Shown here: piece after piece, positions 1 through 64,000 of the stretch
Layout of the letters: each line of letters opens with the position of its first letter
Numbering within the stretch: position 1 is the stretch's first letter
DNA from: Actinomycetales bacterium
GTDB taxonomy: Bacteria; Actinomycetota; Actinomycetes; Actinomycetales; Dermatophilaceae
DNA length: 64,000 nucleotides
Reading direction: 5' to 3'
NCBI GenBank assembly: GCA_016710385.1
Contig: JADJVX010000011.1
Coordinates: 136,054 to 200,053, forward strand
Program-made: the position numbers and the translations under genes
The notes under the pieces: generated by a model
The model's input: the letters and a program-made list of their open reading frames with translations, nothing else
The model's database searches: none
What the model was told of the DNA's origin: nothing

Positions 1-189
1 GCCCGCGAGCAGCTCCGGCTTGCGGCCGACGCCGACCCGGCGACGTGGATCCGAGCCCGGGCCTGGGCCTTCGTCGGCCCAGGGCTGCTGACCCTCGCCG
101 ACTATCGCGGCAGTATGCCGGCCAGGACCGAACGGCTCACCCGGATGGTCGAAGCCGTCGCGTCCGACGTCGGGGTCAGGCTGCGCTGA
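1..189 (+). CDS. C-terminal end of an unidentified protein (partial; gene starts left of the window)
   Basis: Frame 1 is open from base 1 to TGA 187-189 (..AWAFVGPGLLTLADYRGSMPARTERLTRMVEAVASDVGVRLR*) with GC-rich third positions. No family recognised by eye. Confidence 0.3.
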   Translation, partial: AREQLRLAADADPATWIRARAWAFVGPGLLTLADYRGSMPARTERLTRMVEAVASDVGVRLR

Positions 190-205
190 GCACCCGACGG
201 ACGGC

Positions 206-1522
206 TCATGGCTTGACGATCGTCAGCCCCTTGGCGTTGGCTCCCAGCGCGAGGAGCGCCGTGACGGAGCGGTCATACAGGGCCTGGTATGCCGTGCGCC
301 GCGCTCCGGTCACGGCCTTGTCGGCCAGCAGGGTGGGCAGGTCCACCAGCCGGAGCCGTTCAGTGGTTTCGGCCATGGCGATCGGCCTGGCCTCGGCCGC
401 AGTCGCCCGGAAACGTCCGTCAGATCCCTCGGTGAAGGTGAAGGTAGCCAGGGACTCTGCCTGGGTGGCTTTCAGCTTGGGGATGGAGTGTTGCTTGTGC
501 ACGAAGTTGCCCATGCCGTAGGCAACCCAGACGTCACCGATCTTGTCGATCGGCTGGAGCACGTGGACGTGATGCCCGTAAATGAGGTCAACATCGCCGG
601 ATTCAGCCAATGCCTTCGCTGCGGAACGCTGTTGGGCGTTCGGGGCGGAGACGTATTCGTCGCCGCCATGGATCGCCACCGCGACGATCTGGGCACCGGC
701 GGCCCGTGCCGCCTTGGCGTCGGCGAGCATGGTGGGGATGTCGATGAGATTGACTGCCCACGGCTTGCCGGCGGGCATGGGCAGCCCGTTGAGGCCGTAG
801 CCGTAGGCCAACAACGCCACCTTGACCCCTCGCACATCCATCATCGCCGGGGTATTCCGTTCCTGCAGGCTCCGGTTGGAGCCGGCGTGCTTGAGCCCAT
901 TGGCGTCCAGGACGTCGAGGGTGTGCGACAGCCCGGCGAATCCCTTGTCGACCGTGTGATTAGAGGCGGTCGTGCACGCGTCGAACCCGGTGTCCTTGAG
1001 GGCGGGGACGACGTCCTGAGGCACCGAGAAGGTCGGGTATCCCGTGTAGGGGCCACCGGCCGGCGCCAAGGGTGTTTCGAGATTGCAGATCGCCACGTCA
1101 GCCTTGGCGATGGTGGACCTGACCTCGGCAAACATGGGTCGGAAGTTCAGCCCGTTCGAGGCACCTGCCGGCTGCGTCTTGGCGTCGGCCCGCGCCTGGT
1201 TGACGACACCCTCGTGCAGGAGGACGTCGCCCCCGACGGTGATGCTCACGGTGCGAGCGCCGGCCGGGCTGGTCTGGGTGGGGTTCGTCGGCGTGGGGTT
1301 CGTCGGCGCGGGGTTCGTCGGCGCGGGACTCGCCGCGGCCGCGCCTGTCTTCGACGCGACCGGCCCCGTGCTCACACCCCCCGTGCCGGTCAAGGGTGCC
1401 GACGGGGTGGCCACCGGACTCGATGTGCACGCCGCGACCGTGAGCAGCACGGCATACCCGATGGCGCCCACGCCGAGCCGGGCAGAGCGGGTGCGGCCAG
1501 ACGGCATGCCCAGATGTGACAT
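206..1522 (-). CDS. CapA-family (poly-gamma-glutamate synthesis-like) metallophosphoesterase, predicted lipoprotein
   Basis: ORF 206..1630(-). The internal ATG at 1522 gives a lipobox-like signal (MSHLGMPSGRTRSARLGVGAIGYAVLLTVAAC), then a Pro/Thr linker, then CapA/PGA_cap-like blocks (TVGGDVLLHEG, NLETPL, TTASNHTVDKG, VAIHGGDEY, IYGHHVHVLQP). Confidence 0.8.
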   Translation of the reverse strand: MSHLGMPSGRTRSARLGVGAIGYAVLLTVAACTSSPVATPSAPLTGTGGVSTGPVASKTGAAAASPAPTNPAPTNPTPTNPTQTSPAGARTVSITVGGDVLLHEGVVNQARADAKTQPAGASNGLNFRPMFAEVRSTIAKADVAICNLETPLAPAGGPYTGYPTFSVPQDVVPALKDTGFDACTTASNHTVDKGFAGLSHTLDVLDANGLKHAGSNRSLQERNTPAMMDVRGVKVALLAYGYGLNGLPMPAGKPWAVNLIDIPTMLADAKAARAAGAQIVAVAIHGGDEYVSAPNAQQRSAAKALAESGDVDLIYGHHVHVLQPIDKIGDVWVAYGMGNFVHKQHSIPKLKATQAESLATFTFTEGSDGRFRATAAEARPIAMAETTERLRLVDLPTLLADKAVTGARRTAYQALYDRSVTALLALGANAKGLTIVKP

Positions 1523-1578
1523 GCGCTCAAAGTTAGCGGGCCCCCTGTGCTGTCGGGGCGCTGGCCTAGGCTTCCCTC

Positions 1579-2244
1579 GTGACCCAACCGCCCGCCCCCA
1601 TCGCCACCGCGCGTGGGCTGTTCGTCGCATTCGAAGGCGGCGACGGCGCGGGCAAGTCCACCCAGGTGCGGCTACTCGTCGCGGCCCTGACTGCGGCCGG
1701 CCGCCGCGTGGTCGTCACCCGCCAACCGGGAGGCACCGAGCTGGGCAGTCAGATCCGCGAGCTGCTGCTGCACGGCGGCGAGGTCAGCCCCCGGGCGGAG
1801 GCGCTGCTGTTCGCCGCCGACAAGGCCCAGCACGTCGACCACCTCATCCGGCCGGCCCTCGAGCGTGGCGATGATGTGGTCACCGATCGTTACACCGACT
1901 CGTCGATCGCCTACCAGGGTGCCGGTCGCGACCTGGGCTCCGACGAAATCCACCGGCTGCTCGAGTGGGCCGTCGCCGGGCTGTTCCCCGAGCTCACCAT
2001 CGTCCTGGACGTGCCGGCCGAGGTCGGCCGACAGCGTCGCGGCAGCGTCCACGACCGGCTCGAACGCGAGCACGACGCCTTCCACGACCGGGTCCGACAG
2101 CACTTCCTCGACCTTGCCGCAGCTGCGCCCGAGCGCTACCTCGTGGTCGACGGCACCCAGCCGCCCGCCAGACTGCACGCCGAGATCGTCGCCCGGCTCC
2201 ACGGCATACCGGCTCTCGCGGGGCTGCGGGAGGCGACCTCGTGA
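1579..2244 (+). CDS. tmk: dTMP (thymidylate) kinase
   Basis: GTG start at 1579. P-loop FVAFEGGDGAGKSTQ, TRQPGGT, and DRYTDSSIAYQG family blocks. The stop overlaps the next start (GTGA at 2241-2244). Confidence 0.95.
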   Translation: MTQPPAPIATARGLFVAFEGGDGAGKSTQVRLLVAALTAAGRRVVVTRQPGGTELGSQIRELLLHGGEVSPRAEALLFAADKAQHVDHLIRPALERGDDVVTDRYTDSSIAYQGAGRDLGSDEIHRLLEWAVAGLFPELTIVLDVPAEVGRQRRGSVHDRLEREHDAFHDRVRQHFLDLAAAAPERYLVVDGTQPPARLHAEIVARLHGIPALAGLREATS

Positions 2245-3401
2245 CCGTCTGGGACGACGTCGTGGGGCAGTCGCAGACGGTCCGCACGCTCAGCCACGCC
2301 GCCGCCGACTCCGCCGCGATGACCCACGCGTGGTTGCTCACCGGGCCGCCCGGTTCCGGGCGCTCCACCGCAGCCCGCGCCTTCGCTGCCGCGTTGCAGT
2401 GTCCGGAGCACGGCTGCGGAGTATGCCGGGAGTGCCGCACCGCGCTCGATGGCACCCACGCCGACGTCTCCATCGTCGCGACCGAGGGACTGTCGATCAA
2501 GGTCGAAGACACCCGGGCGCTCGTGCAGGAAGCCGGGCTGCGGCCTTCGGTCGGTCGCTGGCGGGTCATCGTCATCGAGGACGCCGACCGGCTCACCGAG
2601 CGAGCCGCTGACGCCCTGCTCAAGGCGCTGGAGGAACCCACCCCGCGCACCGTCTGGGTGCTGTGCGCGCCGTCGCTCGAGGACGTCATCATCACCATCC
2701 GGTCGCGCTCGCGGCACGTGCGGTTGCGCACGCCTCCGGTCGCGGCGGTGGCCGAGTTGCTCACCCGGCGGGACGGCATACCGGAGACCATGGCCGTGTA
2801 TGCCGCGCGGGCGGCCCAGAGCCACGTGGGGATGGCGCGGCGGTTGGCCCGCGACGAAGCGGCGCGCAACCGCCGTCATGAGGTGATTTCGCTGCCGCTC
2901 AAGATCCGGTCGGTGGGCCTGGCCATCGGCGCGGCCGCCGACCTGGCCGGCATCGCCGACGAGGAGTCGGCGGCCTCGTCCACCGAGCGTGACCAGCGCG
3001 AACGCACTCGGCTGCTGGAGACCTTGGGGGCCGACCCGGCGGCGCGCACCCAGCCGCCGCATGTCCGGTCGCAACTGTCGGCACTGGAGCGCGAGCAGAA
3101 GGCGCGGGCCACCCGGCATGCCCGCGATGTCGTCGATCGAGCCTTGGTCGACCTGTTGTCGATGTATCGCGACGCGCTCGTCGTGCGCTCCGGCGCGTCC
3201 GTGGGTCTGGTCAACAGTGAGGCCATCGACCAGGTGCGGGCGTTGGCCGCCGCGCTCACCCCGGAGCGGCTGTTGTTGTGCATGGACGCCATCGGGGAGG
3301 CCCGCGAGCGGATCAACCTCAACGTGCCGCCGCTGCTCGCGCTCGAGGCAATGGCGGTGTCGCTGCAGTTGCCGACCGGTCCCGCTGCCGCGGCGGGATA
3401 A
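2241..3401 (+). CDS. holB: DNA polymerase III subunit delta-prime
   Basis: In-frame GTG at 2241 inside ORF 1965..3401. VWDDVVGQSQTV..HAWLLTGPPGSGRS..CGVCRECR zinc module, DEAD-like IIEDADRLTERAADALLKALEEP, SRSRHV sensor motif. Confidence 0.9.
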   Translation: MTVWDDVVGQSQTVRTLSHAAADSAAMTHAWLLTGPPGSGRSTAARAFAAALQCPEHGCGVCRECRTALDGTHADVSIVATEGLSIKVEDTRALVQEAGLRPSVGRWRVIVIEDADRLTERAADALLKALEEPTPRTVWVLCAPSLEDVIITIRSRSRHVRLRTPPVAAVAELLTRRDGIPETMAVYAARAAQSHVGMARRLARDEAARNRRHEVISLPLKIRSVGLAIGAAADLAGIADEESAASSTERDQRERTRLLETLGADPAARTQPPHVRSQLSALEREQKARATRHARDVVDRALVDLLSMYRDALVVRSGASVGLVNSEAIDQVRALAAALTPERLLLCMDAIGEARERINLNVPPLLALEAMAVSLQLPTGPAAAAG

Positions 3402-3494
3402 TCTCGACCGCATGAGTGGTCGTTCTCGGGGTGCCCGTCGGTCGTGGGGACCTGGTCGTTTCCTGGGTCTCGGTCGGCGGCGGGTGTGGGGTCC

Positions 3495-5050
3495 ATGGCC
3501 ACCGCTGCAGCCGCGGCGCTGACCCTGTCCTCGTGTCTGGTGCTGCCGTTCATGAGCGCCGACCCCAGCAGCACCGGCCCGGGGGGGCAGCGGGGGAGCC
3601 GGCGGGGCCGGCTCGGCGGCCGCAGTCGCGACCCCGCCTCCGGACCACCCGGAGCTGGCCGACTACTACAGCCAGACCCTGCAGTGGCGACCGTGCTCGG
3701 GCGGGGAGTGCGCGACCCTCAAGGTGCCGGTCGACTACGCCAAGGCCGGCGGCGACAGGATCGAGCTCAAACTCCTGCGCGCGCTCGCCAAGACACCCAG
3801 CGCGCGGATCGGGTCGCTCGTCGTCAACCCCGGCGGACCGGGTGGATCGGGCGTCGACTACGCCCGGTATGCCGACCAGATCGTCGGTGCCGAGGTGCGC
3901 AAACGGTTCGACGTCGTCGGCTTCGATCCGCGGGGCGTCGGCCAGTCGGCGCCGCTGGACTGCATCTCCGATGCCGAGCTCGACACCTTCCTCGGGATGG
4001 ACCCCACCCCGGACGACAAGGCCGAGCAGGAGGCCTTCGTGGCGGGATCCCGCAAGCTGGCCGCCGGGTGCGCCGCCAACGGCGGGGCCCTGCTCGGTCA
4101 CCTCTCGACGGTCGAGGCCGCCCGCGACATGGACATCCTGCGGGCCGCGCTGCGTGAGCCGAAACTCCACTACCTCGGGAAGTCCTACGGCACCTTCCTC
4201 GGGGCCACCTATGCCGACCTTTTTCCCGCTCAACGTCGGGCGTTTCGTCCTCGATGGGGTGGTCCCGCCCGATCTCACGTCCGCGGAGGTGTCCGAAGGT
4301 CAGGCGCGAGGTTTCGAAATGGCGACAAAGGCCTATCTGCAGAGCTGCATTTCCAAGGGCAACTGCCCCGCAGGCAACTCCGTCGAGGAGGGTATGCAGT
4401 GGATCAAGGACTTCCTGCTCAAGCTCGACGCCAACCCGCTGCCGGTCTCTGGTGACGCACGCATCACCGAACTCACCGAGGCCTGGGGGTCGATCGGTCT
4501 GGCCTACGCGATGTATTCCAAGAGTTCGTGGGTTTCGCTGACTGCCGCCTTGCGTTCTGCCCAGCAGGGCGACGGCACCGACCTCATGGACCTAGCCGAC
4601 CAGTATGCCGACCGCACCACTTCGGGCTCGTACACCGGCAACATCATGGAGGTCATCTACGCGGTCAACTGTCTGGACCGGCCCGACACCGCGGACCTGG
4701 CCGTCGTCGAAGCCAACGCCGAGAAGTTCTCCGCCAGCGCCCCGCTCTGGGGCCGCATGCTCGCGTGGGGTTCGGTGCCCTGCGGGGTGTGGCCGGTCAA
4801 GGCCACCGGGGCGCCGAAGAAGGTGACCGCAGCGGGCAGCGGCCCGATCGTCGTCGTCGGCACCACGCGCGACCCGGCGACGATCTACGAGTGGTCGGTG
4901 CGGTTGCGCCAGGAGTTGGCCAACGCGGTGCTCATCAGCTTCGACGGCGACGGCCACACGGCATACACGCGGTCCAATTCCTGCGTCGACCGCCCGATCG
5001 ACGCCTACTACGTCAACGGCACGGTGCCGCAGGACGGCCTCACGTGCTGA
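3495..5050 (+). pseudogene. Secreted alpha/beta hydrolase (tripeptidyl-aminopeptidase-like lipoprotein), reading frame broken twice
   Basis: Signal/lipobox MATAAAAALTLSSC starts at ATG 3495 in frame 0. The conserved mature N-terminus (LQWRPCSGGECATLKVPVDYAKAGGDRIEL..GKSYGTFLGATYADLFP) is only in frame 1, which has a stop at 3553-3555 and no upstream start. The C-terminal two thirds (NVGRFVLDGVVPP..TAYTRSNSCVDRPIDAYYVNGTVPQDGLTC*) are in frame 2. Deleting one G from G7 (3581-3587) and one T from T5 (4220-4224) restores a single ORF. Confidence 0.75.
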
Positions 5051-5180
5051 ACGACGCGGGCGGGTCCCGGGGCTGGCTCCAGTGCGGGTTCCAGGGCTGA
5101 TCATCGGTGACCGTCGCCGGTTTCGTCCTGGGGGAGGGCTGTCCGTATACTCGTCAGCCGTGCCCCTCGGCGGGGCACGC

Positions 5181-5253
5181 GCCGCCTTAGCTCAGTCGGC
5201 AGAGCGATTCACTCGTAATGAATAGGTCTGGGGTTCGATTCCCCAAGGCGGCT
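5181..5253 (+). tRNA. tRNA-Thr (anticodon CGT)
   Basis: Cloverleaf folded by hand: acceptor GCCGCCT/AGGCGGC, D arm GCTC/GAGC, anticodon arm ATTCA-CTCGTAA-TGAAT, T arm TGGGG-TTCGATT-CCCCA, discriminator T. CCA is not encoded. Confidence 0.95.
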
Positions 5254-5258
5254 CAGAC

Positions 5259-5305
5259 GAAACCCCGGCCCCACCTGCTGCGATGTCAGGAGGGGCCGGG
5301 GTTTC
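5259..5305. terminator. Long GC hairpin between tRNA-Thr and the convergent VOC gene
   Basis: GAAACCCCGGCCCC (5259-5272) pairs perfectly with GGGGCCGGGGTTTC (5292-5305), with a 19-nt loop. It sits directly after the tRNA and before a minus-strand gene end. Confidence 0.5.
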
Positions 5306-5388
5306 TGCACGCTAGGTGCACCTCAGGGGCTTGTCCCCATCGCCCGAGGGCGAGCATCCGGCGATGTCGAGGGCCGCTGCGAGGTCGC

Positions 5389-5793
5389 TCACTCGGCTGG
5401 GTCGGTGTTCGGTTTCATCCAGAACGGCGAGTAGTGGTAGCCGTCGAGGTCGTCGAACTGGCGCTGATACATGAAGGGGTAATCGTCGGTGTCGCCGATC
5501 CGTCCGCCCGCGGCAGCCGCGCGCTCGAGAAGGTCGTCGACTGCCGCGCGGCTGGCGAGGTCGAACGAGACGGTGACCTTCGAGGGGGTGTCCGGTCCGC
5601 CGACCAGTTCCTCGACGCCGCCGACGCCGGCATACATCTCGCGGCTGCCGAGCATGACGTATTGGTCGGGTGCAATCGCAAAGCACGACACGTTGTGGCC
5701 GGACATCTCGGCGTTGAGGGTCCAGCCGAGGGCGGTGTAGAAGGCGGTAGCGCGCTCGACGTTCTCGACGGGACACGTGATGAACAGGCTCAT
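5389..5793 (-). CDS. VOC (glyoxalase/bleomycin-resistance/dioxygenase) family protein
   Basis: Internal ATG at 5793 of ORF 5389..5937(-): MSLFITCPVENVERATAFYTALGW..YGYHYSPFW. Size about 134 aa, typical of the family. Confidence 0.75.
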   Translation of the reverse strand: MSLFITCPVENVERATAFYTALGWTLNAEMSGHNVSCFAIAPDQYVMLGSREMYAGVGGVEELVGGPDTPSKVTVSFDLASRAAVDDLLERAAAAGGRIGDTDDYPFMYQRQFDDLDGYHYSPFWMKPNTDPAE

Positions 5794-5952
5794 CCATCGA
5801 CACTTGCAAAATGCAGGAGGCAGGTCAAGCCACCGGCAGGTCACGCAGGCCGAAGAGGTCGCACGAGCAGACCGCGTCGGCGCAGGCGTGGTGCGCGGGG
5901 CCGTCTTCGGCCACGATGGGTACGCGTCGGGGTGCACCTACAGGAGGTCAGC

Positions 5953-6765
5953 ATGAGCGATGACATCGGCGCGGATGTCACCGAAGCCGCCCGCGACATC
6001 GGAGGTCACCCCATCGTCGAGAACGGCGCTCGAGTGGGGTATGCCGTCAACGGCATCGTCCATCTGCTGATCGCGTGGATCGCGATCCAGCTCGCGCTCC
6101 AGCCGAGCGCACCCCGCAAAGGCAATGGCCAGGAGGCGGTCGACCAGTCCGGCGCACTGGCCACCCTCGCCTCCAGTGGGCTGGGCAAGGTCACTCTGCT
6201 CGTCGCGGTCGGTGGATTCACCCTGCTCGCGCTCTGGCAGTTCACCGAGGCGATCGTCCGGCGCAAGACGAGCGTCCGGCTGAAGGCAGCGGCCAAAGGC
6301 ATCGTCTACCTGAGCCTGGCCTGGAGCGCGTTCGCGTTCGTCCGCGGGGCCGGTTCCTCGAGCACGGAGCAGACCGTCGACGTCACCGCACAGCTGATGA
6401 ACCGTCCGCTGGGTCAGATCTTCGTCGCGGTCGTGGGCGCGGCCGTGCTGGGCATCGGCGCCTACCACGTGCACAAGGGCGCGAAGAGCCGCTTCCTTCG
6501 CGACCTGCGCGAGCACCCGGGGCGTTGGGCCGAGTATGCCGGCCGCTACGGCTACATCGCCAAGGGCATCGCGCTCATCCTCGTCGCCGTGGTGTTCTTC
6601 GTCGCCGCCTGGCGCGGCCGCGCCGACGAGGCCACCGGTCTGGACGGCGGACTGCGGATTCTGCTCGACCTGCCCTTCGGTCACCTTCCGCTCGTGCTCA
6701 TCGCCCTCGGCTTCGCCGCGTATGCCGTGTACTCCGCCGCCCGCTCGAAATACGCCCGCGTGTAG
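5953..6765 (+). CDS. DUF1206 domain membrane protein
   Basis: ATG 5953 is preceded by AGGAGG (5943-5948). There are three repeated pairs of hydrophobic helices (..GYAVNGIVHLLIAWIAIQLA.., ..KGIVYLSLAWSAFAF.., ..GYIAKGIALILVAVVFFVAAW..). The upstream part of track ORF 5218..6765 spans the tRNA and is not coding. Confidence 0.8.
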   Translation: MSDDIGADVTEAARDIGGHPIVENGARVGYAVNGIVHLLIAWIAIQLALQPSAPRKGNGQEAVDQSGALATLASSGLGKVTLLVAVGGFTLLALWQFTEAIVRRKTSVRLKAAAKGIVYLSLAWSAFAFVRGAGSSSTEQTVDVTAQLMNRPLGQIFVAVVGAAVLGIGAYHVHKGAKSRFLRDLREHPGRWAEYAGRYGYIAKGIALILVAVVFFVAAWRGRADEATGLDGGLRILLDLPFGHLPLVLIALGFAAYAVYSAARSKYARV

Positions 6766-6856
6766 GCCTACCTGCGGGTTCAGCCTGACCGCGGGTTTGG
6801 CGGCGGGTCGGAAGGTTTCCGGATGTCTCTCGGGCGGCGGGCCAGCCGAGACGAGG

Positions 6857-7537
6857 CTAGGCGCGACGGCGCAGGTAGTTCCAGGCCAACAGCGCGCAGC
6901 ACACGCCGTTGATCATCCCGACGACGACGTCGAGCAGATGGTGCATTCCTCGGTAGACCCGGGCGTATGCCACGAGGAAGGGGATGATGACGCACGCCAC
7001 CGTGACGAGCCACCGCAGCCAGGGCGTGCGGATCCGTTGGGCCAGCAGGGCAAAGGTGAGGTAGAGCGCGAAGGCCGCGCCGGTGTGCCCACTGGGGTAG
7101 CTCGACGTCGGCGGCGCCGGGTCGAGGCGCTCCACCTCAGGGCGCGACCGGTCCACGAGGTTGGCCGCGATGACGAAGACCGTGGCCTGCAGCGAGATGG
7201 CCAGCGCGGGGACCAGGGCCAGCCACCATTGCCTGGTGCGCCACCACAGGATGGCGACGGTCACCACGCAGGTGCCGATGATGATTTCGGTGTTGCCGAT
7301 CGTCGACCACCAGTGGGTCAGCCCGTCCCAGCCTGCTCCGACGGCAGCGCGCGCGTCGCGGTTGATCTGATCCTCGCCGGGCAGATCGCCAAGCGGACCC
7401 TTGATGAGGAAGCCGCCCGCGACGATGAGACACCACAACCCGAACGCCGGCAGGACGGCCCGGCGCCCCATATCCGCGAGCGCTGCCTTGACCGTGGGCC
7501 GACTCTGGTCATCGAGGTAGCGGCTGACGAACGCCAT
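6857..7537 (-). CDS. PAP2-family phosphatase (membrane)
   Basis: ATG at 7537 ([10 protein letters not shown]..). PAP2 signature SYPSGHTGAAFA .. RVYRGMHHLLDVVVG. The start shares one base with the stop of the upstream PAP2 gene. Confidence 0.8.
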   Translation of the reverse strand: MAFVSRYLDDQSRPTVKAALADMGRRAVLPAFGLWCLIVAGGFLIKGPLGDLPGEDQINRDARAAVGAGWDGLTHWWSTIGNTEIIIGTCVVTVAILWWRTRQWWLALVPALAISLQATVFVIAANLVDRSRPEVERLDPAPPTSSYPSGHTGAAFALYLTFALLAQRIRTPWLRWLVTVACVIIPFLVAYARVYRGMHHLLDVVVGMINGVCCALLAWNYLRRRA

Positions 7538-8238
7538 CACTGCTCCTTGAGCTTGTTGGGACCCCAGTCGCGGTACCCGGCATACGAGGCGAGCGCGAGG
7601 CCGACCCCGAAGATGATTCCGGCAGTGACGTCTGAGGGATAGTGGACCCCGAGAAACACCCGGTCGAGGGCGGTGACGACCATGACGACCCCGGCCCCGA
7701 CGACCGCGGCGATGCGGCCCCTCCGGCCGAGCAGCGGCCAGCAGAGCACCACGAGGATCGTCGAGGCGGCCGCTGCATTGGCCGCATGCCCCGAGGGGAA
7801 GCTGTAGCCCGGTGCGTGGGTGATGGCGTCCTCGACCACCGGTCGGGCCCGCTGGACGAGGTATTTCACGTCGAGGGCGAGGTTCCAGCTGGCCATCATG
7901 GTGAGGAAGGCCCACAGCGCCCGAATCGGCAGGCGATGCTGTCGCCATACCCACACGCAGACGAGGGTGCCGGCGATGTAGACCCATATGGGTTGCAGCA
8001 TCTGCTCCCACACCAACAGCGCCTGGGTCAGCCCGGGGCGCTCCCGGGTGATATCGGTGGCAGCACGGATCATGCTTTCGTCGAAGTGGAGGATCGGCTC
8101 CCAGCGCGAGCGCACGAGATAGGCCAGGGCGGCTACCGGGACGGCGGTCGTGACGGCATACCCTGCGGCTTTGAGCAGCCGGTGCAGCACCCGACGGCGG
8201 AGCCGACCGCGGACCCACGGCCGCTCTGGCTCAGCCAA
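7537..8238 (-). CDS. PAP2-family phosphatase (membrane), second paralogue
   Basis: Signature KYLVQRARP .. [12 protein letters not shown] .. [15 protein letters not shown]. The start is uncertain: TTG 8238 overlaps the upstream stop, and GTG 8190 is an alternative. The upstream part of ORF 7537..8508 overlaps the lipid kinase gene. Confidence 0.7.
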
Positions 8239-9133
8239 CCCGCACCACGAGCGCGAGCGGCTTGATGCCGCACACCAGGCGGCGGCGGGGTCCGACGGCA
8301 TCACCGTCGAGCTCGGCCTCGACCGGCCGTGAGGCGAGGATCTCGACCCCCTGGGAGGTCCGCCGCTGGAGGCGGGCATGGCCGCGCCGATGGCGGGTGG
8401 CGATGTCGACCGCGACCGCGATCCAGCCCACGACACCCTTGGGCGACAGCACGATCGTGTCGAGCTTGCCGTCGTCGACCGCAGCGTCCGGCATGAGGTC
8501 GACGCCACCGGTGAGGGTGCCGCAGTTGCCGACGACGACGGTTTTCGCGTGCTGACGGATCGGGCGGCCCTCGCCCGCGGTGACCCGCACCCCGAAGCCG
8601 GGTCGGGTCAGCGCCTTCGCGCCGGAGATGAGGTATGCCGGCCAGCCGAGCAGCCCCTTGACCTTCTCGTTGGCGTTGGCCATCGTCTCGGCGTCCAGGC
8701 CCATTCCGGCCATGACGAGGAAGACTTGCTCCTCGTCGTTGTCGCAGCGGAGCGTGCCGACGTCGACGCGCCGGTCCTGGCCGGTGATGACGACCTCGAG
8801 TGCGGCGTCGAGGTCGTCCACCGGAAGTTCGAGATTGCGGGCCAAGAGGTTGCCCGTGCCGCCGGGGAGCAGGCCCAGGGGGGTGTCGGTGTCGACCAGC
8901 GCGCTCGCGACCGCCCGGACCGTGCCGTCGCCGCCGAGCGGACAGACGATGCCGGCACCCTCCTGGACCGCCTGGCGGGCCTGGCCGGTGCCGGGATCGT
9001 CTTCGGTCGTCTCATACCACCGGGCGTCCGGCCAGCCGTGCCGCTGACACGCGGCCGCCACCGTGGCCTTGACTTCGTCGAGTTCGTCGAACTTGGTGGG
9101 ATTGACGACGACCGCCAGCTGCAGGGGACTCAT
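8231..9133 (-). CDS. Diacylglycerol/lipid kinase family protein (YegS-like)
   Basis: ATG at 9133 ([14 protein letters not shown]). DAGK catalytic blocks GGDGTVR and [16 protein letters not shown]. Confidence 0.85.
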
Positions 9134-9292
9134 GCCCGGACGGTACCCCGTCGGCGGGTGTGTGAGCCCACCTGAGACCGGGCGCGGCGGCATCGAGTGG
9201 TCTGGCCGCACGGCATACCGGCCTGCCGCGGAGCAGCCGCGGGGGACCTAAGCCCATAGCGCGTGAGGTGAGGGGGTTCTTAGCCTGAGGAA

Positions 9293-10630
9293 ATGGCCGA
9301 CTACGACCAGCTTTGGCCGGAGCCGCTCCGGAGACAGCCTGACGGCACCGTCAAGCAGATCAACCCCTTCTCGGGGACCTCGGTCTGGACGGTGCCAGGG
9401 CGAGGAAACCGCCCGCTGCGCCCCGACGGGCCCCCACCCGCGCCCATCGACCACTCGCTGGCGGGACGGCATTGCGCCTTCTGTGAGGGGCGCTATCTCG
9501 ACACCCCGCCGGAGAAGGCTCGCCTGGTGCGCGACCCCGACGGTTGGCACCTGCTCAAGGGGCGCACCCTGGAGCGGCTGCACGAAACGGTGGCGGAGTT
9601 CCGGCGGATTCCGAATCTCTTCGAGATCGTCACCTACGACTACTGGCGACTCAACTACGGCTATGCGCCCGACCGGCATGCGTGGAAACGGCACGACCGC
9701 TACCTCGGCAGCGACGCGGGCCGCGACCACGTCGAGGCACTCGCGCGGATCCGGGCGCTCGCGTCGGGGATGAGCGACGGCGAGTGGTTCGGCATGTCGC
9801 CCGAACGCAAGGCCGAGGCCGTGATGGCCCTCTTCGCCGGCACCCACGACGTCATCGTCGCCCGTCGCCACTATGTCGACGGGGCCACCCAGACCGACCA
9901 TCTCGCCTCCTCCGGCACCCTCACCCCCGAGGAGCACGACCAGTACATCGGCTTCACCGTCGACGCGCTCAGCTCGCTCTACAGCAGCAATCGCTACGCG
10001 CGGTTCGTCGCCGTCTTCCAGAACTGGCTGCGGCCGGCCGGTGCGTCGTTCGACCATTTGCACAAGCAATTGGTGGCCGTCGACGAGCGCAGTGTGCACA
10101 CCGAACAGGAGTTACGCCGGCTGCGCGCCAACCTCAATCTCTACAACGAGTATGCCGTCGATTACGCCGCGCGGCAGAACCTCGTCTTCGCCGAAAATGA
10201 GTATGCCGTCGCATTCGCGGGATTCGGCCACCGTTATCCGTCCCTGGAGATCTACAGCAAGAGTCAGCGCTGCCGGCCCTGGGAGCACAGTCGGGATGAG
10301 CTGCGCGGGATGTCCGACCTGCTGCACGCCTGCCACGCTGCCACCGGTGCGGAGGTGGCCACCAACGAGGAGTGGCACTACCAGCCGCCGGACGTCGACC
10401 TCCCGATGCCGTGGCGGATCGTGCTCAAATGGCGGGTCTCCACCCTCGCGGGCTTTGAGGGCGGCACCAAGATCTACCTCAACACCATCGATCCCTGGTC
10501 CCTGCGTGACCGCGTGGTCCGCGCGCTCTACCCACTGCGGGAGCAGGGCCGGATCGCTGGTTCGATCCGGTTGGCCACCGAGTGCCAGTGCCGACCCAAC
10601 TCGTTGCGATACAACCCGATGGTGCGCTGA
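9293..10630 (+). CDS. DUF4921 / galactose-1-phosphate uridylyltransferase-like HIT-superfamily protein
   Basis: ATG 9293 follows GAGGA. Contains a CxxC (HCAFCEG) and a histidine-triad-like FDHLHKQL. 445 aa. Confidence 0.75.
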   Translation: MADYDQLWPEPLRRQPDGTVKQINPFSGTSVWTVPGRGNRPLRPDGPPPAPIDHSLAGRHCAFCEGRYLDTPPEKARLVRDPDGWHLLKGRTLERLHETVAEFRRIPNLFEIVTYDYWRLNYGYAPDRHAWKRHDRYLGSDAGRDHVEALARIRALASGMSDGEWFGMSPERKAEAVMALFAGTHDVIVARRHYVDGATQTDHLASSGTLTPEEHDQYIGFTVDALSSLYSSNRYARFVAVFQNWLRPAGASFDHLHKQLVAVDERSVHTEQELRRLRANLNLYNEYAVDYAARQNLVFAENEYAVAFAGFGHRYPSLEIYSKSQRCRPWEHSRDELRGMSDLLHACHAATGAEVATNEEWHYQPPDVDLPMPWRIVLKWRVSTLAGFEGGTKIYLNTIDPWSLRDRVVRALYPLREQGRIAGSIRLATECQCRPNSLRYNPMVR

Positions 10631-10888
10631 ACGGCGCCGGAGAGGTCGTTCGTTACCAAATTGTGACCTTGCCCGAACGAGTGATCGAGAGCCTGGCAGC
10701 GACCTGCTGAAAAACATCGGTGTCATTCTTCAAACAACAACGGTGTAATTAACGCTCATCTCGTCACGCAAGTGACCGCTGTTTCCAATGTGACGAAACA
10801 GTTCTAATGTCGTGCCGGACCCTGCGGGACGGGTCTGCCGGACGGCATCGTCGTTGCCGGCTGGGAGCTGGCGACGAAAGGGCATCGC

Positions 10889-12340
10889 GTGCGCACCGTG
10901 AGGACTCCGGGGTTCCGGGCTGCACGGCATACGCTGCCTCATCCCGCGCGGCGGGTGCTCGGAGCCGCCCTGGCTCTGGCCCTCCTGGGCACCGGGATTC
11001 CCGCGGCGATCGCCGAGCCGGACCCCACGACGATCCCCAGCGCGGAGCGGGTGGCGGGCGCCAAGGCTGCCGCCGGTGACGCGGCCGCAGCAGTCGCCGC
11101 GCTCGACGCTCAGCTGGCTGCCGCCCGCGCCTCGCTCGAAGATGCCCAGGACCGGGTCGGTGTGGCCGCCGAGGCCTACAGCGCCGCCCAGGATGCCGCC
11201 GATCTCACCGCCGCCGACAGCGCCGAGGCAGCCGCCAAGGCCAGCCGTGCGCAGCAGGAGTCCGAGGCCGCTGATCTTGCCCTGTCTCGGTATGCCGCCG
11301 AGGTCTTCCAGGGCGGGTCCGGGCTGGGGCAGCTCGATCTCTACTTCGGCGGTGGGCCGGGAGAGGCGCTTGATCGCGCCGCCGGCCTCCAGGTCGTCGG
11401 TGAGGAGCGGGCCCGGGTGCTGGCCGAGGCCAAGCGCGCCCGAGCCACCTTCGCCGTGCTGCAGGGAGAGGCTGAGGCGGCCGCAACGCTCGCGGCGGCG
11501 GCAGCCCAGCGGGCCCAGACGACGATGGCCGAGGCGCAACAAGCCGCATCCGACGCGGACTCTGCTGCGCGCGCGGTCGCGGCCCAGCAGGCGGCGGGTT
11601 TGGCCCAGCTCGCGGCCCTGCGCAACACCTCCATCGACCTGGAACGTCAGCGTCAGGAGGGCTTGGCCGCCATCGAGCGAGCCCGGATCGAGGCGGAGAA
11701 CCGTCGGAAAGCGCAGGAGCGGGCTCGGGCGGAGGCGGCCCGGCAAGCCGAGCTCGTCCGGCAGGAGGCCGCGCGGGTCGAGGCTGCGCGCCGGGAGGCC
11801 GCGCGCCTGGAGTTGGCGCGCCAGGAGGCCGCCAGGAAGGCGGCCCAGAACTCGGGCGCCACGTCGGGAACGACGTCTGGAACGTCCGGATCGACGAAGA
11901 CCGGCTCGACGGGCACGGGCAGCTCTAGCAGCGCGGGCAGCTCTAGCAGCACCGGCACTTCCGGTGCGACTGCGGGAACCTCCGCAGCGGCGGCGGCCGT
12001 CGCCTTCGCCAAGGACCAACTCGGCGAGCCCTACGTCTGGGCGGCCACCGGGCCCGGCTCATGGGACTGCTCGGGGCTGACGATGAAGTCGTGGCTCTCG
12101 GCAGGGGAACGTTTGCCCCGCACCGCGCAGTCGCAGTACGACGCGACGACCCACATTGCGATCGCCGACCTCCGGCCGGGTGACCTGGTCTTCTACGGCA
12201 CGACGAGCTCGAGCATTTACCACGTGGGCATGTATGTGGGGAACGGGACGATGATCCACGCCCCCCGCACCGGCGACGTCGTGAAATATTCCTCGATCTA
12301 CTACATGCGAGACTTGTTGCCCTACGGCGGCCGCGTCTAA
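10889..12340 (+). CDS. NlpC/P60 (C40) peptidoglycan endopeptidase with long coiled-coil region (RipA-like)
   Basis: GTG 10889. Signal peptide, then Ala/Glu/Arg-rich coiled-coil, then a Ser/Gly/Thr linker. The C-terminal catalytic domain reads GEPYVWAATGPGSWDCSGLT..IYHVGMYVGNGTMIHAP. Confidence 0.85.
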   Translation: MRTVRTPGFRAARHTLPHPARRVLGAALALALLGTGIPAAIAEPDPTTIPSAERVAGAKAAAGDAAAAVAALDAQLAAARASLEDAQDRVGVAAEAYSAAQDAADLTAADSAEAAAKASRAQQESEAADLALSRYAAEVFQGGSGLGQLDLYFGGGPGEALDRAAGLQVVGEERARVLAEAKRARATFAVLQGEAEAAATLAAAAAQRAQTTMAEAQQAASDADSAARAVAAQQAAGLAQLAALRNTSIDLERQRQEGLAAIERARIEAENRRKAQERARAEAARQAELVRQEAARVEAARREAARLELARQEAARKAAQNSGATSGTTSGTSGSTKTGSTGTGSSSSAGSSSSTGTSGATAGTSAAAAAVAFAKDQLGEPYVWAATGPGSWDCSGLTMKSWLSAGERLPRTAQSQYDATTHIAIADLRPGDLVFYGTTSSSIYHVGMYVGNGTMIHAPRTGDVVKYSSIYYMRDLLPYGGRV

Positions 12341-12395
12341 GCCGCACGACTCACGCCGCACGACTCACCGCGAGCAAGCCGTGCGGCCGGTGACC

Positions 12396-12914
12396 TCAGT
12401 GCTGGCCGGAGCTCCACCGCGCGGTGGTGTGGCCCTCGCGCTTGGCCCGCTCGATCGCCTCGATGATGACTCGCTCGGCGACGGCTCGGCCGAACCATCG
12501 CGAGCTGTCGACGCTCTTCTCGGGCTCGAGGTCCTTGTAGGTGTTGAAGAAGTGCCCGATCTCCGCGGTCTTGAACTTGTCGATCTGGTCGAACTCGGTG
12601 ATGTGCGCCTGGCGCGGGTCACCGGCAGGGATGCAGAGGATCTTGTCGTCGCCGCCGGCCTCGTCGGTCATCTGGAAGACACCGACCGGGCGGCAGCGCA
12701 CGACGCAGCCGGGGAAAGTGGGCTCGTCGAGGATGACGATGGCATCCAGCGGATCGCCGTCCTCACCCAGGGTGTCCTCGACATAGCCGTAGTCGCCGGG
12801 GTAGCTCATCGACGTGAAGAGCAAGCGGTCCAGCCGGATGCGTCCGGTGACGTGATCCACCTCGTACTTGTTGCGGTGTCCCTTGGGGATCTCGATGGTG
12901 ACGTCGAACTCCAC
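12396..12914 (-). CDS. ppa: Inorganic pyrophosphatase
   Basis: Full-length family I PPase: IEIPKGHRNKYEVD, YPGDYGYVEDTLGEDGDPLDA, GDDKIL. Confidence 0.95.
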   Translation of the reverse strand: MEFDVTIEIPKGHRNKYEVDHVTGRIRLDRLLFTSMSYPGDYGYVEDTLGEDGDPLDAIVILDEPTFPGCVVRCRPVGVFQMTDEAGGDDKILCIPAGDPRQAHITEFDQIDKFKTAEIGHFFNTYKDLEPEKSVDSSRWFGRAVAERVIIEAIERAKREGHTTARWSSGQH

Positions 12915-13009
12915 GTCTACCCCTCCGTCTGATCGGTCGAACCTGGCCGGACGAGCCGGTGACCTACGCTCTGTGACGAAGGTCCAGGTCCAACTTTAGG
13001 GGGTCGAGA

Positions 13010-14512
13010 GTGCGCCGTTCGGTCCGTGCCGCGCTCGGCGTGACCCTCATCGCATCGTCGCTGGTGGGCTATCTCGCGCTCGACGTCTTCGACCAGGTGC
13101 CCGGGGTGCTCACCTGGGTGCCCGAGCCCACCGCGCCGGTCGCGAAGCCATCCGCCACCCCCCACGTCTCGGTGCCGATCCCTACCCCCACGACCGGTAT
13201 GCCGTTGCGCCCGGCAGGTGCCGACGCCCCGGCCCCGACGGCCGCGGGGTTGAGCGCCGCCCTCAACCCGGTGCTGTCTGCCGGTGCTCTCGGCCCCGAC
13301 CCGGCCGTGATCGTCCGGGACGCGGTGAACGGCGCGCACCTCGTCGACCTCCGGGCCGACAGCCCGCGTGCCCCCGCGTCGACCCTCAAACTGCTCGCGG
13401 CGGTCGGTGTGCTGCGGGGGCTCGGCCCGGCAACGACGCTGCAGACCCGGGTGATCGCCGGAGTCACCCGCGACCGGATCCTCCTCGTGCCTGGCGGCGA
13501 CTCCCTGTTGGAACCCGGTGTGGGGCGGCCCGACGAGGTCGCCGGGCATGCCGGCCTGACCGATCTGGCCAGTCGCACCGCCACCGCGCTCAAGGCTGCG
13601 GGAGTCCCGGCCGTAACGCTGGCGGTGGACCGTTCGTATGCCGAGGGGCCCAGCAGCGCGCCGACCTGGCCCGCGAGCTTCCTGGCCACCGGGATCACCG
13701 GACCGGTCGCGATGGCGGGCCTGTCCACACAGCGGGCCATCCCCGGTCGCCCAGGCCCCGCCGATCCGGTCGGTGAGGTGCTGTCGGCCTTCGCCGCCAG
13801 GCTCCGTGAGCAGGGAGTGGCCGTCACCCTGGCGCCGCAGCCGCTGCCCGCCGAGACCGGGCTCGCCCCTCGACGACACCCGCGCGCCATCGCCGTCGAC
13901 CACGACCGGCGGACCGGCCGCGGGGACCACTCTGGCCTCGGTGAGCTCGGCGCCAGTTCTCGACCAGCTCGTCCTCGCGCTGCAAGAGAGCGACAACGGT
14001 CTCACCGAAACCCTGGCCCGCGTGGCGGCCTTCCGGGCCACGGGCGCGCGGGATTTCGCTGGCGTCGCGGCATACCTCATCTCGCAAGCCCAAGCGCTGG
14101 GACTGGACGTCACCGGCACGACCCTCTTCGACGCATCGGGACTGACCCGCGACAATCGGTTGCCGGCCCGACTGCTCGGTGACGTGCTCATGCTCGCCGG
14201 GTCGGGCTCCGTGCCGGGTCTGGCCGACGCGATCCGGCAACTGCCGGTGGCCGCGCTATCGGGCACCCTCGCCGATCGCTTCGGTGACCCGCGCACGCAG
14301 GCCGGCGTCGGGGTTGTCCGAGCCAAGACCGGCACCCTCACCGGAGTCGGAACACTGGCCGGCACGGTCGTGACCGCCGAGGGCCGTCCGTTGGTGTTCG
14401 TCGTGCTCGCGGGGCCCCGCAAGGAACGCCAGAGTCCCGGCTGGCGTTGGACCAACTCGCAGCAGTGCTCGCAACGTGCGGGTGCCGCCCAGCCGCAGGA
14501 GGCACCCCGTGA
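13010..14512 (+). pseudogene. dacB: D-alanyl-D-alanine carboxypeptidase/endopeptidase (PBP4, S13 family), two frameshifts
   Basis: The N-terminus, including the active-site block PASTLKLL, is in the frame of GTG 13010. The middle (TTLASVSSAPVLDQLVLALQESDNGLTETLAR..VRAKTGTLTGVGTLAGTVV..FVVLAG) is in the frame of track ORF 13638..15002. The C-terminus (APQGTPESRLALDQLAAVLATCGCRPAAGGTP*) returns to the first frame and stops at 14510-14512. The first shift lies around 13850-13925. The second is at G4C4 (14411-14418), and one extra G restores the frame. Confidence 0.75.
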
Positions 14513-15573
14513 CCGACCAGCCCTTCACCATCGATTGGGAGTTCGCGCAGGCGACCGCCGCGCGGCTGGCCGGTCCCGGTCCGAAGGTCACCGGCACCCA
14601 GGCCATGGACGCAGTGGCCGGACTGCGGGCCGCAGCCGCTGCCGCGCACGACCCGGTCGCCCAGACCTCCCGGCTGCACTCACCCCCGGGATCGGCCCCC
14701 GTCCTGGTCGTCGACCGGGCCGGTTGGAGCCAGGCCAACCTTGGCTCGATGCGCGCGCTGATGGACCCCGTCGTCGCCAAGATCCAGTCGAGCATCTCGG
14801 CCAAGATGACCACAGCGCCCTCACCCGGGGTCGCGGCCGTCGGCGGCAAGGTGGCGGGGGCCGAAGTCGGCGCATTGCTGGCCTTCCTGGCCGGCAAGGT
14901 GCTCGGGCAATACGACCTGGCTCCCGAGGGCACCCCGAGGCTTCTGCTCGTTGCCCCGAATATCGTTGCGGCAGAGCGGGAAATGGATGTCGACCCGCGT
15001 GACTTCCGGCTTTGGGTCGCCATGCACGAAGAGACCCACCGGGTGCAGTTCACCGCCGTGCCGTGGTTGCGCGACCACATGATCGAGACGACCCGCACGC
15101 TCGCCGTCGATCTCGCGCCGACCCCGCAAGAGCTCACCGAGCGGCTCACCCAACTGGCTACCAAGCTCCCGCAGGCCTTCCAGAGCGGCAGCAACGGCCT
15201 GGCCGAGATCTTCCTCACCGACGAGCAGCGCGCCCGGGTGGCCGAGATCACGGCGATCATGTCGCTGCTCGAGGGCCACGCCGACGTGGTCATGGACGAT
15301 GTCGGCCCCTCGATCATTCCGTCGGTCGCCCACATCCGCGCCAAGTTCACCGACCGGCGCGCGGGCTTGAGCCAGTTCGACCGATTGTTGCGGCGTCTGC
15401 TCGGCCTGGAGGCCAAGTTGCGGCAATACGCCGACGGGGCGGTCTTCGTGCGCGCCGTGACGGCCACGGTCGGCATCGATGGCTTCAACGCCGTGTGGAC
15501 CTCGCCCGAGACGCTGCCGACCGCTGCCGAGATGGCCGACCCCGCCGCGTGGGTCGCGCGCGTCCACGGCTGA
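14509..15573 (+). CDS. Zinc-dependent metalloprotease, DUF2342 family
   Basis: GTG 14509 overlaps the dacB stop (GTGA). HExxH motif in VAMHEETHRVQF. Its conserved position between dacB and tilS is recalled from mycobacterial synteny. Confidence 0.8.
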   Translation: MTDQPFTIDWEFAQATAARLAGPGPKVTGTQAMDAVAGLRAAAAAAHDPVAQTSRLHSPPGSAPVLVVDRAGWSQANLGSMRALMDPVVAKIQSSISAKMTTAPSPGVAAVGGKVAGAEVGALLAFLAGKVLGQYDLAPEGTPRLLLVAPNIVAAEREMDVDPRDFRLWVAMHEETHRVQFTAVPWLRDHMIETTRTLAVDLAPTPQELTERLTQLATKLPQAFQSGSNGLAEIFLTDEQRARVAEITAIMSLLEGHADVVMDDVGPSIIPSVAHIRAKFTDRRAGLSQFDRLLRRLLGLEAKLRQYADGAVFVRAVTATVGIDGFNAVWTSPETLPTAAEMADPAAWVARVHG

Positions 15574-15582
15574 GTCGCGCCT

Positions 15583-16581
15583 GTGGCCGGTCCGGACCCT
15601 GCCGTCGCAGCGGTCCGGTATGCCGTGCGCCAGGCCCTCCGGTCCCTGTCGGACTCGAGCCTGGGCTCTGGCCGGACGCCACTCGTGCTCGTCGCGTGCT
15701 CGGGGGGCGCCGACTCGCTGGCGCTCGCGGCCGGGCTCGCCTTCGAAGCCCCGCGCGCTGGGCTCCAGGCGGGTGCGGTGGTGGTCGACCACGGCCTGCA
15801 GCCCGGGTCGTCAGCGGTCGCCCACCAGGCGGCCGAGCAATGCCGTGGCCTCGGGCTCGATCCCGTGATTGTCGAGCGGGTGACGGTCAGCACCGACGGC
15901 GAGGGTCCCGAAGCCGCCGCCCGCAGGTCCCGGTTTGCCGCTCTCGACGCCGTGGCCGAGCGCCTCGGGGCAACGGCCGTGCTGCTGGCCCACACCCGCG
16001 ACGACCAGGCCGAGCAGGTGCTGCTGGGCTTGGCCCGCGGCTCCGGCGCCCGATCCCTGGCCGGTATGCCGTCCGCGCGCGGCCGATACCTGCGCCCGCT
16101 GATCGGGGTGAGGCGCGCCGAGACCGAGGCGACGTGCACGGCATACGGGCTGGCGCCCTGGCGCGATCCGCACAACGACGATCGCCGCTTCTCCCGGGTG
16201 CGCGCCCGGGCTGCCCTGCGCGAGCTTGAGGCCGATCTCGGGCCTGGGCTTCCCGCCGCGCTCGCGCGCTCCGCCGAGTTGCTACGCGAGGACGCCGACC
16301 TGCTGGATTCACTTGCTGGACAGGCTTATTCGATGCTCGACCCAACGGCCGCCGATGTGCGCCAGCTCGCCGAGCTGCCCCCTGCGCTGCGGCGCCGGGT
16401 GTGGCTGCGCTTGGCTGCCGCTGCGGGATGCGGTGCGCTGACCAAGGCGCACGTCGAAGCCCTCGATGCACTGGTCATGGGTTGGCGTGGTCAAGGGCCG
16501 GTCGATCTGCCGGGCGGAGTCGCTGCGCGCCGCGACGCCGGACGCATCCTCTGGGAGGCCCCGCGCACGCCGCACCGGTAG
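15583..16581 (+). CDS. tilS: tRNA(Ile)-lysidine synthetase
   Basis: PP-loop VACSGGADSLALA, HTRDDQAEQVLL and RPLIGVRR blocks. Confidence 0.9.
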   Translation: MAGPDPAVAAVRYAVRQALRSLSDSSLGSGRTPLVLVACSGGADSLALAAGLAFEAPRAGLQAGAVVVDHGLQPGSSAVAHQAAEQCRGLGLDPVIVERVTVSTDGEGPEAAARRSRFAALDAVAERLGATAVLLAHTRDDQAEQVLLGLARGSGARSLAGMPSARGRYLRPLIGVRRAETEATCTAYGLAPWRDPHNDDRRFSRVRARAALRELEADLGPGLPAALARSAELLREDADLLDSLAGQAYSMLDPTAADVRQLAELPPALRRRVWLRLAAAAGCGALTKAHVEALDALVMGWRGQGPVDLPGGVAARRDAGRILWEAPRTPHR

Positions 16582-16623
16582 GGTCGGGGTGGGCGCAGAG
16601 TCGGGGTCGGTCGAGGAAGGCAC

Positions 16624-17178
16624 GTGGTGGACGCAGCACATATGGAGGGCTCTCTCGAACGAGTCCTGTTGTCCGAAGAGCAGATTCACGCTCGGCTGGC
16701 CGAGATGGCGGCTCAGATCGCGCAGGACTACGCGGGCAAGGACCTCTTGCTCGTCGGGGTCCTCAAGGGCGCGGTGCTGGTCATGGCCGACCTCATGCGC
16801 GCGATGCCCTACTCCGTGCGGATGGACTGGATGGCGGTGTCGTCCTACGGGTCGGGCACCAAGTCCTCGGGTGTGGTGCGGATCATCAAGGACCTCGACA
16901 CCGACATCACCGACAAGCACGTGCTCGTCGTCGAAGACATCATCGACTCCGGGCTCACCCTGTCGTGGATCCGGGCCAACCTCAGCTCGCGCAAGCCGGC
17001 CTCGGTCGAGATCTGCGCGCTGCTGCGCAAGCCAGAGGTGGCCAAGGTGGCCATCGACGTGAAGTACATCGGCTTCGACATCCCCAACGAGTTCGTCGTG
17101 GGATACGGCCTGGACTATGCGGAGGACTACCGCAACCTGCGCTGCATCGGCACCTTGGCGCCGGCTGTTTACAGCTGA
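16624..17178 (+). CDS. hpt: Hypoxanthine phosphoribosyltransferase
   Basis: GTG 16624 follows GAGGAAGG (alternative ATG at 16642). PRPP-binding loop VLVVEDIIDSGLTL and the C-terminal VVGYGLDYAEDYRNL. Confidence 0.93.
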   Translation: MVDAAHMEGSLERVLLSEEQIHARLAEMAAQIAQDYAGKDLLLVGVLKGAVLVMADLMRAMPYSVRMDWMAVSSYGSGTKSSGVVRIIKDLDTDITDKHVLVVEDIIDSGLTLSWIRANLSSRKPASVEICALLRKPEVAKVAIDVKYIGFDIPNEFVVGYGLDYAEDYRNLRCIGTLAPAVYS

Positions 17179-17336
17179 CCTCGGCCCGACCTCGCCCGGA
17201 CCCTGACCCGGTGCCGTCCGCGGCGGAACACGCACGCGAGGCGGGGCGTTGACCTGCGAGAATCACCGGACCTAGCACGGCATACCCGTGCCTCGGACGA
17301 CCGACCAGGAGGCTGGGGCGCTCGCCCCGCACACGC

Positions 17337-19442
17337 ATGAAGACCAAGCGCACCATTCGACCTCAGCTGGCCTGGCTCCTGATCATCGTGCTCGGGCTGT
17401 TCGGGCTCACCTTCTTCCTGTCCGACACCAGCGGGATGCAGCGGATCGACACCTCCGCGAGCATCAAGCTCATCCAGGAAGACAAGGTCGACACCGCGAA
17501 GTTGCTCAACAACGAGCGGCTCGAGCTGGTCCTCAAGGACGGCGTGACCTATTCCGACGGCAGCCGGGTCAAGGACGCCACCAAGGTCTACTCCTACTAC
17601 GTCGACGCCCGTGGCCCGCAGCTGGTCGCCGCGCTGAACGAGCACCCGCCGGCCAAGGGCTTCACCGACCAGATCGACACTCAGAACTGGTTCACCTCGA
17701 TGCTCGGCCTGGTGCTGCCGATGCTGCTCGTGCTCGGCCTCTTCTGGTTCCTCATGGGTCAGATGCAGGGCGGCGGCAACCGGGTCATGCAGTTCGGCAA
17801 GTCCCGCGCCAAGCTCGCGACCAAGGACATGCCCAAGGTGACCTTCGCCGACGTGGCGGGTGCCGACGAGGCCGTCGAGGAGCTCCACGAGATCAAGGAG
17901 TTCCTCCAGGACCCGGCGCGATTCCTCGCGGTGGGGGCCAAGATCCCCAAGGGCGTGCTGCTCTACGGCCAGCCCGGCACGGGCAAGACGCTGCTGGCCC
18001 GGGCGGTCGCCGGCGAGGCGGGTGTGCCGTTCTACTCGATCTCCGGCTCGGACTTCGTCGAGATGTTCGTCGGTGTCGGTGCCTCTCGCGTGCGTGACCT
18101 CTTCGAGCAGGCCAAGGCCAACGCCCCGGCCATCGTCTTCGTCGACGAGATCGACGCCGTCGGCCGTCACCGCGGCGCGGGGCTTGGCGGAGGTCACGAC
18201 GAACGTGAGCAGACCCTCAACCAGCTCCTGGTCGAGATGGACGGATTCGACGTCAAGACCAACGTCATCCTCATCGCCGCGACCAACCGGCCCGACATCC
18301 TCGACCCGGCGCTGCTGCGTCCCGGTCGGTTCGACCGGCAGATCGCCGTCGAGGCCCCCGACATGATCGGCCGCCACCGCATCCTGCAGGTCCACTCGCA
18401 GGGCAAGCCGATGGGCCCCGATGTCGACCTGCTCGCCGTCGCCCGTCGCACGCCCGGTTTCACCGGTGCCGACCTGGCCAACGTCCTCAACGAGGCCGCC
18501 CTGCTCACCGCGCGCACCGGCAAGCAGCTCATCGACAATGCCGCCCTCGACGAGGCGATCGACCGCGTGGTCGCCGGCCCGCAGAAGCGCACCCGGATCA
18601 TGTCGGCCAAGGAACGCAAGATCACGGCATACCACGAGGGCGGGCATGCCATCGTCGCCGCGGCGATGAACCACACCGACCCCGTGACCAAGGTGACGAT
18701 CCTGCCGCGCGGGCGCGCGCTGGGCTACACGATGGTCATGCCCCAGGACGACAAGTACTCCACGACCCGCAACGAGATCCTCGACCAGTTGGCCTACGCG
18801 CTCGGCGGGCGGGTCGCCGAGGAGATGGTCTTCCACGACCCGACGACCGGTGCCGCCAACGACATCGAGAAGGCCACGGCGATGGCCCGCAAGATGGTCA
18901 TGGAATACGGCATGAGCGAGCGCGTCGGGGCGATCAAGCTCGGGCAGAGCCAGGGTGAGGTCTTCCTCGGCCGCGACTACGGCCACCAGCGCGACTACTC
19001 CGAGGACATCGCCGCGATCGTCGATGCAGAGATCCGCAAACTCATCGACGACGCCCATGACGAGGCCTGGCACGTCATCAACGACAACCGCGATCTGCTC
19101 GACCGGCTCGTCCTCGAGTTGCTCGAGAAGGAGACGCTCGGCACCAAGGAGCTCGCCGACCTCTTCGCCCCCATCGTCAAGCGGCCGCTGCGCCCGACCT
19201 GGCTGTCCAGCCAGACCCGCACGATCAGCGACCGACCGCCGGTGCTCACTCCCGCCGAGGCCGCCGCTGCCAACGGTCACGCGGGCGCGATGCCCCCGCC
19301 CGGCTCGGCAACCCAGATCCCCGCGGTGTCGGAGGCGGTCGACCAGGCAGCCGTCGCGGGCGCGTCGCCCTATGTCGACGATCCGGTCACCGAGATCGCC
19401 CAGGCGCCTCCCGGCCAGGGCGTCGACCCGCACGGCCACTGA
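17337..19442 (+). CDS. ftsH: ATP-dependent zinc metalloprotease FtsH
   Basis: Two N-terminal TM helices, Walker [12 protein letters not shown], Walker [32 protein letters not shown], and zinc site AYHEGGHA. Confidence 0.97.
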
Positions 19443-19447
19443 CGGGT

Positions 19448-20020
19448 ATGCCGGTCGATCACGCCCGCGCGGAGGCTGCGGTCCGCGAGTTGCTCATCGC
19501 CGTCGGCGAGGACCCGGATCGTGAGGGGTTGCGGGACACCCCCGCCCGGGTGGCGCGGGCCTATGCCGAGACCTTCGCCGGACTCGACCAGACCGCACGC
19601 GAGGTCCTGCGCACGACCTTCGACATCGACCACGACGAACTCATCCTCGTGCGCGACATCGAGGTCTACAGCACCTGCGAGCACCACCTCGTGCCATTTC
19701 ACGGGGTCGCCCACGTGGGCTATATCCCGGCCAAGGACGGCAAGGTCACCGGGTTGTCCAAGATCGCGCGGCTGGTCGATGTCTTCGCCCGCCGCCCGCA
19801 GGTGCAGGAACGGCTCACCACCCAGATCGCCGATGCCCTCGTCGAGCACCTCGGTGTGCAGGGCGTCATCGTCGTCGTCGAATGCGAGCACCTGTGCATG
19901 TCGATGCGCGGGGTGAAGAAGCCCGGTTCACGCACCATCACCTCGGCCGTGCGCGGACAGTTGCGCCACCCCGCCACCCGAGCCGAGGCGATGGCCTTGC
20001 TGCTCGGGGGTAAGCGGTGA
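19448..20020 (+). CDS. folE: GTP cyclohydrolase I
   Basis: [12 protein letters not shown] and [15 protein letters not shown] signature blocks. Confidence 0.95.
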
Positions 20021-21021
20021 CCGGCTCGGTGGCCAGACCACGCGAGGGCCGCACGCTCGTCATGGGCGTCGTCAACGTCACACCCGATTCGTTCAGCGAC
20101 GGCGGTCGCTTCCTGCCGACCGATGCCGCCGTCGCGCATGGGCTCCACCTGCTCGCCGAGGGTGCCGACCTGCTCGACATCGGTGGGGAATCCACCCGCC
20201 CCGGCGCGCACCGGCCCTCGCTCGATGAGGAACTCGACCGGGTGGTGCCTGTCGTCGCGGCCCTGGCGACGGCCGCCCCGGACGCCGTGATCTCGGTGGA
20301 CACCATGCGGGCAGCGGTCGCCGAGGCAGCGGTGGCCGCGGGGGCCCGGATCGTCAACGACGTCAGCGGTGGCCTGGCCGATGCCCAGATGCTGCCGCTG
20401 GTCGCCCGCCTGGGCGTGGGCTACATCGCGATGCACTGGCGCGGCCACAGCGCCGACATGCAGACCCGTGCGGTCTACGCCGAGGTCGTGCCAGAGGTAT
20501 GCCGTGAACTCGCCACTCGCCGCGACGCCGCTCTCGCGGCCGGGATCGCTCCCGAGCGACTCATCCTCGACCCTGGTCTGGGCTTTGCCAAGCTGCCCGA
20601 ACACAACTGGGCGCTGATCGCCCACCTCGACCAGGTGATCGCTTTGGGCCACCCCGTGCTCTTCGCGGCCTCCCGCAAGGGCTTTCTCGGTAAGGTCGGC
20701 CGCCCGGTCGGCGCCGACCCCCGTCCGGCCGATCACCGGGATGTCGCCACGGCTGCCACGAGTGTCCTGGCCGCTCTCGCCGGAGCGTGGGCGGTGCGCG
20801 TCCACGACGTGCGCGGCACTCGCGACGCTCTTGACGTGGTGCAGGCCTCGTGGGCGGCCACCGGCGGTCGTCCGTCGACAGCCACCCCGGACGGCACCCC
20901 GGACGGCGCACCGGGGGTCACGGCGGATGGCACCCCGGAAGGCCTCGCAGACGGCACCACGGACACCGACCGAGAGCGATTGTTCTTCCACCCCCGCTTC
21001 TTCCTCCACGGCCGAGACTGA
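20017..21021 (+). CDS. folP: Dihydropteroate synthase
   Basis: [32 protein letters not shown] and ASRKGFLG blocks. Carries a Pro/Asp/Gly/Thr-rich C-terminal tail. The start overlaps the folE stop. Confidence 0.9.
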
Positions 21022-21031
21022 GCGGGCGCAG

Positions 21032-21967
21032 ATGAGCGGCGACACGGCATACCCGATGGATCGGATCGAGATTTCCGGGGTGAGCGCCACCGGCTACCAC
21101 GGGGTGTTCGCGCACGAGAAGCGCGACGGACAGCTTTTCGTCGTCGACGTGGCGCTGACCCTCGACCTGCGGCCGGCCGGGTGCAGCGATGCGCTGTCGG
21201 ACACGGTCAACTACGCCGAGCTCGCGGCCGATGTCATGCGCCGGATCGAGGGCGAGCCTTTCGATCTCATCGAGCGGCTGGCCGAGGTCATCGCCGCCGA
21301 TGCCCTGGCCCGGCCGCTGGTGCAGGTCGTCGAGGTCGCTGTCCACAAGCCGCAAGCGCCGGTCGGGGTGCCCTTCGGCGATGTCGTCGTGCGGGTCACC
21401 CGGCACCGGCCGGTGCCCGTCGTCATCGCGTTGGGAGCCAATCTCGGCGACCCGCTCCAGACGCTCACCGACGTGGTTGCCGAGCTGCCCGGCATACCCG
21501 GGCTGGCGGTGACCGCCGTGTCGCCAGTCGTGCAGTCCGACCCGGTCGGGGGGCCTGCCCAACCGGCATACCTCAATGCGGTGCTGCTCGGCACCTGGGA
21601 CGGCACGGCCGCGGCCCTCCTGCGAGCTCTCCACGGGGTGGAGTCGGCGCACCACCGCACCCGTGAGATCCGTTGGGGAGCAAGGACATTGGATCTCGAC
21701 CTGATCCAGTTCGGCACTCCCGGGAGCGTGGCCGAGGTGCTCTCGAGCGACCCCGCGCTGCTGCTGCCGCATCCGCGGGCCCGTGAGCGGGCCTTCGTGC
21801 TCATGCCCTGGGCTGTGATCGACCCGACAGCGACCCTGCGGCTCGGGCCCGGCTTCAGTGACCCGGTGGCCAATGTCGGTGAGCTGGCAGCAGGTCTGTC
21901 CGACCCCACGCGGGCCGGCGTGCGGCCCGGCCCGGCCTGGCCCGTGGAAGGAGCGCCGACGTGGTGA
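21032..21967 (+). CDS. folB/folK: Fused dihydroneopterin aldolase / 6-hydroxymethyl-dihydropterin pyrophosphokinase ORF
   Basis: ATG 21032. The FolB part is MDRIEISGVSATGYHGVFAHEKRDGQ..VAVHKPQAP. It continues with no stop into the FolK part (VVIALGANLGDP .. RWGARTLDLDLI .. LLLPHPRARERAFVLMPW). Confidence 0.8.
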   Translation: MSGDTAYPMDRIEISGVSATGYHGVFAHEKRDGQLFVVDVALTLDLRPAGCSDALSDTVNYAELAADVMRRIEGEPFDLIERLAEVIAADALARPLVQVVEVAVHKPQAPVGVPFGDVVVRVTRHRPVPVVIALGANLGDPLQTLTDVVAELPGIPGLAVTAVSPVVQSDPVGGPAQPAYLNAVLLGTWDGTAAALLRALHGVESAHHRTREIRWGARTLDLDLIQFGTPGSVAEVLSSDPALLLPHPRARERAFVLMPWAVIDPTATLRLGPGFSDPVANVGELAAGLSDPTRAGVRPGPAWPVEGAPTW

Positions 21968-22464
21968 GCGCCAAGGGCGTGCGCCCGCAGACTCTCGTGA
22001 CGATCGCGCTCGGCGTCGGTGCCCTGGCCTGGGTGCTGTTGCGCCTCTCCGGCGGCGCGCAGGCGTTGCCGACGGTCGGCTGGTCGGGCGTGGTGCTGCT
22101 GGCGTTCATGGCTGCGGGGGTCTACTGGGCCGGCATCCCGGTGCAGAAGATGCGCGAGGGGTCAACCCACCGTCCGATCTCACCGCTGCGGGCGGCCCGC
22201 ACCCTCGTGCTCGCGCAAGCTGCGGCGCTCGCGGGGTCGGCGCTCGTCGGCTGGTATGCCGCGCAGGCCCTGCTGCTGCTGCCGGACGTCGACATCGAGT
22301 CTCAGCGGGGGCGGTTGTGGGTCATGCTCGGCCACCTGGCGGTGACGCTCCTGCTCGTGCTCGCCGGGATGCTCACTCAGCGCAAATGCCGCGTCGACCC
22401 CCCGACCGGTCCGCCCCCGACCACCTTGCCCGAGCCCAACGACGGGGCTGCCGCCGGCGCCTGA
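21961..22464 (+). CDS. DUF3180 membrane protein
   Basis: Four hydrophobic helices. The start overlaps the folK stop. A gene at this conserved position follows folK in mycobacteria (recalled). Confidence 0.7.
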   Translation: MVSAKGVRPQTLVTIALGVGALAWVLLRLSGGAQALPTVGWSGVVLLAFMAAGVYWAGIPVQKMREGSTHRPISPLRAARTLVLAQAAALAGSALVGWYAAQALLLLPDVDIESQRGRLWVMLGHLAVTLLLVLAGMLTQRKCRVDPPTGPPPTTLPEPNDGAAAGA

Positions 22465-22494
22465 CCTTGTCGGTCGGCGGCCTCCTGTCGGGGC

Positions 22495-23235
22495 CTACTG
22501 GTAGACGTCGCCGCCGATGCGGCCCATCGTCGGGGTGACCATGCCTCCGGCGACCCAGTTGGGCCCGGCATGCACGTGCTTGAGCTTGGCCATCGCGGCC
22601 GTGATCGCGCGGTAGCGCTCATCGGGCGTCCCGGCATACCAGAAGTAGAGGGTTTCGTCGTCGGCGAGCTTGCTGGCGCAGGCGATGGCCGCCGGGGCCG
22701 AGGCCGTCGCGGGGATGCTGATCGGTTCGACATTGTCGCGGCACTGCACGGCGCTGGGCAGGTCGGCGGCGGACCGGATGAGACGCCAGTCGATGGCCGA
22801 CGCCGAGGTGGACGTGACCGGGGGGAGGGTCCCCAGAGTGCTGGTCGCGGTGGTGGTCGGTGGCAGCGCGACCACGCTCGGGGCGACGGCAGGGGCTGCC
22901 GGTGCGGGTGAGGTCAGCCGGGCCACCGTGAACGCGAGAGTGGCCACGAGGACCAGCGCGCCGATGAACACGACCAGGCGGCGTCGACGGTATCGAGTCG
23001 AGATGGACGGGCCGCGACGCGCTGGCTCGGCCGGTGCTCGGGTGGCTTGCCGGCGGCGCGACGGGTATGCCGTGCCCGTCGCCGCCGGGCTGCGGGGTCG
23101 GGTGGGTTGGGCCGCCGCCGGTCGGCCGGTCGATCCGCCGGAGGTGCGCTTTGGTGTGCGAGGTGCCGATCGCGCAGCCCGAGGTGCGCCGCCGCCGGTG
23201 CGGGGCGCTCTCGCGGGCGGCTGACGGTCGGTCAC
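22495..23235 (-). CDS. Hypothetical Ala/Arg/Pro-rich membrane-anchored protein
   Basis: GTG 23235 overlaps the stop of the upstream gene (GTGA). The N-terminus is basic and Pro-rich. There is a single TM helix (LVVFIGALVLVATLAFTV), then a C-terminal domain ending ..GPNWVAGGMVTPTMGRIGGDVYQ. Confidence 0.6.
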   Translation of the reverse strand: MTDRQPPARAPRTGGGAPRAARSAPRTPKRTSGGSTGRPAAAQPTRPRSPAATGTAYPSRRRQATRAPAEPARRGPSISTRYRRRRLVVFIGALVLVATLAFTVARLTSPAPAAPAVAPSVVALPPTTTATSTLGTLPPVTSTSASAIDWRLIRSAADLPSAVQCRDNVEPISIPATASAPAAIACASKLADDETLYFWYAGTPDERYRAITAAMAKLKHVHAGPNWVAGGMVTPTMGRIGGDVYQ

Positions 23236-24374
23236 TTGTCGAGGTCCCCCATGACGAACGGCACGGACGCCACCACGGTGGCCAGGTCGGTCACCATTGT
23301 CCCCGGCAGCAGCGCCGACAGGGCTGCGACATTCCCGAAGGACGGGGTGCGCAACGCCAATCGCCACGGCTGCGGTCCGCCGCGAGAGACCAGCAGCGCC
23401 CCAGCCCGCCCGAGAGGGGACTCGGTCACGGCATACCACTGGCCTTCCGGGACTCGCACCACCTTGGGCAGCCGCACGTTGACCGGCCCGGGAGTCAACC
23501 GGTCGAGGCAGGCCAGGACGAGGTCGAGCGCGACGGCGACCTCCTCGAGCAACACGGCATACCGGGCCGCGACATCCCCAGTGCTGCGGTGGACGACCCG
23601 CCCCGGGCCGTGCTCACCCCACACCCGGCCGTAGCCGGCATACGCGTCGTCGCCGCGCACGTCGTGGGCCAGGCCGGCTGCGCGGGCCACCGGTCCGCTG
23701 GCCCCGAAGCCGGCGGCGCTCTCTCGGGTGAGCACACCGAGACCTCGGTGCTCCAGCGCCAGGTCGGCGAATGCGTTTGTGACAGAGGATAATTCCGATC
23801 GCACTACCGCGCAGGTATGCCGTGCGCTCGCCTCCCAGCCGACCGGTGCGTCCTCCCGCAACCCGCCCAGGCGGACCAGCATCGGATGCATCCGGGAGCC
23901 GGCGATGTCTTCGACGAGCTGCAGGACAGCCTCGCGAGCCAGGGCCGTGGACGGGCCCCCAGGAGCCGCGCCGAGAAAGGTCAGGTGACTGTGGATCCGG
24001 TCGAGCTCGCCGAGGATGGTGCGCAGCCACACCGCGCGCTCGGGGGCATCCAGGCCGAGGGCCTCCTCGACGACGCGGGCAATGGTGAGCTCCCCGGAGA
24101 AGCCGCCCAGCCAGTCGTGCCGGTTGGCCAAGGCAAGGATCTGGCGGTAGTCGCGCACCTCGAAGAGCTTCTCGGCGCCGCGATGCAGCAGCCCACCCAG
24201 GGGATCGGCGGCGCTGATGCGGCCGTCGGTGTCGACCTCGAGGGTGAGCCGCAACGATCCGTGACCCGCCGGATGACCCGGCGGCAGCACGATCGGATGG
24301 ACCTGCACGTCACCGGTCAGCGCGACCGGGCCAGTGGCGGCCAGGACACGGGCTGGGACGGGAGCGGACGGCAT
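23232..24374 (-). CDS. Orphan NuoD / [NiFe]-hydrogenase large-subunit-like protein (Complex I 49 kDa family)
   Basis: ATG 24374 (MPSAPVPARV). HRGAEKLFEVRDYRQILALANRHDWL and DRIHSHLTFLG resemble NuoD blocks. No other nuo genes are nearby. Confidence 0.65.
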   Translation of the reverse strand: MPSAPVPARVLAATGPVALTGDVQVHPIVLPPGHPAGHGSLRLTLEVDTDGRISAADPLGGLLHRGAEKLFEVRDYRQILALANRHDWLGGFSGELTIARVVEEALGLDAPERAVWLRTILGELDRIHSHLTFLGAAPGGPSTALAREAVLQLVEDIAGSRMHPMLVRLGGLREDAPVGWEASARHTCAVVRSELSSVTNAFADLALEHRGLGVLTRESAAGFGASGPVARAAGLAHDVRGDDAYAGYGRVWGEHGPGRVVHRSTGDVAARYAVLLEEVAVALDLVLACLDRLTPGPVNVRLPKVVRVPEGQWYAVTESPLGRAGALLVSRGGPQPWRLALRTPSFGNVAALSALLPGTMVTDLATVVASVPFVMGDLDK

Positions 24375-24422
24375 ACCGGTCAGTGTGCCCCAGCCGGCTG
24401 CCCGGCCCGTTACTGTGTCGCG

Positions 24423-25691
24423 ATGTCCACCACCCCCGCCGCAGCCGACCTCGCGTCCGTGCTGGATCTCAGCGCGCCTGCGGTCCTCGACGATCCCTAT
24501 CCGGCGCTCGCCGCAGCCCGCGAGCTGGCCCCCGTGGGCTGGCATTCGGGGCTGGGGTGCTATCTGATCACCAGCCATGCCGGGTGCAACGCCGTGCTGC
24601 GCGACCGCTCGCTCGGCCGGATCTTCCGCGACCGCGAGCCGGAGACGGAGTGGGACACCTTCAACTGGCTGCACGCCGACTCGATCCTTGACAGTGAGCC
24701 GCCCAAGCACACCCGGCTGCGACGGCTCATCGCCGGAGCTTTCGGGCGCGGGCACGTCGCTCGGCTCGGGCCGCGCATCGCTGCGCTCACCGAGACATTG
24801 CTCGATGACTGCGCGGCACGGATCGACGCCGATGGCGAGGTCGACCTCATCGAGCACCTCGCCGAGCCGCTGCCGGTGCTCGTCATCGCCGAGTTGCTCG
24901 GCTTTCCGGAGCAGGATGTCCACCTGCTGCGGCCGTGGTCGCAGGCCATCGTGCGGATGTACGAGATGACCCGCACCCGCGAGGACGACCTCGCGGCGCA
25001 GCAGGCCTGCGGCGAGTTCGCGGCATACGTGCAGGATTTGGCGACACACCGCGTCGCCCACCCGGGGGAGGACCTGCTGTCCGACCTCGTCGCGGCGCGC
25101 GACGGCTCGGATCGGCTGTCTCACCGCGAGCTGGTCGCGACGGCGGTGTTGCTGCTCAACGCGGGACACGAGGCGACCGTCAACGGGTTCGGCAACGGGA
25201 TGGGCTCGTGGCTGCCGAGCGCGGCCTATCACCGGTATGCCGGCTCCCGCCCGCCGGCCGGGGCGGATCTGGGGCTGGACATCGGCCTGCTCGTCGAGGA
25301 GATGCTGCGCCACGACTCGCCCTCGCAGCTGTTCGAGCGCACTGCCACCCAAGACTGTGTCGTCGAGGGAGTGCACGTGCGCGCGGGGGATCGGGTGGCG
25401 GTGCTGCTCGGGGCGGCCAACCGCGACCCGCTCGTCTTCGAGGCCCCCGACGAATTCCGGCCCGATCGCGACCCCAATCCGCAGCTGTCCTTCGGGGCCG
25501 GGATTCATTTCTGCGTCGGGGCACCGCTGGCCCGGCTGGAGCTGTCGACCTCGCTCACGGCCGTGATGCGGCGGTGGCCGCAGCTGCACGTGGTGCGGGC
25601 CACCCGACGGCCGACCTTCGTGTTGCGGGGGTATGAGCAGTTGATCGTCGCGTCCGGGCTGGCGACGGGGTCAGGGCCGACGTCCGACTGA
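24423..25691 (+). CDS. Cytochrome P450
   Basis: ATG 24423. I-helix LLLNAGHEATVN, ExxR EEMLRHDSP, and heme loop FGAGIHFCVGAPLAR. Confidence 0.85.
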   Translation: MSTTPAAADLASVLDLSAPAVLDDPYPALAAARELAPVGWHSGLGCYLITSHAGCNAVLRDRSLGRIFRDREPETEWDTFNWLHADSILDSEPPKHTRLRRLIAGAFGRGHVARLGPRIAALTETLLDDCAARIDADGEVDLIEHLAEPLPVLVIAELLGFPEQDVHLLRPWSQAIVRMYEMTRTREDDLAAQQACGEFAAYVQDLATHRVAHPGEDLLSDLVAARDGSDRLSHRELVATAVLLLNAGHEATVNGFGNGMGSWLPSAAYHRYAGSRPPAGADLGLDIGLLVEEMLRHDSPSQLFERTATQDCVVEGVHVRAGDRVAVLLGAANRDPLVFEAPDEFRPDRDPNPQLSFGAGIHFCVGAPLARLELSTSLTAVMRRWPQLHVVRATRRPTFVLRGYEQLIVASGLATGSGPTSD

Positions 25692-25736
25692 GCAGAGCGG
25701 ATCGCGGGTGGTGCTGCCGGGAGTAGGTTCGAGGTC

Positions 25737-26504
25737 ATGAGCGGCTCGTCGGACTCTGACCTCACCCCTCGCCTGCGCGTGGGTCTGGTCGGCGCGGGGC
25801 GCGCCGGAGTGGTGCTCGGTGCCGCCCTGGAACGGGCGGGCCATCGGGTCGTCGCCGTGTCCGCAGTGAGTGATCTCTCCCGTGAGCGGGTGGCAATGTC
25901 CTTGCCGCGCAGCGAGATTTGTGATGCCGTCGACGTCGTCAAGGATGTCGACCTGGTGCTGGTCGCGGTCCCCGACGACGAGTTGCCCGACCTGGTGAGC
26001 GGCTTGGCCGCGACCGGGTCGTTGCACCCGGGCCAAATCCTCGTGCACACCAGCCCCGGTGTCGGCATCTCGGTCCTCGAGCCGGCGGTCTCGGCCGATG
26101 TGCTGCCGTTGGCCATCCACCCGGCTGTCACGCTCGGCGGGCGTCCCTCCGACGTCGATCGGCTGCGCGGCGCCGTCTTTGCCGTGACCACGTTGCGCTC
26201 GTTGCGCCCGCTCGGAGAGGCGCTGGTCATCGAGATGGGCGGCGAGCCGGTCTGGGTCGAGGAGGAGGACCGCCCGGCCTATGCCGCGGCGCTGGCCGCC
26301 GTGCGCGAGGGGGTGCTCGGGGTGCTCGGCGCCGCCGGGCGGGTGCTGAGCGACTGCGGCATACCGAATCCTGCGCTGGTCCTGGCCCCGCTCGTTTCGG
26401 CGACCGCTGAGGAAGCCTGGTCTGGCAGTAGCGTTGCCCGCGGACTGTCGCCGCAACCCGATCCCCGCCAGCGCCCTGGCAGCACACCGGAGGAGCCCGA
26501 GTGA
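25737..26504 (+). CDS. Rossmann-fold plus DUF2520 domain protein
   Basis: N-terminal VGLVGAGRAGVVLG dinucleotide fold. The stop overlaps the nadB GTG. The C-terminus looks somewhat short for the family. Confidence 0.65.
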   Translation: MSGSSDSDLTPRLRVGLVGAGRAGVVLGAALERAGHRVVAVSAVSDLSRERVAMSLPRSEICDAVDVVKDVDLVLVAVPDDELPDLVSGLAATGSLHPGQILVHTSPGVGISVLEPAVSADVLPLAIHPAVTLGGRPSDVDRLRGAVFAVTTLRSLRPLGEALVIEMGGEPVWVEEEDRPAYAAALAAVREGVLGVLGAAGRVLSDCGIPNPALVLAPLVSATAEEAWSGSSVARGLSPQPDPRQRPGSTPEEPE

Positions 26505-28195
26505 GCACCCCATTGACCATCCCGCGTTGGCTCGCGGCCCCGCCACCGGGATGGACAACGACAGCCGATGTCGTCGTCGTGGGATCGGGCATCGCCGGTC
26601 TCACCGCCGCGCTGCGCCTGCGGGCCCAGGGGTCGACCGTGCTGCTGGTGACCAAGACCCTGCTCAACGAAGGGTCGACGGCCTGGGCGCAAGGCGGGAT
26701 CGCGGCCGCCATGGACGACGAGGACTCGCCCGACCAACACCTGCACGACACCCTCGTGGCCGGCGTCGGGTTGTGCGACGTCGCCGCCGTGACCGCGCTG
26801 GTCCACGAAGGCCCCACTCGAGTGCGCGAATTGGTCGCTCTCGGCGCGAATTTCGACCGCGGCAGCAACGGTGAGATCAGCCTGACCCGCGAGGGTGGCC
26901 ACCACCGGGACCGCATCCTGCATGCCGGTGGCGACGCGACCGGCAAGGAGATCAGCCGGGCGCTCATCGAGGCCCTGCACCTGGTCAAGGACGACCCGGG
27001 CATCGAGGTCATCGAGCATGCCCTCGTCGTCGACCTCCTGCAGGACGCCGAGGGGCGGGTCTGTGGCGCCACCATCCACGTCATCGGCGAGGGTCAGATC
27101 GACGGGGTCGGCGCGGTCCACTGTCGGGCGGTTGTCCTGGCGACCGGTGGGCTCGGCCAGATCTATGCGGCGACGACCAACCCCTCGGTCGCCACCGGTG
27201 ACGGCATGGCGATCGCGCTGCGGGCGGGTGCGGTGCTCGCCGACCTCGAGTTCGTCCAGTTCCACCCCACGGTGCTCTTCCTCGGGGACGACTCGACCGG
27301 CCAGCAGCCGCTCATCTCCGAGGCCGTTCGTGGGGAGGGTGCCGTCTTGGTCGACAAGGACGGCGTGCGCTTTATGCAGGGCCAGCACGAGTTGGCCGAT
27401 CTCGCTCCCCGCGATGTCGTGGCCCGCGCGATCGTCGCCCGGATGGCGCAGACCCATGCCGATCACGTCTTCCTCGACTGTCGTCACCTAGGCCGCGAGT
27501 TCTTGGAGAAGCGCTTCCCGTCGATCGTCGCCTCGTGCCGGGAGCACGGCTTCGACATGGCGACCGATCTGTTGCCCGTCGCCCCGGCGCAGCACTACGC
27601 CAGTGGGGGCGTGCGCACCGACCTGGACGGGCGCTCCTCGCTGCCCGGTCTCTACGCGTGCGGCGAGTGTTCGTGCACCGGAGTCCACGGCGCCAACCGG
27701 CTCGCCTCCAACTCACTGCTCGAGGGTCTGGTCTTCGCCCACCGGATCGCCGAGGACATCACCCGGCGCTTCGCTGCCGGCGAGTTGCCGTGGACCGATC
27801 CCTTGCCAGCGCAGTCCGCGCGTGGCTGCGGCGACTGCACGCTGCTCAAGTCGGGCAATCGCAAGACCGTGCAGCGCACCATGACCGCCGGCTCCGGCGT
27901 CGTCCGCTCGGCCGACTCGCTGGCGGCCGCGCGGGCTCGATTGGGCACGCTCGCTGCCTCGGCCGATGGGGTCGAGGGCGGTCCGAAGTCCTGGCAGACC
28001 ACCAACCTGCTCCAACTGGGCCAACTGCTCACCCACGTGGCCGCGCTACGCGAGGAGACTCGCGGCGGGCATGTCCGCAGCGATTTCCCCGCCCGCGACG
28101 ACGCACACTGGCTCGGTCACACGTATGCCGTGCGCGGCACCGACGGTGTGGTCACCACCTCCTTCCACCCCACCGCCCCTGCGGAGCTGTCATGA
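26501..28195 (+). CDS. nadB: L-aspartate oxidase
   Basis: FAD fold VVVVGSGIAGLTAA, TAWAQGGIAA, HPTVL, and GLYACGECSCTGVHGANRLASNSLLE. Confidence 0.95.
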   Translation: MSTPLTIPRWLAAPPPGWTTTADVVVVGSGIAGLTAALRLRAQGSTVLLVTKTLLNEGSTAWAQGGIAAAMDDEDSPDQHLHDTLVAGVGLCDVAAVTALVHEGPTRVRELVALGANFDRGSNGEISLTREGGHHRDRILHAGGDATGKEISRALIEALHLVKDDPGIEVIEHALVVDLLQDAEGRVCGATIHVIGEGQIDGVGAVHCRAVVLATGGLGQIYAATTNPSVATGDGMAIALRAGAVLADLEFVQFHPTVLFLGDDSTGQQPLISEAVRGEGAVLVDKDGVRFMQGQHELADLAPRDVVARAIVARMAQTHADHVFLDCRHLGREFLEKRFPSIVASCREHGFDMATDLLPVAPAQHYASGGVRTDLDGRSSLPGLYACGECSCTGVHGANRLASNSLLEGLVFAHRIAEDITRRFAAGELPWTDPLPAQSARGCGDCTLLKSGNRKTVQRTMTAGSGVVRSADSLAAARARLGTLAASADGVEGGPKSWQTTNLLQLGQLLTHVAALREETRGGHVRSDFPARDDAHWLGHTYAVRGTDGVVTTSFHPTAPAELS

Positions 28196-29067
28196 CCGAT
28201 CTGCGCTACCCCGCCGACGACGCCCGGGAGCTCGTCCGGGTCGCCCTTGCCGAGGACCTCGGGCCAGCCGGCCTCGATGTCACCACCCTGGCAACCATCC
28301 CCGCCGACCAGGAGGCCACGGCATACGTGCTCGCCCGGGCCGCGGGTGTCGTCGCGGGGCTGCCTGTCGTGGCCGAGGTCTTCGCCCAAGTGGCGGCCCT
28401 CGTCGGCAGCCCGGTGCCGTCGGTCGAGCTCGCCGTCGGCGATGGCACCCAGGTCGTGCGCGGGGATGTGCTCGCGCGGGTGACCGGACCGATCCGGGTC
28501 ATCCTCATCGGCGAGCGCACTCTGCTCAACATCGCCAGCCGGCTGTCCGGAGTGGCCACCCACACCCGGCGCTGGGCCGACCAGCTCGAGGGCACCGGCG
28601 CGATGGTGCTCGATACCCGCAAGACGACACCGGGGATGCGCCACCTGGAGAAGTACGCCGTGCGCGCCGGCGGCGGCACCAACAAGCGCATGGGGCTCTA
28701 CGACTGCGCGATGATCAAGGACAACCACAAGCTCGCTGCGGGCAGTGTGTCGGCGGCCTACCAGGCGATCCGGCGCACCTTCCCCGAGGTCGACATCCAG
28801 GTCGAGGTGACGACGGTCGCCGAGGCGCTGGAGGCGTATGCCGTGGGGGCCCGGTTCATCATGTGCGACAACATGTCGGTGCCGCTGCTGGCCGAGACCG
28901 TGGCCGCGCTGCGGGCCCAGGACGAGCCGGTGGAGATCGAGGCGACCGGTGGGCTGACCCTCGAGGTGGCCCGCGAGTATGCCCTGACCGGGGTGGACTA
29001 CCTCTCGGTCGGAGGCTTGACCCACTCCAGCCCGATCCTCGACATCGCCCTCGACCTGGCTGACTGA
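28192..29067 (+). CDS. nadC: Nicotinate-nucleotide diphosphorylase (carboxylating)
   Basis: ATGA overlap with nadB. LDTRKTTPGMR, KYAVRAGGG.NKRMGLYD and IKDNH blocks. Confidence 0.95.
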   Translation: MTDLRYPADDARELVRVALAEDLGPAGLDVTTLATIPADQEATAYVLARAAGVVAGLPVVAEVFAQVAALVGSPVPSVELAVGDGTQVVRGDVLARVTGPIRVILIGERTLLNIASRLSGVATHTRRWADQLEGTGAMVLDTRKTTPGMRHLEKYAVRAGGGTNKRMGLYDCAMIKDNHKLAAGSVSAAYQAIRRTFPEVDIQVEVTTVAEALEAYAVGARFIMCDNMSVPLLAETVAALRAQDEPVEIEATGGLTLEVAREYALTGVDYLSVGGLTHSSPILDIALDLAD

Positions 29068-29094
29068 CCCGGATGCCGTGCGGCAGCTCGGTCG

Positions 29095-29916
29095 GTGGTC
29101 GCAGCTAGCGTCTGGTGCGTGACACATCCGGGAGCGAGGTCGACACGCAGGGCCGCCACTGACCGCTTCGAGCCGCTCCCCATTCGGCGGGTGCAGCGCC
29201 GACGGCCGCTTGACCCGGACGACGAGGGGCTGACTGCGCTGACTCCGGGCAGGTGGCCGCTCACCCTCGCCCCGGTCGCCCAGCTCCTCCAGGAGGGCCT
29301 GGACCTCGGGCGAGCGACCGTGCTCGTCGGCGCCAATGGCAGCGGCAAGTCGACGATTGTCGAGGCGGTGGCCATGGCCTTCGGCTTGGCCCCGGAGGGT
29401 GGATCGACCGGTGCCCGCCATCGCACCATCGAGTCGGAGTCGCCACTGCACCATGACCTTGAGCTCGTCCGCGGTCCCGGGGGGAGCCGGTGGGGCTACT
29501 TCGTGCGTGCCGAGACGATGCACGGGTTGATGGGCTATCTCGACGAGACCGCCAAGGATTCATTCACCCGCGACCCGACCTTCTCTCGGCTCAGTCATGG
29601 CGAGTCGTTCCTGGCCTTGCTCTCGACCCGGCGGTTTCGCGGACCGGGGTTGTTCGTCATGGACGAGCCCGAGGCGGGTCTGGCCTTCGAGGCCCAGTTG
29701 GCGCTGCTGGGGCAGCTCATCGGTCTGGCCAGTCGGCGAGGGTGCCAGGTCCTGCTCGCCACCCACTCGCCGATCATCGCCGCGCTGCCGGGCGCGACCA
29801 TCCTGCAGCTCGACGCGACCGGTCTGCATCCCACGACCTGGGCGCAGCTGCAGGCCGTCGACCACTACCGCCGGTTCCTCGCCCACCCCGAGCAATACCT
29901 GCGCCACCTCGACTAG
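29095..29916 (+). CDS. AAA/ABC-like ATPase (stand-alone)
   Basis: Walker A VGANGSGKST, signature-like LSHGES, and Walker B LFVMDEPEAGL. The start is uncertain. Confidence 0.65.
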   Translation: MVAASVWCVTHPGARSTRRAATDRFEPLPIRRVQRRRPLDPDDEGLTALTPGRWPLTLAPVAQLLQEGLDLGRATVLVGANGSGKSTIVEAVAMAFGLAPEGGSTGARHRTIESESPLHHDLELVRGPGGSRWGYFVRAETMHGLMGYLDETAKDSFTRDPTFSRLSHGESFLALLSTRRFRGPGLFVMDEPEAGLAFEAQLALLGQLIGLASRRGCQVLLATHSPIIAALPGATILQLDATGLHPTTWAQLQAVDHYRRFLAHPEQYLRHLD

Positions 29917-29941
29917 CCTGCTGCGGTCGCGGTGGTGAGCG

Positions 29942-29971
29942 ACACGGCATACCCCTGCCTGTATGCCGTGT
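29942..29971. repeat. Hairpin formed by an inverted pair of the abundant motif, upstream of lysS
   Basis: ACACGGCATAC (29942-29952), loop CCCTGCCT, then GTATGCCGTGT (29961-29971). Perfect 11-bp arms, in the 94-bp spacer before lysS. Confidence 0.7.
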
Positions 29972-30010
29972 GCGTCGGGAACACTCGGCCGCCCTCGGTA
30001 CCCTTGCCCG

Positions 30011-31537
30011 GTGACCACCCTTTCCACCACCGAGCCCACGAGCGCGCCCGACGGCGCCGACGCTGCCGACGATCTGCCCGAGCAGGTGCGGATCCGGCGC
30101 GAGAAGCGGGCCCGGCTCATCGAGAGCGGTCACCAGGCATTCCCCGTGTGGATCGAGCGCACGCATACGCTGGCCGACATCCGCGAGCAGTGGGGCCACC
30201 TCGCCGCCGGTGACGAGACCGAAGCCCTCGTGCGGACTGCCGGGCGGGTCATGTACGTCCGCAACACCGGCAAGCTGTGCTTCGCGACCCTCCAGGAGGG
30301 CATCGGCACCCGGCTGCAGGTCATGCTCAGCCTCGCCGAGGTCGGGGAGGCGGCCCTCGCCGACTGGAAGGCGCTGGTCGACCTCGGTGACCACGTCGCC
30401 GTGGAGGGGAGGGTCATCTCGAGCAAACGCGGTGAGTTGTCGATCATGGTGAGCTCCTGGCAGATGGCGGCCAAGGCGCTGCGCCCGCTGCCGACATTGC
30501 ACAAAGAGCTCTCCGAGGAGACCAGGGTCCGGCAGCGCTACGCCGACCTGGTCGTGCGCCAAGAGGCCCGTGACATGGTGCGCACCCGGGCCCGAGCCAC
30601 CCGGGCGCTGCGTGAGGTGCTGCACGAGCAGGGCTATCTCGAGGTCGAGACCCCGGTGCTGCAGCTCATCCACGGTGGCGCGGCGGCTCGACCGTTCACG
30701 ACCCACCTCAACGCGTTCGACCAGAAGATGACGTTGCGCATCGCCCTGGAGCTCAATCTCAAGAAGGCCGTCGTCGGCGGCATCGATCGGGTCTACGAGC
30801 TGGGGCGGATCTTCCGCAACGAGGGCATCGACGCGACCCATTCGGCCGAGTTCACCATGCTCGAGGCCTACCAGGCCTACGGCGACCAGACGACCATCGC
30901 CCGGCTCATCCAGGACCTCTACGTCGGCGTCGCCGAGGCACTCGACCGGCGGGTGGTGCAGACCCCGCGCGGCGAGGTCGACCTCGGGGGGGAATGGCGC
31001 TGGCTGTCGGTGTATCCCGCGGTCAGTGACGCCGTTGGCGAAGAGGTCACGCCCGAAACGCCGGTGGAGACACTGCGCCGGTATGCCGTGGCCCGTGACG
31101 TCGAGCTCGACCCGGCCTGGGGCGCCGACAAGGTCGTCCTGGAACTACTCTCCGAACTCGTCGAGCCGCACCTGCTGCAGCCGACCTTCCTGTGTGACTA
31201 CCCGGCGATTGCCCAGCCGTTGGCCCGGCCGCACCGCGAGCGGCCGGGGCTCATCGAGGCATGGGACCTCATCATTGCCGGCGTGGAGCGTGGCACCGGC
31301 TTCTCGGAGTTGATCGACCCGATCATCCAGCGTGAGGTGCTCACCGCGCAGTCCTTGCTCGCCGCCGGCGGAGACCCCGAGGCGATGCAGCTGGACGAGG
31401 ACTTCCTGCGGGCGCTGGAATACGGCGCGCCGCCCATGGGCGGGTTGGGTCTGGGTATCGATCGCCTGGTCATGCTGTTCACCGGGGCCAATATCCGCGA
31501 GACGATCCTCTTCCCGTTGCTCAAACCCGAGGACTGA
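30011..31537 (+). CDS. lysS: Lysine--tRNA ligase (class II)
   Basis: GTG 30011 within ORF 29963..31537. OB-fold N-terminus. Class II motifs FRNEGID.THSAEFT and GLGLGIDRLVM. Confidence 0.95.
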   Translation: MTTLSTTEPTSAPDGADAADDLPEQVRIRREKRARLIESGHQAFPVWIERTHTLADIREQWGHLAAGDETEALVRTAGRVMYVRNTGKLCFATLQEGIGTRLQVMLSLAEVGEAALADWKALVDLGDHVAVEGRVISSKRGELSIMVSSWQMAAKALRPLPTLHKELSEETRVRQRYADLVVRQEARDMVRTRARATRALREVLHEQGYLEVETPVLQLIHGGAAARPFTTHLNAFDQKMTLRIALELNLKKAVVGGIDRVYELGRIFRNEGIDATHSAEFTMLEAYQAYGDQTTIARLIQDLYVGVAEALDRRVVQTPRGEVDLGGEWRWLSVYPAVSDAVGEEVTPETPVETLRRYAVARDVELDPAWGADKVVLELLSELVEPHLLQPTFLCDYPAIAQPLARPHRERPGLIEAWDLIIAGVERGTGFSELIDPIIQREVLTAQSLLAAGGDPEAMQLDEDFLRALEYGAPPMGGLGLGIDRLVMLFTGANIRETILFPLLKPED

Positions 31538-31540
31538 CCC

Positions 31541-31741
31541 ATGTGGGATGCCATCTATCCGTATGTCGCCGCGCTGGTCCCGACCATCGGGTTGCTGATC
31601 ATCGCTTACGTCGTCTTCAAGACGATCTTCGAAGCCGACCGCAAGGAGCGCATCGCGCAGGCGCAATGGGAACGGGATCAGGACCGGGAGCGGGCGCGCG
31701 AGCGAGCGGCCTCGCCGGACTCGGACCCGATGTCGGACTGA
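31541..31741 (+). CDS. Small membrane protein (hypothetical)
   Basis: 66-aa ORF starting 4 nt after lysS. One TM helix (YVAALVPTIGLLIIAYVVF), then a charged tail. Confidence 0.45.
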   Translation: MWDAIYPYVAALVPTIGLLIIAYVVFKTIFEADRKERIAQAQWERDQDRERARERAASPDSDPMSD

Positions 31742-32029
31742 CCGCCGGGTGATCATCGCGGCCGGCCGCGCATTTGAAGACCGGGGGCAGGATCGAGCAG
31801 CGGTGGAATGTCCGAAGTGCCCCACCCTCGCAGGTTAAGTTCTTTTAACGTCGACCATCCGACGTGATCTCTGGATGTGTTTACCCGGATCAACTGACCG
31901 TGTTATGGTAAGCATCGGCCTAGGGCAGTTTGATCGATTCGGTCACGCAGTCCGACCATGGTGTGCGGGTCATATAGCACACATCAGCAGTGCCATCCAC
32001 AGTTACACACACGAATGGAGTCCACTTCA

Positions 32030-32359
32030 GTGGCAAAACGCACAGTGGTCGTTCTTGAGGACGACCTCGACGGCGGCCCCGCCGACGAGACCGTGACCTT
32101 CTCCCTTGACGGGGCGACCTACGAGATTGACCTCTCCAAGGCCAATGCAGACCGGTTGCGCGATTCGCTCTCGGCCTGGATCGGTGCAGCGGAGAAGGTG
32201 AGTGGTCGGCGCTCGACCAAGCGTCGCGCTTCTGCCGCGCCGCGTCGCGGCAACGGTGCTGTGGTCCGTGAGTGGGCCCGCGCCAACGGTTTCGAGGTGA
32301 GCGACCGGGGACGCGTCTCCGCCGCGATCCAGGAGGCCTACGACAAGGCTCACAGCTGA
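32030..32359 (+). CDS. lsr2: Nucleoid-associated protein Lsr2
   Basis: (M)AKRTVVVLEDDLDGGPADETVTFSLDGATYEIDLS N-terminal dimerisation domain. C-terminal AT-hook-like VREWARANGFEVSDRGRVS. GTG 32030 lies 9 nt after GGAG, and an in-frame ATG at 32015 is the alternative start. Confidence 0.9.
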   Translation: MAKRTVVVLEDDLDGGPADETVTFSLDGATYEIDLSKANADRLRDSLSAWIGAAEKVSGRRSTKRRASAAPRRGNGAVVREWARANGFEVSDRGRVSAAIQEAYDKAHS

Positions 32360-32439
32360 TCGAGTCAGCGACCGGCAGCTGCCGGACACTTCAGCGGCCG
32401 TCGTCCCCAACCGGGACGGCGGCCGCTTGGTATGCCGTG

Positions 32440-33333
32440 TCACTCCAAGAGTGCGGCCGCGAGGTCGCCGTGCCGTTGGACGCGGTCGAGGACATCGTCG
32501 GCGAGCACCTGGGTCAGGCCCTCGGGTGCCGCAGCGCCGCGTTCGAGTTCCTCCCACGTGCGCGGAGTCGCCGCAAATGGGGCGCCCTTGCCGCGCAAGG
32601 AATACGGACTGATCGTCGTCTTTGCCGCGGCGTTCTGGCTCCAGTCGACGAAGACTTTGCCCGGCCGTAGCGCTGTCGCCATCTTCCAGACAACCACGTC
32701 GGGAAACTCTTCGGTCAATTCCTGGGCCAGTTGTTGGGCCAGCGCGCTGAGTTCGTCGCTGCTCTGCGTACGTGGCACGACGGCATACACCTGGAGGCCT
32801 TTCGAACCACTGGTGACCGGCACGGGTGATAGCCCGATCCCGGTGAGCCGTTCGCGCACCCGCAGTGCGACGAGCGAGCATTGCTGCAAACCCGCGCCAG
32901 GTCCCGGATCGAGGTCGATGACCAGCCGATCGGGCGGCAGCGGCCGATCGTCGTCATCGACCTTCCATTGCGGGACGTGGAGTTCCAGAGACGCGAGATT
33001 CGCCAGATAGGTGAGGGTGTCGACGCCGGTGATGAGCGGATAGGTGATCGTGTCGCTGCTGTGGGTGAGCGTCACCCGAGGCAGCCATGATGGTGCTCCG
33101 GACGGCAGGTTCTTCTCGAAAAAGCTCATTCCGCCGGTCCCATGGGGGAATCTCACCCGAGTCACCGGCCGTAGCGCGACGTGCGGCAACAGCACCGGTG
33201 CGATCCGCGCGTAGTAGTTCAAGACCTCGCCCTTGGTCGTCTCCGTGTCGGGATAGAGGACCTTGTCGAGATTGCTCACGACCAGACGCCGGCCGGCTAC
33301 CTCCACGGTGACCTTGGCTGCGGACTCAGCCAT
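32440..33333 (-). CDS. ligD: NHEJ DNA polymerase/primase (LigD polymerase domain as a separate gene)
   Basis: ATG 33333 (MAESAAKVTVEVAGRRLVVSNLDKVLYP). LVIDLDP, SGSKGLQVY and KVFVDWSQN blocks of the LigD-Pol/AEP family. Confidence 0.85.
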   Translation of the reverse strand: MAESAAKVTVEVAGRRLVVSNLDKVLYPDTETTKGEVLNYYARIAPVLLPHVALRPVTRVRFPHGTGGMSFFEKNLPSGAPSWLPRVTLTHSSDTITYPLITGVDTLTYLANLASLELHVPQWKVDDDDRPLPPDRLVIDLDPGPGAGLQQCSLVALRVRERLTGIGLSPVPVTSGSKGLQVYAVVPRTQSSDELSALAQQLAQELTEEFPDVVVWKMATALRPGKVFVDWSQNAAAKTTISPYSLRGKGAPFAATPRTWEELERGAAAPEGLTQVLADDVLDRVQRHGDLAAALLE

Positions 33334-34315
33334 CGTCGTCCTGCGCATCGTGGGGCTGGTCCGCGCCCGGGAGGTCCGCCGCGGTGAGGTCCGGTCGCAA
33401 CCGCTGGTATGCCGGCTGGCGCAGTCGCCCGGAGGTGGTGAGTCCCAGCGACTGGACATCGCAGACCAGGGCCGGCTGCACCCAGCGGGCGCCGGTGGCG
33501 TCCTCGGCAGGCACCTCCGGCCCGGCCGGTGGCCCGACGAAGGGAGAACTGCTGCGTGCCAGCGGTCGCAATGTGGCCAGCAGTGTCGTGGCTGACGACC
33601 CGGCAATTCCTGACCCGACTCGCCCCCGGTAGTGCAGACCCCCGGCGCCAGGCACGCCGACGAGCACAGCCCCGACCCGATCGGTGCGGTCGGTTTCGGG
33701 ACGCCAGCCGCCGATGATGACCGACCGGGTGGCCCGGTGCGGCAGTTTGCGCCAGTCATCACTGCGCTGACCCACGGCATACCGGCTGGTGCGTCGCTTG
33801 CTGACGATGCCCTCGAGGCCCTGCTCCAGGGTGGCCGACCATAATGCCGCGCCGTCGTCGAAGGTGCGGGGCACCTGCCAATGCGGGTCGGGGACACCGT
33901 CGGGCAGATCGAGGCGCTCGAGGGTCTGGCGCCGCTCGGTCCAGGTGCGGCCGGTGAGGTCGACGCCGAACAGCCGCACGATGTCGAACACCATGAAGGT
34001 CACCGGAGCGACGGCGGCGAGCGCGGCCGCACGAGCGGGCTGGGTGACGTGGATGCGTTCGGCCAGCGCGCCGAAGGACGGGCGCCCGTCGACGAGCAGG
34101 ACGATCTCGCCATCCAGGAGCAGGTCAGGATAGAGCGTGGCCAGGCCGGAGAGTTCGGGGAAGGCGACCGTGACATCGCGCTCGGTGCGGCTGGTCAGCC
34201 GCAGTCGACCCTCGCATACATCGGCGAGAACCCGCATGCCGTCCCACTTGACCTCGTGCACCCACTCGGGTCCGCGGGGGACCTGGCGGGTGGCCGTGGC
34301 GAGCATCGGGCGCAT
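33326..34315 (-). CDS. ATP-dependent DNA ligase (LigD ligase-domain-like)
   Basis: Adenylation motif I EVKWDGMR, DGEIV, EGIVSKR, and OB domain. The stop overlaps the polymerase-gene start by 8 nt. Confidence 0.85.
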   Translation of the reverse strand: MRPMLATATRQVPRGPEWVHEVKWDGMRVLADVCEGRLRLTSRTERDVTVAFPELSGLATLYPDLLLDGEIVLLVDGRPSFGALAERIHVTQPARAAALAAVAPVTFMVFDIVRLFGVDLTGRTWTERRQTLERLDLPDGVPDPHWQVPRTFDDGAALWSATLEQGLEGIVSKRRTSRYAVGQRSDDWRKLPHRATRSVIIGGWRPETDRTDRVGAVLVGVPGAGGLHYRGRVGSGIAGSSATTLLATLRPLARSSSPFVGPPAGPEVPAEDATGARWVQPALVCDVQSLGLTTSGRLRQPAYQRLRPDLTAADLPGADQPHDAQDDDG

Positions 34316-34353
34316 GGGGGTGGGGGCGGGCTCGGCGGTCGGCGGGTTGACGG

Positions 34354-34839
34354 CTAGAGGATCGCGGTGAGGATGGCCCGGCCGTTCTTCGCGGCCCGGC
34401 GATAGAATTTGCGCAGTTCGCGATAGCGCGGCCGGAGGAACTCCTCGAAGACTGCGTGGTCGAGCCAGAACCCGGGATAGATGTCGGCGGCGAGCATGGA
34501 GTCCGGGTCGTAGCGAGCGGCCAGGTCGTCGGCGCTCAGGTTGCGCAATGCGTCGGCGATCCGCTTGACCGTGCGTCCGTCCAGCAGATGGGCCGGGCCG
34601 TTGCCCAGATTGTGCCCGATCGGTTCACCACCGAAGATCGCTTGCCCCGCAGGGCTTTCGGCGTCGTATGCCGTGCCGGTCAGCAGCCAGTGGATGCCAT
34701 GCCAGGCCGTGTCGAGATCCACGGCCAGCTTGGGACTGGGAGGTTCGTCCTCCAGGAGGTCGACCACCACCTTGGAGTTCGCGCTCACCGCGGCCAGTTC
34801 CTCGGGCTCGAGGGCACGGGCCGTCCAGGTCATCACCAT
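34354..34839 (-). CDS. DUF1877 (YfbM-like) family protein
   Basis: ATG 34839 (MVMTWTARALEPEEL..). WHGIHWLLTG motif. The rest of track ORF 34354..36027 is antisense to ku. Confidence 0.6.
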   Translation of the reverse strand: MVMTWTARALEPEELAAVSANSKVVVDLLEDEPPSPKLAVDLDTAWHGIHWLLTGTAYDAESPAGQAIFGGEPIGHNLGNGPAHLLDGRTVKRIADALRNLSADDLAARYDPDSMLAADIYPGFWLDHAVFEEFLRPRYRELRKFYRRAAKNGRAILTAIL

Positions 34840-34950
34840 GGCAGTGAGTATGCCGTGCGCGCCCCGGATATTCCTGGGCGTGTTGTGTCGCGCTGTGCCG
34901 TGGGTCATGCTGGACGGGTTTGGTGACCAGTGCGACGGATGGGGCCGAGG

Positions 34951-35889
34951 ATGCGAGCCATGTGGAAGGGTGCGGTGTCCTTCGGGCTGGTCAACGTGCC
35001 GGTCAAGCTGTATTCCGCGACCGAGAACCACGACATCTCCTTCCGGCAGGTGCATCGGGTCGATGCCGGGCAGATCCGCTACAAGCGCACCTGCAGTGTG
35101 TGCGGTGAGGTAGTGCCATACGAGGATGTCGCCAAGGGGTATGAAACGGAGGACGGCCGGATGGTCGTGCTCACCGATGAGGACCTGGCCAGCCTGCCCA
35201 ATCAGTCGAGCAAGGAAGTGTCGGTCACCAAGTTCGTGCCGGCCGACCAGGTCGATCCGATGCTCTTCGACAAGGCCTACTACCTCGAGCCGGAGAAGGC
35301 CGCAGTCAAGGCCTATGCGTTGCTGCGCGACGCCCTGCAGAGCGCCGAGCGGGTCGCGTTGGTCACCGTGTCGATCCGCACCCGCATGACGATGGCATTG
35401 CTGCGCGTGCACGACGGGGTCATCGTGCTGCAGACCTTGATGTGGCCGGACGAGATCCGCAGCGCCTCCCTGGTCGACGTCGGCGGCGACGTCCACGCGA
35501 CCGAGCGTGAGTTGGCCATGGCCAACATGCTCGTCGATTCGCTCTCCGGGGACTACGACCCGAGCGAGCTCGAGGACGACTACGCCGCTGCGGTGCAGGC
35601 GCTCGTCGCGTCCAAGCTCGAGGGGGGTGACGTGGCTGCGGCCCCGGCCGAGGTCGAGGGCGGCGGCGAGGTCGTCGACCTGCTGGAGGCGCTGGCCCGT
35701 TCGGTCGACCGGGCCAAGGCGGCTCGCGGCGAGCCGGTAGCCCCCGCCTCTGATGGCGGCGCCACGACGACCGGTGCCGCTGCCAAGGCGACAACCAAGG
35801 CGACAACCAAGCCGACAACCAAGGCGACGACCAAGGCGACGACCAAGTCCGCCGCCAAGCCGGCCGAACCGAAACGTCAGGCCGGCTGA
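34951..35889 (+). CDS. ku: NHEJ protein Ku
   Basis: ATG 34951 follows GAGG. MRAMWKGAVSFGLVNVPVKLYSAT is the canonical Ku start. Lys-rich tail (KATT/KPTT x5, encoded by a 12-bp repeat at 35785-35844). Confidence 0.9.
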   Translation: MRAMWKGAVSFGLVNVPVKLYSATENHDISFRQVHRVDAGQIRYKRTCSVCGEVVPYEDVAKGYETEDGRMVVLTDEDLASLPNQSSKEVSVTKFVPADQVDPMLFDKAYYLEPEKAAVKAYALLRDALQSAERVALVTVSIRTRMTMALLRVHDGVIVLQTLMWPDEIRSASLVDVGGDVHATERELAMANMLVDSLSGDYDPSELEDDYAAAVQALVASKLEGGDVAAAPAEVEGGGEVVDLLEALARSVDRAKAARGEPVAPASDGGATTTGAAAKATTKATTKPTTKATTKATTKSAAKPAEPKRQAG

Positions 35890-35893
35890 GCCG

Positions 35894-36799
35894 ATGCCCG
35901 AGGGCCACACCCTGCACCGGCTGGCAGGGTCGCTCAACGGTGCGTTCGCCGGCACCCGACCCGCGGTGAGCAGTCCGCAGGGTCGTTTCGTCGAGGGGGC
36001 CGCCTGGCTGGACGGGCACACCTTCATCGAGGCCGCGGCATGGGGGAAGCATCTCTTCGCGGAGTTTTCCGGGGACCGTTACCTACACGTCCACCTCGGG
36101 CTCATCGGGTCCTTCGACGTCACGGCATACGCGCCCGAGGCGGCGCTCGACGGCAGCGACGACACGGCATACCCGATCCCACCCGCGGTCGGTGCGGTGC
36201 GTCTGCGGCTGCTCACCGCGCGTCATGTCGCCGACTTGCGCGGCGCCACGCTGTGTCGCACTGCGACCCCCGAGGAGGTCGACGCGGTCATCGCGCGGCT
36301 CGGGCCTGACCCGCTGCGACCGGACGCCGATCCGGAACGCGCGTGGCGCCGGATCAGCACGAGCAACCGCACCATCGCCGACCTGCTCATGGACCAGTCG
36401 ATCCTCGCGGGGGTCGGCAACGTCTATCGCGCGGAGGTGCTCTTTCGGCACCGGATCGACCCCTTCCGGCCGGGGCGAGAGCTGCGCCGGCGCAGCTTCG
36501 AGAGCATCTGGGCCGACCTGGTCCAGCTGCTGCCCATCGGGGTGGCCTTGGGCCAAATCATCACGATGGCCGATCAGGTCGCTGACGCGCTCGCCGGCGA
36601 CTACGACCCCGCCCTGGTGCCGACCTCACCGACGGGGGTGTCGGCCTGGCGGCCCAACCCGCACGGCACGCTGGAACGGCGTTACTACGTCTACAAGCGC
36701 GACGGTATGCCGTGTCGCCAGTGCGGCTCTCGGGTGCGGACTGCTGTGGTGGCCGGCCGCAACCTCTTCTGGTGCGGACGGTGCCAGCGCCGTCGTTGA
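35894..36799 (+). CDS. nei: Fpg/Nei-family DNA glycosylase (endonuclease VIII-like)
   Basis: MPEGHTLHR N-terminal catalytic Pro. H2TH GVGNVYRAEVLF. C-terminal zinc finger CRQCG..FWCGRCQ. Confidence 0.85.
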   Translation: MPEGHTLHRLAGSLNGAFAGTRPAVSSPQGRFVEGAAWLDGHTFIEAAAWGKHLFAEFSGDRYLHVHLGLIGSFDVTAYAPEAALDGSDDTAYPIPPAVGAVRLRLLTARHVADLRGATLCRTATPEEVDAVIARLGPDPLRPDADPERAWRRISTSNRTIADLLMDQSILAGVGNVYRAEVLFRHRIDPFRPGRELRRRSFESIWADLVQLLPIGVALGQIITMADQVADALAGDYDPALVPTSPTGVSAWRPNPHGTLERRYYVYKRDGMPCRQCGSRVRTAVVAGRNLFWCGRCQRRR

Positions 36800-37032
36800 C
36801 GCGAAGGTTATGCAGATCAGATGTCATGAATCTGGGTCTACTCCGTCATACACCTGTCAGCATGCCCATCCCCCTGGCAGGAGCTCCGATGCGCGCCGAC
36901 CGCTCACCACGATCTAAGGGTGACCGGACAGCCGACCATGCCAGGACAAAACGCCTGTACTATGACAACGAGGCTGGGGGGCCAGCCGGGCACCACATTT
37001 CCCTCCATGTGCTGCGCAACAAAGGACATCTC

Positions 37033-40000
37033 ATGACGTTGACCCCGCATTTCGCCATGGCTGCCGGGGCGCGTGCGTCCAGCGCCGAGTCGCGTCCATC
37101 CCCACAGCGACGGCTGACCTCCCTGGTCATCGCATGCGTGCTGGCGTTCATGTCCATCGGTCTGCCGGTGGTACTACCGCCATCGACAGGCTTGCTGCCC
37201 GAGGCCGCGGCGGCGCTCACGACCGCGAACTGCAACATGGGCAGCATGGGTATCAACGGGGCCACCCCGTCGACGGTGTGCTGGCTGCAGACCGGAGGAT
37301 GGACCAAGCCGGCCAAGGGCGCCACGGCGACGACGACGAACCTCACGGCGACGGTCGGGGACTTCAAGTTCACCTACGACGTTGCCGTCTTCTACCACGC
37401 CAATTCATCGACACAGGCAGGGTCGGCAGCGGGCCCGACCTGGGCGTCGGCGGCCTTCGGCAGTGCCAGCTACGGCCCAAGTGCCACCACTCCTACGAGC
37501 TACATCTACGTGACCAACACCGCCCTCGGCATCGTCGAAGCGATGACGATGCGCGTCTCCAACGTCCGGGTCATCAACACGGCGACGAACGCTGTCGTGC
37601 CCTACGGCACCTGGAAGCTGGTCTTCGCGGACGCCGAATCCACCAACAGCAACAGCGCAACCACCCCGAACGAAAGCATCAAGTTCACTGCGAGCAATGC
37701 GATCTCCAACTTCGCGGCAGGCCTGACCACGGACTACATGAAGGGCGGCGGCACGACGGGCACGACTCTCGCCTGCCCCATGCCCACCTGGGGTGGAACG
37801 ACCGTGACCTGCACCGCCACGAGCAACAACAACGGCGTCATCATCGGTTCGACCACCCCGACCAGCGCCGCCGACTGGGGCCAAATCGGTGTCAACACCC
37901 TGAACTCCAAGCAGGCCGCTGCCTTCGGTTTCTCCATCTCCAGCGTTCAGCTGAAGAAGTCTGTCGCCTCTCGGGTGCTGCCGACGGACGACTTCAAGGT
38001 CACGATTGCCGACTCCGCCGGCACGACGGTCGGCAGCGCGAGCACCGGCACGACGACCTCGGCCGATACCACCGCCTATGCCGTGGTCCCTGGCACCTAC
38101 ACCCTGAGTGAGACGGCCAACTCGGGCTCGCTCTCTGAATACACCCAGGCCTGGAGCTGCGTGGACAACGCAGGCTTCGCGGCCCCGGCGGCGCCCTCGG
38201 GCACGTCAGGCACCGTGACGGTGCAACAGGGTTCGGCCATCGTCTGCACCGTGACCAACACCCGCAAGCCAGTCGACCTGCGTTTGACGAAGTCATCGCC
38301 AGCACCGGCGCTGTCGCCGGGGGTGGCGTCCGCCTACACGCTGAATGTCACGAACAACGGCGGTTCGACCGCGACGAACGCGGTCATCGTCGACCAACTG
38401 CCGGCCAATATCGCCTACACCTCCTCGTCGGGCACGGACTGGAGCTGTTCGGCCAGTGGCACGGTCGCAGCTGGGCAGCTCGTCACGTGCACCTACACCG
38501 GGTTGATCGCGCCCTCCGCGGCGGCTCCCGCGCTCACCATCACTGTCACTCCTGCGGACGCTGCCGGAGGCACGACCGTGACCAACAAGGCGGCGGTCAC
38601 CCCGACTGGGGGAACGACTGCCCCGACGGCGGCCGTCGTGCAGGCCTGCACCGGCTCGGCCACTCCCACGACGGGGTGTGCCACGTCGACGTCGACTGTC
38701 GCCACCAAGGCTGACATCGCCGTCACCAAGTCCGACTCCACGGGTTCCGTGGACGCCGGTGGGACGACTACGTATACCGTCACCGTCACCAACAACGGCC
38801 CCAACGCGGTGAGCAATGTGGTTGTCACCGACCCCGCAGTGAGTGGGCTGACCAAGACCACCATCGCCTGCGGGGCGGGATGCACGACGGCTCCGACGAA
38901 GACCCAACTCGAGGGAGCGGGCTACACGATTTCCTCGTTGGCCTCCGGTGCGAGCTTCACATTCACCGTGGGCGTAACGGTGACCGCGACGTCGGGAACC
39001 GTCGCCAACGCGGCGACGGCGACCCCGCCGGCCGGGACGATCGACGCAGCCGGCAACAACGCGGCCACCGACACCAACACGGTGACACCTGTCTCCGACT
39101 TGGCGGTCACCAAGACCGACAACGCGACCACGGTCGACGCGGGCGCCACGACCACCTACACCGTCCAGGTGACCAACAACGGCCCCTCGGCGGTCACCGG
39201 CGCGATCCTCACCGACCCGGCCGCGACGGGTCTGACCAAGACCGCGGTTGCGTGCGGGACGGGCTGCGCCACTGCTCCCTCGATCGCTGACCTCGAGACG
39301 GGTTACGCCCTGCCGACACTCGCCTCGGGTGCTTCGTATGCCGTGCAGGTGACGGTGCACGTTGACGCCACGAGCGGCTCGGTCACGAACGTCGCCACTG
39401 TGGCCCCGCCCGCCGGGACTCTGGACAAGGTTGTCACGAACGATTCCGCGGCCGACACGGACACGGTCGCCCCGGTTGCCGACGTGTCGGTGACCAAGGA
39501 CGACGGCGTGACCCAGGTCAACAAGAACGAATCACACACCTACACGATCACGGTCCACAACGCGGGCCCGTCGACGGCCACCGGCTTCGTGCTCACCGAC
39601 CCGGCGGCAACCGGTCTGACCAAGACGGCTGTGGCCTGCGTGACGGGGTGCGCGACGGCTCCGACGATCGCGCAGCTCGAAGGTGCAGGTTACGTGATAC
39701 CGGATCTAGCATCCGGCAGCGACTTCGTCATCACAGTCACCGCGACGGTCACCCAGTCGCAGGGTTCGGTGACAAACACCGCCGTCGCCACGGCTCCGGC
39801 CGGGGTCAAGGACCCTGACACCGCCAACAACACCGGCAGTGACACCGACAATCTGGTTCCGCTGGCCGACCTGACGGTGACCAAGACCGACGGCGTCGCA
39901 GGGGCCAAGCCGGGCGACACCGTGACGTACACGGTCACGGTCAGCAATCCGTCGGGTCTGTCGACCGCCGCCAACGTCGTCATCACGGACCCGGCCGTGG

Positions 40001-43000
40001 CCGGCTTGACCGTGACGGCCGTGGCGTGCACGTCCCTCGCGGGCAATCTCTGCACGACCAACCCGACCATCAGCGCTTTGCAGGGCGCCGGTGTTGCGAT
40101 CGGCACCATGAGCTCGGGGTCCACCTACGAGTTCACCGTGACCGCAACCGTGGACGCGACGTCGGGGACGGTAACGAACACCGCGACGGCGACCACGTCG
40201 ACCCAGGACCCCAACCTGGCCAACAACAGTGCCAGTGACACCGACACGGTGGTCGGCCCGCCGGTCATCAGTGGTCCGGCAGAGGGATCGTTGATCAACG
40301 ACAACACCCCGCTGATCACGGGGACGGGCATCCCGGGTGCCACCGTGACCGTCACCGAGGGTGGGGTCACCCTGTGCACTGCCGTGGCCGCGCCCGATGG
40401 CACGTGGTCGTGCACGTCATCGCAGCTGACCGACGGCCCGCACACCATCTCCGCGACGCAGACGACTGCGGGCGTGACCTCCACCGCCGACACTCAGACT
40501 TTCACGGTGGACACGACCGCTCCGGTGGTGACGGCGACGTCGCCGGCGGTGACGAATGACACGACGCCGACGATTTCGGGGACGACGGATTTGCCGGCGG
40601 GTTCGACGATCACGGTGACTGAGGGTGGTGTGGCGGTGTGTACGGCCACGGTTGCTGCTGATGGGTCGTGGACGTGTGACCCGGTGACGGCGTTGCCGGA
40701 GGGGTCGCACACGTTTACTGCGTCGGGGACGGATGCGGCGGGGAATACGACGACCGCGACGACGACGACGGTGATTGATGTGACGGCTCCGGTGGTGACG
40801 GCGACGTCGCCGGCGGTGACGAATGACACGACGCCGACGATTTCGGGGACGACGGATTTGCCGGCGGGTTCGACGATCACGGTGACTGAGGGTGGTGTGG
40901 CGGTGTGTACGGCCACGGTTGCTGCTGATGGGTCGTGGACGTGTGACCCGGTGACGGCGTTGCCGGAGGGGTCGCACACGTTTACTGCGTCGGGGACGGA
41001 TGCGGCGGGGAATACGACGACCGCGACGACGACGACGGTGATTGATGTGACGGCTCCGGTGGTGACGGCGACGTCGCCGGCGGTGACGAATGACACGACG
41101 CCGACGATTTCGGGGACGACGGATTTGCCGGCGGGTTCGACGATCACGGTGACTGAGGGTGGTGTGGCGGTGTGTACGGCCACGGTTGCTGCTGATGGGT
41201 CGTGGACGTGTGACCCGGTGACGGCGTTGCCGGAGGGGTCGCACACGTTTACTGCGTCGGGGACGGATGCGGCGGGGAATACGACGACCGCGACGACGAC
41301 GACGGTGATTGATGTGACGGCTCCGGTGGTGACGGCGACGTCGCCGGCGGTGACGAATGACACGACGCCGACGATTTCGGGGACGACGGATTTGCCGGCG
41401 GGTTCGACGATCACGGTGACTGAGGGTGGTGTGGCGGTGTGTACGGCCACGGTTGCTGCTGATGGGTCGTGGACGTGTGACCCGGTGACGGCGTTGCCGG
41501 AGGGGTCGCACACGTTTACTGCGTCGGGGACGGATGCGGCGGGGAATACGACGACCGCGACGACGACGACGGTGATTGATGTGACGGCTCCGGTGGTGAC
41601 GGCGACGTCGCCGGCGGTGACGAATGACACGACGCCGACGATTTCGGGGACGACGGATTTGCCGGCGGGTTCGACGATCACGGTGACTGAGGGTGGTGTG
41701 GCGGTGTGTACGGCCACGGTTGCTGCTGATGGGTCGTGGACGTGTGACCCGGTGACGGCGTTGCCGGAGGGGTCGCACACGTTTACTGCGTCGGGGACGG
41801 ATGCGGCGGGGAATACGACGACCGCGACGACGACGACGGTGATTGATGTGACGGCTCCGGTGGTGACGGCGACGTCGCCGGCGGTGACGAATGACACGAC
41901 GCCGACGATTTCGGGGACGACGGATTTGCCGGCGGGTTCGACGATCACGGTGACTGAGGGTGGTGTGGCGGTGTGTACGGCCACGGTTGCTGCTGATGGG
42001 TCGTGGACGTGTGACCCGGTGACGGCGTTGCCGGAGGGGTCGCACACGTTTACTGCGTCGGGGACGGATGCGGCGGGGAATACGACGACCGCGACGACGA
42101 CGACGGTGATTGATGTGACGGCTCCGGTGGTGACGGCGACGTCGCCGGCGGTGACGAATGACACGACGCCGACGATTTCGGGGACGACGGATTTGCCGGC
42201 GGGTTCGACGATCACGGTGACTGAGGGTGGTGTGGCGGTGTGTACGGCCACGGTTGCTGCTGATGGGTCGTGGACGTGTGACCCGGTGACGGCGTTGCCG
42301 GAGGGGTCGCACACGTTTACTGCGTCGGGGACGGATGCGGCGGGGAATACGACGACCGCGACGACGACGACGGTGATTGATGTGACGGCTCCGGTGGTGA
42401 CGGCGACGTCGCCGGCGGTGACGAATGACACGACGCCGACGATTTCGGGGACGACGGATTTGCCGGCGGGTTCGACGATCACGGTGACTGAGGGTGGTGT
42501 GGCGGTGTGTACGGCCACGGTTGCTGCTGATGGGTCGTGGACGTGTGACCCGGTGACGGCGTTGCCGGAGGGGTCGCACACGTTTACTGCGTCGGGGACG
42601 GATGCGGCGGGGAATACGACGACCGCGACGACGACGACGGTGATTGATGTGACGGCTCCGGTGGTGACGGCGACGTCGCCGGCGGTGACGAATGACACGA
42701 CGCCGACGATTTCGGGGACGACGGATTTGCCGGCGGGTTCGACGATCACGGTGACTGAGGGTGGTGTGGCGGTGTGTACGGCCACGGTTGCTGCTGATGG
42801 GTCGTGGACGTGTGACCCGGTGACGGCGTTGCCGGAGGGGTCGCACACGTTTACTGCGTCGGGGACGGATGCGGCGGGGAATACGACGACCGCGACGACG
42901 ACGACGGTGATTGATGTGACGGCTCCGGTGGTGACGGCGACGTCGCCGGCGGTGACGAATGACACGACGCCGACGATTTCGGGGACGACGGATTTGCCGG

Positions 43001-45177
43001 CGGGTTCGACGATCACGGTGACTGAGGGTGGTGTGGCGGTGTGTACGGCCACGGTTGCTGCTGATGGGTCGTGGACGTGTGACCCGGTGACGGCGTTGCC
43101 GGAGGGGTCGCACACGTTTACTGCGTCGGGGACGGATGCGGCGGGGAATACGACGACCGCGACGACGACGACGGTGATTGATGTGACGGCTCCGGTGGTG
43201 ACGGCGACGTCGCCGGCGGTGACGAATGACACGACGCCGACGATTTCGGGGACGACGGATTTGCCGGCGGGTTCGACGATCACGGTGACTGAGGGTGGTG
43301 TGGCGGTGTGTACGGCCACGGTTGCTGCTGATGGGTCGTGGACGTGTGACCCGGTGACGGCGTTGCCGGAGGGGTCGCACACGTTTACTGCGTCGGGGAC
43401 GGATGCGGCGGGGAATACGACGACCGCGACGACGACGACGGTGATTGATGTGACGGCTCCGGTGGTGACGGCGACGTCGCCGGCGGTGACGAATGACACG
43501 ACGCCGACGATTTCGGGGACGACGGATTTGCCGGCGGGTTCGACGATCACGGTGACTGAGGGTGGTGTGGCGGTGTGTACGGCCACGGTTGCTGCTGATG
43601 GGTCGTGGACGTGTGACCCGGTGACGGCGTTGCCGGAGGGGTCGCACACGTTTACTGCGTCGGGGACGGATGCGGCGGGGAATACGACGACCGCGACGAC
43701 GACGACGGTGATTGATGTGACGGCTCCGGTGGTGACGGCGACGTCGCCGGCGGTGACGAATGACACGACGCCGACGATTTCGGGGACGACGGATTTGCCG
43801 GCGGGTTCGACGATCACGGTGACTGAGGGTGGTGTGGCGGTGTGTACGGCCACGGTTGCTGCTGATGGGTCGTGGACGTGTGACCCGGTGACGGCGTTGC
43901 CGGAGGGGTCGCACACGTTTACTGCGTCGGGGACGGATGCGGCGGGGAATACGACGACCGCGACGACGACGACGGTGATTGATGTGACGGCTCCGGTGGT
44001 GACGGCGACGTCGCCGGCGGTGACGAATGACACGACGCCGACGATTTCGGGGACGACGGATTTGCCGGCGGGTTCGACGATCACGGTGACTGAGGGTGGT
44101 GTGGCGGTGTGTACGGCCACGGTTGCTGCTGATGGGTCGTGGACGTGTGACCCGGTGACGGCGTTGCCGGAGGGGTCGCACACGTTTACTGCGTCGGGGA
44201 CGGATGCGGCGGGGAATACGACGACCGCGACGACGACGACGGTGATTGATGTGACGGCTCCGGTGGTGACGGCGACGTCGCCGGCGGTGACGAATGACAC
44301 GACGCCGACGATTTCGGGGACGACGGATTTGCCGGCGGGTTCGACGATCACGGTGACTGAGGGTGGTGTGGCGGTGTGTACGGCCACGGTTGCTGCTGAT
44401 GGGTCGTGGACGTGTGACCCGGTGACGGCGTTGCCGGAGGGGTCGCACACGTTTACTGCGTCGGGGACGGATGCGGCGGGGAATACGACGACCGCGACGA
44501 CGACGACGGTGATTGATGTGACGGCTCCGGTGGTGACGGCGACGTCGCCGGCGGTGACGAATGACACGACGCCGACGATTTCGGGGACGACGGATTTGCC
44601 GGCGGGTTCGACGATCACGGTGACTGAGGGTGGTGTGGCGGTGTGTACGGCCACGGTTGCTGCTGATGGGTCGTGGACGTGTGACCCGGTGACGGCGTTG
44701 CCGGAGGGGTCGCACACGTTTACTGCGTCGGGGACGGATGCGGCGGGGAATACGACGACCGCGACGACGACGACGGTGATTGATGTGACGGCTCCGGTGG
44801 TGTCGTTGGTGATTGATCCGGTGACGGCTGACAACGTGGTGAACGCGGTGGAGGCTGGTGGGCCGGTGTCGGTTACGGGCACGGTCAGTGGTGAGTTCGT
44901 TGCTGGTGACACGGTGACGTTGACGGTGAACGGGACCACGTATACGGGCGTGGTTGATGCGGCTGGGAAGTTCTCGATTCCGGTGCCGGGTGCGGAGTTG
45001 GTGGCTGACCCGGATGTGACGGTGGATGGTTCGGTGTCCACGGTTGATGCGGCGGGTAACCCTGGGTCGGCGTCGGATTCTCAGCTGTATGCGGTGGATG
45101 TGACGGCTCCGGTGGTGCGTGGGGGGGGGGGGGCGGGGGGGGGGGGCGATGGAGCCCGTGGTGTCGTTGGTGATTGA
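37033..45177 (+). CDS. Giant LPXTG surface protein, N-terminal fragment (signal peptide, unknown tip domain, Cna-B/SpaA-like domain, 5 DUF11 repeats, Ig-like repeats)
   Basis: ATG 37033 lies 7 nt after AAAGGA (track ORF 36712.. reads through from nei). TM/signal LTSLVIACVLAFMSIGLPVV. DUF11-type units (DLxVTKTD..TYTVxVTNNGPS..). Then come one Ig-like unit and 16 identical 89-aa units. The last roughly 60 nt (45118-45177) are read-through of a poly-G tract. Confidence 0.8.
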   Translation: MTLTPHFAMAAGARASSAESRPSPQRRLTSLVIACVLAFMSIGLPVVLPPSTGLLPEAAAALTTANCNMGSMGINGATPSTVCWLQTGGWTKPAKGATATTTNLTATVGDFKFTYDVAVFYHANSSTQAGSAAGPTWASAAFGSASYGPSATTPTSYIYVTNTALGIVEAMTMRVSNVRVINTATNAVVPYGTWKLVFADAESTNSNSATTPNESIKFTASNAISNFAAGLTTDYMKGGGTTGTTLACPMPTWGGTTVTCTATSNNNGVIIGSTTPTSAADWGQIGVNTLNSKQAAAFGFSISSVQLKKSVASRVLPTDDFKVTIADSAGTTVGSASTGTTTSADTTAYAVVPGTYTLSETANSGSLSEYTQAWSCVDNAGFAAPAAPSGTSGTVTVQQGSAIVCTVTNTRKPVDLRLTKSSPAPALSPGVASAYTLNVTNNGGSTATNAVIVDQLPANIAYTSSSGTDWSCSASGTVAAGQLVTCTYTGLIAPSAAAPALTITVTPADAAGGTTVTNKAAVTPTGGTTAPTAAVVQACTGSATPTTGCATSTSTVATKADIAVTKSDSTGSVDAGGTTTYTVTVTNNGPNAVSNVVVTDPAVSGLTKTTIACGAGCTTAPTKTQLEGAGYTISSLASGASFTFTVGVTVTATSGTVANAATATPPAGTIDAAGNNAATDTNTVTPVSDLAVTKTDNATTVDAGATTTYTVQVTNNGPSAVTGAILTDPAATGLTKTAVACGTGCATAPSIADLETGYALPTLASGASYAVQVTVHVDATSGSVTNVATVAPPAGTLDKVVTNDSAADTDTVAPVADVSVTKDDGVTQVNKNESHTYTITVHNAGPSTATGFVLTDPAATGLTKTAVACVTGCATAPTIAQLEGAGYVIPDLASGSDFVITVTATVTQSQGSVTNTAVATAPAGVKDPDTANNTGSDTDNLVPLADLTVTKTDGVAGAKPGDTVTYTVTVSNPSGLSTAANVVITDPAVAGLTVTAVACTSLAGNLCTTNPTISALQGAGVAIGTMSSGSTYEFTVTATVDATSGTVTNTATATTSTQDPNLANNSASDTDTVVGPPVISGPAEGSLINDNTPLITGTGIPGATVTVTEGGVTLCTAVAAPDGTWSCTSSQLTDGPHTISATQTTAGVTSTADTQTFTVDTTAPVVTATSPAVTNDTTPTISGTTDLPAGSTITVTEGGVAVCTATVAADGSWTCDPVTALPEGSHTFTASGTDAAGNTTTATTTTVIDVTAPVVTATSPAVTNDTTPTISGTTDLPAGSTITVTEGGVAVCTATVAADGSWTCDPVTALPEGSHTFTASGTDAAGNTTTATTTTVIDVTAPVVTATSPAVTNDTTPTISGTTDLPAGSTITVTEGGVAVCTATVAADGSWTCDPVTALPEGSHTFTASGTDAAGNTTTATTTTVIDVTAPVVTATSPAVTNDTTPTISGTTDLPAGSTITVTEGGVAVCTATVAADGSWTCDPVTALPEGSHTFTASGTDAAGNTTTATTTTVIDVTAPVVTATSPAVTNDTTPTISGTTDLPAGSTITVTEGGVAVCTATVAADGSWTCDPVTALPEGSHTFTASGTDAAGNTTTATTTTVIDVTAPVVTATSPAVTNDTTPTISGTTDLPAGSTITVTEGGVAVCTATVAADGSWTCDPVTALPEGSHTFTASGTDAAGNTTTATTTTVIDVTAPVVTATSPAVTNDTTPTISGTTDLPAGSTITVTEGGVAVCTATVAADGSWTCDPVTALPEGSHTFTASGTDAAGNTTTATTTTVIDVTAPVVTATSPAVTNDTTPTISGTTDLPAGSTITVTEGGVAVCTATVAADGSWTCDPVTALPEGSHTFTASGTDAAGNTTTATTTTVIDVTAPVVTATSPAVTNDTTPTISGTTDLPAGSTITVTEGGVAVCTATVAADGSWTCDPVTALPEGSHTFTASGTDAAGNTTTATTTTVIDVTAPVVTATSPAVTNDTTPTISGTTDLPAGSTITVTEGGVAVCTATVAADGSWTCDPVTALPEGSHTFTASGTDAAGNTTTATTTTVIDVTAPVVTATSPAVTNDTTPTISGTTDLPAGSTITVTEGGVAVCTATVAADGSWTCDPVTALPEGSHTFTASGTDAAGNTTTATTTTVIDVTAPVVTATSPAVTNDTTPTISGTTDLPAGSTITVTEGGVAVCTATVAADGSWTCDPVTALPEGSHTFTASGTDAAGNTTTATTTTVIDVTAPVVTATSPAVTNDTTPTISGTTDLPAGSTITVTEGGVAVCTATVAADGSWTCDPVTALPEGSHTFTASGTDAAGNTTTATTTTVIDVTAPVVTATSPAVTNDTTPTISGTTDLPAGSTITVTEGGVAVCTATVAADGSWTCDPVTALPEGSHTFTASGTDAAGNTTTATTTTVIDVTAPVVTATSPAVTNDTTPTISGTTDLPAGSTITVTEGGVAVCTATVAADGSWTCDPVTALPEGSHTFTASGTDAAGNTTTATTTTVIDVTAPVVTATSPAVTNDTTPTISGTTDLPAGSTITVTEGGVAVCTATVAADGSWTCDPVTALPEGSHTFTASGTDAAGNTTTATTTTVIDVTAPVVSLVIDPVTADNVVNAVEAGGPVSVTGTVSGEFVAGDTVTLTVNGTTYTGVVDAAGKFSIPVPGAELVADPDVTVDGSVSTVDAAGNPGSASDSQLYAVDVTAPVVRGGGGAGGGGDGARGVVGD
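40519..44790 (+). repeat. Tandem array: 16 x 267 bp (89 aa Ig-like unit), apparently 100% identical
   Basis: The period was measured between GCTCCGGTGGTG anchors (40519, 40786 ... 44791). (44791-40519)/267 = 16.0. Copy-to-copy translations are identical in three different frames of the supplied track. Confidence 0.9.
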
Positions 45178-47322
45178 TCCGGTGACGGCTGACAACGTGG
45201 TGAACGCGGTGAGGCTGGTGGGCCGGTGTCGGTTACGGGCACGGTCAGTGGTGAGTTTCGTTGCTGGTGACACGGTGACGTTGACGGTGAACGGGACCAC
45301 GTATACGGGCGTGGTTGATGCGGCTGGGAAGTTCTCGATTCCGGTGCGGGTGCGGGTTGGTGGCTGAGATGTGCGGTGGCGGGGAACCCTGGGTCGGCGT
45401 CGGATTCTCAGCTGTATGCGGTGGATGTGACGGCTCCGGTGGTGTCGTTGGTGATTGATCCGGTGACGGCTGACAACGTGGTGAACGCGGTGGAGGCTGG
45501 TGGGCCGGTGTCGGTTACGGGCACGGTCAGTGGTGAGTTCGTTGCTGGTGACACGGTGACGTTGACGGTGAACGGGAACACGTATACGGGCGTGGTTGAT
45601 GCGGCTGGGAAGTTCTCGATTCCGGTGCCGGGTGCGGAGTTGGTGGCTGACCCGGATGTGACGGTGGATGGTTCGGTGTCCACGGTTGATGCGGCGGGTA
45701 ACCCTGGGTCGGCGTCGGATTCTCAGCTGTATGCGGTGGATGTGACGGCTCCGGTGGTGTCGTTGGTGATTGATCCGGTGACGGCTGACAACGTGGTGAA
45801 CGCGGTGGAGGCTGGTGGGCCGGTGTCGGTTACGGGCACGGTCAGTGGTGAGTTTGTTGCTGGTGACACGGTGACGTTGACGGTGAACGGGAACACGTAT
45901 ACGGGCGTGGTTGATGCGGCTGGGAAGTTCTCGATTCCGGTGCCGGGTGCGGAGTTGGTGGCTGACCCGGATGTGACGGTGGATGGTTCGGTGTCCACGG
46001 TTGATGCGGCGGGTAACCCTGGGTCGGCGTCGGATTCTCAGCTGTATGCGGTGGATGTGACGGCTCCGGTGGTGTCGTTGGTGATTGATCCGGTGACGGC
46101 TGACAACGTGGTGAACGCGGTGGAGGCTGGTGGGCCGGTGTCGGTTACGGGCACGGTCAGTGGTGAGTTCGTTGCTGGTGACACGGTGACGTTGACGGTG
46201 AACGGGACCACGTATACGGGCGTGGTTGATGCGGCTGGGAAGTTCTCGATTCCGGTGCCGGGTGCGGAGTTGGTGGCTGACCCGGATGTGACGGTGGATG
46301 GTTCGGTGTCCACGGTTGATGCGGCGGGTAACCCTGGGTCGGCGTCGGATTCTCAGCCGTACACGGTGGATGTGACGGCTCCGGTGGTGTCGTTGGTGAT
46401 TGATCCGGTGACGGCTGACAACGTGGTGAACGCGGTGGAGGCTGGTGGGCCGGTGTTGGTTACGGGCACGGTCAGTGGTGAGTTTGTTGCTGGTGACACG
46501 GTGACGTTGACGGTGAACGGGACCACGTATACGGGCGTGGTTGATGCGGCTGGGAAGTTCTCGATTCCGGTGCCGGGTGCGGAGTTGGTGGCTGACCCGG
46601 ATGTGACGGTGGATGGTTCGGTGTCCACGGTTGATGCGGCGGGTAACCCTGGGTCGGCGTCGGATTCTCAGCCGTATGCGGTGGATGTGACGGCTCCGGT
46701 GGTGTCGTTGGTGATTGATCCGGTGACGGCTGACAACGTGGTGAACGCGGTGGAGGCTGGTGGGCCGGTGTCGGTTACGGGCACGGTCAGTGGTGAGTTC
46801 GTTGCTGGTGACACGGTGACGTTGACGGTGAACGGGACCACGTATACGGGCGTGGTTGATGCGGCTGGGAAGTTCTCGATTCCGGTGCCGGGTGCGGAGT
46901 TGGTGGCTGACCCGGATGTGACGGTGGATGGTTCGGTGTCCACGGTTGATGCGGCGGGTAACCCTGGGTCGGCGTCGGATTCTCAGCCGTACACGGTGGA
47001 TGTGACGGCTCCGGTGGTGTCGTTGGTGATTGATCCGGTGACGGCTGACAACGTGGTGAACGCGGTGGAGGCTGGTGGGCCGGTGTCGGTTACGGGCACG
47101 GTCAGTGGTGAGTTCGTTGCTGGTGACACGGTGACGTTGACGGTGAACGGGACCACGTATACGGGCGTGGTTGATGCGGCTGGGAAGTTCTCGATTCCGG
47201 TGCCGGGTGCGGAGTTGGTGGCTGACCCGGATGTGACGGTGGATGGTTCGGTGTCCACGGTTGATGCGGCGGGTAACCCTGGGTCGGCGTCGGATTCTCA
47301 GCCGTACACGGTGGACGCGGGC
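44791..47322 (+). repeat. Tandem array: 8 x 315 bp (105 aa Ig-like unit), near-identical, second copy degraded
   Basis: Unit starts are 44791, 45106 (degraded, 327 bp), 45433, 45748, 46063, 46378, 46693 and 47008. A few substitutions separate copies (N/T, L/P, A/T, S/L, and synonymous TTC/TTT). Confidence 0.85.
45121..45146. other. G13-C-G12 low-complexity tract at a degraded repeat junction (probable assembly/basecalling artefact)
   Basis: Read directly: 13 G, one C, 12 G. It is followed by a repeat copy carrying several 1-nt indels and a truncated 3-prime end (to about 45432). Confidence 0.7.
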
Positions 47323-48048
47323 GTCACGCCCCCGGTGATCACGGGGCCAGTGGACGGGTCGTCGACGACGAACACCACGCCGCCGATCAGCGGCACCGGT
47401 GAGCCCGGCGCCACGGTCACGGTCACCGAGAATGGGCAGCCGATCTGCACCGCCATGGTCGCGCAGGACGGCACCTGGTCCTGCACCCCGACGGCCCCCT
47501 TGGCCGGTGGGACGCACACCTTCCAGGCGACGCAGACCGATCTAGCGGGCAACGTCTCCGCGAGGTCGAATGTTGTCTCGGTGTCGATCATCACCGCCGT
47601 CATCGAAGGTCACGTGTTCCTTGACGGCAACGCGAACACCACCCTGGACGGGGGTGAGGCGGACATCGCGAAGGTCACCGTCGAGTTGGTTAAAGACGGC
47701 GTCGTCGTCGCCACCCAGGTGACGGCCAGCCCGTACCGGTTCACCGGGGTCGCTGACGGCACCTACACGATCCGCGTCGTGAACGGCCCGGCCCTGGCTG
47801 GCCTGACCGCGACGACCGAGCCTGACGCCCTCAAGACGGTGACCATGGTCAACCAGGTGTCGATCTACGAGCAGAACTTCGGCTATGTCCCCGCGGCACT
47901 GCCGAAAACGGGGTCTGACGTGGCCCCGGTGCTGTTCAGTGGGCTCGGCCTGGTGACCCTTGGGTTCGTGGCCCTGCTGGCGGTCCGCCGCCGTCACGAG
48001 GATGACGAAGAGGTCGTGGCCCGTGTCGGCGCTGACGAGATGAACTGA
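45376..48048 (+). CDS. Giant LPXTG surface protein, C-terminal fragment (Ig-like repeats, SdrD-B/Cna-B-like domain, sortase signal)
   Basis: The open frame resumes inside the degraded copy. It ends with LPKTGSDVAPVLFSGLGLVTLGFVALLAVRRRHEDD (LPXTG, TM helix, basic tail). It is very probably one gene with 37033..45177. Confidence 0.8.
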   Translation: MAGNPGSASDSQLYAVDVTAPVVSLVIDPVTADNVVNAVEAGGPVSVTGTVSGEFVAGDTVTLTVNGNTYTGVVDAAGKFSIPVPGAELVADPDVTVDGSVSTVDAAGNPGSASDSQLYAVDVTAPVVSLVIDPVTADNVVNAVEAGGPVSVTGTVSGEFVAGDTVTLTVNGNTYTGVVDAAGKFSIPVPGAELVADPDVTVDGSVSTVDAAGNPGSASDSQLYAVDVTAPVVSLVIDPVTADNVVNAVEAGGPVSVTGTVSGEFVAGDTVTLTVNGTTYTGVVDAAGKFSIPVPGAELVADPDVTVDGSVSTVDAAGNPGSASDSQPYTVDVTAPVVSLVIDPVTADNVVNAVEAGGPVLVTGTVSGEFVAGDTVTLTVNGTTYTGVVDAAGKFSIPVPGAELVADPDVTVDGSVSTVDAAGNPGSASDSQPYAVDVTAPVVSLVIDPVTADNVVNAVEAGGPVSVTGTVSGEFVAGDTVTLTVNGTTYTGVVDAAGKFSIPVPGAELVADPDVTVDGSVSTVDAAGNPGSASDSQPYTVDVTAPVVSLVIDPVTADNVVNAVEAGGPVSVTGTVSGEFVAGDTVTLTVNGTTYTGVVDAAGKFSIPVPGAELVADPDVTVDGSVSTVDAAGNPGSASDSQPYTVDAGVTPPVITGPVDGSSTTNTTPPISGTGEPGATVTVTENGQPICTAMVAQDGTWSCTPTAPLAGGTHTFQATQTDLAGNVSARSNVVSVSIITAVIEGHVFLDGNANTTLDGGEADIAKVTVELVKDGVVVATQVTASPYRFTGVADGTYTIRVVNGPALAGLTATTEPDALKTVTMVNQVSIYEQNFGYVPAALPKTGSDVAPVLFSGLGLVTLGFVALLAVRRRHEDDEEVVARVGADEMN

Positions 48049-48063
48049 CGGCGCAAGGCACGT

Positions 48064-48103
48064 CGAGGGCGTGGAACCACCCGGTTCCGCGCCCTCGGCG
48101 TTT
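48064..48103 (+). terminator. Rho-independent-type terminator after the surface protein gene
   Basis: CGAGGGCGTGGAACC (48064-48078), loop ACCC, then GGTTCCGCGCCCTCG (48083-48097). There is one mismatch, and GCGTTTCC follows. Confidence 0.6.
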
Positions 48104-48128
48104 CCGTGCCCGGCAGACAAGATCCGAT

Positions 48129-48160
48129 ACAGGTATGCCGTGCGGGCACGGCATACCTGT
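48129..48160. repeat. Perfect palindrome built from an inverted pair of the abundant motif, in the clpC1 upstream region
   Basis: ACAGGTATGCCGTGC GG GCACGGCATACCTGT, with 15-bp perfect arms. Confidence 0.8.
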
Positions 48161-48306
48161 GTGCTCAGGGCGAACACGCGGGGAGGGTGCTGCCTGGGGG
48201 AACACCCACTGCGGGGGTCGCGTTGGGCATAAGACTGGTATGCCGCGCGGCCCGGATACGATCGTGGCGCTGATGCAGGCGAGGCCTGGAAGGTAGGAGT
48301 GGAGAA

Positions 48307-50880
48307 ATGTTCGAACGGTTTACCGACCGCGCTCGGCGCGTCGTCGTGCTCGCCCAAGAAGAGGCGCGCATGCTCAACCACAACTACATCGGCACCGAGC
48401 ACATCTTGCTTGGCCTCATCCACGAGGGCGAGGGCCTGGCCGCCAAGGCGTTGGAAAACCTCGGGATCAAGCTGGCCGACGTTCGCCAGCAGGTGCAGGA
48501 GATCATCGGCCAAGGCCAGCAGGCGCCCACGGGGCACATTCCCTTCACGCCGCGAGCCAAGAAGGTGCTCGAGTATTCGCTGCGGGAGGGCCTACAGCTC
48601 GGGCACACCTACATCGGCACCGAGCACATCTTGCTCGGTCTGATCCGCGAGGGTGAGGGGGTCGCAGCCCAGGTGCTCGTCAAGCTCGGGGCCGACCTCA
48701 ACAAGGTGCGTCAGCAGGTCATCCAGCTGTTGGCGGGCTACCAGTCCGGGCAGGGGGAGAAGGCCGGTGCCGGCGTGGGAGCCGCCCAGGGCGGGCCCTC
48801 CGAGGGCACGCCGGCGGGTTCGCTGGTGCTGGACCAGTTCGGTCGCAACCTGACCCAGGCTGCTCGCGAGGGGAAGCTCGACCCGGTCATCGGGCGCGAG
48901 AAGGAGATCGAGCGGGTCATGCAGGTGCTGTCTCGCCGCACCAAGAACAACCCGGTCCTCATCGGTGAGCCCGGCGTGGGGAAGACCGCGGTCGTCGAGG
49001 GCCTCGCCCAGGACATCGTCCGCGGCACAGTGCCCGAGACGCTCAAGGACAAGCAGCTCTACACCCTCGATCTGGGCGCACTGGTCGCCGGGTCGCGCTA
49101 TCGCGGTGATTTCGAAGAGCGACTCAAGAAGGTGCTCAAGGAGATCCGCACCCGCGGCGACATCATCATCTTCATCGACGAGATCCATACCCTGGTCGGA
49201 GCCGGTGCCGCCGAGGGCGCCATCGACGCGGCATCGATCCTCAAGCCGATGCTGGCGCGCGGCGAGTTGCAGACCATCGGGGCCACGACCCTCGACGAAT
49301 ACCGCAAGCACATCGAGAAGGACTCGGCGCTGGAGCGGCGCTTCCAGCCCATCCAGGTCGCCGAGCCGACCCTCGCGCACACCATCGAGATCCTCAAGGG
49401 CCTGCGCGACCGTTACGAAGCCCACCACCGGGTGTCCATCACCGACGGCGCCCTGGTTGCCGCCGCGACAATGGCCGACCGCTATGTCAACGACCGTTTT
49501 CTGCCCGACAAGGCGATCGACCTCATCGACGAGGCGGGCGCGCGACTGCGGATCCGCCGAATGACGGCTCCGCCGGACCTGCGCGAATACGACGAGAAGA
49601 TCGCCGAAGTGCGTCGCCAAAAGGAAGCGGCCATCGACGGCCAGGATTTCGAGAAGGCCGCGCGCCTGCGCGACGACGAGAAGCAACTGTCCAACGCCCG
49701 CGCCGAGCGCGAGGCGCAGTGGAAAGCCGGCGACATGGATGTCGTCGCGGAGGTCGACGAGGAGCTCATCGCGGAGGTGCTGGCCGCGTCGACCGGCATA
49801 CCGGTCTTCAAGCTCACCGAGGAGGAGTCCGCCCGCCTGCTCAACATGGAGGCCGAGCTGCACAAGCGGATCGTCGGGATGAACGACGCCATCCACGCGC
49901 TGTCTCAGGCCATCCGGCGCACCCGCGCCGGGCTGAAGGACCCCCGTCGCCCGGGCGGGTCGTTCATTTTCGCTGGGCCGACCGGTGTCGGCAAGACCGA
50001 GCTGGCCAAGACTCTCGCGGAATTCCTCTTCGGCGATGAGGATGCGCTCATCCAGCTCGACATGAGCGAATACTCCGAAAAGCACACGGTTTCAAGGCTT
50101 TTCGGTTCACCCCCCGGTTACGTGGGCTACGAAGAGGGCGGCCAGCTCACCGAAAAGGTGCGCCGCCGGCCGTTCTCGGTGGTGCTCTTCGATGAGGTCG
50201 AAAAGGCTCACCCGGACATCTTCAACTCGTTGCTGCAGGTGTTGGAGGACGGTCGACTCACCGACTCGCAGGGCCGGATGGTCGACTTCAAGAACACCGT
50301 CATCATCATGACGACCAACCTCGGCACCCGTGACATCACCAAGGGCAGCCTAGGCTTCTCGGCCGGACCGGACACCCGTAGCGAATACGAGCGGATGAAG
50401 AACAAGGTCCAGGACGAGCTGAAGAACCACTTCCGTCCGGAGTTCCTCAACCGCGTGGACGACATCATCGTCTTCCCCCAGCTCACCCAGGAAGAGATCG
50501 TCGCGATCGTCGACCTGGAGATCGCCAAGCTGGACAAGCGGCTCAAGGACAAGGACATGGGTCTCGAACTCACCCTCACGGCCAAGAACCTGCTGGCCAA
50601 GAAGGGCTACGACCCCGTGCTCGGTGCTCGCCCGCTGCGGCGCACCATCCAGCGCGAGATCGAGGACATGCTGTCCGAGAAGATCCTCTACGGCGAGTTG
50701 AAGGCGGGCGAGTTCGTCCTCGTCGACGCGACCGGCGAGGAACGCGACTCGACGTTCACGTTCCAAGGATCGCTGCGGCGCGACACTATTCCCGATATTC
50801 CCGATATTCCGGATATGCCGCCAATCGACTCGGTGGGTGGACCGCGGGATGCCGCCGGTGGAACGGCGAGTGCGTCATAG
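48307..50880 (+). CDS. clpC1: ATP-dependent Clp protease ATP-binding subunit ClpC1
   Basis: [21 protein letters not shown], duplicated Clp-N repeats, two AAA modules (GEPGVGKTA; [12 protein letters not shown]), and a UVR-like motif between them. Confidence 0.97.
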
Positions 50881-50964
50881 CAATGCCCGGTCATCGGAGA
50901 GGGGACGTGCGGTCCGTGCGCGCCAGAAGGGGCAGTCGGGTCGCTCGTCGTATACCATCGGGGC

Positions 50965-51387
50965 ATGCCTGACGTGATGGTCGAGCCCACGATCCGCGAG
51001 GAGGAGGACTGTTTCGTCCTCCCCCTCACCGGTCGTGAGGTCGACCAGATCTGCATCGACTACGCGGTGACGCTGGTCATCGACGGCACTGATACCGTCC
51101 GGCTGGACAGTCCGTTCACCGTGTCCTTCTCCGATCGCACCCTGCTCGTCGACCCGCAGCGTCTCGACACCGTCGCGCCGGTGCTCGACCTGTTCCGCGC
51201 GGTCATCCTGCGGGCGGCGGCCGGCCGAGACGGTTCTTTGCTGCTGTCGTTCGACGACGACCGCTCCCTGCGCATCGAGGCCGACCCCGACGGTGAGGCC
51301 TGGGAGATCGGTGGCGGTCTTCCGCCGATCTCCCCGTCCTATCGCATCGTTTCGCTGCCCGCCGGTTCGGGGATCGAGTTCTCCTGA
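50965..51387 (+). CDS. Hypothetical protein
   Basis: 140-aa ORF with ATG start and normal GC3 bias. No family recognised. Confidence 0.5.
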   Translation: MPDVMVEPTIREEEDCFVLPLTGREVDQICIDYAVTLVIDGTDTVRLDSPFTVSFSDRTLLVDPQRLDTVAPVLDLFRAVILRAAAGRDGSLLLSFDDDRSLRIEADPDGEAWEIGGGLPPISPSYRIVSLPAGSGIEFS

Positions 51388-51409
51388 GGTCCTGGAACCG
51401 TGTGCCGCG

Positions 51410-51943
51410 CTAACCCAGGTCCTTGACCGATCCCGGATTGCACGCGGCGGCGACGGTCGCGGCATACCCCACGTCGGGCCGGGCCGGCTCGAGGTACCAC
51501 GCGCCCTTGGTTGACGCGAACTCCACGTGACATACCAATTGGTCGTGCATGCCCGGGGTGTCCGCATCAGGCCGCACCCGCAGGACCGCCTGCCAGACCG
51601 CCTCTGCGTCGACGCCAGCCGTGCGGCCAGCAGTGGTCGGCACAACCTTCAGGCCGCGAACGCCGGATCGAGTCACCCACGACGCCGATGACACGAGGCG
51701 GGGTGCGGTCGTGGCAGGGCTGGTGGATGAGGCGCCTGGCCGCGCGCTGACCGCGGTGCCTGTCGATGAGTTTCCGGGGGAGGCGGCTGGGGGCTGCCCT
51801 GTGGCGGAAGCCGTGATCCTGATCGGCGGGGGAGGCGGCGGCACCGGCGGTTGACTGTCCGAGGCCGCTGGGGACCGGCAGCCACTCAGCGGGCCGAACC
51901 CGACAGCCACAAGAGCCAGGACGAGGGTCACGCGCCGGGTCAC
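51410..51943 (-). CDS. DUF2599-like secreted lipoprotein
   Basis: GTG 51943 gives VTRRVTLVLALVAVGFGPLSGC (lipobox). Then a Pro/Ser linker. The C-terminus is MHDQLVCHVEFAS.KG.WYLEP. Confidence 0.6.
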   Translation of the reverse strand: MTRRVTLVLALVAVGFGPLSGCRSPAASDSQPPVPPPPPPIRITASATGQPPAASPGNSSTGTAVSARPGASSTSPATTAPRLVSSASWVTRSGVRGLKVVPTTAGRTAGVDAEAVWQAVLRVRPDADTPGMHDQLVCHVEFASTKGAWYLEPARPDVGYAATVAAACNPGSVKDLG

Positions 51944-52086
51944 GATGTGAGCCCAGCCAGGCGCGGCGGGAGCGCCCGTGAACGCAGCCTGGGGTCCTGG
52001 GCACAGCCAGCCGAACGGCATACCGGCTGGTGCGTGCAAAGATGGCCCCCGGCCCCTGCCCATAGCACCGAGGATCGACCCCTTCC

Positions 52087-52623
52087 GTGACCGACTACAG
52101 CACGCGTCCCGCGCGGACCTGCGACGTGCGCGCCATCCGTGACATCGTCGCACCTCTGGTCGCCGAGGGCAGGCTGGTTGCCAAAGCTGCCGTCGAGTAC
52201 TACGAGGGCCTGCAACAGTTCCGGGTGGTCGAGCACGCGGGGGTCGTCGTGGGGTGCGGTGCCGTGCACGTCATCTGGGACGACCTCGCAGAGGTGCGCA
52301 CTATCGCGGTCGCGCCCGAGCATCTGGGCCGTGGCGCCGGGCATGCGCTCATCACCGACCTGCTAGCCGATGCGGCCGCGATCGGTGTCAAGCGGGTGTT
52401 CTGCCTCACCTTCGAGACGACGTTCTTCGGGCGGCACGGGTTCGTGCCGATCGAGGGGCAGGCGGTGACCCGTGAGGTGTATGCCGAGTTGTTGCGGTCC
52501 TATGACGAGGGCGTGGCTGAGTTCCTCGACTTGGAGCGGGTGAAGCCCAACACCTTGGGCAACACCCGGATGCTGTGCGTGCTGGCCGACCGGGCGGCTC
52601 AGGTGCCACCGACCGTGGGCTGA
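52087..52623 (+). CDS. argA: Amino-acid N-acetyltransferase (GNAT; ArgA-like)
   Basis: Collinear by eye with my recollection of M. tuberculosis Rv2747: VVGCGA.HV.W.DL.E.RT.AV, RVF.LTFET.FF.RHGF, VAEFLDL..VKPN.LGN.RML.VL. Confidence 0.75.
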   Translation: MTDYSTRPARTCDVRAIRDIVAPLVAEGRLVAKAAVEYYEGLQQFRVVEHAGVVVGCGAVHVIWDDLAEVRTIAVAPEHLGRGAGHALITDLLADAAAIGVKRVFCLTFETTFFGRHGFVPIEGQAVTREVYAELLRSYDEGVAEFLDLERVKPNTLGNTRMLCVLADRAAQVPPTVG

Positions 52624-52661
52624 GCCCGCCCTCGCAAGGGTCCGGGCGGCGACTGGGCAGT

Positions 52662-53414
52662 TTACGCAGTGGCCGCGGGGCGGATCACGATGACGGTGTC
52701 GCCTGTGCGGATGCGGCCCGGCACGACAACCCGGGCGTTGAGGCCCCGCAGCCGCCGCGGCCGGCCGTGTGGACCGTTGACGAAACGCATCGCCGCCTCG
52801 CCGAAGCGAGCGATGAACTTCGCACAACCGGTGTGCGGCTGCTCGGTCACGACGATCATCGGGCGCGGGGCGTCGTCGGATGCGTTGCGCTCGCCGGCCG
52901 TTGACGGGCCGAAGACCAGCAGCGTGCCGACCGGCAGGTTGGCCTCGGACAGGTCGAGGTCGACATGCAGCTGATCTCCGGCCAGGGCCTGCCGGTCGAT
53001 ATCTCCGAAGGCCAGGAAGCCGGCCAGCCGGGTGTTGATCACGTTGAGCTGCATGTCTGGGTGGGGGCTGCGGTCGGGGGTGCGCGAGCTGGACCGTTGG
53101 CCCCAGCTGTCGCCGACGAGCCCTTCGGCCAGGGTGAGCTCGCCTTCGGGGAGCATCTCCCGCAGGTCGACGTCGGGGCGGCGCACGATGAGGGTCAGTG
53201 TTCCCGCATCGCGCGGTGAGGCGTCGAGTGTCGGCAGCGCGCCGATGAGTTCGTCAGGAGTCCGAGTCGGCAGGGTCACGCCGCTGATGCTCCCACGGTA
53301 TGCCGGCCACCCGGCATACCGTCGCGGGTTCTCCGCAGAGCCTGGCGCGCCGGACAGCGGTCCGGGAGGCTCGTCGGGGGGTGCCGGAGCACGCCCGGAC
53401 GTCATGCTCGACAC
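52662..53414 (-). CDS. MOSC domain-containing protein
   Basis: The C-terminal MOSC beta-barrel block reads QPHTGCAKF..GLNARVVVPGRIRTGDTV. The start is uncertain: GTG 53279 would remove the low-complexity N-terminus and would place the 53295-53322 palindrome in the leader. Confidence 0.7.
   Translation of the reverse strand: MSSMTSGRAPAPPDEPPGPLSGAPGSAENPRRYAGWPAYRGSISGVTLPTRTPDELIGALPTLDASPRDAGTLTLIVRRPDVDLREMLPEGELTLAEGLVGDSWGQRSSSRTPDRSPHPDMQLNVINTRLAGFLAFGDIDRQALAGDQLHVDLDLSEANLPVGTLLVFGPSTAGERNASDDAPRPMIVVTEQPHTGCAKFIARFGEAAMRFVNGPHGRPRRLRGLNARVVVPGRIRTGDTVIVIRPAATA
53295..53322. repeat. Palindrome from an inverted pair of the abundant motif
   Basis: ACGGTATGCCGG CCAC CCGGCATACCGT, with 12-bp perfect arms. 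Confidence 0.75.
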
Positions 53415-53503
53415 ACTTTGTGCTCCTAGGACGAACAGCCACTAGCGCAACGGGCGCGGATACAGCACAGTTGGCCTCGGAATTACCGAACGAAAGGTCA
53501 CCC

Positions 53504-54358
53504 ATGATTCTCGTTGCCCACTCTGGACCCGACTCGGCGAACGCCCTCGACTGGGCCGCCCGCGAGGCGGTACGCCAAGGCGACTCGCTGACGATCATGC
53601 ACGTGATTGCGGTCTCCGGGATCACCGGCGACTTCCCCGAGCTTCCTGAGGAGATCACCCAGGCCGCGGACGAGCTGCTGGCCGCAGCCTCCGAGCGCGC
53701 CCGCGAACTCGGCGTGACCGAGGTCGAGACAGCCAAGGGCTACCGGAGCATCACCGCTGCCCTGGTCGAGATGTCCCGTGAAGCCGAGCTCGTCGTGGTC
53801 GGCAACCGTGGTCACGGCGAAGCCTCCTCCGCGGTCCTCGGCTCGGTCGCGTATGCCGTCACGTCACACGCCGCCTGCCCCGTCGTCGTTGTGCGCGGCG
53901 ACGGTCACACCGACATCGCCCCGGGCAAACGGGTCGTCGTCGGTATCGACGGCTCGCGATCCGGCGTTCACGCCGGCTTCTTCGCGGCCGAATTCGCTCA
54001 GCGCGCCGGCGCTGACCTCGAGGTCGTCGGGGTCTGGGACACCGCCACCCTCGGGTCGGTCAGCTCGGAGTTCGCGGCCCGGGTGGGCATCGTCGGCCTC
54101 AAGGACAAGCACGAGGCCCAGATGCACAAGTGGGTCGACCTCGCCGTCGCCAAGCTCGCCGAGCGCTTCCCAGGCCTCAACGTCACGGGCTCGGTCGAGC
54201 AAGGCTCCCCGGTTGTCGTGCTTCGCGAGAAGTCGGCCGACGCCGGCCTGCTCGTCGTAGGCACCCGTGGGCGAGGCGGATTCGCCGGTCTGTTGCTCGG
54301 ATCGGTGAGCCACCGCTTGATCCACGACATCGGTTGCCCGATCGCAGTCGTTCGCTGA
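53504..54358 (+). CDS. Universal stress protein (tandem USP domains)
   Basis: ATG 53504 follows GAAAGG. There are two UspA-like halves, each ending G.RG.G......GSV...V..H..CPV.VV. Confidence 0.85.
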   Translation: MILVAHSGPDSANALDWAAREAVRQGDSLTIMHVIAVSGITGDFPELPEEITQAADELLAAASERARELGVTEVETAKGYRSITAALVEMSREAELVVVGNRGHGEASSAVLGSVAYAVTSHAACPVVVVRGDGHTDIAPGKRVVVGIDGSRSGVHAGFFAAEFAQRAGADLEVVGVWDTATLGSVSSEFAARVGIVGLKDKHEAQMHKWVDLAVAKLAERFPGLNVTGSVEQGSPVVVLREKSADAGLLVVGTRGRGGFAGLLLGSVSHRLIHDIGCPIAVVR

Positions 54359-54407
54359 GTCCTCCCCCTCGCGACAGCTGCACCGAGTCTCCGGCGCCGG
54401 CCCACCA

Positions 54408-54428
54408 CCGCACCCCCTGGCGGTGCGG
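54408..54428. terminator. Short hairpin between the convergent USP and mutY genes
   Basis: CCGCACC (54408-54414), loop CCCTGGC, then GGTGCGG (54422-54428). Weak: only a 7-bp stem. Confidence 0.3.
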
Positions 54429-54505
54429 GCCGGCGTCGGGCCGTTTCACGCGTACTGCCCCATTGGGCTGGTCCCCAGGTGTTTGACTCACGCGGATCGG
54501 GCGAT

Positions 54506-55426
54506 CTAGGTGGGGTGCGTGCCCGGCAGTGCGTAGCGTCCGCCGGGCAGCGGTTCGATCAACCCATCGCTCACCAAGGCATCGAGGCAGCGCATCCGCT
54601 GGGCCGGCACCGGCCAGGCCCGGGCGAGGTCGACGGCCGTCACCGGCCCGGGCGCGTCCCGCAGCGCTTGCACCAAGGTGCCACGTGCCTGTCGGTCGGT
54701 GCCGGCCCAGGCCTGGCCGCGCCGGGGCGGACCCTGGTATGCCGGTCGGCCGGCTCCCAGCCACCGGCACGCGTCGCGCACCGGGCAGTCGGCACAGCGT
54801 GGTGAGCGTGCGGTGCAGATCAACGCTCCGAGTTCCATGACGGCGACATTCCACCGCACGGCATCGTCGGCGTCCACAGGGAGGGCCGCGACCGCGAGGG
54901 CACGTTCGGCCGCGGTGAGCGAGGGGGCGGCATATTCCCGGCCCTCCAGCAGGCGGGTGAGAACTCGTCTCACGTTGGTGTCGACCACGGTCGTGGGAAC
55001 GCCGAAGGCGAAGCAGGCAACCGCAGCGGCCGTGTAGTCGCCGACCCCCGGCAAGGCGAGGAGCTGCCCCACCTCGGCAGGGACCTGGCCGCCGTGTCGA
55101 TCGGTCATGGCGCGCGCGGCCTCGTGCAATCGCAGGGCTCTGCGGGGGTAGCCCAGCCGGCCCCAGGCACGCACCGCGTCGCCGGGCGCGGCAGCCGCCA
55201 GGTCGGCGGGGGTGGGCCACCGCTGCATCCACTCGCGCCAGGTGGGTTCGACGCGCGCGACCGGTGTCTGCTGGGCCATGACCTCCGAGACGAAGACTCC
55301 CCAGGGTGTCGTGCCAGGCGTTCGCCAGGGCAGCGGGCGGGCGGCCACGGCATACCAGGAGAGGATCGCCGAGTGGAGCCGGGCCAGGGTGTCCGACCCG
55401 GGCAGCGCGCGTGGGGAGGTGCCCAC
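54506..55426 (-). CDS. mutY: A/G-specific adenine DNA glycosylase
   Basis: GTG 55426 lies just downstream of the disA stop. HhH-GPD LPGVGDYTAAAV. Four-Cys cluster C..RSPRCADCPVRDAC. Confidence 0.88.
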   Translation of the reverse strand: MGTSPRALPGSDTLARLHSAILSWYAVAARPLPWRTPGTTPWGVFVSEVMAQQTPVARVEPTWREWMQRWPTPADLAAAAPGDAVRAWGRLGYPRRALRLHEAARAMTDRHGGQVPAEVGQLLALPGVGDYTAAAVACFAFGVPTTVVDTNVRRVLTRLLEGREYAAPSLTAAERALAVAALPVDADDAVRWNVAVMELGALICTARSPRCADCPVRDACRWLGAGRPAYQGPPRRGQAWAGTDRQARGTLVQALRDAPGPVTAVDLARAWPVPAQRMRCLDALVSDGLIEPLPGGRYALPGTHPT

Positions 55427-55430
55427 GCGC

Positions 55431-56507
55431 TCAGACGTAGCGCTCGAGGATGCTCGTCTCGGCCATCCGCGACAGGCCCTCGCGCACGGCACGGGCCCGG
55501 CTCTCGCCGACCCCCTCGACGGCCATGAGGTCTTCGATGTTGGCGGCCAGCAGCCGCTGCAGCGACTCGAAGTGATCGACCAGCCGATCGATGATGGCTC
55601 GTGGCAGCCGGGGGATCTTGGTGAGCAGCCGGTAGCCGCGCGGGGAGACCGACGAGTCGAGGCTGTCGGTGGCACTGGCGAAACCCACCGCACGGGCACT
55701 GGCGGCGAGGTCGAGCAACTCGGTGGAGGTCAGCGCGACGAGGTCGTCCATTGCGGCGCTCACCGTCTTGCCGGACTTGCTGGCCAGCAGGTAGTCGCCG
55801 ATGACCAGTTCGCGATCGTTGCCCAGGCCCCCGACGAGTTCGGCCAGTTGCAGGCTAAGCAGGCGTCCGTCGGTGCCGAGCTCGACGGCATACCCGTGGA
55901 TCTCGTCACTGATCCGCCGCACCATCTCCAGGCGTTGGAGCACTGCGGCGACGTCACGCACGGTGACGAGGTCTTCGATTTCTAGGGCGGAGAGCGTCGC
56001 GCTCACCTCGTCGAGGCGGGCCTTGTAGCGCTCGAGGGTCTGCAATGCCTGGTTGGCCCGCGAGAGGATCGCGGCGGAGTTCTCGACGACGTGGCGGCGT
56101 CCGCCGACGTAGAGCGCGATGGTCTGCATCGACTTGCTCACCGAGATGACCGGGGCCCCAGTCTGCAGGTGCACCCGCTCGGCAGTGCGGTGGCGCGTGC
56201 CTGATTCGGAGGTGTCGATCCGGGCATCGGGGACCAACTGAGTGTTGGCCCGCACGATGCGTGTGATGTCCTTGTCGACGACGATCGCGCCGTCCATCTT
56301 GGACAGCTCGCGCAGCCGGGTCGCCGAGAACTCGATGTCGATCTTGAAACCGCCCGAGCACAACGCCTCGACCGACTTGTCGTTGCCGAGAACGATGAGA
56401 GCGCCGGTGCCGCCACGCAAGATCCGCTCCAGTCCGTCGCGCAGCTCGGTGCCCGGGGCGACGGCGCCGAGGATCGCGATGAGCTGTTCGTCGTCGGCGC
56501 GTTCCAC
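55431..56507 (-). CDS. disA: DNA integrity scanning protein DisA (diadenylate cyclase)
   Basis: DAC domain GALIVLG, DGAIVV and RHRTAERV blocks, and a C-terminal HhH (EDLMAVEGVGESRARAVREGL). Confidence 0.95.
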   Translation of the reverse strand: MERADDEQLIAILGAVAPGTELRDGLERILRGGTGALIVLGNDKSVEALCSGGFKIDIEFSATRLRELSKMDGAIVVDKDITRIVRANTQLVPDARIDTSESGTRHRTAERVHLQTGAPVISVSKSMQTIALYVGGRRHVVENSAAILSRANQALQTLERYKARLDEVSATLSALEIEDLVTVRDVAAVLQRLEMVRRISDEIHGYAVELGTDGRLLSLQLAELVGGLGNDRELVIGDYLLASKSGKTVSAAMDDLVALTSTELLDLAASARAVGFASATDSLDSSVSPRGYRLLTKIPRLPRAIIDRLVDHFESLQRLLAANIEDLMAVEGVGESRARAVREGLSRMAETSILERYV

Positions 56508-56555
56508 GGTGGCGAGTCTAATGCGGCTGGTTGCCCGCCCTTTGGTCGTCTTCGC

Positions 56556-57986
56556 TCACAGTTCGGACACGTCGCGATCGGGGCCCGCTTGCAGGGCGAC
56601 GGCGACCGCCTGGGCGAGGTGGGACACCTCGACCATGGCCAGACCGGGAACGGGCGTGGCCGACCCGAGGGTGCCGGGCGGGACGAGGGCGCGCCGGAAG
56701 CCCAGCCGGGCGGCCTCGGCGAGCCGGCGCGGCATACCGGTGACCGGACGGATCTCACCGGCCAGCCCGACTTCACCGATGGCGATCGAGTCGCAGGGGA
56801 AGGCGCGGTCGAGGGCGGCCGAGGCCAGCGCCAGGGCGATCGCGAGGTCGGCAGCCGGCTCGGTGACCTTGGCGCCGCCGACGGTCGCGGTATAGGTGTC
56901 GGCCGCAGCGACCGGGATCCGCGCCCGCCGATCGAGCACCGCCACGGACATCGCTACCCGAGCCGAGTCGAGCCCGCTCGTGGCTCGACGCGGCGAGGGC
57001 GTGGTGCACCGTGCGACGAGCGCCTGGACCTCGGCCACCAAGGGGCGTCGACCCTCGAGCGTGATCGTCACGCAGGTGCCCGGCACCGTGACATCACGGG
57101 TCGAGAGAAACAGCCCGCTGGGGTCAGGCAGCCCGACGATGCCCACATCGGACAGGTCGAAACAGCCGACCTCGTCGGTGGGTCCGTAACGGTTCTTGAC
57201 CGCTCGGACCAGGCGCAGCCTGGAGTGCCGCTCACCCTCGAAGGCGACGACGACGTCGACGAGGTGCTCCAAGACGCGGGGGCCGGCAATCGACCCGTCC
57301 TTGGTGACGTGACCGACGAGCAGGACGCAGATGTCGTGGGTCTTGGCCACCGCGATCAGGGCGGCGGCCACCTCACGGACCTGTGCGACATTGCCGGCCG
57401 AACCGCCGATCTCGGCGCTGGCGATCGTCTGCACCGAGTCGACGACGACCAATTGGGGCGCAAGCATCTCGATCTGGCCCAGGATGGTGCCGAGGTCGGT
57501 CTCGGCGGCCAGGTGCAGGTGCGCTGCCATCGCCTCGATGCGCTCGGCCCGCATCCGCACCTGGGCGGCGGACTCTTCGCCGCTGACGTAGAGGACCCGG
57601 CGTCCGCTGCGCGCTGCCCGCGCCGCGACGTCGAGCAACAGCGTCGACTTCCCGATGCCGGGTTCGCCCGCCACGAGCACCACGGCACCCGGGACAAGGC
57701 CGCCGCCGAGCACTCGGTCGAACTCGCCCACGCCGGTGGGGGCCGCTTCCGCCCGGGTCAGGTCGACCTCACCGATGCGCGGGACCGCTCGGGTGGGCGT
57801 CACCGCCATCGTCATGCGCCCTCGGCCGGCGCCCACCTCGCCGACGGTGCCCCACGCCTGACACTCCCCGCAGCGGCCGACCCATTTCAGCGCAGTCCAG
57901 CCGCACTCGCTGCAGCGATAGGTCGGCCCCTTGGCCGCCCCCCGCGCGGGTGCCTTGCGCCCCTGCATGCCCGGGTAAGCCGTCAC
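56556..57986 (-). CDS. radA: DNA repair protein RadA
   Basis: Zinc finger YRCSECGWTALKWVGRCGEC, Walker A GEPGIGKST, KNRYG motif, and a Lon-like C-terminus. The alternative start is ATG 57968. Confidence 0.93.
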   Translation of the reverse strand: MTAYPGMQGRKAPARGAAKGPTYRCSECGWTALKWVGRCGECQAWGTVGEVGAGRGRMTMAVTPTRAVPRIGEVDLTRAEAAPTGVGEFDRVLGGGLVPGAVVLVAGEPGIGKSTLLLDVAARAARSGRRVLYVSGEESAAQVRMRAERIEAMAAHLHLAAETDLGTILGQIEMLAPQLVVVDSVQTIASAEIGGSAGNVAQVREVAAALIAVAKTHDICVLLVGHVTKDGSIAGPRVLEHLVDVVVAFEGERHSRLRLVRAVKNRYGPTDEVGCFDLSDVGIVGLPDPSGLFLSTRDVTVPGTCVTITLEGRRPLVAEVQALVARCTTPSPRRATSGLDSARVAMSVAVLDRRARIPVAAADTYTATVGGAKVTEPAADLAIALALASAALDRAFPCDSIAIGEVGLAGEIRPVTGMPRRLAEAARLGFRRALVPPGTLGSATPVPGLAMVEVSHLAQAVAVALQAGPDRDVSEL

Positions 57987-58122
57987 CGTCGCCCTCGCAT
58001 CCTCATGGCCGCGACCCTAGACGCGGCCACCGACACCCCGTCATCCAAGAGCTCGGCACCCTCGGCATGACCTAGAGACAGCCGTGCGCGGCGCCGCGAC
58101 GGCATACCGGGGTGGCAGTGCT

Positions 58123-58920
58123 TCAGTAACGCCGCCAGCGCAGCGTGACGGCGTAGTCCACGGATGTCCGGGTCGGTTCGCGGGTGAAGATCCGCTGACA
58201 CATCGACGGCGGGAACTCCCAGCTCAGGACCGCCTCGAAATCCGCCCGCGAGTCGAACTCCCAACTCACGTCGAGGGATTCGCGCGCCCACCCCTGCCGC
58301 GTCCAAAACCGCTCCACCGCTGCGGCGTCGTAGTCGGGCCAGGCCGCGCTGAACCACGACCCGAACGTCGACCGGGTCGCGTCGTTGTCGACGACGAAGG
58401 CGCTCCCGCCGGGCCGCACGATCCGGCCCAGCTCCGCCAAACCCGGCTCACACCCCGGCCCGAAGAAGTAGGCCCACCGGGCGATCGCCGCGTCGACGCT
58501 CGCGGGGAACAGGCCGGTGGCCTGAGCCCCAGCCACGACGACGGTGACCGGCGCTCCCAGGCCGTCGGGACCGGACGGCATACCGTCGACGCGCTGCTGC
58601 GCGAGGGCTGCCAGCGGCCGGTGCGGCTCCACGCCGATCACCGTGCGCGCGGTCTCGGCCAGCCGCGGCAGGTGGAACCCTGTGCCGCAACCGAGTTCGA
58701 CCACGGTCGCGCCCCGCCAATCCGGTCGCCCGGAGATGCGCAGCAGCGCCCGGTCGATGACCCCCGCCCGATCGAGCGCGAGATTGTGGGTTTCGTAGGT
58801 CTGCGGGGACCCCCAGATATTGGGGCTGCGCACCGCTCCCGCGGGGTCAGAGGCGTCGTCAGGGGTGTCGGAGACCTCAGGATTGTCGGAGACCTCAGGG
58901 TTGTCGAATCCCGCACTCAC
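58123..58920 (-). CDS. Class I SAM-dependent methyltransferase
   Basis: GTG 58920 overlaps the upstream stop (GTGA). SAM motif I VVELGCGTGFH. The N-terminus contains an 18-bp tandem duplication (DNPEVS x2). Confidence 0.75.
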   Translation of the reverse strand: MSAGFDNPEVSDNPEVSDTPDDASDPAGAVRSPNIWGSPQTYETHNLALDRAGVIDRALLRISGRPDWRGATVVELGCGTGFHLPRLAETARTVIGVEPHRPLAALAQQRVDGMPSGPDGLGAPVTVVVAGAQATGLFPASVDAAIARWAYFFGPGCEPGLAELGRIVRPGGSAFVVDNDATRSTFGSWFSAAWPDYDAAAVERFWTRQGWARESLDVSWEFDSRADFEAVLSWEFPPSMCQRIFTREPTRTSVDYAVTLRWRRY

Positions 58921-59993
58921 AGGCGGCGTTTGCTGCGCGGGGTCGCCTCGGCCGCCAAGGTCGCGGGGTGCACGAGCAGCGGCAGCATCGCGCGTCCGCT
59001 GCCGCGGTGGGCGGCCTTCACCGACCGCAGGTATGCCGTGCACCTCACCACCAGCTCGTCATAGGCCGCCTCGCCCATGAGTTCGACCAACTCGCTTCGG
59101 CAGGAACGGAACACTGGCTCGCGGCCGATGTGGGCTTCGCTGTTGCCCGAGCAATACCAGGCGAGGTCATGGCCGCCCGGACCCCAGGCCCGCCGGTCGT
59201 ACTCCGTGATCGTCGTCTCGAGATAGGTGGACCCGTCGTGCTCTTCGACGGTGCGATAGGTGCGCCGGATCGGCAACTGCCAGCACACCTCCGGCTTGGC
59301 CTGATGGGTGGGAATGCCTTGGCGGATGGCGTACTGGTGCAGCGCGCAGCCTGCCCCGCCCTCGAAACCGGGCCGGTTGAGGAAGATGCACGCCCCTTTG
59401 ACGACGCGGGTCTTGCGCACGCCGTCCTCGAGCTCGGTCCAGTCGCTGCGCCGCAGTCGGGTCGTCGGCGCGGCCGAGATCCCGGTGGACGATTCCGCCA
59501 CATCGTCGGCCTCCTCGACGGCAGACACATCGCCGGCGGCCTCCGCGACAACACCGGCAGCGGTAGACCGGGCTGGCAGGTCATAGGCCTCGCTCAGCCC
59601 GCCGAGAACGACGTGATGGATGGGGGGTTCGGCTGCCGGTGCGTGCATCGTGGGTGAGGCTGGTGGCGCCGGTTCGACAGGTGGCGCCGGCTCGACAGGT
59701 GGCGCAGGGTGGGCTCGTTCGTGGGCCAGGGCGTGGAACTGCCAGTCCTGCGGCCTGAGCTTCTCGGCGACGTCGCGGATCGTGCGGTAATCCGCCTTCT
59801 CCGTGAAATGCGCTCCCAGAGAGCAGCAGCCGTCATTCGGCCGGCCGGGAAGGATGCCCTTGCAGCCGTTGCCGAAGACGCACGTCCACCGCGAGGTGAG
59901 CCAGGTGAGGTCACAGCGGAACCGTTGCTCAGGGTTGCCGGGGTCGGTGAACTCGACCCAGACGCGCGCCAGGTCCAGGGGTGATTCGGGCAC
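58917..59993 (-). CDS. Conserved Cys-rich hypothetical protein
   Basis: GTG 59993. Cys clusters (CVFGNGCKG..GCCSLGAHF; GACIFLN..GCALH; CWQLP) are interrupted by a low-complexity PAPPVEPAPPVEPAPP insert. Confidence 0.65.
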   Translation of the reverse strand: MPESPLDLARVWVEFTDPGNPEQRFRCDLTWLTSRWTCVFGNGCKGILPGRPNDGCCSLGAHFTEKADYRTIRDVAEKLRPQDWQFHALAHERAHPAPPVEPAPPVEPAPPASPTMHAPAAEPPIHHVVLGGLSEAYDLPARSTAAGVVAEAAGDVSAVEEADDVAESSTGISAAPTTRLRRSDWTELEDGVRKTRVVKGACIFLNRPGFEGGAGCALHQYAIRQGIPTHQAKPEVCWQLPIRRTYRTVEEHDGSTYLETTITEYDRRAWGPGGHDLAWYCSGNSEAHIGREPVFRSCRSELVELMGEAAYDELVVRCTAYLRSVKAAHRGSGRAMLPLLVHPATLAAEATPRSKRRL

Positions 59994-60053
59994 GGCGCCA
60001 CTCTAGATCGTCACGGAGTCGGCGACTCCCACGCGTGTGACGGCGGGGGTAGC

Positions 60054-60881
60054 GTGCAGTCCATGGGGACACCAGCCGACCGACCGGTGGCACCCGCCCG
60101 CGCTCGGGTCGGCCTGTCGACGGCTTCGGTCTATCCGGCGACCTGTGCGACGGCCTTCGATCTCGCGGCCCGGCTCGGCTATGACGGCATCGAGGTCATG
60201 GTGTGGACCGACCCGGTCTCCCAGGACGCCGGTGCGCTCGCGGCGCTGTCCGAGCACTACGGCATACCCGTGCTGTCCGTGCACGCTCCGACGCTGCTGC
60301 TCACCCAGCGGGTCTGGGGCCCCGACCCGTGGACGAAGATCGACCGGTCGGTCGACCTCGCACGCGACCTCGGGGCGGACACCGTGGTGCTGCACCCACC
60401 CTTCCGGTGGCAGCGCGAGTATGCCGTGGAGTTCGAGGACGGGGTAGCCACCCGCGAGGACCACAGCGGGATTCGGCTGGCCGTCGAAAACATGTTCCCC
60501 TGGCGAGCCCGGGGGCGGGAGATGCAGGCCTATCTGCCGCACTGGGACCCCGTGCCGATGGCTTATGACAACGTCACGCTGGATCTCTCGCATACGGCCA
60601 CGGCGGGGTCGGACGCCCTGGCGATGGTCGAAGCGTTGGGCGCTCGGCTGCGGCACATCCACCTGGCCGACGGCTCGGGCGGGGTGCGCGACGAGCACCT
60701 CGTGCCGGGCCGTGGCGGACAGCCGTGTGATGCCGTGCTGAGCCGTCTGGCGGCTGCCGATTTCGACGGTCACATCGTCGTAGAGATCGGCACTCGCAAG
60801 CTGACCGACGACGACCGGGAGCGCGATCTGCGCGCCTCACTGGACTTCGCTCGCACCCACCTGGCCCGTCGCGGCGAGTGA
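60054..60881 (+). CDS. Sugar phosphate isomerase/epimerase (xylose-isomerase-like TIM barrel)
   Basis: Family-like blocks GYDGIEV, VLSVHAP, VVLHPP, LAVENM and HIHLADG. The alternative start is ATG 60063. Confidence 0.75.
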   Translation: MQSMGTPADRPVAPARARVGLSTASVYPATCATAFDLAARLGYDGIEVMVWTDPVSQDAGALAALSEHYGIPVLSVHAPTLLLTQRVWGPDPWTKIDRSVDLARDLGADTVVLHPPFRWQREYAVEFEDGVATREDHSGIRLAVENMFPWRARGREMQAYLPHWDPVPMAYDNVTLDLSHTATAGSDALAMVEALGARLRHIHLADGSGGVRDEHLVPGRGGQPCDAVLSRLAAADFDGHIVVEIGTRKLTDDDRERDLRASLDFARTHLARRGE

Positions 60882-60935
60882 CCCATTCGGGCGCTGCCAG
60901 TCGACCCCAGATCAGCGGATCCCTAGAGTGGGACC

Positions 60936-61883
60936 GTGGACCCTCGCGACCTTCTGCGCACCTCCTTGCTCGGCCTGTCCCGGGCCAACGCCGTCCGTGA
61001 CGTCATCGAACGCGCCCCCGTCAGCCGCGCGGTCGTCAAGCGCTTTGTGCCCGGGACGACCTCCGACGACGCGCTCCGGGCGACCGGTGCGTTGCAGGCC
61101 GTCGGGCGGATGGTGACCATCGATTACCTCGGCGAAGACACCACCACTCGCGAGCAGGCCGACGCGACCCGGGACGCCTATCTCGGCCTCCTCGCCGCGC
61201 TCGCCGAGCGTCACTACTCACTCGCCGGCAAGGCCGAGGTCTCGCTCAAGCTCACCGCCCTCGGTCTGCTGCTGCCCGACGGCCACCGGATCGCCCTCGA
61301 TCACGCCCGCGCGATCAGCCAGGCCGCCACCAATGCCGGCACGACGGTCACGGTCGACATGGAGGATCACACGACCACCGACGCGACGCTCGCGGCCGTC
61401 CAGGAGTTGCGCGAGGACTTCCCGACGACCGGGGCGGTGTTGCAGGCCTATCTGCGGCGCACCGAGGGCGACTGCCGCGATCTCGCGTATGCCGGGTCGC
61501 GGGTTCGCTTGTGCAAGGGCGCCTACGCCGAGCCCGAGTCGGTCGCCTTCCAGGACGGAGACGAGGTCGACCGCTCCTACGTGCGCTGCCTCAAGGTGCT
61601 CATGAAGGGCGAGGGCTATCCCATGGTGGCCAGCCACGACCCACGGATCATCGAGATCGCCGCCGCACTGGCCGGCCGTGAGCGGCGCGAGCCGCGATCC
61701 TTCGAATACCAGATGCTCTACGGCATCCGACCCGACGAGCAGCAACGCATCGCCGACCGCGGCGACCAGATGCGGGTCTACATCCCCTATGGCACGGAGT
61801 GGTACGGCTATTTGATGCGACGGCTGGCCGAGCGACCCGCTAACGTCACCTTCTTCCTGCGCGGCCTGGCGACGAAGGGTTGA
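60936..61883 (+). CDS. Proline dehydrogenase
   Basis: TIDYLGE, SLKLTALG, VDMEDH, RLCKGAY, SHD, and the YGYLMRRLAERPAN C-terminus. Confidence 0.88.
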   Translation: MDPRDLLRTSLLGLSRANAVRDVIERAPVSRAVVKRFVPGTTSDDALRATGALQAVGRMVTIDYLGEDTTTREQADATRDAYLGLLAALAERHYSLAGKAEVSLKLTALGLLLPDGHRIALDHARAISQAATNAGTTVTVDMEDHTTTDATLAAVQELREDFPTTGAVLQAYLRRTEGDCRDLAYAGSRVRLCKGAYAEPESVAFQDGDEVDRSYVRCLKVLMKGEGYPMVASHDPRIIEIAAALAGRERREPRSFEYQMLYGIRPDEQQRIADRGDQMRVYIPYGTEWYGYLMRRLAERPANVTFFLRGLATKG

Positions 61884-61891
61884 GTCTGACG

Positions 61892-62698
61892 ATGAGCACC
61901 ACTGCGATTTTCGGCGCAGGCGTCATGGGCGAGACCCTGCTGTCTGGGTTGCTGCGCTCGGGCCGACCGACCGAGCAGATCGTCATCACCGAGAAGCGGC
62001 CCGAGCACGCGGCGTTGCTGCGCGACAAGTACGGCGTCCGGGTGCTCGACAACGTCGCGGCCGCCGCGCTCGCCGACACCCTCGTCCTGGTCGTCAAGCC
62101 GCAGGATATGGATGGGCTGCTCGCCGAGATCCGCGACCACATCGTGCCCGGCAATCTTGTGGTGTCGATGGCTGCGGGCATTCCCACCGCCTGGCTGGAG
62201 CAGCGGCTGCCGGCCCGGTCCTCAGTGGTGCGGGTCATGCCCAACACCCCAGCCCTGGTCGATCAGGGCATGGCGGCCATCTCGGCCGGCAGCAATTGCA
62301 CAGCCGAGCACCTCGCCGAAGCGGAGGCGCTGCTCGCCTCGTGCGGCAAGGTGGTCCAGGTCCCCGAGAAGCACCAAGACGCCGTCACGGCGATCTCCGG
62401 GAGCGGACCGGCATACATCTTCTACGTCGTCGAGGCGATGATCGAAGCGGGAGTGCTCCTCGGGATGCCACGCGCGACCTCGACCGAGCTCGTCGTGCAG
62501 ACCCTCTACGGCGCCGCGACCATGCTGCGCGAGACCGGCGAGCACCCCACCGTGCTGCGGGAGCGGGTCTCCTCCCCGGGTGGCACGACCATCGCGGCGA
62601 TCCGCCAACTCGACGACAACAAGGTGCGGGCCGCCTTCATGACGGCAATGGAAGCCGCCGCAGCCCGCTCCAAGGAGTTGGCCGACGGCCTTGGCTGA
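61892..62698 (+). CDS. proC: Pyrroline-5-carboxylate reductase
   Basis: ATG 61892 (TTG 61880 also possible). IFGAGVMGETL NADP fold, RVMPNTPALV, and SPGGTTIAA. Confidence 0.92.
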   Translation: MSTTAIFGAGVMGETLLSGLLRSGRPTEQIVITEKRPEHAALLRDKYGVRVLDNVAAAALADTLVLVVKPQDMDGLLAEIRDHIVPGNLVVSMAAGIPTAWLEQRLPARSSVVRVMPNTPALVDQGMAAISAGSNCTAEHLAEAEALLASCGKVVQVPEKHQDAVTAISGSGPAYIFYVVEAMIEAGVLLGMPRATSTELVVQTLYGAATMLRETGEHPTVLRERVSSPGGTTIAAIRQLDDNKVRAAFMTAMEAAAARSKELADGLG

Positions 62699-63227
62699 CT
62701 CCACGTCTGGCGGATTGCGGGAGTTGGTGCGGATCTCCGAGGACGACTGGGAAAGCCAGCGCGACATTCGCACAGCGGCCCTGGCCGACGCTCCCGACAT
62801 GTTTGGCTCGACCCTCGCCGATGCCCTCACCTTCGACGAGGCGGACTGGCGGTACGGCATCCGGTCCACCACGTGCTGGCAACTGCGTGCGGCCGGTATG
62901 CCGGTCGGCATGGTCCGACTCTCGGTGCGGGATGCCGGTGGAGCCTGGGCGCAGGTGCTGCCGGCGGCACCGGGCCGGACGGCATACCTCATCTCGATGT
63001 ACGTGGCACCGCAGGTGCGGGGGACGGGTGCGGGGGAGCAACTCGTGGCGGTGGCGGCCGCGGAGGCCAAGAGACTCGGTTACCGCCAGCTGTGGCTGGA
63101 TGTCGCCACGCACAACACCGCTGCTGCCCGGTTGTACGAACGGGTCGGCTTCCGCTGGGCCGAGCCACCGCCGGACCAGGCGCCGGACGACCGGCATTGT
63201 GAACTCTCCATGGTGCTCGACCTGTGA
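62691..63227 (+). CDS. GNAT family N-acetyltransferase
   Basis: Acetyl-CoA motif A VAPQVRGTGAGEQL and the NTAAARLYERVGF block. The start is uncertain: TTG 62691 overlaps the proC end. Confidence 0.7.
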   Translation: MADSTSGGLRELVRISEDDWESQRDIRTAALADAPDMFGSTLADALTFDEADWRYGIRSTTCWQLRAAGMPVGMVRLSVRDAGGAWAQVLPAAPGRTAYLISMYVAPQVRGTGAGEQLVAVAAAEAKRLGYRQLWLDVATHNTAAARLYERVGFRWAEPPPDQAPDDRHCELSMVLDL

Positions 63228-63312
63228 CCGGTCGTGGCCGCCGGATGACGTCGACCTGAGTTCGGTCGGGGTTGACTGGCCCCACCGGCACGCGGCATGG
63301 CAGGGTGTCGCC

Positions 63313-63873
63313 ATGAGCGAGATCACCGTGACGACCGTGACCCCCCAGGACTGGGCAGCCTTCAAGGCTGTGCGCCTGGACGCCCTGCGGGACTCGCCAG
63401 CAGCCTTCTCCGCGACCTTGGCCGAAGAAGCGGCGTTCAGCGACCAGGAGTGGATCGCTCGCGTCGAGCGGGCCCCTCGGTTCATTGCGCACCGCGACGG
63501 TGCCGTCGTCGGCACCGCGAGCCTCGGGGTCCACGAGGCCGACGACTCGACCGACGACCGGCTCGCCGAAGGGTTCAACTCCGGACTGAGTGAGATCTTC
63601 GGCCTCTGGGTGACGCCACTGGCTCGGGGGACGGGCGTGGCCACCGCGCTGGCCCGCGCTGGCGCCAAGCGGGCCCAGCAGGACGGTCACTCGCACGTCG
63701 TCTACTGGGTGAGCACCGACAACGGGCGTGCGGTGGCCTTCGCCTCGGGTCTGGGCTTCCGGCCCACCGATTCGCGCCGACCGATGCGCGGCTCCAACCG
63801 CGATGGCGAGGAGGAGATCGCGATGATCCTTCCCCTCGGTGCCGATCGCGGCACACTCCCTGACTTGGGCTGA
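63313..63873 (+). CDS. GNAT family N-acetyltransferase
   Basis: ATG 63313 inside track ORF 62296..63873. WVTPLARGTGVATAL motif A and NGRAVAFASGLGF. Confidence 0.75.
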   Translation: MSEITVTTVTPQDWAAFKAVRLDALRDSPAAFSATLAEEAAFSDQEWIARVERAPRFIAHRDGAVVGTASLGVHEADDSTDDRLAEGFNSGLSEIFGLWVTPLARGTGVATALARAGAKRAQQDGHSHVVYWVSTDNGRAVAFASGLGFRPTDSRRPMRGSNRDGEEEIAMILPLGADRGTLPDLG

Positions 63874-63925
63874 GCTGCGACGGCATACTGGCTCCAGGGG
63901 CTCTCGGGAAAGGTAACGTCGGAGC

Positions 63926-64000
63926 ATGCGCAGCCAGGCGCGGGTGATTTGGGACCCGGAATTCACGAAGTACAACTTCGGCCCGCATCACCCGATGTCT
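63926..64000 (+). CDS. Histone deacetylase/acetoin-utilisation (AcuC-like) family protein, N-terminal fragment (runs off the right edge)
   Basis: ATG 63926. MRSQARVIWDPEFTKYNFGPHHPMS matches the usual start of the family (Y.FG..HPM). Confidence 0.55.
   Translation, partial: MRSQARVIWDPEFTKYNFGPHHPMS

Follow-up and report, generated by a model that had tools for sequence, protein, structure and literature searches.

The window analysed here, the whole stretch of 64,000 nucleotides, is saturated with an 8-base word, GTATGCCG, which recurs about once per 750 bases on both strands, in genes and spacers alike. The word is sharp, strand-symmetric and conserved in relatives, where single-base dialects of it are also found; it is depleted in a strain-specific island and has an effect on the proteome, and the constraint acts on the DNA and not on the peptide. 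We put it at slightly under an even chance that GTATGCCG is a counterpart of the DNA uptake sequences (DUS and USS), that is, a word recognised in the DNA of kin and spread by biased recombination. The literature that we looked at yielded no earlier description of the word, in line with the sequence-only reading, which knew of no function for it in Actinobacteria.

Abundance and sharpness of the word

An exact census of the window gives 43 copies of GTATGCCG and 43 of the reverse form CGGCATAC, 86 in total, precisely the figures that had been obtained by eye, and all the example starts given earlier for both forms are correct. The order-0 model predicts 2.3 copies (2-3 had been estimated for independent bases) and the order-3 Markov model 5.0, while dinucleotide-preserving shuffles (n=100) contain 1.16 on average and 6 at most. 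The excess also stands at the scale of the window against synonymous-codon shuffles (n=500), which preserve every protein and the codon usage of each gene: these hold 6.45 +/- 2.4 coding copies, with a maximum of 13, and 64 are observed. Among all 8-mers of the window the word ranks second by frequency, and in a scan of k = 7-10 with the giant repeat gene excluded, it is the only over-represented motif family.

The word has sharp edges. CG comes next after GTATGC in 86 of 97 cases, and the 24 one-mismatch variants sum to 48 occurrences for about 55 expected, which is the background level; DUS are comparably sharp, in that kingDUS gains only 21% when one mismatch is tolerated (PMC3630211). The flank preferences reported at first recur identically in the recount, with G before 24 of the 43 forward copies and T after 24 of the 43, and the 10-mer GTATGCCGTG/CACGGCATAC, put at about 36 occurrences, is found 18+18 = 36 times. 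The preferred form in the source species is C-N-G-GTATGCCG-T-G, outside which, i.e. beyond +/-3 bases, the flanks carry no conserved sequence; the copies are therefore independent short words. They come neither from a longer dispersed repeat nor from adapter contamination.

Coding contexts and the effect on proteins

In coding DNA the word uses six frame/strand combinations. These, together with the copies in spacers and the rare codons that the word forces (TAT, GCA and ATA), show that the constraint acts on the DNA, as the sequence-only reading had argued. The contexts on which that argument was built (V-C-R in holB, R-Y-A-V and G-M-P in tilS, T-A-Y-H in ftsH, G-I-P in tmk and clpC) all hold in Pfam-verified genes, the set on which codon contexts were checked, and the suspected use of the rare ATA is borne out, with 8 of the 10 ATA codons of the window falling within word copies. 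In what follows, copies are exact matches to the 8-base word, and the strand sign - marks the reverse form.

Sense phase 2 yields peptides centred on YA: GYAV in the PGA_cap gene (1450..1457, -), VYAA in holB (2798..2805, +), QYAD in the TAP-like hydrolase (4603..4610, +), MYAG in the Ble-like gene (5628..5635, -), GYAV, EYAG and AYAV in DUF1206 (6039..6046, 6534..6541 and 6720..6727, all +), SYAG and GYAV in PAP2 (7578..7585 and 8154..8161, both -), EYAV twice in DUF4921 (10150..10157 and 10201..10208, both +), RYAA in NlpC/P60 (11290..11297, +), SYAE in the S13 peptidase (13636..13643, +), RYAV in tilS (15618..15625, +), WYAA in DUF3180 (22254..22261, +) and WYAG in a hypothetical gene (22632..22639, -). 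Further along, it gives WYAV, RYAV and AYAG in the NuoD-like gene (23429..23436, 23555..23562 and 23636..23643, all -), RYAG in P450 (25235..25242, +), TYAV in nadB (28123..28130, +), AYAV in nadC (28836..28843, +), RYAV in lysS (31081..31088, +), VYAV in LigD PrimPol (32781..32788, -; three conspecific scaffolds have an N-run instead), RYAV in the ATP DNA ligase (33775..33782, -), GYAA in the DUF2599 gene (51460..51467, -), VYAE in a GNAT gene (52479..52486, +), AYAV in Usp (53851..53858, +), WYAV in the mutY-like gene (55348..55355, -), GYAV in disA (55886..55893, -), EYAV in AP_endonuc_2 (60419..60426, +) and AYAG in Pro_dh (61487..61494, +). The 11-kb giant repeat-protein gene has a sole copy, read as SYAV (39336..39343, +).

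Sense phase 1 gives SMPA in a partial ORF (113..120, +), GMPT in the TAP-like hydrolase (3867..3874, +), GMPL in the S13 peptidase (13197..13204, +), GMPS in tilS (16064..16071, +), GMPC in nei/fpg (36705..36712, +), GMPR in radA (56730..56737, -), GMPS in the methyltransf_11 gene (58576..58583, -) and GMPV in a GNAT gene (62896..62903, +). VCRE is read in sense phase 0 in holB (2421..2428, +) and in folP (20497..20504, +), and antisense phase 0 is used for RHTC in the NuoD-like gene (23815..23822, +).

Antisense phase 1 is read as TAYQ in the PGA_cap gene (287..294, +), TAYT in the TAP-like hydrolase (4959..4966, -), PAYL in DAGK/YegS (8633..8640, +), TAYG in tilS (16139..16146, -), TAYH in ftsH (18625..18632, -), TAYP and PAYL in folB-folK (21045..21052 and 21564..21571, both -), AAYV in P450 (25021..25028, -), TAYV in nadC (28319..28326, -), PAYQ in the ATP DNA ligase (33407..33414, +), TAYD in DUF1877 (34666..34673, +), TAYA and TAYP in nei/fpg (36123..36130 and 36165..36172, both -), PAYQ in the mutY-like gene (54737..54744, +), TAYL in a hypothetical 358-aa gene (59031..59038, +), PAYI in proC (62409..62416, -) and TAYL in a GNAT gene (62980..62987, -). 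In antisense phase 2 we find HGIP in tmk (2202..2209, -) and TGIP in clpC (49794..49801, -), both with an ATA codon, DGIP in holB (2774..2781, -, an inverted pair with the copy at 2798), RGIP in the S13 peptidase (14068..14075, -), PGIP in folB-folK (21490..21497, -), CGIP in Rossmann/DUF2520 (26357..26364, -), HGIL in DUF1877 (34848..34855, +) and YGIP in AP_endonuc_2 (60260..60267, -).

Where a peptide allows the word through synonymous choice, the word is mostly there (65 of 84 contexts, 77%). The proteins themselves are also affected: word-compatible peptides reach 5.2 per 1000 codons in the source genome and in the relative L001, against 2.6 in clade members without the word and 1.95 in outgroups, i.e. 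about twice the frequency of word-free relatives. Uptake sequences likewise roughly double the frequency of the tripeptides that they encode (PMC2817400). The NuoD-like RYAV at 23555..23562 is RLEV or RFEV in word-free relatives.

Strand symmetry, spacers and hairpins

No strand bias was found in the window (43:43) or once ten related genomes were added (127:118). The order of orientations along the window is random, and sense versus antisense use tracks the available peptide opportunities. This lack of polarity argues against Chi and KOPS, the replication-polar signals already set aside by the sequence-only reading on the equal counts of the window. That reading also considered that the word, if not an uptake signal, may be a site bound by some other protein or a target of methylation. 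The copies are spread a little more evenly than chance would place them, a weak result (P ~0.04 in each of two segments).

Copies are indeed present in spacers, as had been claimed: non-coding DNA, 7.5% of the window, holds 17 of the 86, a density about 3 times higher. Intergenic copies lie at 9211..9218 (-), 23065..23072 (+), 52016..52023 (-), 58100..58107 (-) and 63881..63888 (-), in the hpt-ftsH spacer (17278..17285, -), downstream of lsr2 (32430..32437, +) and upstream of clpC (48238..48245, +); others sit at the ftsH-folE junction (19446..19453, +), at the NuoD-like gene start or spacer (24369..24376, -) and in a position either intergenic or at the NlpC/P60 gene 5' end (10925..10932, -).

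The intergenic copies include three inverted pairs that fold into strong hairpins, a feature also reported for DUS. The first, at 29942..29971 (arms 29945..29952, -, and 29961..29968, +), has an 11-bp stem and lies in the spacer that separates lysS from the AAA_21 ATPase gene. The second, at 48127..48162 (arms 48133..48140, +, and 48149..48156, -), with a 16-bp stem (-34 kcal/mol, z -4.6), has no T-tract; the giant gene lies upstream of it and clpC downstream. The third, at 53295..53322 (arms 53298..53305, +, and 53312..53319, -), with a 12-bp stem (z -3.5), is in a divergent intergenic region and is thus not simply a terminator.

Relatives, recent DNA and a possible route of spread

Related genomes were sampled over about 22 kb each, in one replichore region only. 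In this census the word is lineage-specific: the only clade of the FtsH tree that carries it is Dermatophilaceae in the broad sense. No outgroup has it, and some clade members have no word at all. Other members carry the single-base dialects GTATGCG and GGATGCCG, sometimes at the same orthologous sites; an alternative dialect occupies the same site in the same orientation at 10 of 45 aligned word sites, against 0 of 38 in word-free members. With L001, 16 of 29 sites (55%) are conserved at a DNA identity of only 74%, among them the copies starting at 8633, 10150, 11290, 13197, 14068, 16139, 17278, 19446, 23815, 24369, 28123 and 28836. The ftsH copy at 18625 is common to L001, L016 and L018, and the folP copy at 20497 to 6 relatives, with GTATGCGA in L002 and L003. 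The GCG dialect is seen in L003 at 16139, in L002 at 18625 and 25021 and in both at 21564, and L007 has GTATGCGG at 15618. Among conspecific strains, the 688 positions of all 86 words contain 0 SNPs where 6.3 are expected (P ~0.002). The resemblance to DUS and USS proposed at first is strengthened by the dialects, the orthologous conservation, the hairpins, the doubled peptides, the island depletion and this lack of SNPs.

The mechanism that follows is an inference as regards the protein that recognises the word, the uptake of DNA and the drive. A trans-acting protein of the clade would recognise the double-stranded word in either orientation, most likely when DNA released by kin is bound or taken up. 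Fragments bearing the word would be taken up, or favoured otherwise, and then recombine into the chromosome; mutations creating or preserving words would therefore be preferentially fixed, by molecular drive and possibly selection. The word would then saturate all the positions that proteins tolerate, displacing preferred codons and shifting amino-acid usage, accumulate in spacers, often as inverted pairs doubling as hairpins, and remain rare in newly acquired DNA. A changed specificity of the protein would have the genome rewritten to a new dialect (GTATGCG, GGATGCCG), and loss of the system would let the words decay.

Any strong, sequence-specific and orientation-blind process acting for long on resident chromosomal DNA, such as selection acting directly on a chromosomal binding site, or biased repair or conversion at specific sites, would also yield every bioinformatic signature listed for an uptake word. 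The actinobacterial word, for its part, behaves as uptake sequences do in every test run. To our knowledge, uptake sequences for self-recognition have been described in just two families, both Gram-negative: DUS in Neisseriaceae and USS in Pasteurellaceae. They measure 9-12 bases and belong to bacteria with type IV pili, whereas here an 8-base core sits in a Gram-positive, so that an uptake word would require a different receptor. In the order Micrococcales, natural transformation involves Tad/Flp pili and ComEA/ComEC; Micrococcus luteus, of the same order, is transformed through Tad/Flp pili (PMC4322843). A search of the 64-kb window for competence or pilus genes found none.

In recent DNA, the one strain-specific island compared (3.9 kb, GC3 ~0.75) holds a single word against an expectation of about 6 (P ~0.02, n=1 island). 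The word is also sparse in ftsH and clpC, which are the most conserved genes, and both features agree with the description of uptake sequences by Findlay & Redfield. The lytic Tetrasphaera phage TJE1, whose host is outside the census, has 2 copies in 49 kb.

Abundance, shape and orientation of the word

The word is the 8-mer GTATGCCG, with CGGCATAC as its reverse complement. An exact census finds 43 copies of each form, that is 86 in 64 kb, as the sequence-only reading had counted by eye; every position at which that reading had placed a copy carries one, its figure of about 36 copies for the 10-mer corresponds to 18 + 18 copies of GTATGCCGTG, and its flanking bases (G before 24 of 43 copies, T after 24 of 43) come out identical on recount. 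In the window, base composition predicts 2.3 copies, an order-3 Markov model 5.0, and dinucleotide shuffles 1.16 +/- 1.12, with a maximum of 6. It had also been proposed to compare the count with a codon-preserving null, and this was done by shuffling the synonymous codons of each gene so that the protein sequences and the codon usage per gene are preserved. Over 500 such shuffles the coding copies number 6.45 +/- 2.4 and never exceed 13, whereas the real genes have 64; this null is a generous one, because the word itself raises the counts of the rare codons that it uses. Over all nulls, the expectation ranges from 1.2 to 6.5 for 86 observed copies, a hyper-abundance of the kind known from the uptake sequences of Neisseriaceae (DUS) and Pasteurellaceae (USS). 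Nine further copies lie in 7.9 kb outside the window, on conspecific contigs. When a giant repeat gene is set aside, the most over-represented 7- to 10-mers of the window are all sub-strings or super-strings of the motif, and no second over-represented word is found at k = 7-10.

The core of the motif is sharp, since GTATGC is followed by CG in 86 of its 97 occurrences in the window, and the 24 one-mismatch variants add up to 48 occurrences where about 55 are expected. When the copies are aligned on the word, the information in the flanks is confined to positions -3 (C, 55/86), -1 (G, 55/86), +8 (T, 53/86) and +9 (G, 51/86). A count from the flank listing shows these preferences to be more pronounced between genes than within them, so they belong to the motif itself (C-N-G-GTATGCCG-T-G) and do not result from codon choice. 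Past +/-3 bases the flanks are unconserved, so the copies are independent short words and not pieces of a longer repeat; 80% of them are genic, in six frame and strand contexts, which departs from REP, MITE or other dispersed repeats. Rfam and tRNA scans of the window return only one tRNA-Thr, and no RNA family accounts for the word.

The Illumina P7 adapter CAAGCAGAAGACGGCATACGAGAT also contains the word, whose matches in the literature are adapter or primer sequences. Fragments of a dispersed repeat or MITE, or contamination and sequence processing, have to be weighed as its origin: the identity with the adapter is real, and one copy is replaced by a run of N in three short-read scaffolds. 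However, the flanks resemble neither the adapter nor a repeat, the copies lie in frame in Pfam-verified housekeeping genes, where the differences from relatives are synonymous or tolerated, the same orthologous sites carry them in isolates and MAGs that come independently from many projects and technologies, and independent conspecific assemblies hold identical copies. Repeat or artefact explanations are contradicted by these data, being refuted by the flanks, the orthologous sites and the conspecific assemblies, and we leave them next to no probability.

Inspection of the motif reveals a near-palindrome, GGTATGCC (GGYATRCC), which differs from GGCATGCC by a single C-to-T change. This feature would suit a methylation-linked iterated word analogous to the cyanobacterial HIP1, that is, the target of an orphan or defence methyltransferase (Type IIG/III/BREX-like), accrued through linked biased repair or through selection for methylated sites. 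The HIP1 8-mer does reach similar densities alongside methyltransferases (PMC4390886), and the patchy presence, absence and dialects (related words) found in the family resemble the turnover of restriction-modification specificities. Nevertheless, the word is not palindromic: G follows GGTATGCC in 55 of 55 cases, and this invariant final G destroys the near-symmetry, while the perfect palindromes CGGCATGCCG and GGTATACC, with 0 copies each in the window, are not enriched, so that nothing like the HIP1 palindrome of methyltransferase sites is seen. Contiguous, non-degenerate and non-palindromic methyltransferase sites of 8 bases are unusual. Furthermore, restriction-modification targets are usually avoided rather than accumulated, and no methyltransferase-nuclease pair was found within the window. 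We consider a methylation-linked origin quite unlikely. The derivation of the word from a deaminated palindrome (GGCATGCC to GGTATGCC) was rejected, since the final G does not vary and neither the parent nor the double-product palindrome occurs.

The orientation of the copies had been taken in the sequence-only reading as an argument against Chi or KOPS, and this argument holds over a larger sample, with 43:43 within 64 kb of one replichore, 84:75 in the syntenic region of ten relatives and 127:118 for the two combined. A runs test finds the orientations to follow one another at random along the window (50 runs, expectation 44 +/- 4.6), and the use of sense and antisense copies tracks the peptide opportunity; this is the equal, unpolarised use that DUS and USS display. 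A polar recombination or segregation signal, either Chi-like (for RecBCD or AdnAB) or KOPS/AIMS-like (for FtsK), would share with the word the over-representation in core genes and the scarcity in an acquired island. Chi and KOPS are likewise 8-mers, which are read by DNA-processing machines. They are, however, defined by a strong co-orientation with replication, whereas the strands are used without bias here, the order is random, and a polar signal would be defeated by its own inverted pairs. The density of the word, about 1 per 0.7 kb, is moreover some six times that of Chi in E. coli. Polar signals are contradicted by the orientation data, and we hold such a role to be highly improbable.

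In each of two segments, the copies are spaced slightly more evenly than random (P ~0.04), the CV being 0.79 and 0.68 where random placement gives about 0.96. They are enriched in spacers, with about 3.5 per kb against about 1.2-1.4 per kb in genes, and 17 of the 86 lie in the 7.5% of the DNA that is non-coding. Three intergenic inverted pairs, at 29942-29971, 48127-48162 and 53295-53322, can form hairpins with stems in the range of 11-16 bp; none of the three has a T-tract, and one is found in a divergent promoter region, between divergent genes. Enrichment in spacers and inverted-pair hairpins are again found in DUS and USS. Together, these observations show that a strong, orientation-blind force acts on the resident chromosomal DNA at the level of the DNA itself, with a specificity of 8 bases (about 12 with the flanks).

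Cost of the word in coding sequences

With a corrected gene model, in which 92.5% of the window is coding, 69 copies are genic and 17 are in spacers. The most frequent setting is sense phase 2 (x-Tyr-Ala-x, 33 copies), followed by antisense phase 1 (x-Ala-Tyr, 17 copies), sense phase 1 (Gly-Met-Pro, 8) and antisense phase 2 (Gly-Ile-Pro via ATA, 8), while Val-Cys-Arg accounts for 2 copies and Arg-His-Thr for 1. The word forces the rare codons TAT, GCA and ATA. The use of ATA had been pointed out from the sequence, and indeed 8 of the 10 ATA codons of the window are housed in the word; 34 of the 67 Tyr-Ala dipeptides are written TATGCC. Among the peptide contexts of the window in which synonymous codons permit the word, 65 of 84 (77%) carry it, in a similar fraction for sense and antisense.

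The peptides themselves are also affected. In a comparison made mostly over the same syntenic genes, word-compatible peptides amount to 5.2 per 1000 codons in the window and in the closest relative, and to 3.9 in the word-bearing genomes as a whole; clade members that lack this word have 2.6, and outgroups 1.95. The orthologous residues often differ in word-free relatives (for instance RYAV in the window against RLEV or RFEV). In the most conserved genes the density is low, with 0.47 per kb in ftsH and 0.39 per kb in clpC against about 1.4 per kb overall. Both the shaping of the proteome and the avoidance of conserved genes are traits of DUS and USS.

Two gene neighbourhoods of the window may be mentioned here. 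DNA-maintenance genes typical of actinobacteria are found at 32030-36799 and 54506-57986 (lsr2, LigD primase-polymerase, ATP-dependent ligase, Ku and Nei/Fpg; a MutY-like glycosylase, disA and radA), and all of them except Ku and lsr2 contain copies of the word. On the minus strand, at 23232-24374, a lone NuoD/Complex1_49kDa-like gene with four copies adjoins a cytochrome P450 gene (24423-25691, plus strand); longest-ORF models are misleading at this place, where a plus-strand ORF of 624 aa overlaps the real minus-strand gene.

Distribution, dialects and foreign DNA

The distribution of the word was surveyed in loci anchored on FtsH from 80 species, at about 22 kb per genome, with a tree built from the FtsH protein alone. 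A census in related genera had been suggested as a check of lineage specificity, and it finds the word limited to one clade of this tree, composed of Dermatophilaceae/Intrasporangiaceae-like genomes together with Metallococcus and Ornithinimicrobium/Serinicoccus, in which the density is 2.3-14.5 copies per 10 kb. In the outgroups (Streptomyces, Cellulomonas, Kineosporia, Micrococcaceae, Microbacteriaceae and others) it is near zero, with at most 3 copies in about 22 kb, and even the hexamer GTATGC is almost absent from their loci. Three members of the clade (L004, L013 and L017) have no word, and others use dialects: GTATGCG in the sister group of the source organism (L002, L003 and L015) and in L007, and GGATGCCG in L008, with 25 copies against 2.1 expected. 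On the FtsH tree, with its ~22 kb per genome, GTATGCCG appears as the ancestral form and GTATGCG and GGATGCCG as derived ones. Lineage-specific dialects that agree with the phylogeny, here a one-protein tree, are characteristic of DUS and USS.

The sites are in part kept in place. Compared with the closest species (L001, 74% DNA identity), 16 of the 29 aligned sites of the window are conserved; with the comparison reversed, the figure is 16 of 28. In the genomes of the GTATGCG dialect, this form stands at the same place and in the same orientation in 10 of 45 aligned sites of the window word, against 0 of 38 in the word-free members. Sites that are kept while the recognised sequence changes imply that a reader acts in trans and evolves together with the word. 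Flank preferences differ as well, with C-GTATGCCG-C in the loci L016 and L018 and G-GTATGCCG-T-G in the window and its closest relative, which suggests finer sub-dialects. Other 8-mers are over-represented in some of the loci: GGACATCC and CGGCATCC in L041 (a Homoserinimonas MAG), AGTCAGTA in L039 (12 copies), ACCTAGCA in L019 (9 copies) and ATCCCCAA in L034, some of which are probably local tandem repeats.

Within the species, 23 metagenome contigs of 98-99.8% identity were recovered by exact-protein look-up. Over 57.9 kb they display 536 SNP sites. None of these touches a word (688 positions; 6.3 expected when codon position is allowed for, P ~0.002), and no gain or loss of a word is seen among them. 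The dialects and this conservation show that the force has acted for long, is still active, and has changed its specificity in sub-lineages.

Foreign DNA was considered in an island and in phages. A strain-variable island of 3.9 kb is inserted between hpt and ftsH in a conspecific contig (L201, 6008-9887) and also in L202, L204 and L215; the window strain is without it, and the insertion point corresponds to window 17178/17224. It is ABC-transporter-like, with five genes (three without Pfam match, one ABC ATPase and one protein of 370 aa), and its GC (66.5%) and GC3 (~0.75) are lower than those of the flanks. This single island contains 1 word where about 6 are predicted from the flanks (1.54 per kb; P ~0.02). 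In 49 kb of the lytic phage TJE1 of Tetrasphaera jenkinsii there are 2 copies, a count that covers the phage alone, and among the matches listed for inverted word pairs in viral contigs there are only chance two-copy matches and no word-dense contig. A comparison of core and accessory density by tblastx depth is confounded, the loci of the clade spanning different ranges.

The sole long word-free stretch of the window, 39.3-48.1 kb, was rejected as evidence on foreign DNA: it is mostly explained by near-identical tandem arrays, and its effective unique length is about 3 kb. It lies largely in a giant surface-protein gene (37009-48048) of more than 3600 aa over two ORFs, with Big_13/Big_6/DUF11 Ig-like repeats, which consists of 16 near-identical tandem units of 267 bp (99% identity) and, after them, 8 units of 315 bp, shows a strong positive GC skew of +0.23 to +0.28 and contains a single copy of the word. 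Conspecific short-read assemblies collapse 40840-46946. The two ORFs are split by two G12-13 homopolymer runs at 45122-45148 (GTGGGGGGGGGGGGGCGGGGGGGGGGGGCG), which reflect either homopolymer errors of long reads or a tract prone to slippage; the repeat unit after the G runs also looks frameshifted.

An abundant intracellular protein that binds the word, for nucleoid organisation, chromosome maintenance or the marking of self DNA for repair or defence, could in principle have left this pattern, direct selection keeping a regular density with no uptake involved. A sharp motif of 8 bases (roughly 12 with the flanks) is typical of a single protein-DNA interface, the spacing is evener than random, the words show no SNP among conspecific strains and are conserved across genera, the dialects imply a co-evolving reader, and a low density in the acquired island and in the lytic phage fits a mark that tells self from non-self. 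However, such a function would be dispensable in the three members without the word, and the 77% saturation of permissive sites exceeds any need of spacing. The parS, matS, NBS and SBS systems have tens of sites, and we know of no nucleoid or partition protein with exact sites every 600-750 bases through coding DNA at the cost of amino-acid changes. On balance, this explanation seems to us unlikely.

Possible readers of the word and their significance

DUS (core GCCGTCTGAA, 12-mer ATGCCGTCTGAA) parallels the word in many respects: it is an exact word found about once per 0.4-1 kb equally on both strands, a sharp motif with few one-off copies (the count of the kingDUS rises by only 21% when one mismatch is allowed), intragenic in several frames and paired as hairpins in spacers, and family-specific with single-base dialects that follow the phylogeny and keep the same positions (PMC3630211). 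DUS is also scarce in recently acquired DNA, to which one island may correspond in our case. It differs in its core of 10-12 bases against 8, in its receptor ComP, a type IV minor pilin, where the word is known from its sequence alone, and in its bearers, the word coming from another phylum and envelope (Gram-positive, high G+C). The two are not homologous, because the essential DUS core CTG is absent from the word, and the heptamer ATGCCGT that the 12-mer has in common with our preferred extended form is a coincidence. USS (core AAGTGCGGT, thousands of copies) is likewise without strand bias and mostly in ORFs, enriches the encoded peptides about two-fold, prefers poorly conserved genes and positions, and is absent from genes without homologues in relatives (PMC2817400), to which the same island may correspond. 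Its specificity is graded, with AT-rich segments on the flanks, whereas the flanks of the word are short (C-N-G ... T-G), and its frames correlate with preferred codons, whereas the word forces rare ones. HIP1 (GCGATCGC) is also an 8-mer written through coding DNA about once per kb, present throughout its clade apart from exceptional lineages with variants or without it, and of debated function (PMC4390886); it has recently been proposed as an uptake or transformation signal (bioRxiv 10.64898/2026.06.24.733823), but it is a perfect palindrome of nested methyltransferase sites.

KOPS and REP-type repeats belong to the hyper-frequent oligomers of bacteria. In the literature, Chi, uptake sequences and HIP are distinguished as classes (PMC4390886). 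Among all of these, only uptake sequences are non-palindromic, unpolarised, intragenic and dialectal. Micrococcus luteus, of the same order, undergoes natural transformation via Tad/Flp pili and ComEA/ComEC (PMC4322843). Given this set of shared traits, the point-for-point parallels with DUS and USS and the transformation of M. luteus, we favour, tentatively, a word by which the DNA of kin would be recognised and which may have been spread by biased recombination. No competence or pilus gene is found within the 64-kb window, and binding by an intracellular protein, methylation or a translocase would leave much the same footprints.

The last of these would be an FtsK/TraB-like translocase of double-stranded DNA, the word serving in the transfer of chromosomal DNA between cells or compartments, as in actinomycete conjugation, rather than in the uptake of free DNA. 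The gamma domains of the FtsK family read 8-base motifs (KOPS, SRS, the TRS of TraB), a match in length; a signal used for loading only can be unpolar, in keeping with 43:43, and kin-biased exchange would yield the same molecular drive, dialects and island depletion. But known TRS/clt sites form clusters on plasmids and are few on chromosomes, as opposed to thousands of dispersed ones, no such translocase is present within the window, and nowhere do the tests made here separate this model from uptake. It appears very unlikely. A bolder and somewhat unlikely proposal is that the word is the readout of a so far unrecognised genome-wide self-marking system in a Gram-positive lineage, an 8-base "address" read by a co-evolving protein that would be neither a pilin receptor of the DUS/USS type nor a methyltransferase; a translocase, or a repair or defence factor telling the resident chromosome from foreign DNA, would be candidates. 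In this proposal, the pressure would be strong enough to saturate 77% of the permissive coding sites and to rewrite the genome when the specificity changes.

In the literature searched there is no description of the word, nor of any uptake-like sequence in Actinobacteria, which is not a proof of novelty. The kind of phenomenon is known; the sequence and the phylum are new, and the reader is presumably new too. Uptake-type self-recognition words are established only in Neisseriaceae and Pasteurellaceae, HIP1 being a debated third case. If kin recognition is the right reading, the word would constitute a fourth system, in high-G+C Gram-positives and with an unrelated sequence, so that the phenomenon would be convergent and more general. 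This reading predicts a natural, kin-biased exchange of DNA in the Dermatophilaceae, a family whose members include the dominant phosphate removers of wastewater plants (Tetrasphaera and "Ca. Phosphoribacter" relatives). The three dialects and the word-less members of the clade offer a clean comparative system in which to search for the reader protein, and make both this protein and the predicted transformation directly testable.

In practical terms, the word offers a strong signature for taxonomy and binning, a marker of recent acquisition and a candidate aid for transforming organisms that are hard to manipulate. As part of Illumina P7, it is also a possible trap in adapter trimming. At window 32763-32788, three conspecific short-read scaffolds (L205, L210 and L212) have a run of 10 N instead of ACGTGGCACGACGGCATA, exactly at a copy of the word whose extended context, GACGGCATAC, equals 10 bases of the P7 adapter; this may reflect the trimming of reads or an assembly break caused by the identity of word and adapter. 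Seven apparent "SNPs" in the word at 32781 were discarded, being this run of N in the scaffolds.

Follow-up and report, generated by a model that had tools for sequence, protein, structure and literature searches.

A single giant surface-protein gene lies between nei and clpC1 in the window, which is the whole stretch of 64,000 nt of DNA that was analysed. The gene is preceded by a leader in which a promoter scan finds no consensus promoter, and it is followed by a strong hairpin, probably the adhesin terminator, which a simple terminator scan does not call because it has no T-run. The features of the locus are collected in Table 1.

Table 1. Features of the nei-clpC1 region, in window coordinates; L001 is the closest sequenced relative.
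Feature	Position	Strand	Basis or context
nei (endonuclease VIII-like), left flank	35894..36799	+	tblastn, relatives at 91-39% identity
Putative insertion: leader, one giant adhesin gene, terminator	36800..48130	+	Absent from orthologous site in L001
Leader, nei stop to adhesin start	36800..37032	+	No homolog in relatives
Adhesin ORF part 1	37033..45177	+	ORF list and Pfam
Near-copy of word, CTATGCCG(TG), one mismatch (near-miss form CTATGCCGTG)	38076..38083	+	AYAV context
Near-copy of word, GTATACCG, one mismatch	38772..38779	+	T-Y-T-V context
Sole exact word copy within adhesin gene	39336..39343	+	TCG TAT GCC GTG, SYAV, in DUF11 repeat
267-bp array, 16 tandem units (Big_13 Ig-like domains)	40515..44802	+	TRF, unit comparison
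315-bp array, 8 tandem units (another Ig-like repeat)	44782..47315	+	TRF, unit comparison
Corrupted repeat copy splitting the ORF (G13-C-G12 and 1-nt indels)	45120..45375	+	Sequence reading
Adhesin ORF part 2: 315-bp repeats, Big_13, SdrD_B, LPKTG sortase signal, membrane anchor	45376..48048	+	
Strong hairpin 3' of adhesin stop, part of insertion; predicted terminator	48064..48097	+	RNA fold -48.9 kcal/mol, z = -7.65
Perfect palindrome, two inverted word copies, right border	48129..48160	.	Fold z = -5.44; L001 alignment
clpC1, right flank	48307..50880	+	Conserved leader from ~48160

The adhesin comprises about 3,670 codons and is of the LPXTG-anchored DUF11/Big_13 type. Its first ORF part encodes a signal peptide, an orphan N-terminal domain, a SpaA-like/DUF7619/DUF7507 region, five DUF11 domains and Big_13 repeats, and its second part matches PF00746 (Gram_pos_anchor), PF17210 and PF19077. 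At the C-terminus, LPKTG precedes a hydrophobic stretch and RRRH, an arrangement that together with the signal peptide places the protein among LPXTG sortase-anchored proteins. The corrupted repeat copy that splits the ORF is, as the bases read, probably a long-read consensus error. The best database matches of the adhesin reach at most 50% identity and cover the DUF11 repeats only, and for its N-terminal 406 aa a search of 1.84 billion representative proteins yields nothing above 40% identity, except a fragment of the adhesin itself. Additionally, a donor search finds no close homolog among 5.8 billion proteins or among the 1.84 billion representatives, and none turns up when metagenomes are scanned for either the junction or the N-terminal domain.

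The repeats, described in the initial annotation as a single block, form two arrays (267 bp x 16 and 315 bp x 8) that together occupy about 6.8 kb. The 16 units of 267 bp are identical save a single base; such near-identical tandem units are typical of arrays that are quick to expand, contract and homogenise. GC3 is 0.776 in the 267-bp array and 0.71-0.72 in the 315-bp array, the synonymous codon score of each lies below that of all 2,932 called genes, and both units have a synonymous codon usage and a G-over-C skew unlike those of any other gene of the genome. Synonymous codon usage in the two terminal parts resembles that of native genes (N-terminal part 26th, C-terminal part 53rd percentile), the repeat units alone being atypical. 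Compositional indicators of transfer, to which the initial annotation looked, therefore single out the repeat units as extreme outliers but not the termini, and nothing compositional marks the non-repeat parts as foreign.

The commonest 8-mer of the genome is GTATGCCG (reverse complement CGGCATAC; extended consensus GGTATGCCGTG), with 4,931 copies, or 1 per 776 bp. This is 20-63 times the low-order Markov expectation, and each one-mismatch variant is at least sevenfold rarer than the exact word. Within every 50-kb bin of six large contigs the two strands carry about equally many copies, and the window contains 43 + 43 copies; an oriented word of the Chi/KOPS kind was rejected because there is no strand skew. 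Close inverted pairs, which form hairpins in spacers, hold about 10% of the copies. The density is 1.16 per kb in coding versus 1.72 per kb in uncalled or intergenic sequence, and long resident genes hold 0.7-1.6 copies per kb, which rejects a mostly intergenic REP-like element naturally missing from long genes. Contamination by an Illumina adapter, within which the word occurs, was likewise rejected, because the genomic flanks differ (G before, TG after) and because the copies lie in-frame in genes and are kept in relatives.

Within genes, the word fills about 65% of the compatible peptide sites genome-wide (30-86% by frame), and 89% of AYAV sites bear it. The tripeptides that it encodes are enriched 2.3-3.8-fold versus reversed-order controls; the genome counts are 702 TAY versus 130 YAT, 735 YAV versus 188 VAY, 369 GMP versus 81 PMG, 138 VCR versus 40 RCV and 279 RHT versus 86 THR. 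All 18 of 18 same-genus genomes are rich in its 11-mer form; in 12 other families of the order this form occurs 0-2 times. Among Dermatophilaceae loci the density is graded, with intermediate values in cultured members such as Nostocoides japonicum T1-X7 and Pedococcus bigeumensis, and it falls to zero in loci from outside the family, e.g. Nocardioides, Rothia and Aeromicrobium.

The word is also held in place. In L001 (84.5% nt identity), 26 of 29 aligned copies are kept versus 26% expected neutrally, and conservation is about 70% with two further relatives (L002 and L003) and 35-55% further out. Over 18.3 kb, three copies are specific to our genome and four to L001, which corresponds to an estimated turnover of about 0.16-0.2 new copies per kb since the split. 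The slow accumulation supposed in the initial annotation is thus borne out by these alignments, and with so slow a turnover, newly arrived DNA should be without the word.

Between 36705 and 48133, exact copies on either strand lie at 36705, 39336 and 48133 only, so that, as first described, a single copy (39336) lies strictly between the ends; the nearest reverse copies around the gap are at 36165 and 48149. The near miss noticed around 38080 begins at 38076, and the stretch 40519-47322 is indeed without an exact copy, the one-mismatch form GTATGCGG occurring in five 315-bp units (45087, 45414, 45729, 46044 and 46674). Measuring 8,797 bp, the gap from 39336 to 48133 ranks 7th in size in the 3.83-Mb genome. 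Windows of 11.3 kb with at most one copy make up just 0.55% of the total (naive Poisson P 6e-6); with the arrays collapsed to one unit each (~5 kb), the share of such windows is 3.4% and the Poisson P 0.01-0.03. The expectation of about 15 copies in the initial annotation was inflated. After repeat collapse and with amino-acid context allowed for, about 3-6 copies are expected and one is seen (P ~0.006-0.05), motif statistics that are modest when taken by themselves. Chance does not explain the gap, which is real, but the deficit is far milder than 15 expected copies against one would suggest.

What is informative is the non-repeat 4.5 kb of the adhesin gene, where one of 4-5 independent compatible sites is occupied versus 65% genome-wide (P ~0.05, or P 0.006 with one 315-bp-unit site added). 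In the N-terminal non-repeat part, compatible sites occur at normal density (1.4 per kb), yet only 1/5 are used. This bears on the possibility that the gene is an old resident in which the gap is an artefact of composition and repeats: a protein rich in Thr, Val, Ala and Gly but without Tyr-Ala, Met-Pro and Gly-Ile would leave little room for the word, and arrays would multiply an empty unit. In line with this, a compatibility scan finds zero suitable peptide contexts in the 267-bp unit and zero in the C-terminal part, the 315-bp units have one YAV or YTV site each, unoccupied by the exact word, and after collapse 3.4% of windows are similarly poor. Additionally, zero copies occur in the 7.5-kb array of a resident adhesin whose ortholog in a relative is 93% identical. 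Because that resident array is equally empty, an empty tandem array is uninformative on origin, and the stress laid on the repeat block as a mark of youth is not supported. However, the non-repeat half of the resident adhesin bears 10 copies and uses 10/14 compatible sites, against the one in five of the N-terminal part here, and the artefact is largely refuted by the empty orthologous site in L001 and the lack of a genus ortholog described below. We consider it unlikely.

All other deserts of at least 6.9 kb are mobile elements (integrase/transposase), phage, TIR/defence islands, repeat-rich surface-protein genes or the rRNA operon. Among the 418 genes with E of at least 2.5, only 10 have at most one copy, and two resident giant surface-protein genes with genus orthologs carry 11 copies versus 12.4 expected and 13 versus 13.6. 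Occupancy of compatible sites is 0.13 in a phage contig (C15) and 0 in another contig (C9) versus 0.65 overall, and three whole contigs are without the word.

Comparison with L001 locates the borders of the adhesin segment. The blastn alignment covers the left flank to 36799 and resumes with the right flank from 48124 on, and the nei copies of the word at 36123, 36165 and 36705 match L001 positions 10230, 10272 and 10812. About 45 bp after the nei stop (10906), L001 has GGTATGCCGTG, which aligns to window 48131-48141 and corresponds to the 48133 copy here. This empty orthologous site suggests that 36800-48130 is a lineage-specific insertion, L001 being a different species (~85% nt identity) whose genome may be incomplete and which could itself have lost the gene. 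Of the two copies in the border palindrome, that at 48133 is ancestral and that at 48149 is specific to our genome; two of the three copies specific to our genome lie within 120 bp of the right border. Neither terminal direct or inverted repeats nor a tRNA are found at the borders, and the segment holds one ORF only, with no integrase, transposase or other mobility gene.

Elsewhere in the genus, the nei-clpC1 site in four more distant relatives (L002, L003, L034 and L004) carries methyltransferase, USP or other genes instead. The search for orthologous adhesin genes in relatives, which the initial annotation had suggested, finds none in 19 other genomes of the genus, nor is there a paralog elsewhere in the own genome. 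An ancestral gene lost in the relatives, from which selection against hairpins or recombination signals excluded the word or fast diversifying evolution erased it, would be consistent with this variable spacer and with the native-like codon usage of the adhesin termini, and decayed words could then be represented by the near-copies at 38076 and 38772 and by those of the 315-bp units. However, such a history calls for a separate loss in each of the other lineages examined, searches that include the 1.84 billion representative proteins find no ortholog anywhere, and the other giant surface-protein genes bear the word at full expected load. Ancestry with loss is thus very unlikely, and the event appears to have been a gain, not a series of losses.

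One-off copies of the word amount to three in about 4.8 kb of non-redundant adhesin sequence, where the genome-wide rate predicts about one; so small a number is compatible with either decay or nascent gain. The N-terminal part has three TAT codons, all of which fall in exact or one-off copies. This pattern could reflect decayed copies, and hence a word-bearing donor, rather than copies that were never acquired.

A third alternative is that an adhesin segment of another organism was mis-joined into the contig, since this long-read MAG has an estimated contamination of 4.4%, the corrupted copy shows a poly-G tract and indels, and some whole contigs lack the word. On the other hand, both junctions are clean and lie within one intergenic spacer with syntenic genes on either side, the non-repeat parts agree with the own genome in GC3 and codon usage, and an independent metagenome assembly contains a 99.6%-identical piece spanning 36981-38455, which does not reach across the junction. 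We regard misassembly as highly improbable.

Taken together, these findings make it probable, on the evidence of alignment and sequence, that 36800-48130 is a single-gene insertion into the nei-clpC1 spacer after the split from the closest sequenced relative, and that the gap marks new DNA and owes most of its length to the repeats. We propose that the giant adhesin entered this spacer with its leader and terminator after the split from the L001 lineage, into DNA in which a Dermatophilaceae-wide tag, behaving like an uptake sequence, would be held in place. At the estimated turnover, the ~4.8 kb of non-redundant insert would have gained about one copy since the split, which is the number seen, and tandem amplification or homogenisation of two units would have multiplied the length of the gap. 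The initial annotation had called the gene young or foreign. Youth at this locus is upheld by the empty site and the absence of a genus ortholog, but an origin outside the genus is not, the codons of the termini being native-like.

How the word itself spreads is a broader question, and a DNA-level drive, e.g. biased uptake and recombination, appears to account for its behaviour. It is possible, though doubtful, that GTATGCCG serves a Gram-positive actinobacterial family as a genuine tag for self-recognition or DNA uptake, that site occupancy acts as a residency clock, and that the adhesin was imported by transformation and homologous recombination via the word-bearing nei and clpC1 flanks. ComEC, ComEA and DprA are present in the genome, but also in 10-11/14 control genomes, and hence are not diagnostic of uptake. 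Neither uptake bias nor a receptor nor natural transformation is known from Dermatophilaceae, and we are aware of no uptake experiment in the family and of no DNA-level drive of this kind described in the Gram-positive group concerned. The desert serves as an internal test of the word, which is kept in place and is absent from DNA that synteny shows to be new and from phage and transposon regions. Ca. Phosphoribacter-like organisms are key phosphorus-removing bacteria in wastewater plants, and in their genomes compatible-site occupancy may offer a quick marker for accessory DNA and mis-binned contigs. One caution is that word counts in tandem arrays are all-or-none, and arrays should be collapsed to one unit before origin is inferred.

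Among known systems, the gene resembles the giant LPXTG repeat adhesins (DUF11/TIGR01451; Big_13 and SdrD-B stalks) in its signal peptide, tip domain, Ig-like tandem stalk, LPXTG motif and membrane anchor. Unlike these, it has an N-terminal domain of 400 aa to which no relative exceeds 40% identity, and its repeat-unit codon usage and G-over-C skew are unique in the genome. The word, in turn, shares with Chi, KOPS/FtsK-orienting and SRS words that it is an over-represented 8-mer expected to be missing from foreign DNA, but those words are strand-skewed with replication direction, whereas GTATGCCG is equal on both strands, with ~10% of copies in close inverted pairs. The closest likeness is to the DUS/USS-poor islands of Neisseria and Haemophilus, where lineage-specific DNA, mobile elements and prophage lack a hyper-abundant, strand-symmetric and taxon-specific word that occurs about once per kb, and where the encoded tripeptides are enriched and inverted pairs form hairpins in spacers as well. 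This likeness strengthens the case for a DNA-level drive. Distinct from the DUS/USS systems, the host here is a Gram-positive actinobacterium (family Dermatophilaceae, near Ca. Phosphoribacter), the word, an 8-mer filling 65% of compatible coding contexts, is apparently denser, and the 'island' consists of one gene and has no mobility functions. Genes without homologs are without uptake sequences (PMC2817400), and DUS density falls in genomic islands (PMC7371117). The proposed adhesin insertion fits this known pattern of uptake-word depletion in recently acquired DNA.

All positions cited in the initial annotation read GTATGCCG, an 8-mer with the extended consensus GGTATGCCGTG that occurs in 43 forward and 43 reverse copies in the window (C11:136054-200053 of a 3.83-Mb genome of 28 contigs and 69% G+C). 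With 4,931 copies, or one per 776 bp, this word is the commonest 8-mer of the genome, exceeding the predictions of order-1 to order-3 Markov models 20- to 63-fold, and every one-mismatch variant is at least 7-fold rarer. In all 50-kb bins of the six largest contigs the two strands hold equal numbers of copies, which led us to reject a Chi- or KOPS-like oriented word. Close word pairs comprise 248 inverted versus 53 direct ones. An Illumina adapter holding the same 8-mer was also rejected as the source, because the word's genomic flanks are unlike those of the adapter and its copies keep to the reading frame and show conservation in relatives. In coding sequence (2,932 genes from our own gene caller, covering 80% of the genome), most copies take one of two forms, xxG-TAT-GCC-Gxx (X-Y-A-[VAGDE], 1,471 copies) or xCG-GCA-TAC ([TAPS]-A-Y, 1,070 copies). 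Genome-wide, 65% of compatible sites, that is, peptide contexts able to encode the word, carry it (30-86% by frame; 79% at X-Y-A-[VAGDE] sites and 86% at VCR and RHT sites), and the word-encoded tripeptides are enriched 2.3- to 3.8-fold over reversed-order controls. Thus, the word is probably driven at the DNA level, and the word load of a gene is set by its amino-acid "opportunities".

Between 36705 and 48133, a stretch that holds the giant LPXTG surface-protein (adhesin) gene, the sole word copy on either strand lies at 39336, accompanied by the near miss CTATGCCGTG at 38076 and by the one-mismatch form GTATGCGG in five 315-bp units, all as initially described. Among the word-free gaps of the genome, the 8,797-bp one ranks seventh in length. 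The deficit is nonetheless smaller than the 15 expected versus one copy first claimed: once repeats are collapsed and amino-acid context is allowed for, it is approximately 3-6 versus 1. Its P value varies with the null model: 6e-6 (naive Poisson), 0.01-0.03 (repeat-collapsed) and, under the amino-acid-aware model, 0.05 when only the N-terminal part is counted or 0.006 when one 315-bp unit site is included. Equally word-poor windows account for 0.55% of 11.3-kb and 3.4% of 5.1-kb windows genome-wide, and 10 of the 418 called genes with E ≥ 2.5 carry at most one copy.

Word load of the adhesin gene and of two resident giant genes, with the positions of associated features (window coordinates unless a contig is named)
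Feature	Position	Size	Compatible sites	Expected copies	Observed copies
Adhesin, N-terminal non-repeat part		3.5 kb	5 (two overlap)	3.6 raw, ~2.7 independent	1
Adhesin, 267-bp unit		267 bp	0	0	0
Adhesin, 315-bp unit		315 bp	1 (LYAV/PYAV; TAT GCG, not TAT GCC)	~0.9	0
Adhesin, C-terminal part		0.7 kb	0	0	0
Corrupted 315-bp copy	45120-45375				
Near-identical 315-bp units	45407-47022				
clpC1 leader	48160-48306				
Resident surface-protein gene, 375-bp units	C23:74152-89383	15.2 kb		12.4	11
Resident surface-protein gene, 390-bp unit	C23:99174-112620	13.4 kb		13.6	13
DnaB helicase gene with apparent intein	C22:303418-304885				

Two further giant surface-protein genes match their expected word load; the first is 93% identical to an ortholog in a relative, and the second has orthologs in six genus genomes. 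In the first, 10 of the copies lie in the 7.5-kb half outside the repeats, filling 10 of its 14 compatible sites, and the 7.5-kb array of 375-bp units is empty; in the second, the 390-bp unit holds a copy that was amplified together with the unit. Tandem arrays are therefore all-or-none for the word, and an empty array is uninformative on origin, so the lack of the word in the adhesin repeats, taken initially as a special mark of young or foreign DNA, says nothing by itself. The informative contrast is that between non-repeat parts, with 0.2 copies per kb in the adhesin versus 1.1-1.6 per kb in the resident giants.

The adhesin opens with a signal peptide and an orphan domain (~400 aa) and continues with SpaA-like/DUF7619/DUF7507 domains and five DUF11 repeats; next come 16 Big_13 units, then eight more Ig-like units, Big_13, SdrD_B, LPKTG and a membrane anchor. 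What was first read as a single repeat block is in fact two arrays, 267 bp x16 (one base apart from identical) and 315 bp x8; this near-identity indicates that the block was very recently amplified or homogenised. In one 315-bp copy the ORF is broken by a G13-C-G12 tract together with single-base indels, probably reflecting an error in the long-read consensus rather than a pseudogene or phase switch. The 315-bp units at 45407-47022 are otherwise 98-100% identical, and their variable spot falls exactly at the near-word site: CTG TAT GCG (LYA), CCG TAT GCG (PYA) or CCG TAC ACG (PYT). The adhesin termini bear no compositional mark of foreign origin in GC3 (0.86 N-terminal, 0.88 C-terminal; genome mean 0.873, sd 0.038) or synonymous-codon score (26th and 53rd percentiles). 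The repeat block is compositionally atypical, with GC3 of 0.776 in the 267-bp and 0.71-0.72 in the 315-bp array, and both units score below all called genes. Additionally, 40000-47000 shows a strong coding-strand G-over-C skew (0.27-0.40) and favours GCG/GCT over GCC, which sets it apart from every other gene of the genome.

Comparison of nei-centred loci from 71 genomes places the organism in Dermatophilaceae, adjoining Ca. Phosphoribacter MAGs of wastewater plants. In the closest relative, L001 (84.5% nucleotide identity), homology extends to the nei stop (36799) and resumes at 48124, leaving a spacer of only ~45 bp between the nei stop and the word copy aligned to 48133. The nei-clpC1 spacer is variable in the genus: empty in L001, it holds a methyltransferase, universal stress protein or further genes in L002, L003, L034 and L004, specifically a SAM-methyltransferase-like gene in L002, a methyltransferase-like gene plus a universal stress protein in L034, and both plus more ORFs, including a 754-aa repeat protein, in L004. 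For the 1,160-aa non-repeat part of the adhesin, searches gave neither a paralog within its own genome nor an ortholog among 19 further genus genomes, just 30-39% DUF11-level matches. Among 5.8 billion proteins, the best adhesin matches (≤50% identity, several phyla) cover DUF11 repeats only. Against 1.84 billion representatives, the N-terminal 406 aa retrieve one fragment of the same sequence and otherwise only matches of ≤40%; the fragment, a 99.6%-identical 1.5-kb contig of another metagenome assembly, indicates that the gene is not unique to this assembly. The insertion borders show no mobility genes and no terminal repeats. The adhesin gene is a lineage-specific insertion.

The flanks align with L001 over 18.3 kb, and of their 29 window copies L001 conserves 26, against a neutral expectation for an 8-mer of 0.845^8 = 26%; three copies occur only in our genome and four only in L001. 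Conservation is ~70% at 76-78% identity and 35-55% further out, and gain amounts to ~0.16-0.2 per kb since the L001 split. At this rate, a non-redundant insert of ~4.8 kb would have gained about one copy, and one is seen; the near-lack of the word in the adhesin is what slow accumulation predicts. The proposal that word absence marks a young or foreign gene is supported in part: it fits the lineage-specific insertion and slow accumulation, with no sign of foreign origin in the composition of the termini and no weight from the emptiness of the repeat block. Two of the three genome-specific copies, 48149 and 48238, lie within 120 bp of the right border of the insertion, and one makes the ancestral 48133 copy a perfect palindrome with 15-bp arms. 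The clpC1 leader shares with L001-L003 the blocks TGTCCGC..GGGCGAACAC, GGGGAACA, GCGTTGG and GAAGGTAGGAGTG, suggesting that this 5' region is regulatory and conserved.

Deserts, surveyed as word gaps of at least 6.9 kb, comprise a TIR-domain island adjoining dnaB, an rve/phage-integrase island, an orphan-gene block, whole contigs C14 and C9, phage contig C15 (portal and capsid genes; occupancy 0.13), a serine-recombinase element, IS3/IS110 and ISL3 elements, SpaA-repeat surface-protein genes and the array of the resident giant, and the rRNA operon. Similar motif-free stretches in core genes had been named as counter-evidence; genome-wide, gaps of this size are absent from ordinary core protein-coding regions. 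The DnaB helicase gene, which appears to contain an intein, adjoins the largest desert (15.3 kb, GC 0.635, including a DUF1883-TIR protein). C9 (11.2 kb) and C14 (12.1 kb, GC 0.618) have no copies and C15 (20.2 kb) has two; these contigs are either mobile/phage DNA or mis-binned. Estimated genome contamination is 4.4%, and the word could act as a binning check for Dermatophilaceae.

Word density is graded across Dermatophilaceae. Around nei, L038 (Nostocoides japonicum T1-X7), L022/L036 (Pedococcus bigeumensis), L047 and L040 have intermediate densities (0.5-1.1 per kb), and the word is nearly absent from Pedococcus ginsenosidimutans, Phycicoccus sp. and genomes beyond the family. Cultured strains that carry the word are available for uptake work. 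ComEC, ComEA and DprA are found in the genome, which is not diagnostic for an uptake sequence. In all features testable in silico the word is uptake-sequence-like, and from these we infer its nature; new here is its residency test. Lowered density of the uptake sequence DUS is established for neisserial islands (PMC7371117). The same tripeptide test had the same outcome for USS and DUS (Findlay & Redfield 2009, PMC2817400), and in its enrichment over reversed controls the Dermatophilaceae word behaves like these uptake sequences.

Follow-up and report, generated by a model that had tools for sequence, protein, structure and literature searches.

The question raised by this locus is whether the coding sequence at 37033-48048, interrupted by stop codons at about 45.1-45.4 kb, belongs to one gene, and what kind of protein that gene would encode. 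Our analysis of the window, i.e. the whole 64-kb stretch of DNA studied here, favours one gene, encoding a fibrillar adhesin that is Sec-exported and sortase-anchored, with the break resulting from a long-read consensus or polishing error. We assign this reading a probability of roughly 0.77.

Gene extent and flanking signals

Translation from the ATG at 37033 to the stop codon at 48046-48048 (+ strand) stays in one frame throughout, over 3,671 codons; the two open reading frames 36712..45177 and 45376..48048 share this frame. The in-frame stops, four in number, are all located at aa 2715-2762, inside one 315-bp repeat unit (45097-45423). The same Met at 37033 was chosen as start when genes were called independently on another assembly, and it is preceded, at a distance of 6 nt, by a ribosome-binding-like AAAGGA (37021-37026). 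By direct sequence reading, the 5' non-coding leader extends over 36800..37032 (+); it is part of the inserted segment described below and is absent from the nearest species representative. No match to the sigma-70 consensus was found in the leader, and consensus promoter and terminator scans were empty around both gene ends. After these scans had failed, folding revealed a GC-rich 15-bp hairpin followed by GCGUUUCC directly after the stop codon (48064..48097, +), with an MFE of -50.9 kcal/mol and z = -7.4 versus shuffles. This hairpin is probably the terminator and is contained in the inserted segment, which ends at 48123.

With the one damaged repeat mended, the gene encodes about 3,667 aa; a mass of about 345 kDa and a pI of about 4 were computed for the mature protein. 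All nine modules listed in the first-pass annotation were recovered by profile searches and repeat analysis, in the order and copy numbers given there. The public record annotates only a 267-aa fragment of the gene, never the whole.

Tandem Ig-like arrays

The central part of the protein is built from Ig-like units. One divergent Big_13-type unit (40258..40514, +; Big_13 matched two stretches within aa 1-1250) with normal codon usage precedes an array of 16 x 267 bp (40515..44786, +), which was delimited by TRF (16.1 copies, 99 % matches), per-copy comparison and PF19077. In the one long-read consensus from which copy number and identity were read, the 16 copies share 100 % DNA identity apart from a single base of copy 1 and encode 16 exact protein copies of an 89-aa Big_13 unit. 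PF19077 scored 58 bits per 89-aa unit, and Big_13 matches ranged from 58 to 81 bits. The second array, 8 x 315 bp (44782..47313, +), consists of seven intact units and one damaged unit of 105 aa belonging to the Ig_like_ice/Ca_tandemer type (NF012196 151.1 bits and NF033510 161 bits, cutoff 50 each), with DNA identities of 98 % or more. The two arrays join in frame and have the boundary motif DVTAPVV in common. A terminal Big_13/Big_6 unit (47314..47610, +), again with normal codon usage, matched PF19077 (71.7 bits) and PF17936 (58.1 bits) at aa 227-300 of the translated piece starting at 46684.

The closest relatives of the 105-aa units are 45-67 % identical and occur in Gram-negative T1SS/RTX-type adhesins. 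The units match the same models, NF012196 and NF033510, as region II of RTX adhesins exported by T1SS, among them the ice-binding adhesin of Marinomonas primoryensis and LapA-like proteins with a retention module. The closest relatives of the units lie in giant proteins encoded beside T1SS ABC/MFP genes or in proteins carrying Cadherin_4/HemolysinCabind domains. In contrast, the protein of the window has a Sec signal peptide and a sortase signal, and neither profile searches nor the genes of the locus revealed a retention module, RTX/HemolysinCabind domains, a C-terminal T1SS signal or nearby ABC/MFP genes.

The damaged repeat unit

Alignment to an intact unit located the damage in the second 315-bp unit (45097..45423, +), which carries a poly-G insertion, scattered indels and stop codons, the first of them at 45175-45177. 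The insertion of 45 bp holds G13-C-G12 (45121-45146) and is accompanied by several 1-bp indels and the loss of about 32 bp; since the damage nets +12 bp, the frame is restored. The G13 and G12 runs are the sole homopolymers of at least 8 bases in the window. Each of the seven intact sister units shows 0-5 substitutions and zero indels. That one gene spans 45.1-45.4 kb, as the first-pass annotation had read it, is the best-supported view, given damage that is confined to one unit, leaves the frame unchanged and has the character of a consensus error. The break is most likely an artefact of assembly, consensus or polishing and not a gene boundary. The source assembly appears to be a Nanopore MAG made with CANU, Racon and Medaka and finished by an Illumina Racon pass, and the repeat counts are thus probably based on long reads already. 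An exact search of metagenome contigs for the insertion/repeat junction gave no match, a result that is uninformative on independent recurrence of the lesion. We also considered the poly-G tract as a phase-variation switch and rejected this, because the damaged unit carries many further indels and deletions.

If the lesion were real, the gene would be a pseudogene truncated at aa 2714, its product being either not made or released unanchored. The lesions are of mixed types and crowded into 327 bp, as is typical of a poor consensus. The remaining 10.7 kb of the gene contain neither frameshift nor stop, the damage leaves the frame intact, and the sequence flanking the arrays is intact in another sample at 99.6-99.8 % identity. 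A genuine pseudogene is hence unlikely, although the deposited sequence does contain the stops, a GenBank-annotated protein fragment terminates at the first of them (45175-45177), and decay is frequent among accessory adhesin genes. Much less probable still are two functional genes, one for a secreted 2,714-aa protein and one for a wall-anchored 890-aa protein. A mechanical ORF list does give two ORFs, but the second begins at a GTG within the damaged unit, the gap between them is recognisable repeat sequence, and the second ORF has no signal peptide, so that the LPKTG signal encoded there would be unusable.

Insertion locus and independent assemblies

The assignment of the flanking genes as nei and clpC was confirmed by Pfam on both sides. 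The left flank (35894..36799, +) encodes an Fpg/Nei-family DNA glycosylase with H2TH, Fapy_DNA_glyco and zf-FPG matches, and was also called as a gene on an independent scaffold. The right flank (48307..50880, +) encodes an AAA+ Clp ATPase with Clp_N, AAA, AAA_2, UVR and ClpB_D2-small matches that corresponds exactly to MBK8755935.1. In the nearest species representative (Nei 91 % and ClpC 98 % identical) the gene is missing and the two flanking genes are only 223 bp apart; the blastn alignment to its genome ends at 36799, the nei stop codon, and resumes at 48124. Hence, there is strong support for a clean presence/absence insertion of the 11.3-kb segment into a conserved core region of actinobacteria, in agreement with the earlier view of an accessory insertion. 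As judged from these comparisons, the gene with its own leader and putative terminator is lineage-specific (species-specific) at this exact insertion point. Target-site-duplication-like direct repeats at the insertion borders reached 6 nt at best, which is chance level, and no integrase or transposase flanks the segment; thus nothing points to a mobile element as the mechanism.

An independent short-read scaffold from another sample, 99.6-99.8 % identical, contains the N-terminal part, a gap of 100 Ns and the C-terminal part of the gene in one locus. Three more contigs, assembled from other samples, break off within the last 315-bp unit and include the C-terminus beside clpC. All other assemblies of the locus are based on short reads and are broken or gapped at the arrays. 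Repeats are assembly hazards, and codon usage changes sharply exactly at the array borders, so that a mis-assembled chimera joining repeat-bearing genes of different loci or organisms had to be considered. In the independent scaffold, however, nei leads without interruption into the initial 267-bp unit, the final 315-bp unit is continuous with the C-terminus and clpC, and both array edges show the same C-poor sequence; a chimera of different loci is thereby excluded. The in-frame array junction with its shared DVTAPVV motif also argues against a chimera, which we regard as highly improbable.

Codon usage of the arrays

The share of C at third codon positions (C3) is about 50 % outside the two tandem arrays and falls to 7-16 % exactly across them, with 0.07 in the 267-bp array and 0.11-0.16 in the 315-bp array. 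In the divergent Big_13 unit at 40258..40514 it is still 0.41-0.46. A Nanopore artefact was rejected as the cause, because the short-read scaffold carries the identical C-poor sequence. Inheritance from donors of the 105-aa units was likewise rejected; in contrast to the C-poor units found here, five Gram-negative adhesin relatives have C3 values of 0.42-0.55. As a speculative explanation, to which we give little weight, the 6.8-kb array block (40515-47313) might be a stalk cassette that was acquired separately or recoded. The 105-aa units would then have their origin in T1SS adhesins of Gram-negative members of the same sludge community, and the near-complete C3 avoidance would be selected at the DNA or mRNA level, e.g. 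against intrastrand pairing, letting long perfect arrays persist and change length in a 66 % G+C genome.

Signal peptide and N-terminal head

The putative signal peptide (aa 1-61; 37033..37215, +) consists of a basic n-region with RPSPQRR, the hydrophobic LVIACVLAFMSIGLPVVL and AAAA; its hydrophobic core of 18-20 residues and the AAAA cleavage region were read from the sequence. Relatives align from the A-x-A region onward.

The N-terminal region of about 270 aa had been regarded as unassignable in the first-pass annotation. This holds for direct comparisons. No Pfam match was obtained even at E <= 10, the PF18651 gathering score not being reached over aa 55-312, and sequence and profile searches against the PDB returned only noise. 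A phmmer search of 1.84 billion representatives yielded just two fragments, one from the same gene and one of 160 aa. An assignment could be made via relatives. A leave-self-out family HMM scored 137.6 bits for the head and the following SpaA_3 domain together (query aa 4-360). PF18651 matched 11 of the 23 aligned head proteins, the window's own head being counted among the 23, and in five relatives the match covered profile positions 2-195 of 196 with 41-64 bits, directly followed by SpaA_3. Conserved features of the head are Cys67/Cys83, an ADAESTN...E motif and AFG..SSVQL. On this profile evidence, aa 62-305 (37216..37947, +), i.e. the N-terminal 245 aa or so, are assigned as a very divergent CshA_NR2-like adhesive head. 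The AF2 model is an all-beta beta-sandwich of modest confidence (pLDDT 62.6, pTM 0.64). Foldseek returned no match with E < 0.05 for the head alone; the Sgo0707 N-domain (4igb), the highest-ranking adhesin, was second (E 0.064, TM 0.33). In this list, 4igb stands among lectin-like folds. For the model of head plus SpaA_3, generic pilin/adhesin matches with TM scores of about 0.2 were obtained.

In 29 metagenome loci the head tops LPXTG/LAXTG proteins of 424-1,585 aa. It belongs to an actinobacterial cassette of head and SpaA_3 that forms the tip of other LPXTG proteins as well. Domains of the CshA_NR2-like type are known from the tips of adhesins, and Actinobacteria account for 24 % of them (PMC10952558). 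Like CshA/CshB of Streptococcus gordonii and other CshA_NR2-tipped adhesins described there, the protein combines a C-terminal LPXTG with a long stalk of repeats that bears a putative NR2-type beta-sandwich head, and it shares their highly divergent head sequence and an architecture built by domain shuffling. It differs in that its head lies below the PF18651 threshold and is linked to the family only through the actinobacterial subfamily. Furthermore, GEVED is an invariable partner of the head according to PMC10952558, whereas no PF20009 match was found downstream of the head in the window; SpaA_3 follows instead, as in the relatives. The stalk domains also differ from those of CshA/CshB, and fibronectin is not an expected ligand in sludge.

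Further stalk domains and predicted wall anchor

The SpaA_3 prealbumin-like (CnaB-type) domain (aa 306-414; 37948..38274, +) matched PF20674 with 62.6 bits against a cutoff of 24 and was modelled with a pLDDT of about 90-97. Comparison with PMC12617251 places Lys308/309, Glu360 and Asn409 at its triad positions. Five DUF11/CLIPPER repeats follow (38275..40257, +; starts at aa 415, 561, 689, 817 and 946), identified by PF01345 (223.4 bits over five stretches), TIGR01451 and TIGR04226. According to the alignment, all five keep the Lys...Asp...Asn triad positions, with K at position 6, D at about +34 and N at about +93; the corresponding spacings in the 9IFR CLIPPER triad are 33 and 91 (PMC12617251). 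Tandem CLIPPER domains with a Lys-Asp-Asn triad are likewise found in the stalks of the DUF11/CLIPPER fibrillar adhesins of that study. On the basis of these residue patterns, internal isopeptide cross-links are probable in both the CLIPPER and the SpaA_3 domains. At the other end of the stalk, an SdrD_B-like domain (47611..47811, +; PF17210 33.9 bits, cutoff 29.7) contains a D-x-N-x-N...D-G-G-E loop. As in staphylococcal Sdr proteins this domain adjoins the wall anchor; unlike in these, it is present only once and without the first-strand Lys, and Ser-Asp repeats and an MSCRAMM A-domain are absent.

A motif scan identified the cell-wall sorting signal (47899..48048, +), composed of LPKTG (47899-47913), a hydrophobic stretch of 21 residues, RRRH, a tail and the stop codon. 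TIGR01167 LPXTG_anchor scored 21.1 bits (cutoff 15.9) and Pfam Gram_pos_anchor (PF00746) 19.7 bits, just below its cutoff of 20. The LPKTG, TM helix and basic tail noted in the first pass are therefore present, RRRH forming the basic part. The 16 aa after RRRH are acidic, which is unusual. As also stated before, there is no sortase gene in the window: no TLxTC in a plausible frame was found, and no sortase Pfam match turned up in the scanned ORFs or in the genes called on the independent scaffold. An alternative to the monomeric wall-anchored adhesin, namely a pilus subunit or tip pilin that a class C sortase polymerises, is hardly credible: despite the protein's SpaA-type and isopeptide-type domains, a motif that is LPxTG and not LAxTG, and the pilins heading the Foldseek list for head plus SpaA_3, the TM scores there are only about 0.2, the neighbouring genes include neither a pilin-specific sortase nor partner pilins, and 3,670 aa with a 33-domain stalk are typical of a fibrillar adhesin.

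Proposed function and relation to known adhesins

The protein agrees with the definition of fibrillar adhesins by Monzon & Bateman (PMC8286594), in which tandem stalk domains are combined with a surface anchor and an adhesive domain lying distal to it: the head occupies aa 62-305, the stalk comprises about 33 domains, and LPKTG stands at the C-terminus. After export, a sortase encoded elsewhere in the genome would cleave the LPKTG/helix/RRRH signal and link the protein to peptidoglycan. The roughly 33 beta-sandwich domains of the stalk (SdrD_B, 18 Big_13, 8 Ig_like_ice presumably stabilised by Ca2+, 5 DUF11/CLIPPER and SpaA_3) would project the head roughly 0.1-0.15 µm from the wall, where the CshA_NR2-like, lectin-type head may bind a polymer or a partner cell in activated-sludge flocs. 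As in periscope proteins, recombination in the perfect 267-bp array might change the length of the stalk.

Periscope proteins (SasG/Aap, Rib, Sgo_0707; Whelan et al. 2021, PMC8201768) are wall-anchored and carry an N-terminal binding domain on DNA-identical folded repeats. The protein of the window likewise combines a predicted wall anchor with long, near-identical tandem repeats encoding folded domains. Variation in repeat number is the defining behaviour of this class, whereas the likeness drawn here is to the repeat sequence of one assembly. In contrast to periscope proteins, the stalk also has a long non-identical section, the five DUF11 repeats.

The gene adds one case to the well-surveyed class of domain-shuffled, periscope-like fibrillar adhesins and leaves its concepts unchanged. 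Its uncultured host, an actinobacterium from wastewater, belongs to a Dermatophilaceae lineage of activated sludge, near Ca. Phosphoribacter and Ca. Lutibacillus, which accumulate phosphate. The formation of flocs and contacts between cells matter for the activated-sludge process; to our knowledge, almost nothing is known about the adhesins behind these contacts. The protein provides a clear example of stalk modules that a Gram-positive sortase substrate has in common with T1SS adhesins of Gram-negative bacteria, and the C3 anomaly of its arrays is the sole feature that might lead somewhere new.

Reading frame and domain architecture

The gene for a giant, putatively wall-anchored adhesin between nei and clpC occupies a single reading frame at 37033-48048 (+), and the pieces 36712..45177 and 45376..48048 of the ORF list lie in this same frame. 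Translated from the ATG at 37033, it has 3,671 codons; the four stops that interrupt the frame all fall at aa 2715-2762 (protein coordinates are counted from Met 37033). The start codon is supported by an AAAGGA motif 6 nt upstream and by protein P0002, called independently on another assembly, whose first residues, MTLTPHF, are identical.

The signal peptide (aa 1-61) is followed by a head domain (aa 62-305), a SpaA_3 domain (PF20674, aa 306-414; 62.6 bits, cutoff 24) and five DUF11 repeats (PF01345, aa 415-1075; 223 bits in 5 stretches), which also match TIGR01451 and, in the fifth repeat, TIGR04226. Next are one divergent Big_13 unit found by profile match (aa 1076-1160), 16 exact 89-aa Big_13 units (PF19077, aa 1163-2586; 58 bits each) and, after aa 2586, eight 105-aa units, which are weak in Pfam and match NF012196 (Ig_like_ice, 151 bits) and NF033510 (Ca_tandemer, 161 bits; cutoffs 50). 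One further Big_13/Big_6 unit, again a profile match, lies 3' of these and precedes an SdrD_B domain (33.9 bits, cutoff 29.7). The C-terminus consists of LPKTG, a 21-residue hydrophobic stretch, RRRH and a 16-residue acidic tail (TIGR01167, 21.1 bits, cutoff 15.9). All nine modules listed in the first-pass annotation proved correct in profile searches, repeat analysis and the sequence. At 47995-48045 the sorting signal runs on past the basic RRRH stop-transfer into the acidic tail, EDDEEVVARVGADEMN; LPXTG signals do not usually have such an extension.

DUF11 has been renamed CLIPPER, and a Lys-Asp-Asn isopeptide bond has been demonstrated in this family; SpaA_3 is predicted to form such bonds as well (PMC12617251). 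Since K, D and N are kept at matching spacings in all five DUF11 repeats, and K308/309, E360 and N409 are present in the SpaA_3 domain, isopeptide cross-links are likely in both.

Tandem arrays and the interrupted repeat unit

Tandem Repeats Finder and per-copy comparison delimited two arrays: at 40515-44786 a 267-bp unit occurs 16 times, with a single differing base in copy 1, and at 44782-47313 a 315-bp unit occurs eight times. That the 267-bp copies are perfectly identical is a feature of one consensus sequence and is putative at the level of reads. Seven of the 315-bp units differ from each other by 0-5 substitutions and by no indels. The second unit (45097-45423) carries a 45-bp insertion with G13-C-G12, shows at least 4 single-base indels and has lost about 32 bp in small deletions; on balance it is 12 bp longer than an intact unit, which restores the reading frame behind it. 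Apart from its two G runs, no homopolymer in the 64-kb window reaches 8 bases. Gene decay is an unlikely cause of the stops, because the lesions all fall within one unit and the rest of the 11-kb frame is flawless. From this clustering of mixed lesions we infer a poorly supported consensus or a polishing failure. One gene across about 45.1-45.4 kb, as proposed, is thus the most probable reading, with the same frame on both sides and all stops inside the damaged unit. With an intact copy in its place, the product has 3,667 aa, and the mature protein is computed to have about 345 kDa, a pI of about 4 and 21 % Thr.

The whole 3,670-codon gene was absent as a protein from the collections searched. 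In GenBank, annotation of the gene seems to be limited to a 267-aa 'Ig-like domain-containing protein' (P0045, 44377-45177), which ends at the first of the presumably artefactual stops. The adjacent ClpC is identical to MBK8755935.1, annotated as a MAG protein of an Actinomycetales bacterium on a 294,646-bp contig; the source sample probably belongs to BioProject PRJNA629478. The closest genomes found are Danish wastewater MAGs with contigs named tig000..., including Ca. Phosphoribacter and Ca. Lutibacillus. In the Danish MAG project, Nanopore reads were assembled by CANU and polished with Racon, twice with Medaka and, in one last Illumina Racon pass, with --include-unpolished (PMC8012365). 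Judging from this kinship and workflow, the repeat numbers presumably already derive from long reads.

A short-read scaffold of the same locus from another sample (L001) is 99.6-99.8 % identical and covers 32294-40840 and, after a 100-N gap, 46946-60880 of the window. Its 5' part runs from nei through the entire non-repetitive N-terminal part into the first 267-bp unit; the part 3' of the gap extends from the last 315-bp unit over the C-terminal coding region into clpC. In three more contigs from other samples, which stop at this array border too, the C-terminal part adjoins clpC. These sequences, which bear on the locus and not on the interrupted unit, exclude a chimera of unrelated loci and show that the adhesin gene is stably present in the species.

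The head domain

The head had no Pfam match even at E <= 10, and PDB sequence and profile searches with it gave no match. Against 1.84 billion representative proteins, phmmer recovered nothing but a fragment of this gene and a 160-aa fragment. One protein, 31 % identical, from a Frondihabitans MAG turned up in a word-indexed search, and searching with a three-sequence profile then brought in 24 proteins, mostly actinobacterial. The family profile built without the window sequence scored 137.6 bits on it, across the head and the adjoining SpaA_3. PF18651 (CshA_NR2) was matched by 11 of the 23 proteins in the head-family alignment, which includes the window's own head; several relatives matched it almost from end to end (positions 2-195 of 196, 41-64 bits) and have SpaA_3 directly after the match. 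Conserved in the family are two cysteines (C67 and C83 here), a PT[YW] motif, an invariant ADAEST[DN]...E motif and a G.PALYQ motif, the last being degenerate in the window protein.

AlphaFold2 predicted an all-beta head at modest confidence (pLDDT 62.6, pTM 0.64) next to a confident SpaA_3 domain. Foldseek returned nothing significant for the head; the best adhesin match, among lectin-like sandwiches, was the Sgo0707 N-domain (4igb, E 0.064), one of the structural homologues of CshA_NR2 according to Barringer et al. (PMC10952558). Profile homology makes the head a very divergent member of the CshA_NR2-like adhesive-domain superfamily; the head itself stays below the Pfam threshold, and a fold of this type is putative. 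The N-terminal region had been regarded as unassignable to any family, and profile searches and structure prediction had been proposed for it. This view holds for direct Pfam and PDB matches, but not for the family profile; the match came from the profile side, whereas the structural side gave only the modest model and no significant similarity.

The same head is N-terminal in LPXTG or LAXTG proteins of 424-1,585 aa at 29 metagenome loci, including a human-gut group. This tight group (L087-L106) encodes LPLTG proteins of about 1,200-1,234 aa at a G+C of 0.54-0.57, with a head 25-28 % identical. The smallest form of the cassette is head, SpaA_3 and anchor (P0015), and the window protein is this cassette with a stalk of about 3,200 aa inserted. 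According to Barringer et al., NR2-like domains "invariably" precede a GEVED domain (PMC10952558); in contrast to their set, the actinobacterial subfamily has SpaA_3 in place of GEVED. In four proteins (P0017, P0020, P0021 and P0024) a CshA_NR2-like head stands behind a prepilin-type N-terminal methylation motif (GFTLIE...), with neither Sec signal nor LPXTG. Judging by this motif, type IV pilin-like or pseudopilin proteins may serve to display the head as well.

The 105-aa stalk units

Stalk modules occurring across the Gram divide are already regarded as common in the fibrillar-adhesin literature. The closest relatives of the 105-aa units, 45-67 % identical and named "Ig-like domain-containing" or "retention module-containing", are from Aeromonas, Buttiauxella, Pseudomonas, Photobacterium, Thiobacillus and Ca. 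Accumulibacter. The five genomic contexts retrieved for such relatives were all giant genes of Gram-negative type; one (L108) adjoins T1SS ABC and membrane-fusion genes, and the remaining ones contain Cadherin_4, Big_9 and HemolysinCabind domains. These relatives and contexts justify the Bap/RTX-class label given to the units from the sequence alone, and the module occurs on both sides of the Gram divide.

Genomic context and insertion point

The window contains a block conserved in actinobacteria, tmk-holB ... ppa-dacB-tilS-hpt-ftsH-folBK ... nadB ... lysS-lsr2 ... clpC ... disA-radA ... putA-proC, with gene names as we read them from Pfam matches. Motif scans and Pfam searches of ORFs and gene calls found no sortase gene in the 64 kb, as previously stated.

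A scan of species-representative genomes with Nei gave 71 loci, mostly from Dermatophilaceae, in which the order ku-nei-clpC is conserved and the nei-clpC spacer measures 0.2-9.7 kb; tblastn found no match to any adhesin module in these 71 loci. The spacer is a variable spot in Dermatophilaceae. Its unrelated cargo (L007-L063), none of it an adhesin, includes a methyltransferase-like gene, Usp, a 750-aa protein ending in WWPMGG and, in Pedococcus, MoxR/vWA clusters. In the nearest species, which lacks the adhesin (L007; Nei 91 %, ClpC 98 % identical), the DNA alignment to the window breaks off with the nei stop codon at 36799 and sets in again at 48124. The additional 11.3 kb are exactly a 233-bp leader, the gene and a strong hairpin directly 3' of its stop (-50.9 kcal/mol, z = -7.4). 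No flanking direct repeats or mobility genes were found at the borders. These exact boundaries and the lack of matches in the 71 loci support well the suggested accessory insertion into a core region, although the segment may instead have been lost in the sister lineage.

A second perfect hairpin, ACAGGTATGCCGTGC/GCACGGCATACCTGT, lies at 48128-48160, just outside the insertion and upstream of clpC, and a related one, GGCATACC...GGTATGCC, occupies the same place in the adhesin-free relative (L007, 10936-10965). Between lsr2 and nei, at 32440-35889, lies an NHEJ set of LigD primase-polymerase and ATP-dependent ligase (two adjacent minus-strand ORFs), a DUF1877 gene and ku. Since the lsr2-clpC interval is tight in mycobacteria, it has probably gathered several insertions here.

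Codon anomaly of the arrays

In nei, in clpC and in the non-repetitive parts of the adhesin gene, C makes up 0.46-0.56 of third codon positions (C3); the 267-bp units have a C3 of 0.07 and the 315-bp units one of 0.11-0.16. G3 and T3 are raised within the arrays, to 0.58-0.71 and 0.22-0.31, respectively. The change in composition falls on the array borders (about 40515 and 47313), and the flanking Big_13 units, homologous to the repeated unit, show normal codon usage. Inheritance of the low C3 from a Gram-negative-type donor of the 105-aa unit was rejected because the adhesin relatives of that type are C3-rich (0.42-0.55). A Nanopore artefact is excluded since the short-read scaffold L001 has the same sequence.

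Proposed mechanism

Judging from the families involved, the adhesin would be exported via Sec, and a sortase encoded elsewhere would cut LPKTG between T and G and join the protein to peptidoglycan. About 33 beta-sandwich domains of 4-5 nm each are predicted to form a stalk of about 0.1-0.15 um, in which Ca2+ would stiffen the Ig_like_ice section and isopeptide bonds the CLIPPER and SpaA_3 sections. The CshA_NR2-like head would bind a putative polymer or cell-surface ligand in the floc. In periscope proteins, stalk length shifts via DNA-identical repeats (PMC8201768); the window adhesin likewise has DNA-identical arrays, and recombination between them may change its stalk length. Our data support an LPXTG fibrillar adhesin that is domain-shuffled and periscope-like and has a CshA_NR2-type tip. 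This class is already known, and the only points beyond routine are the codon anomaly and the exact insertion point.
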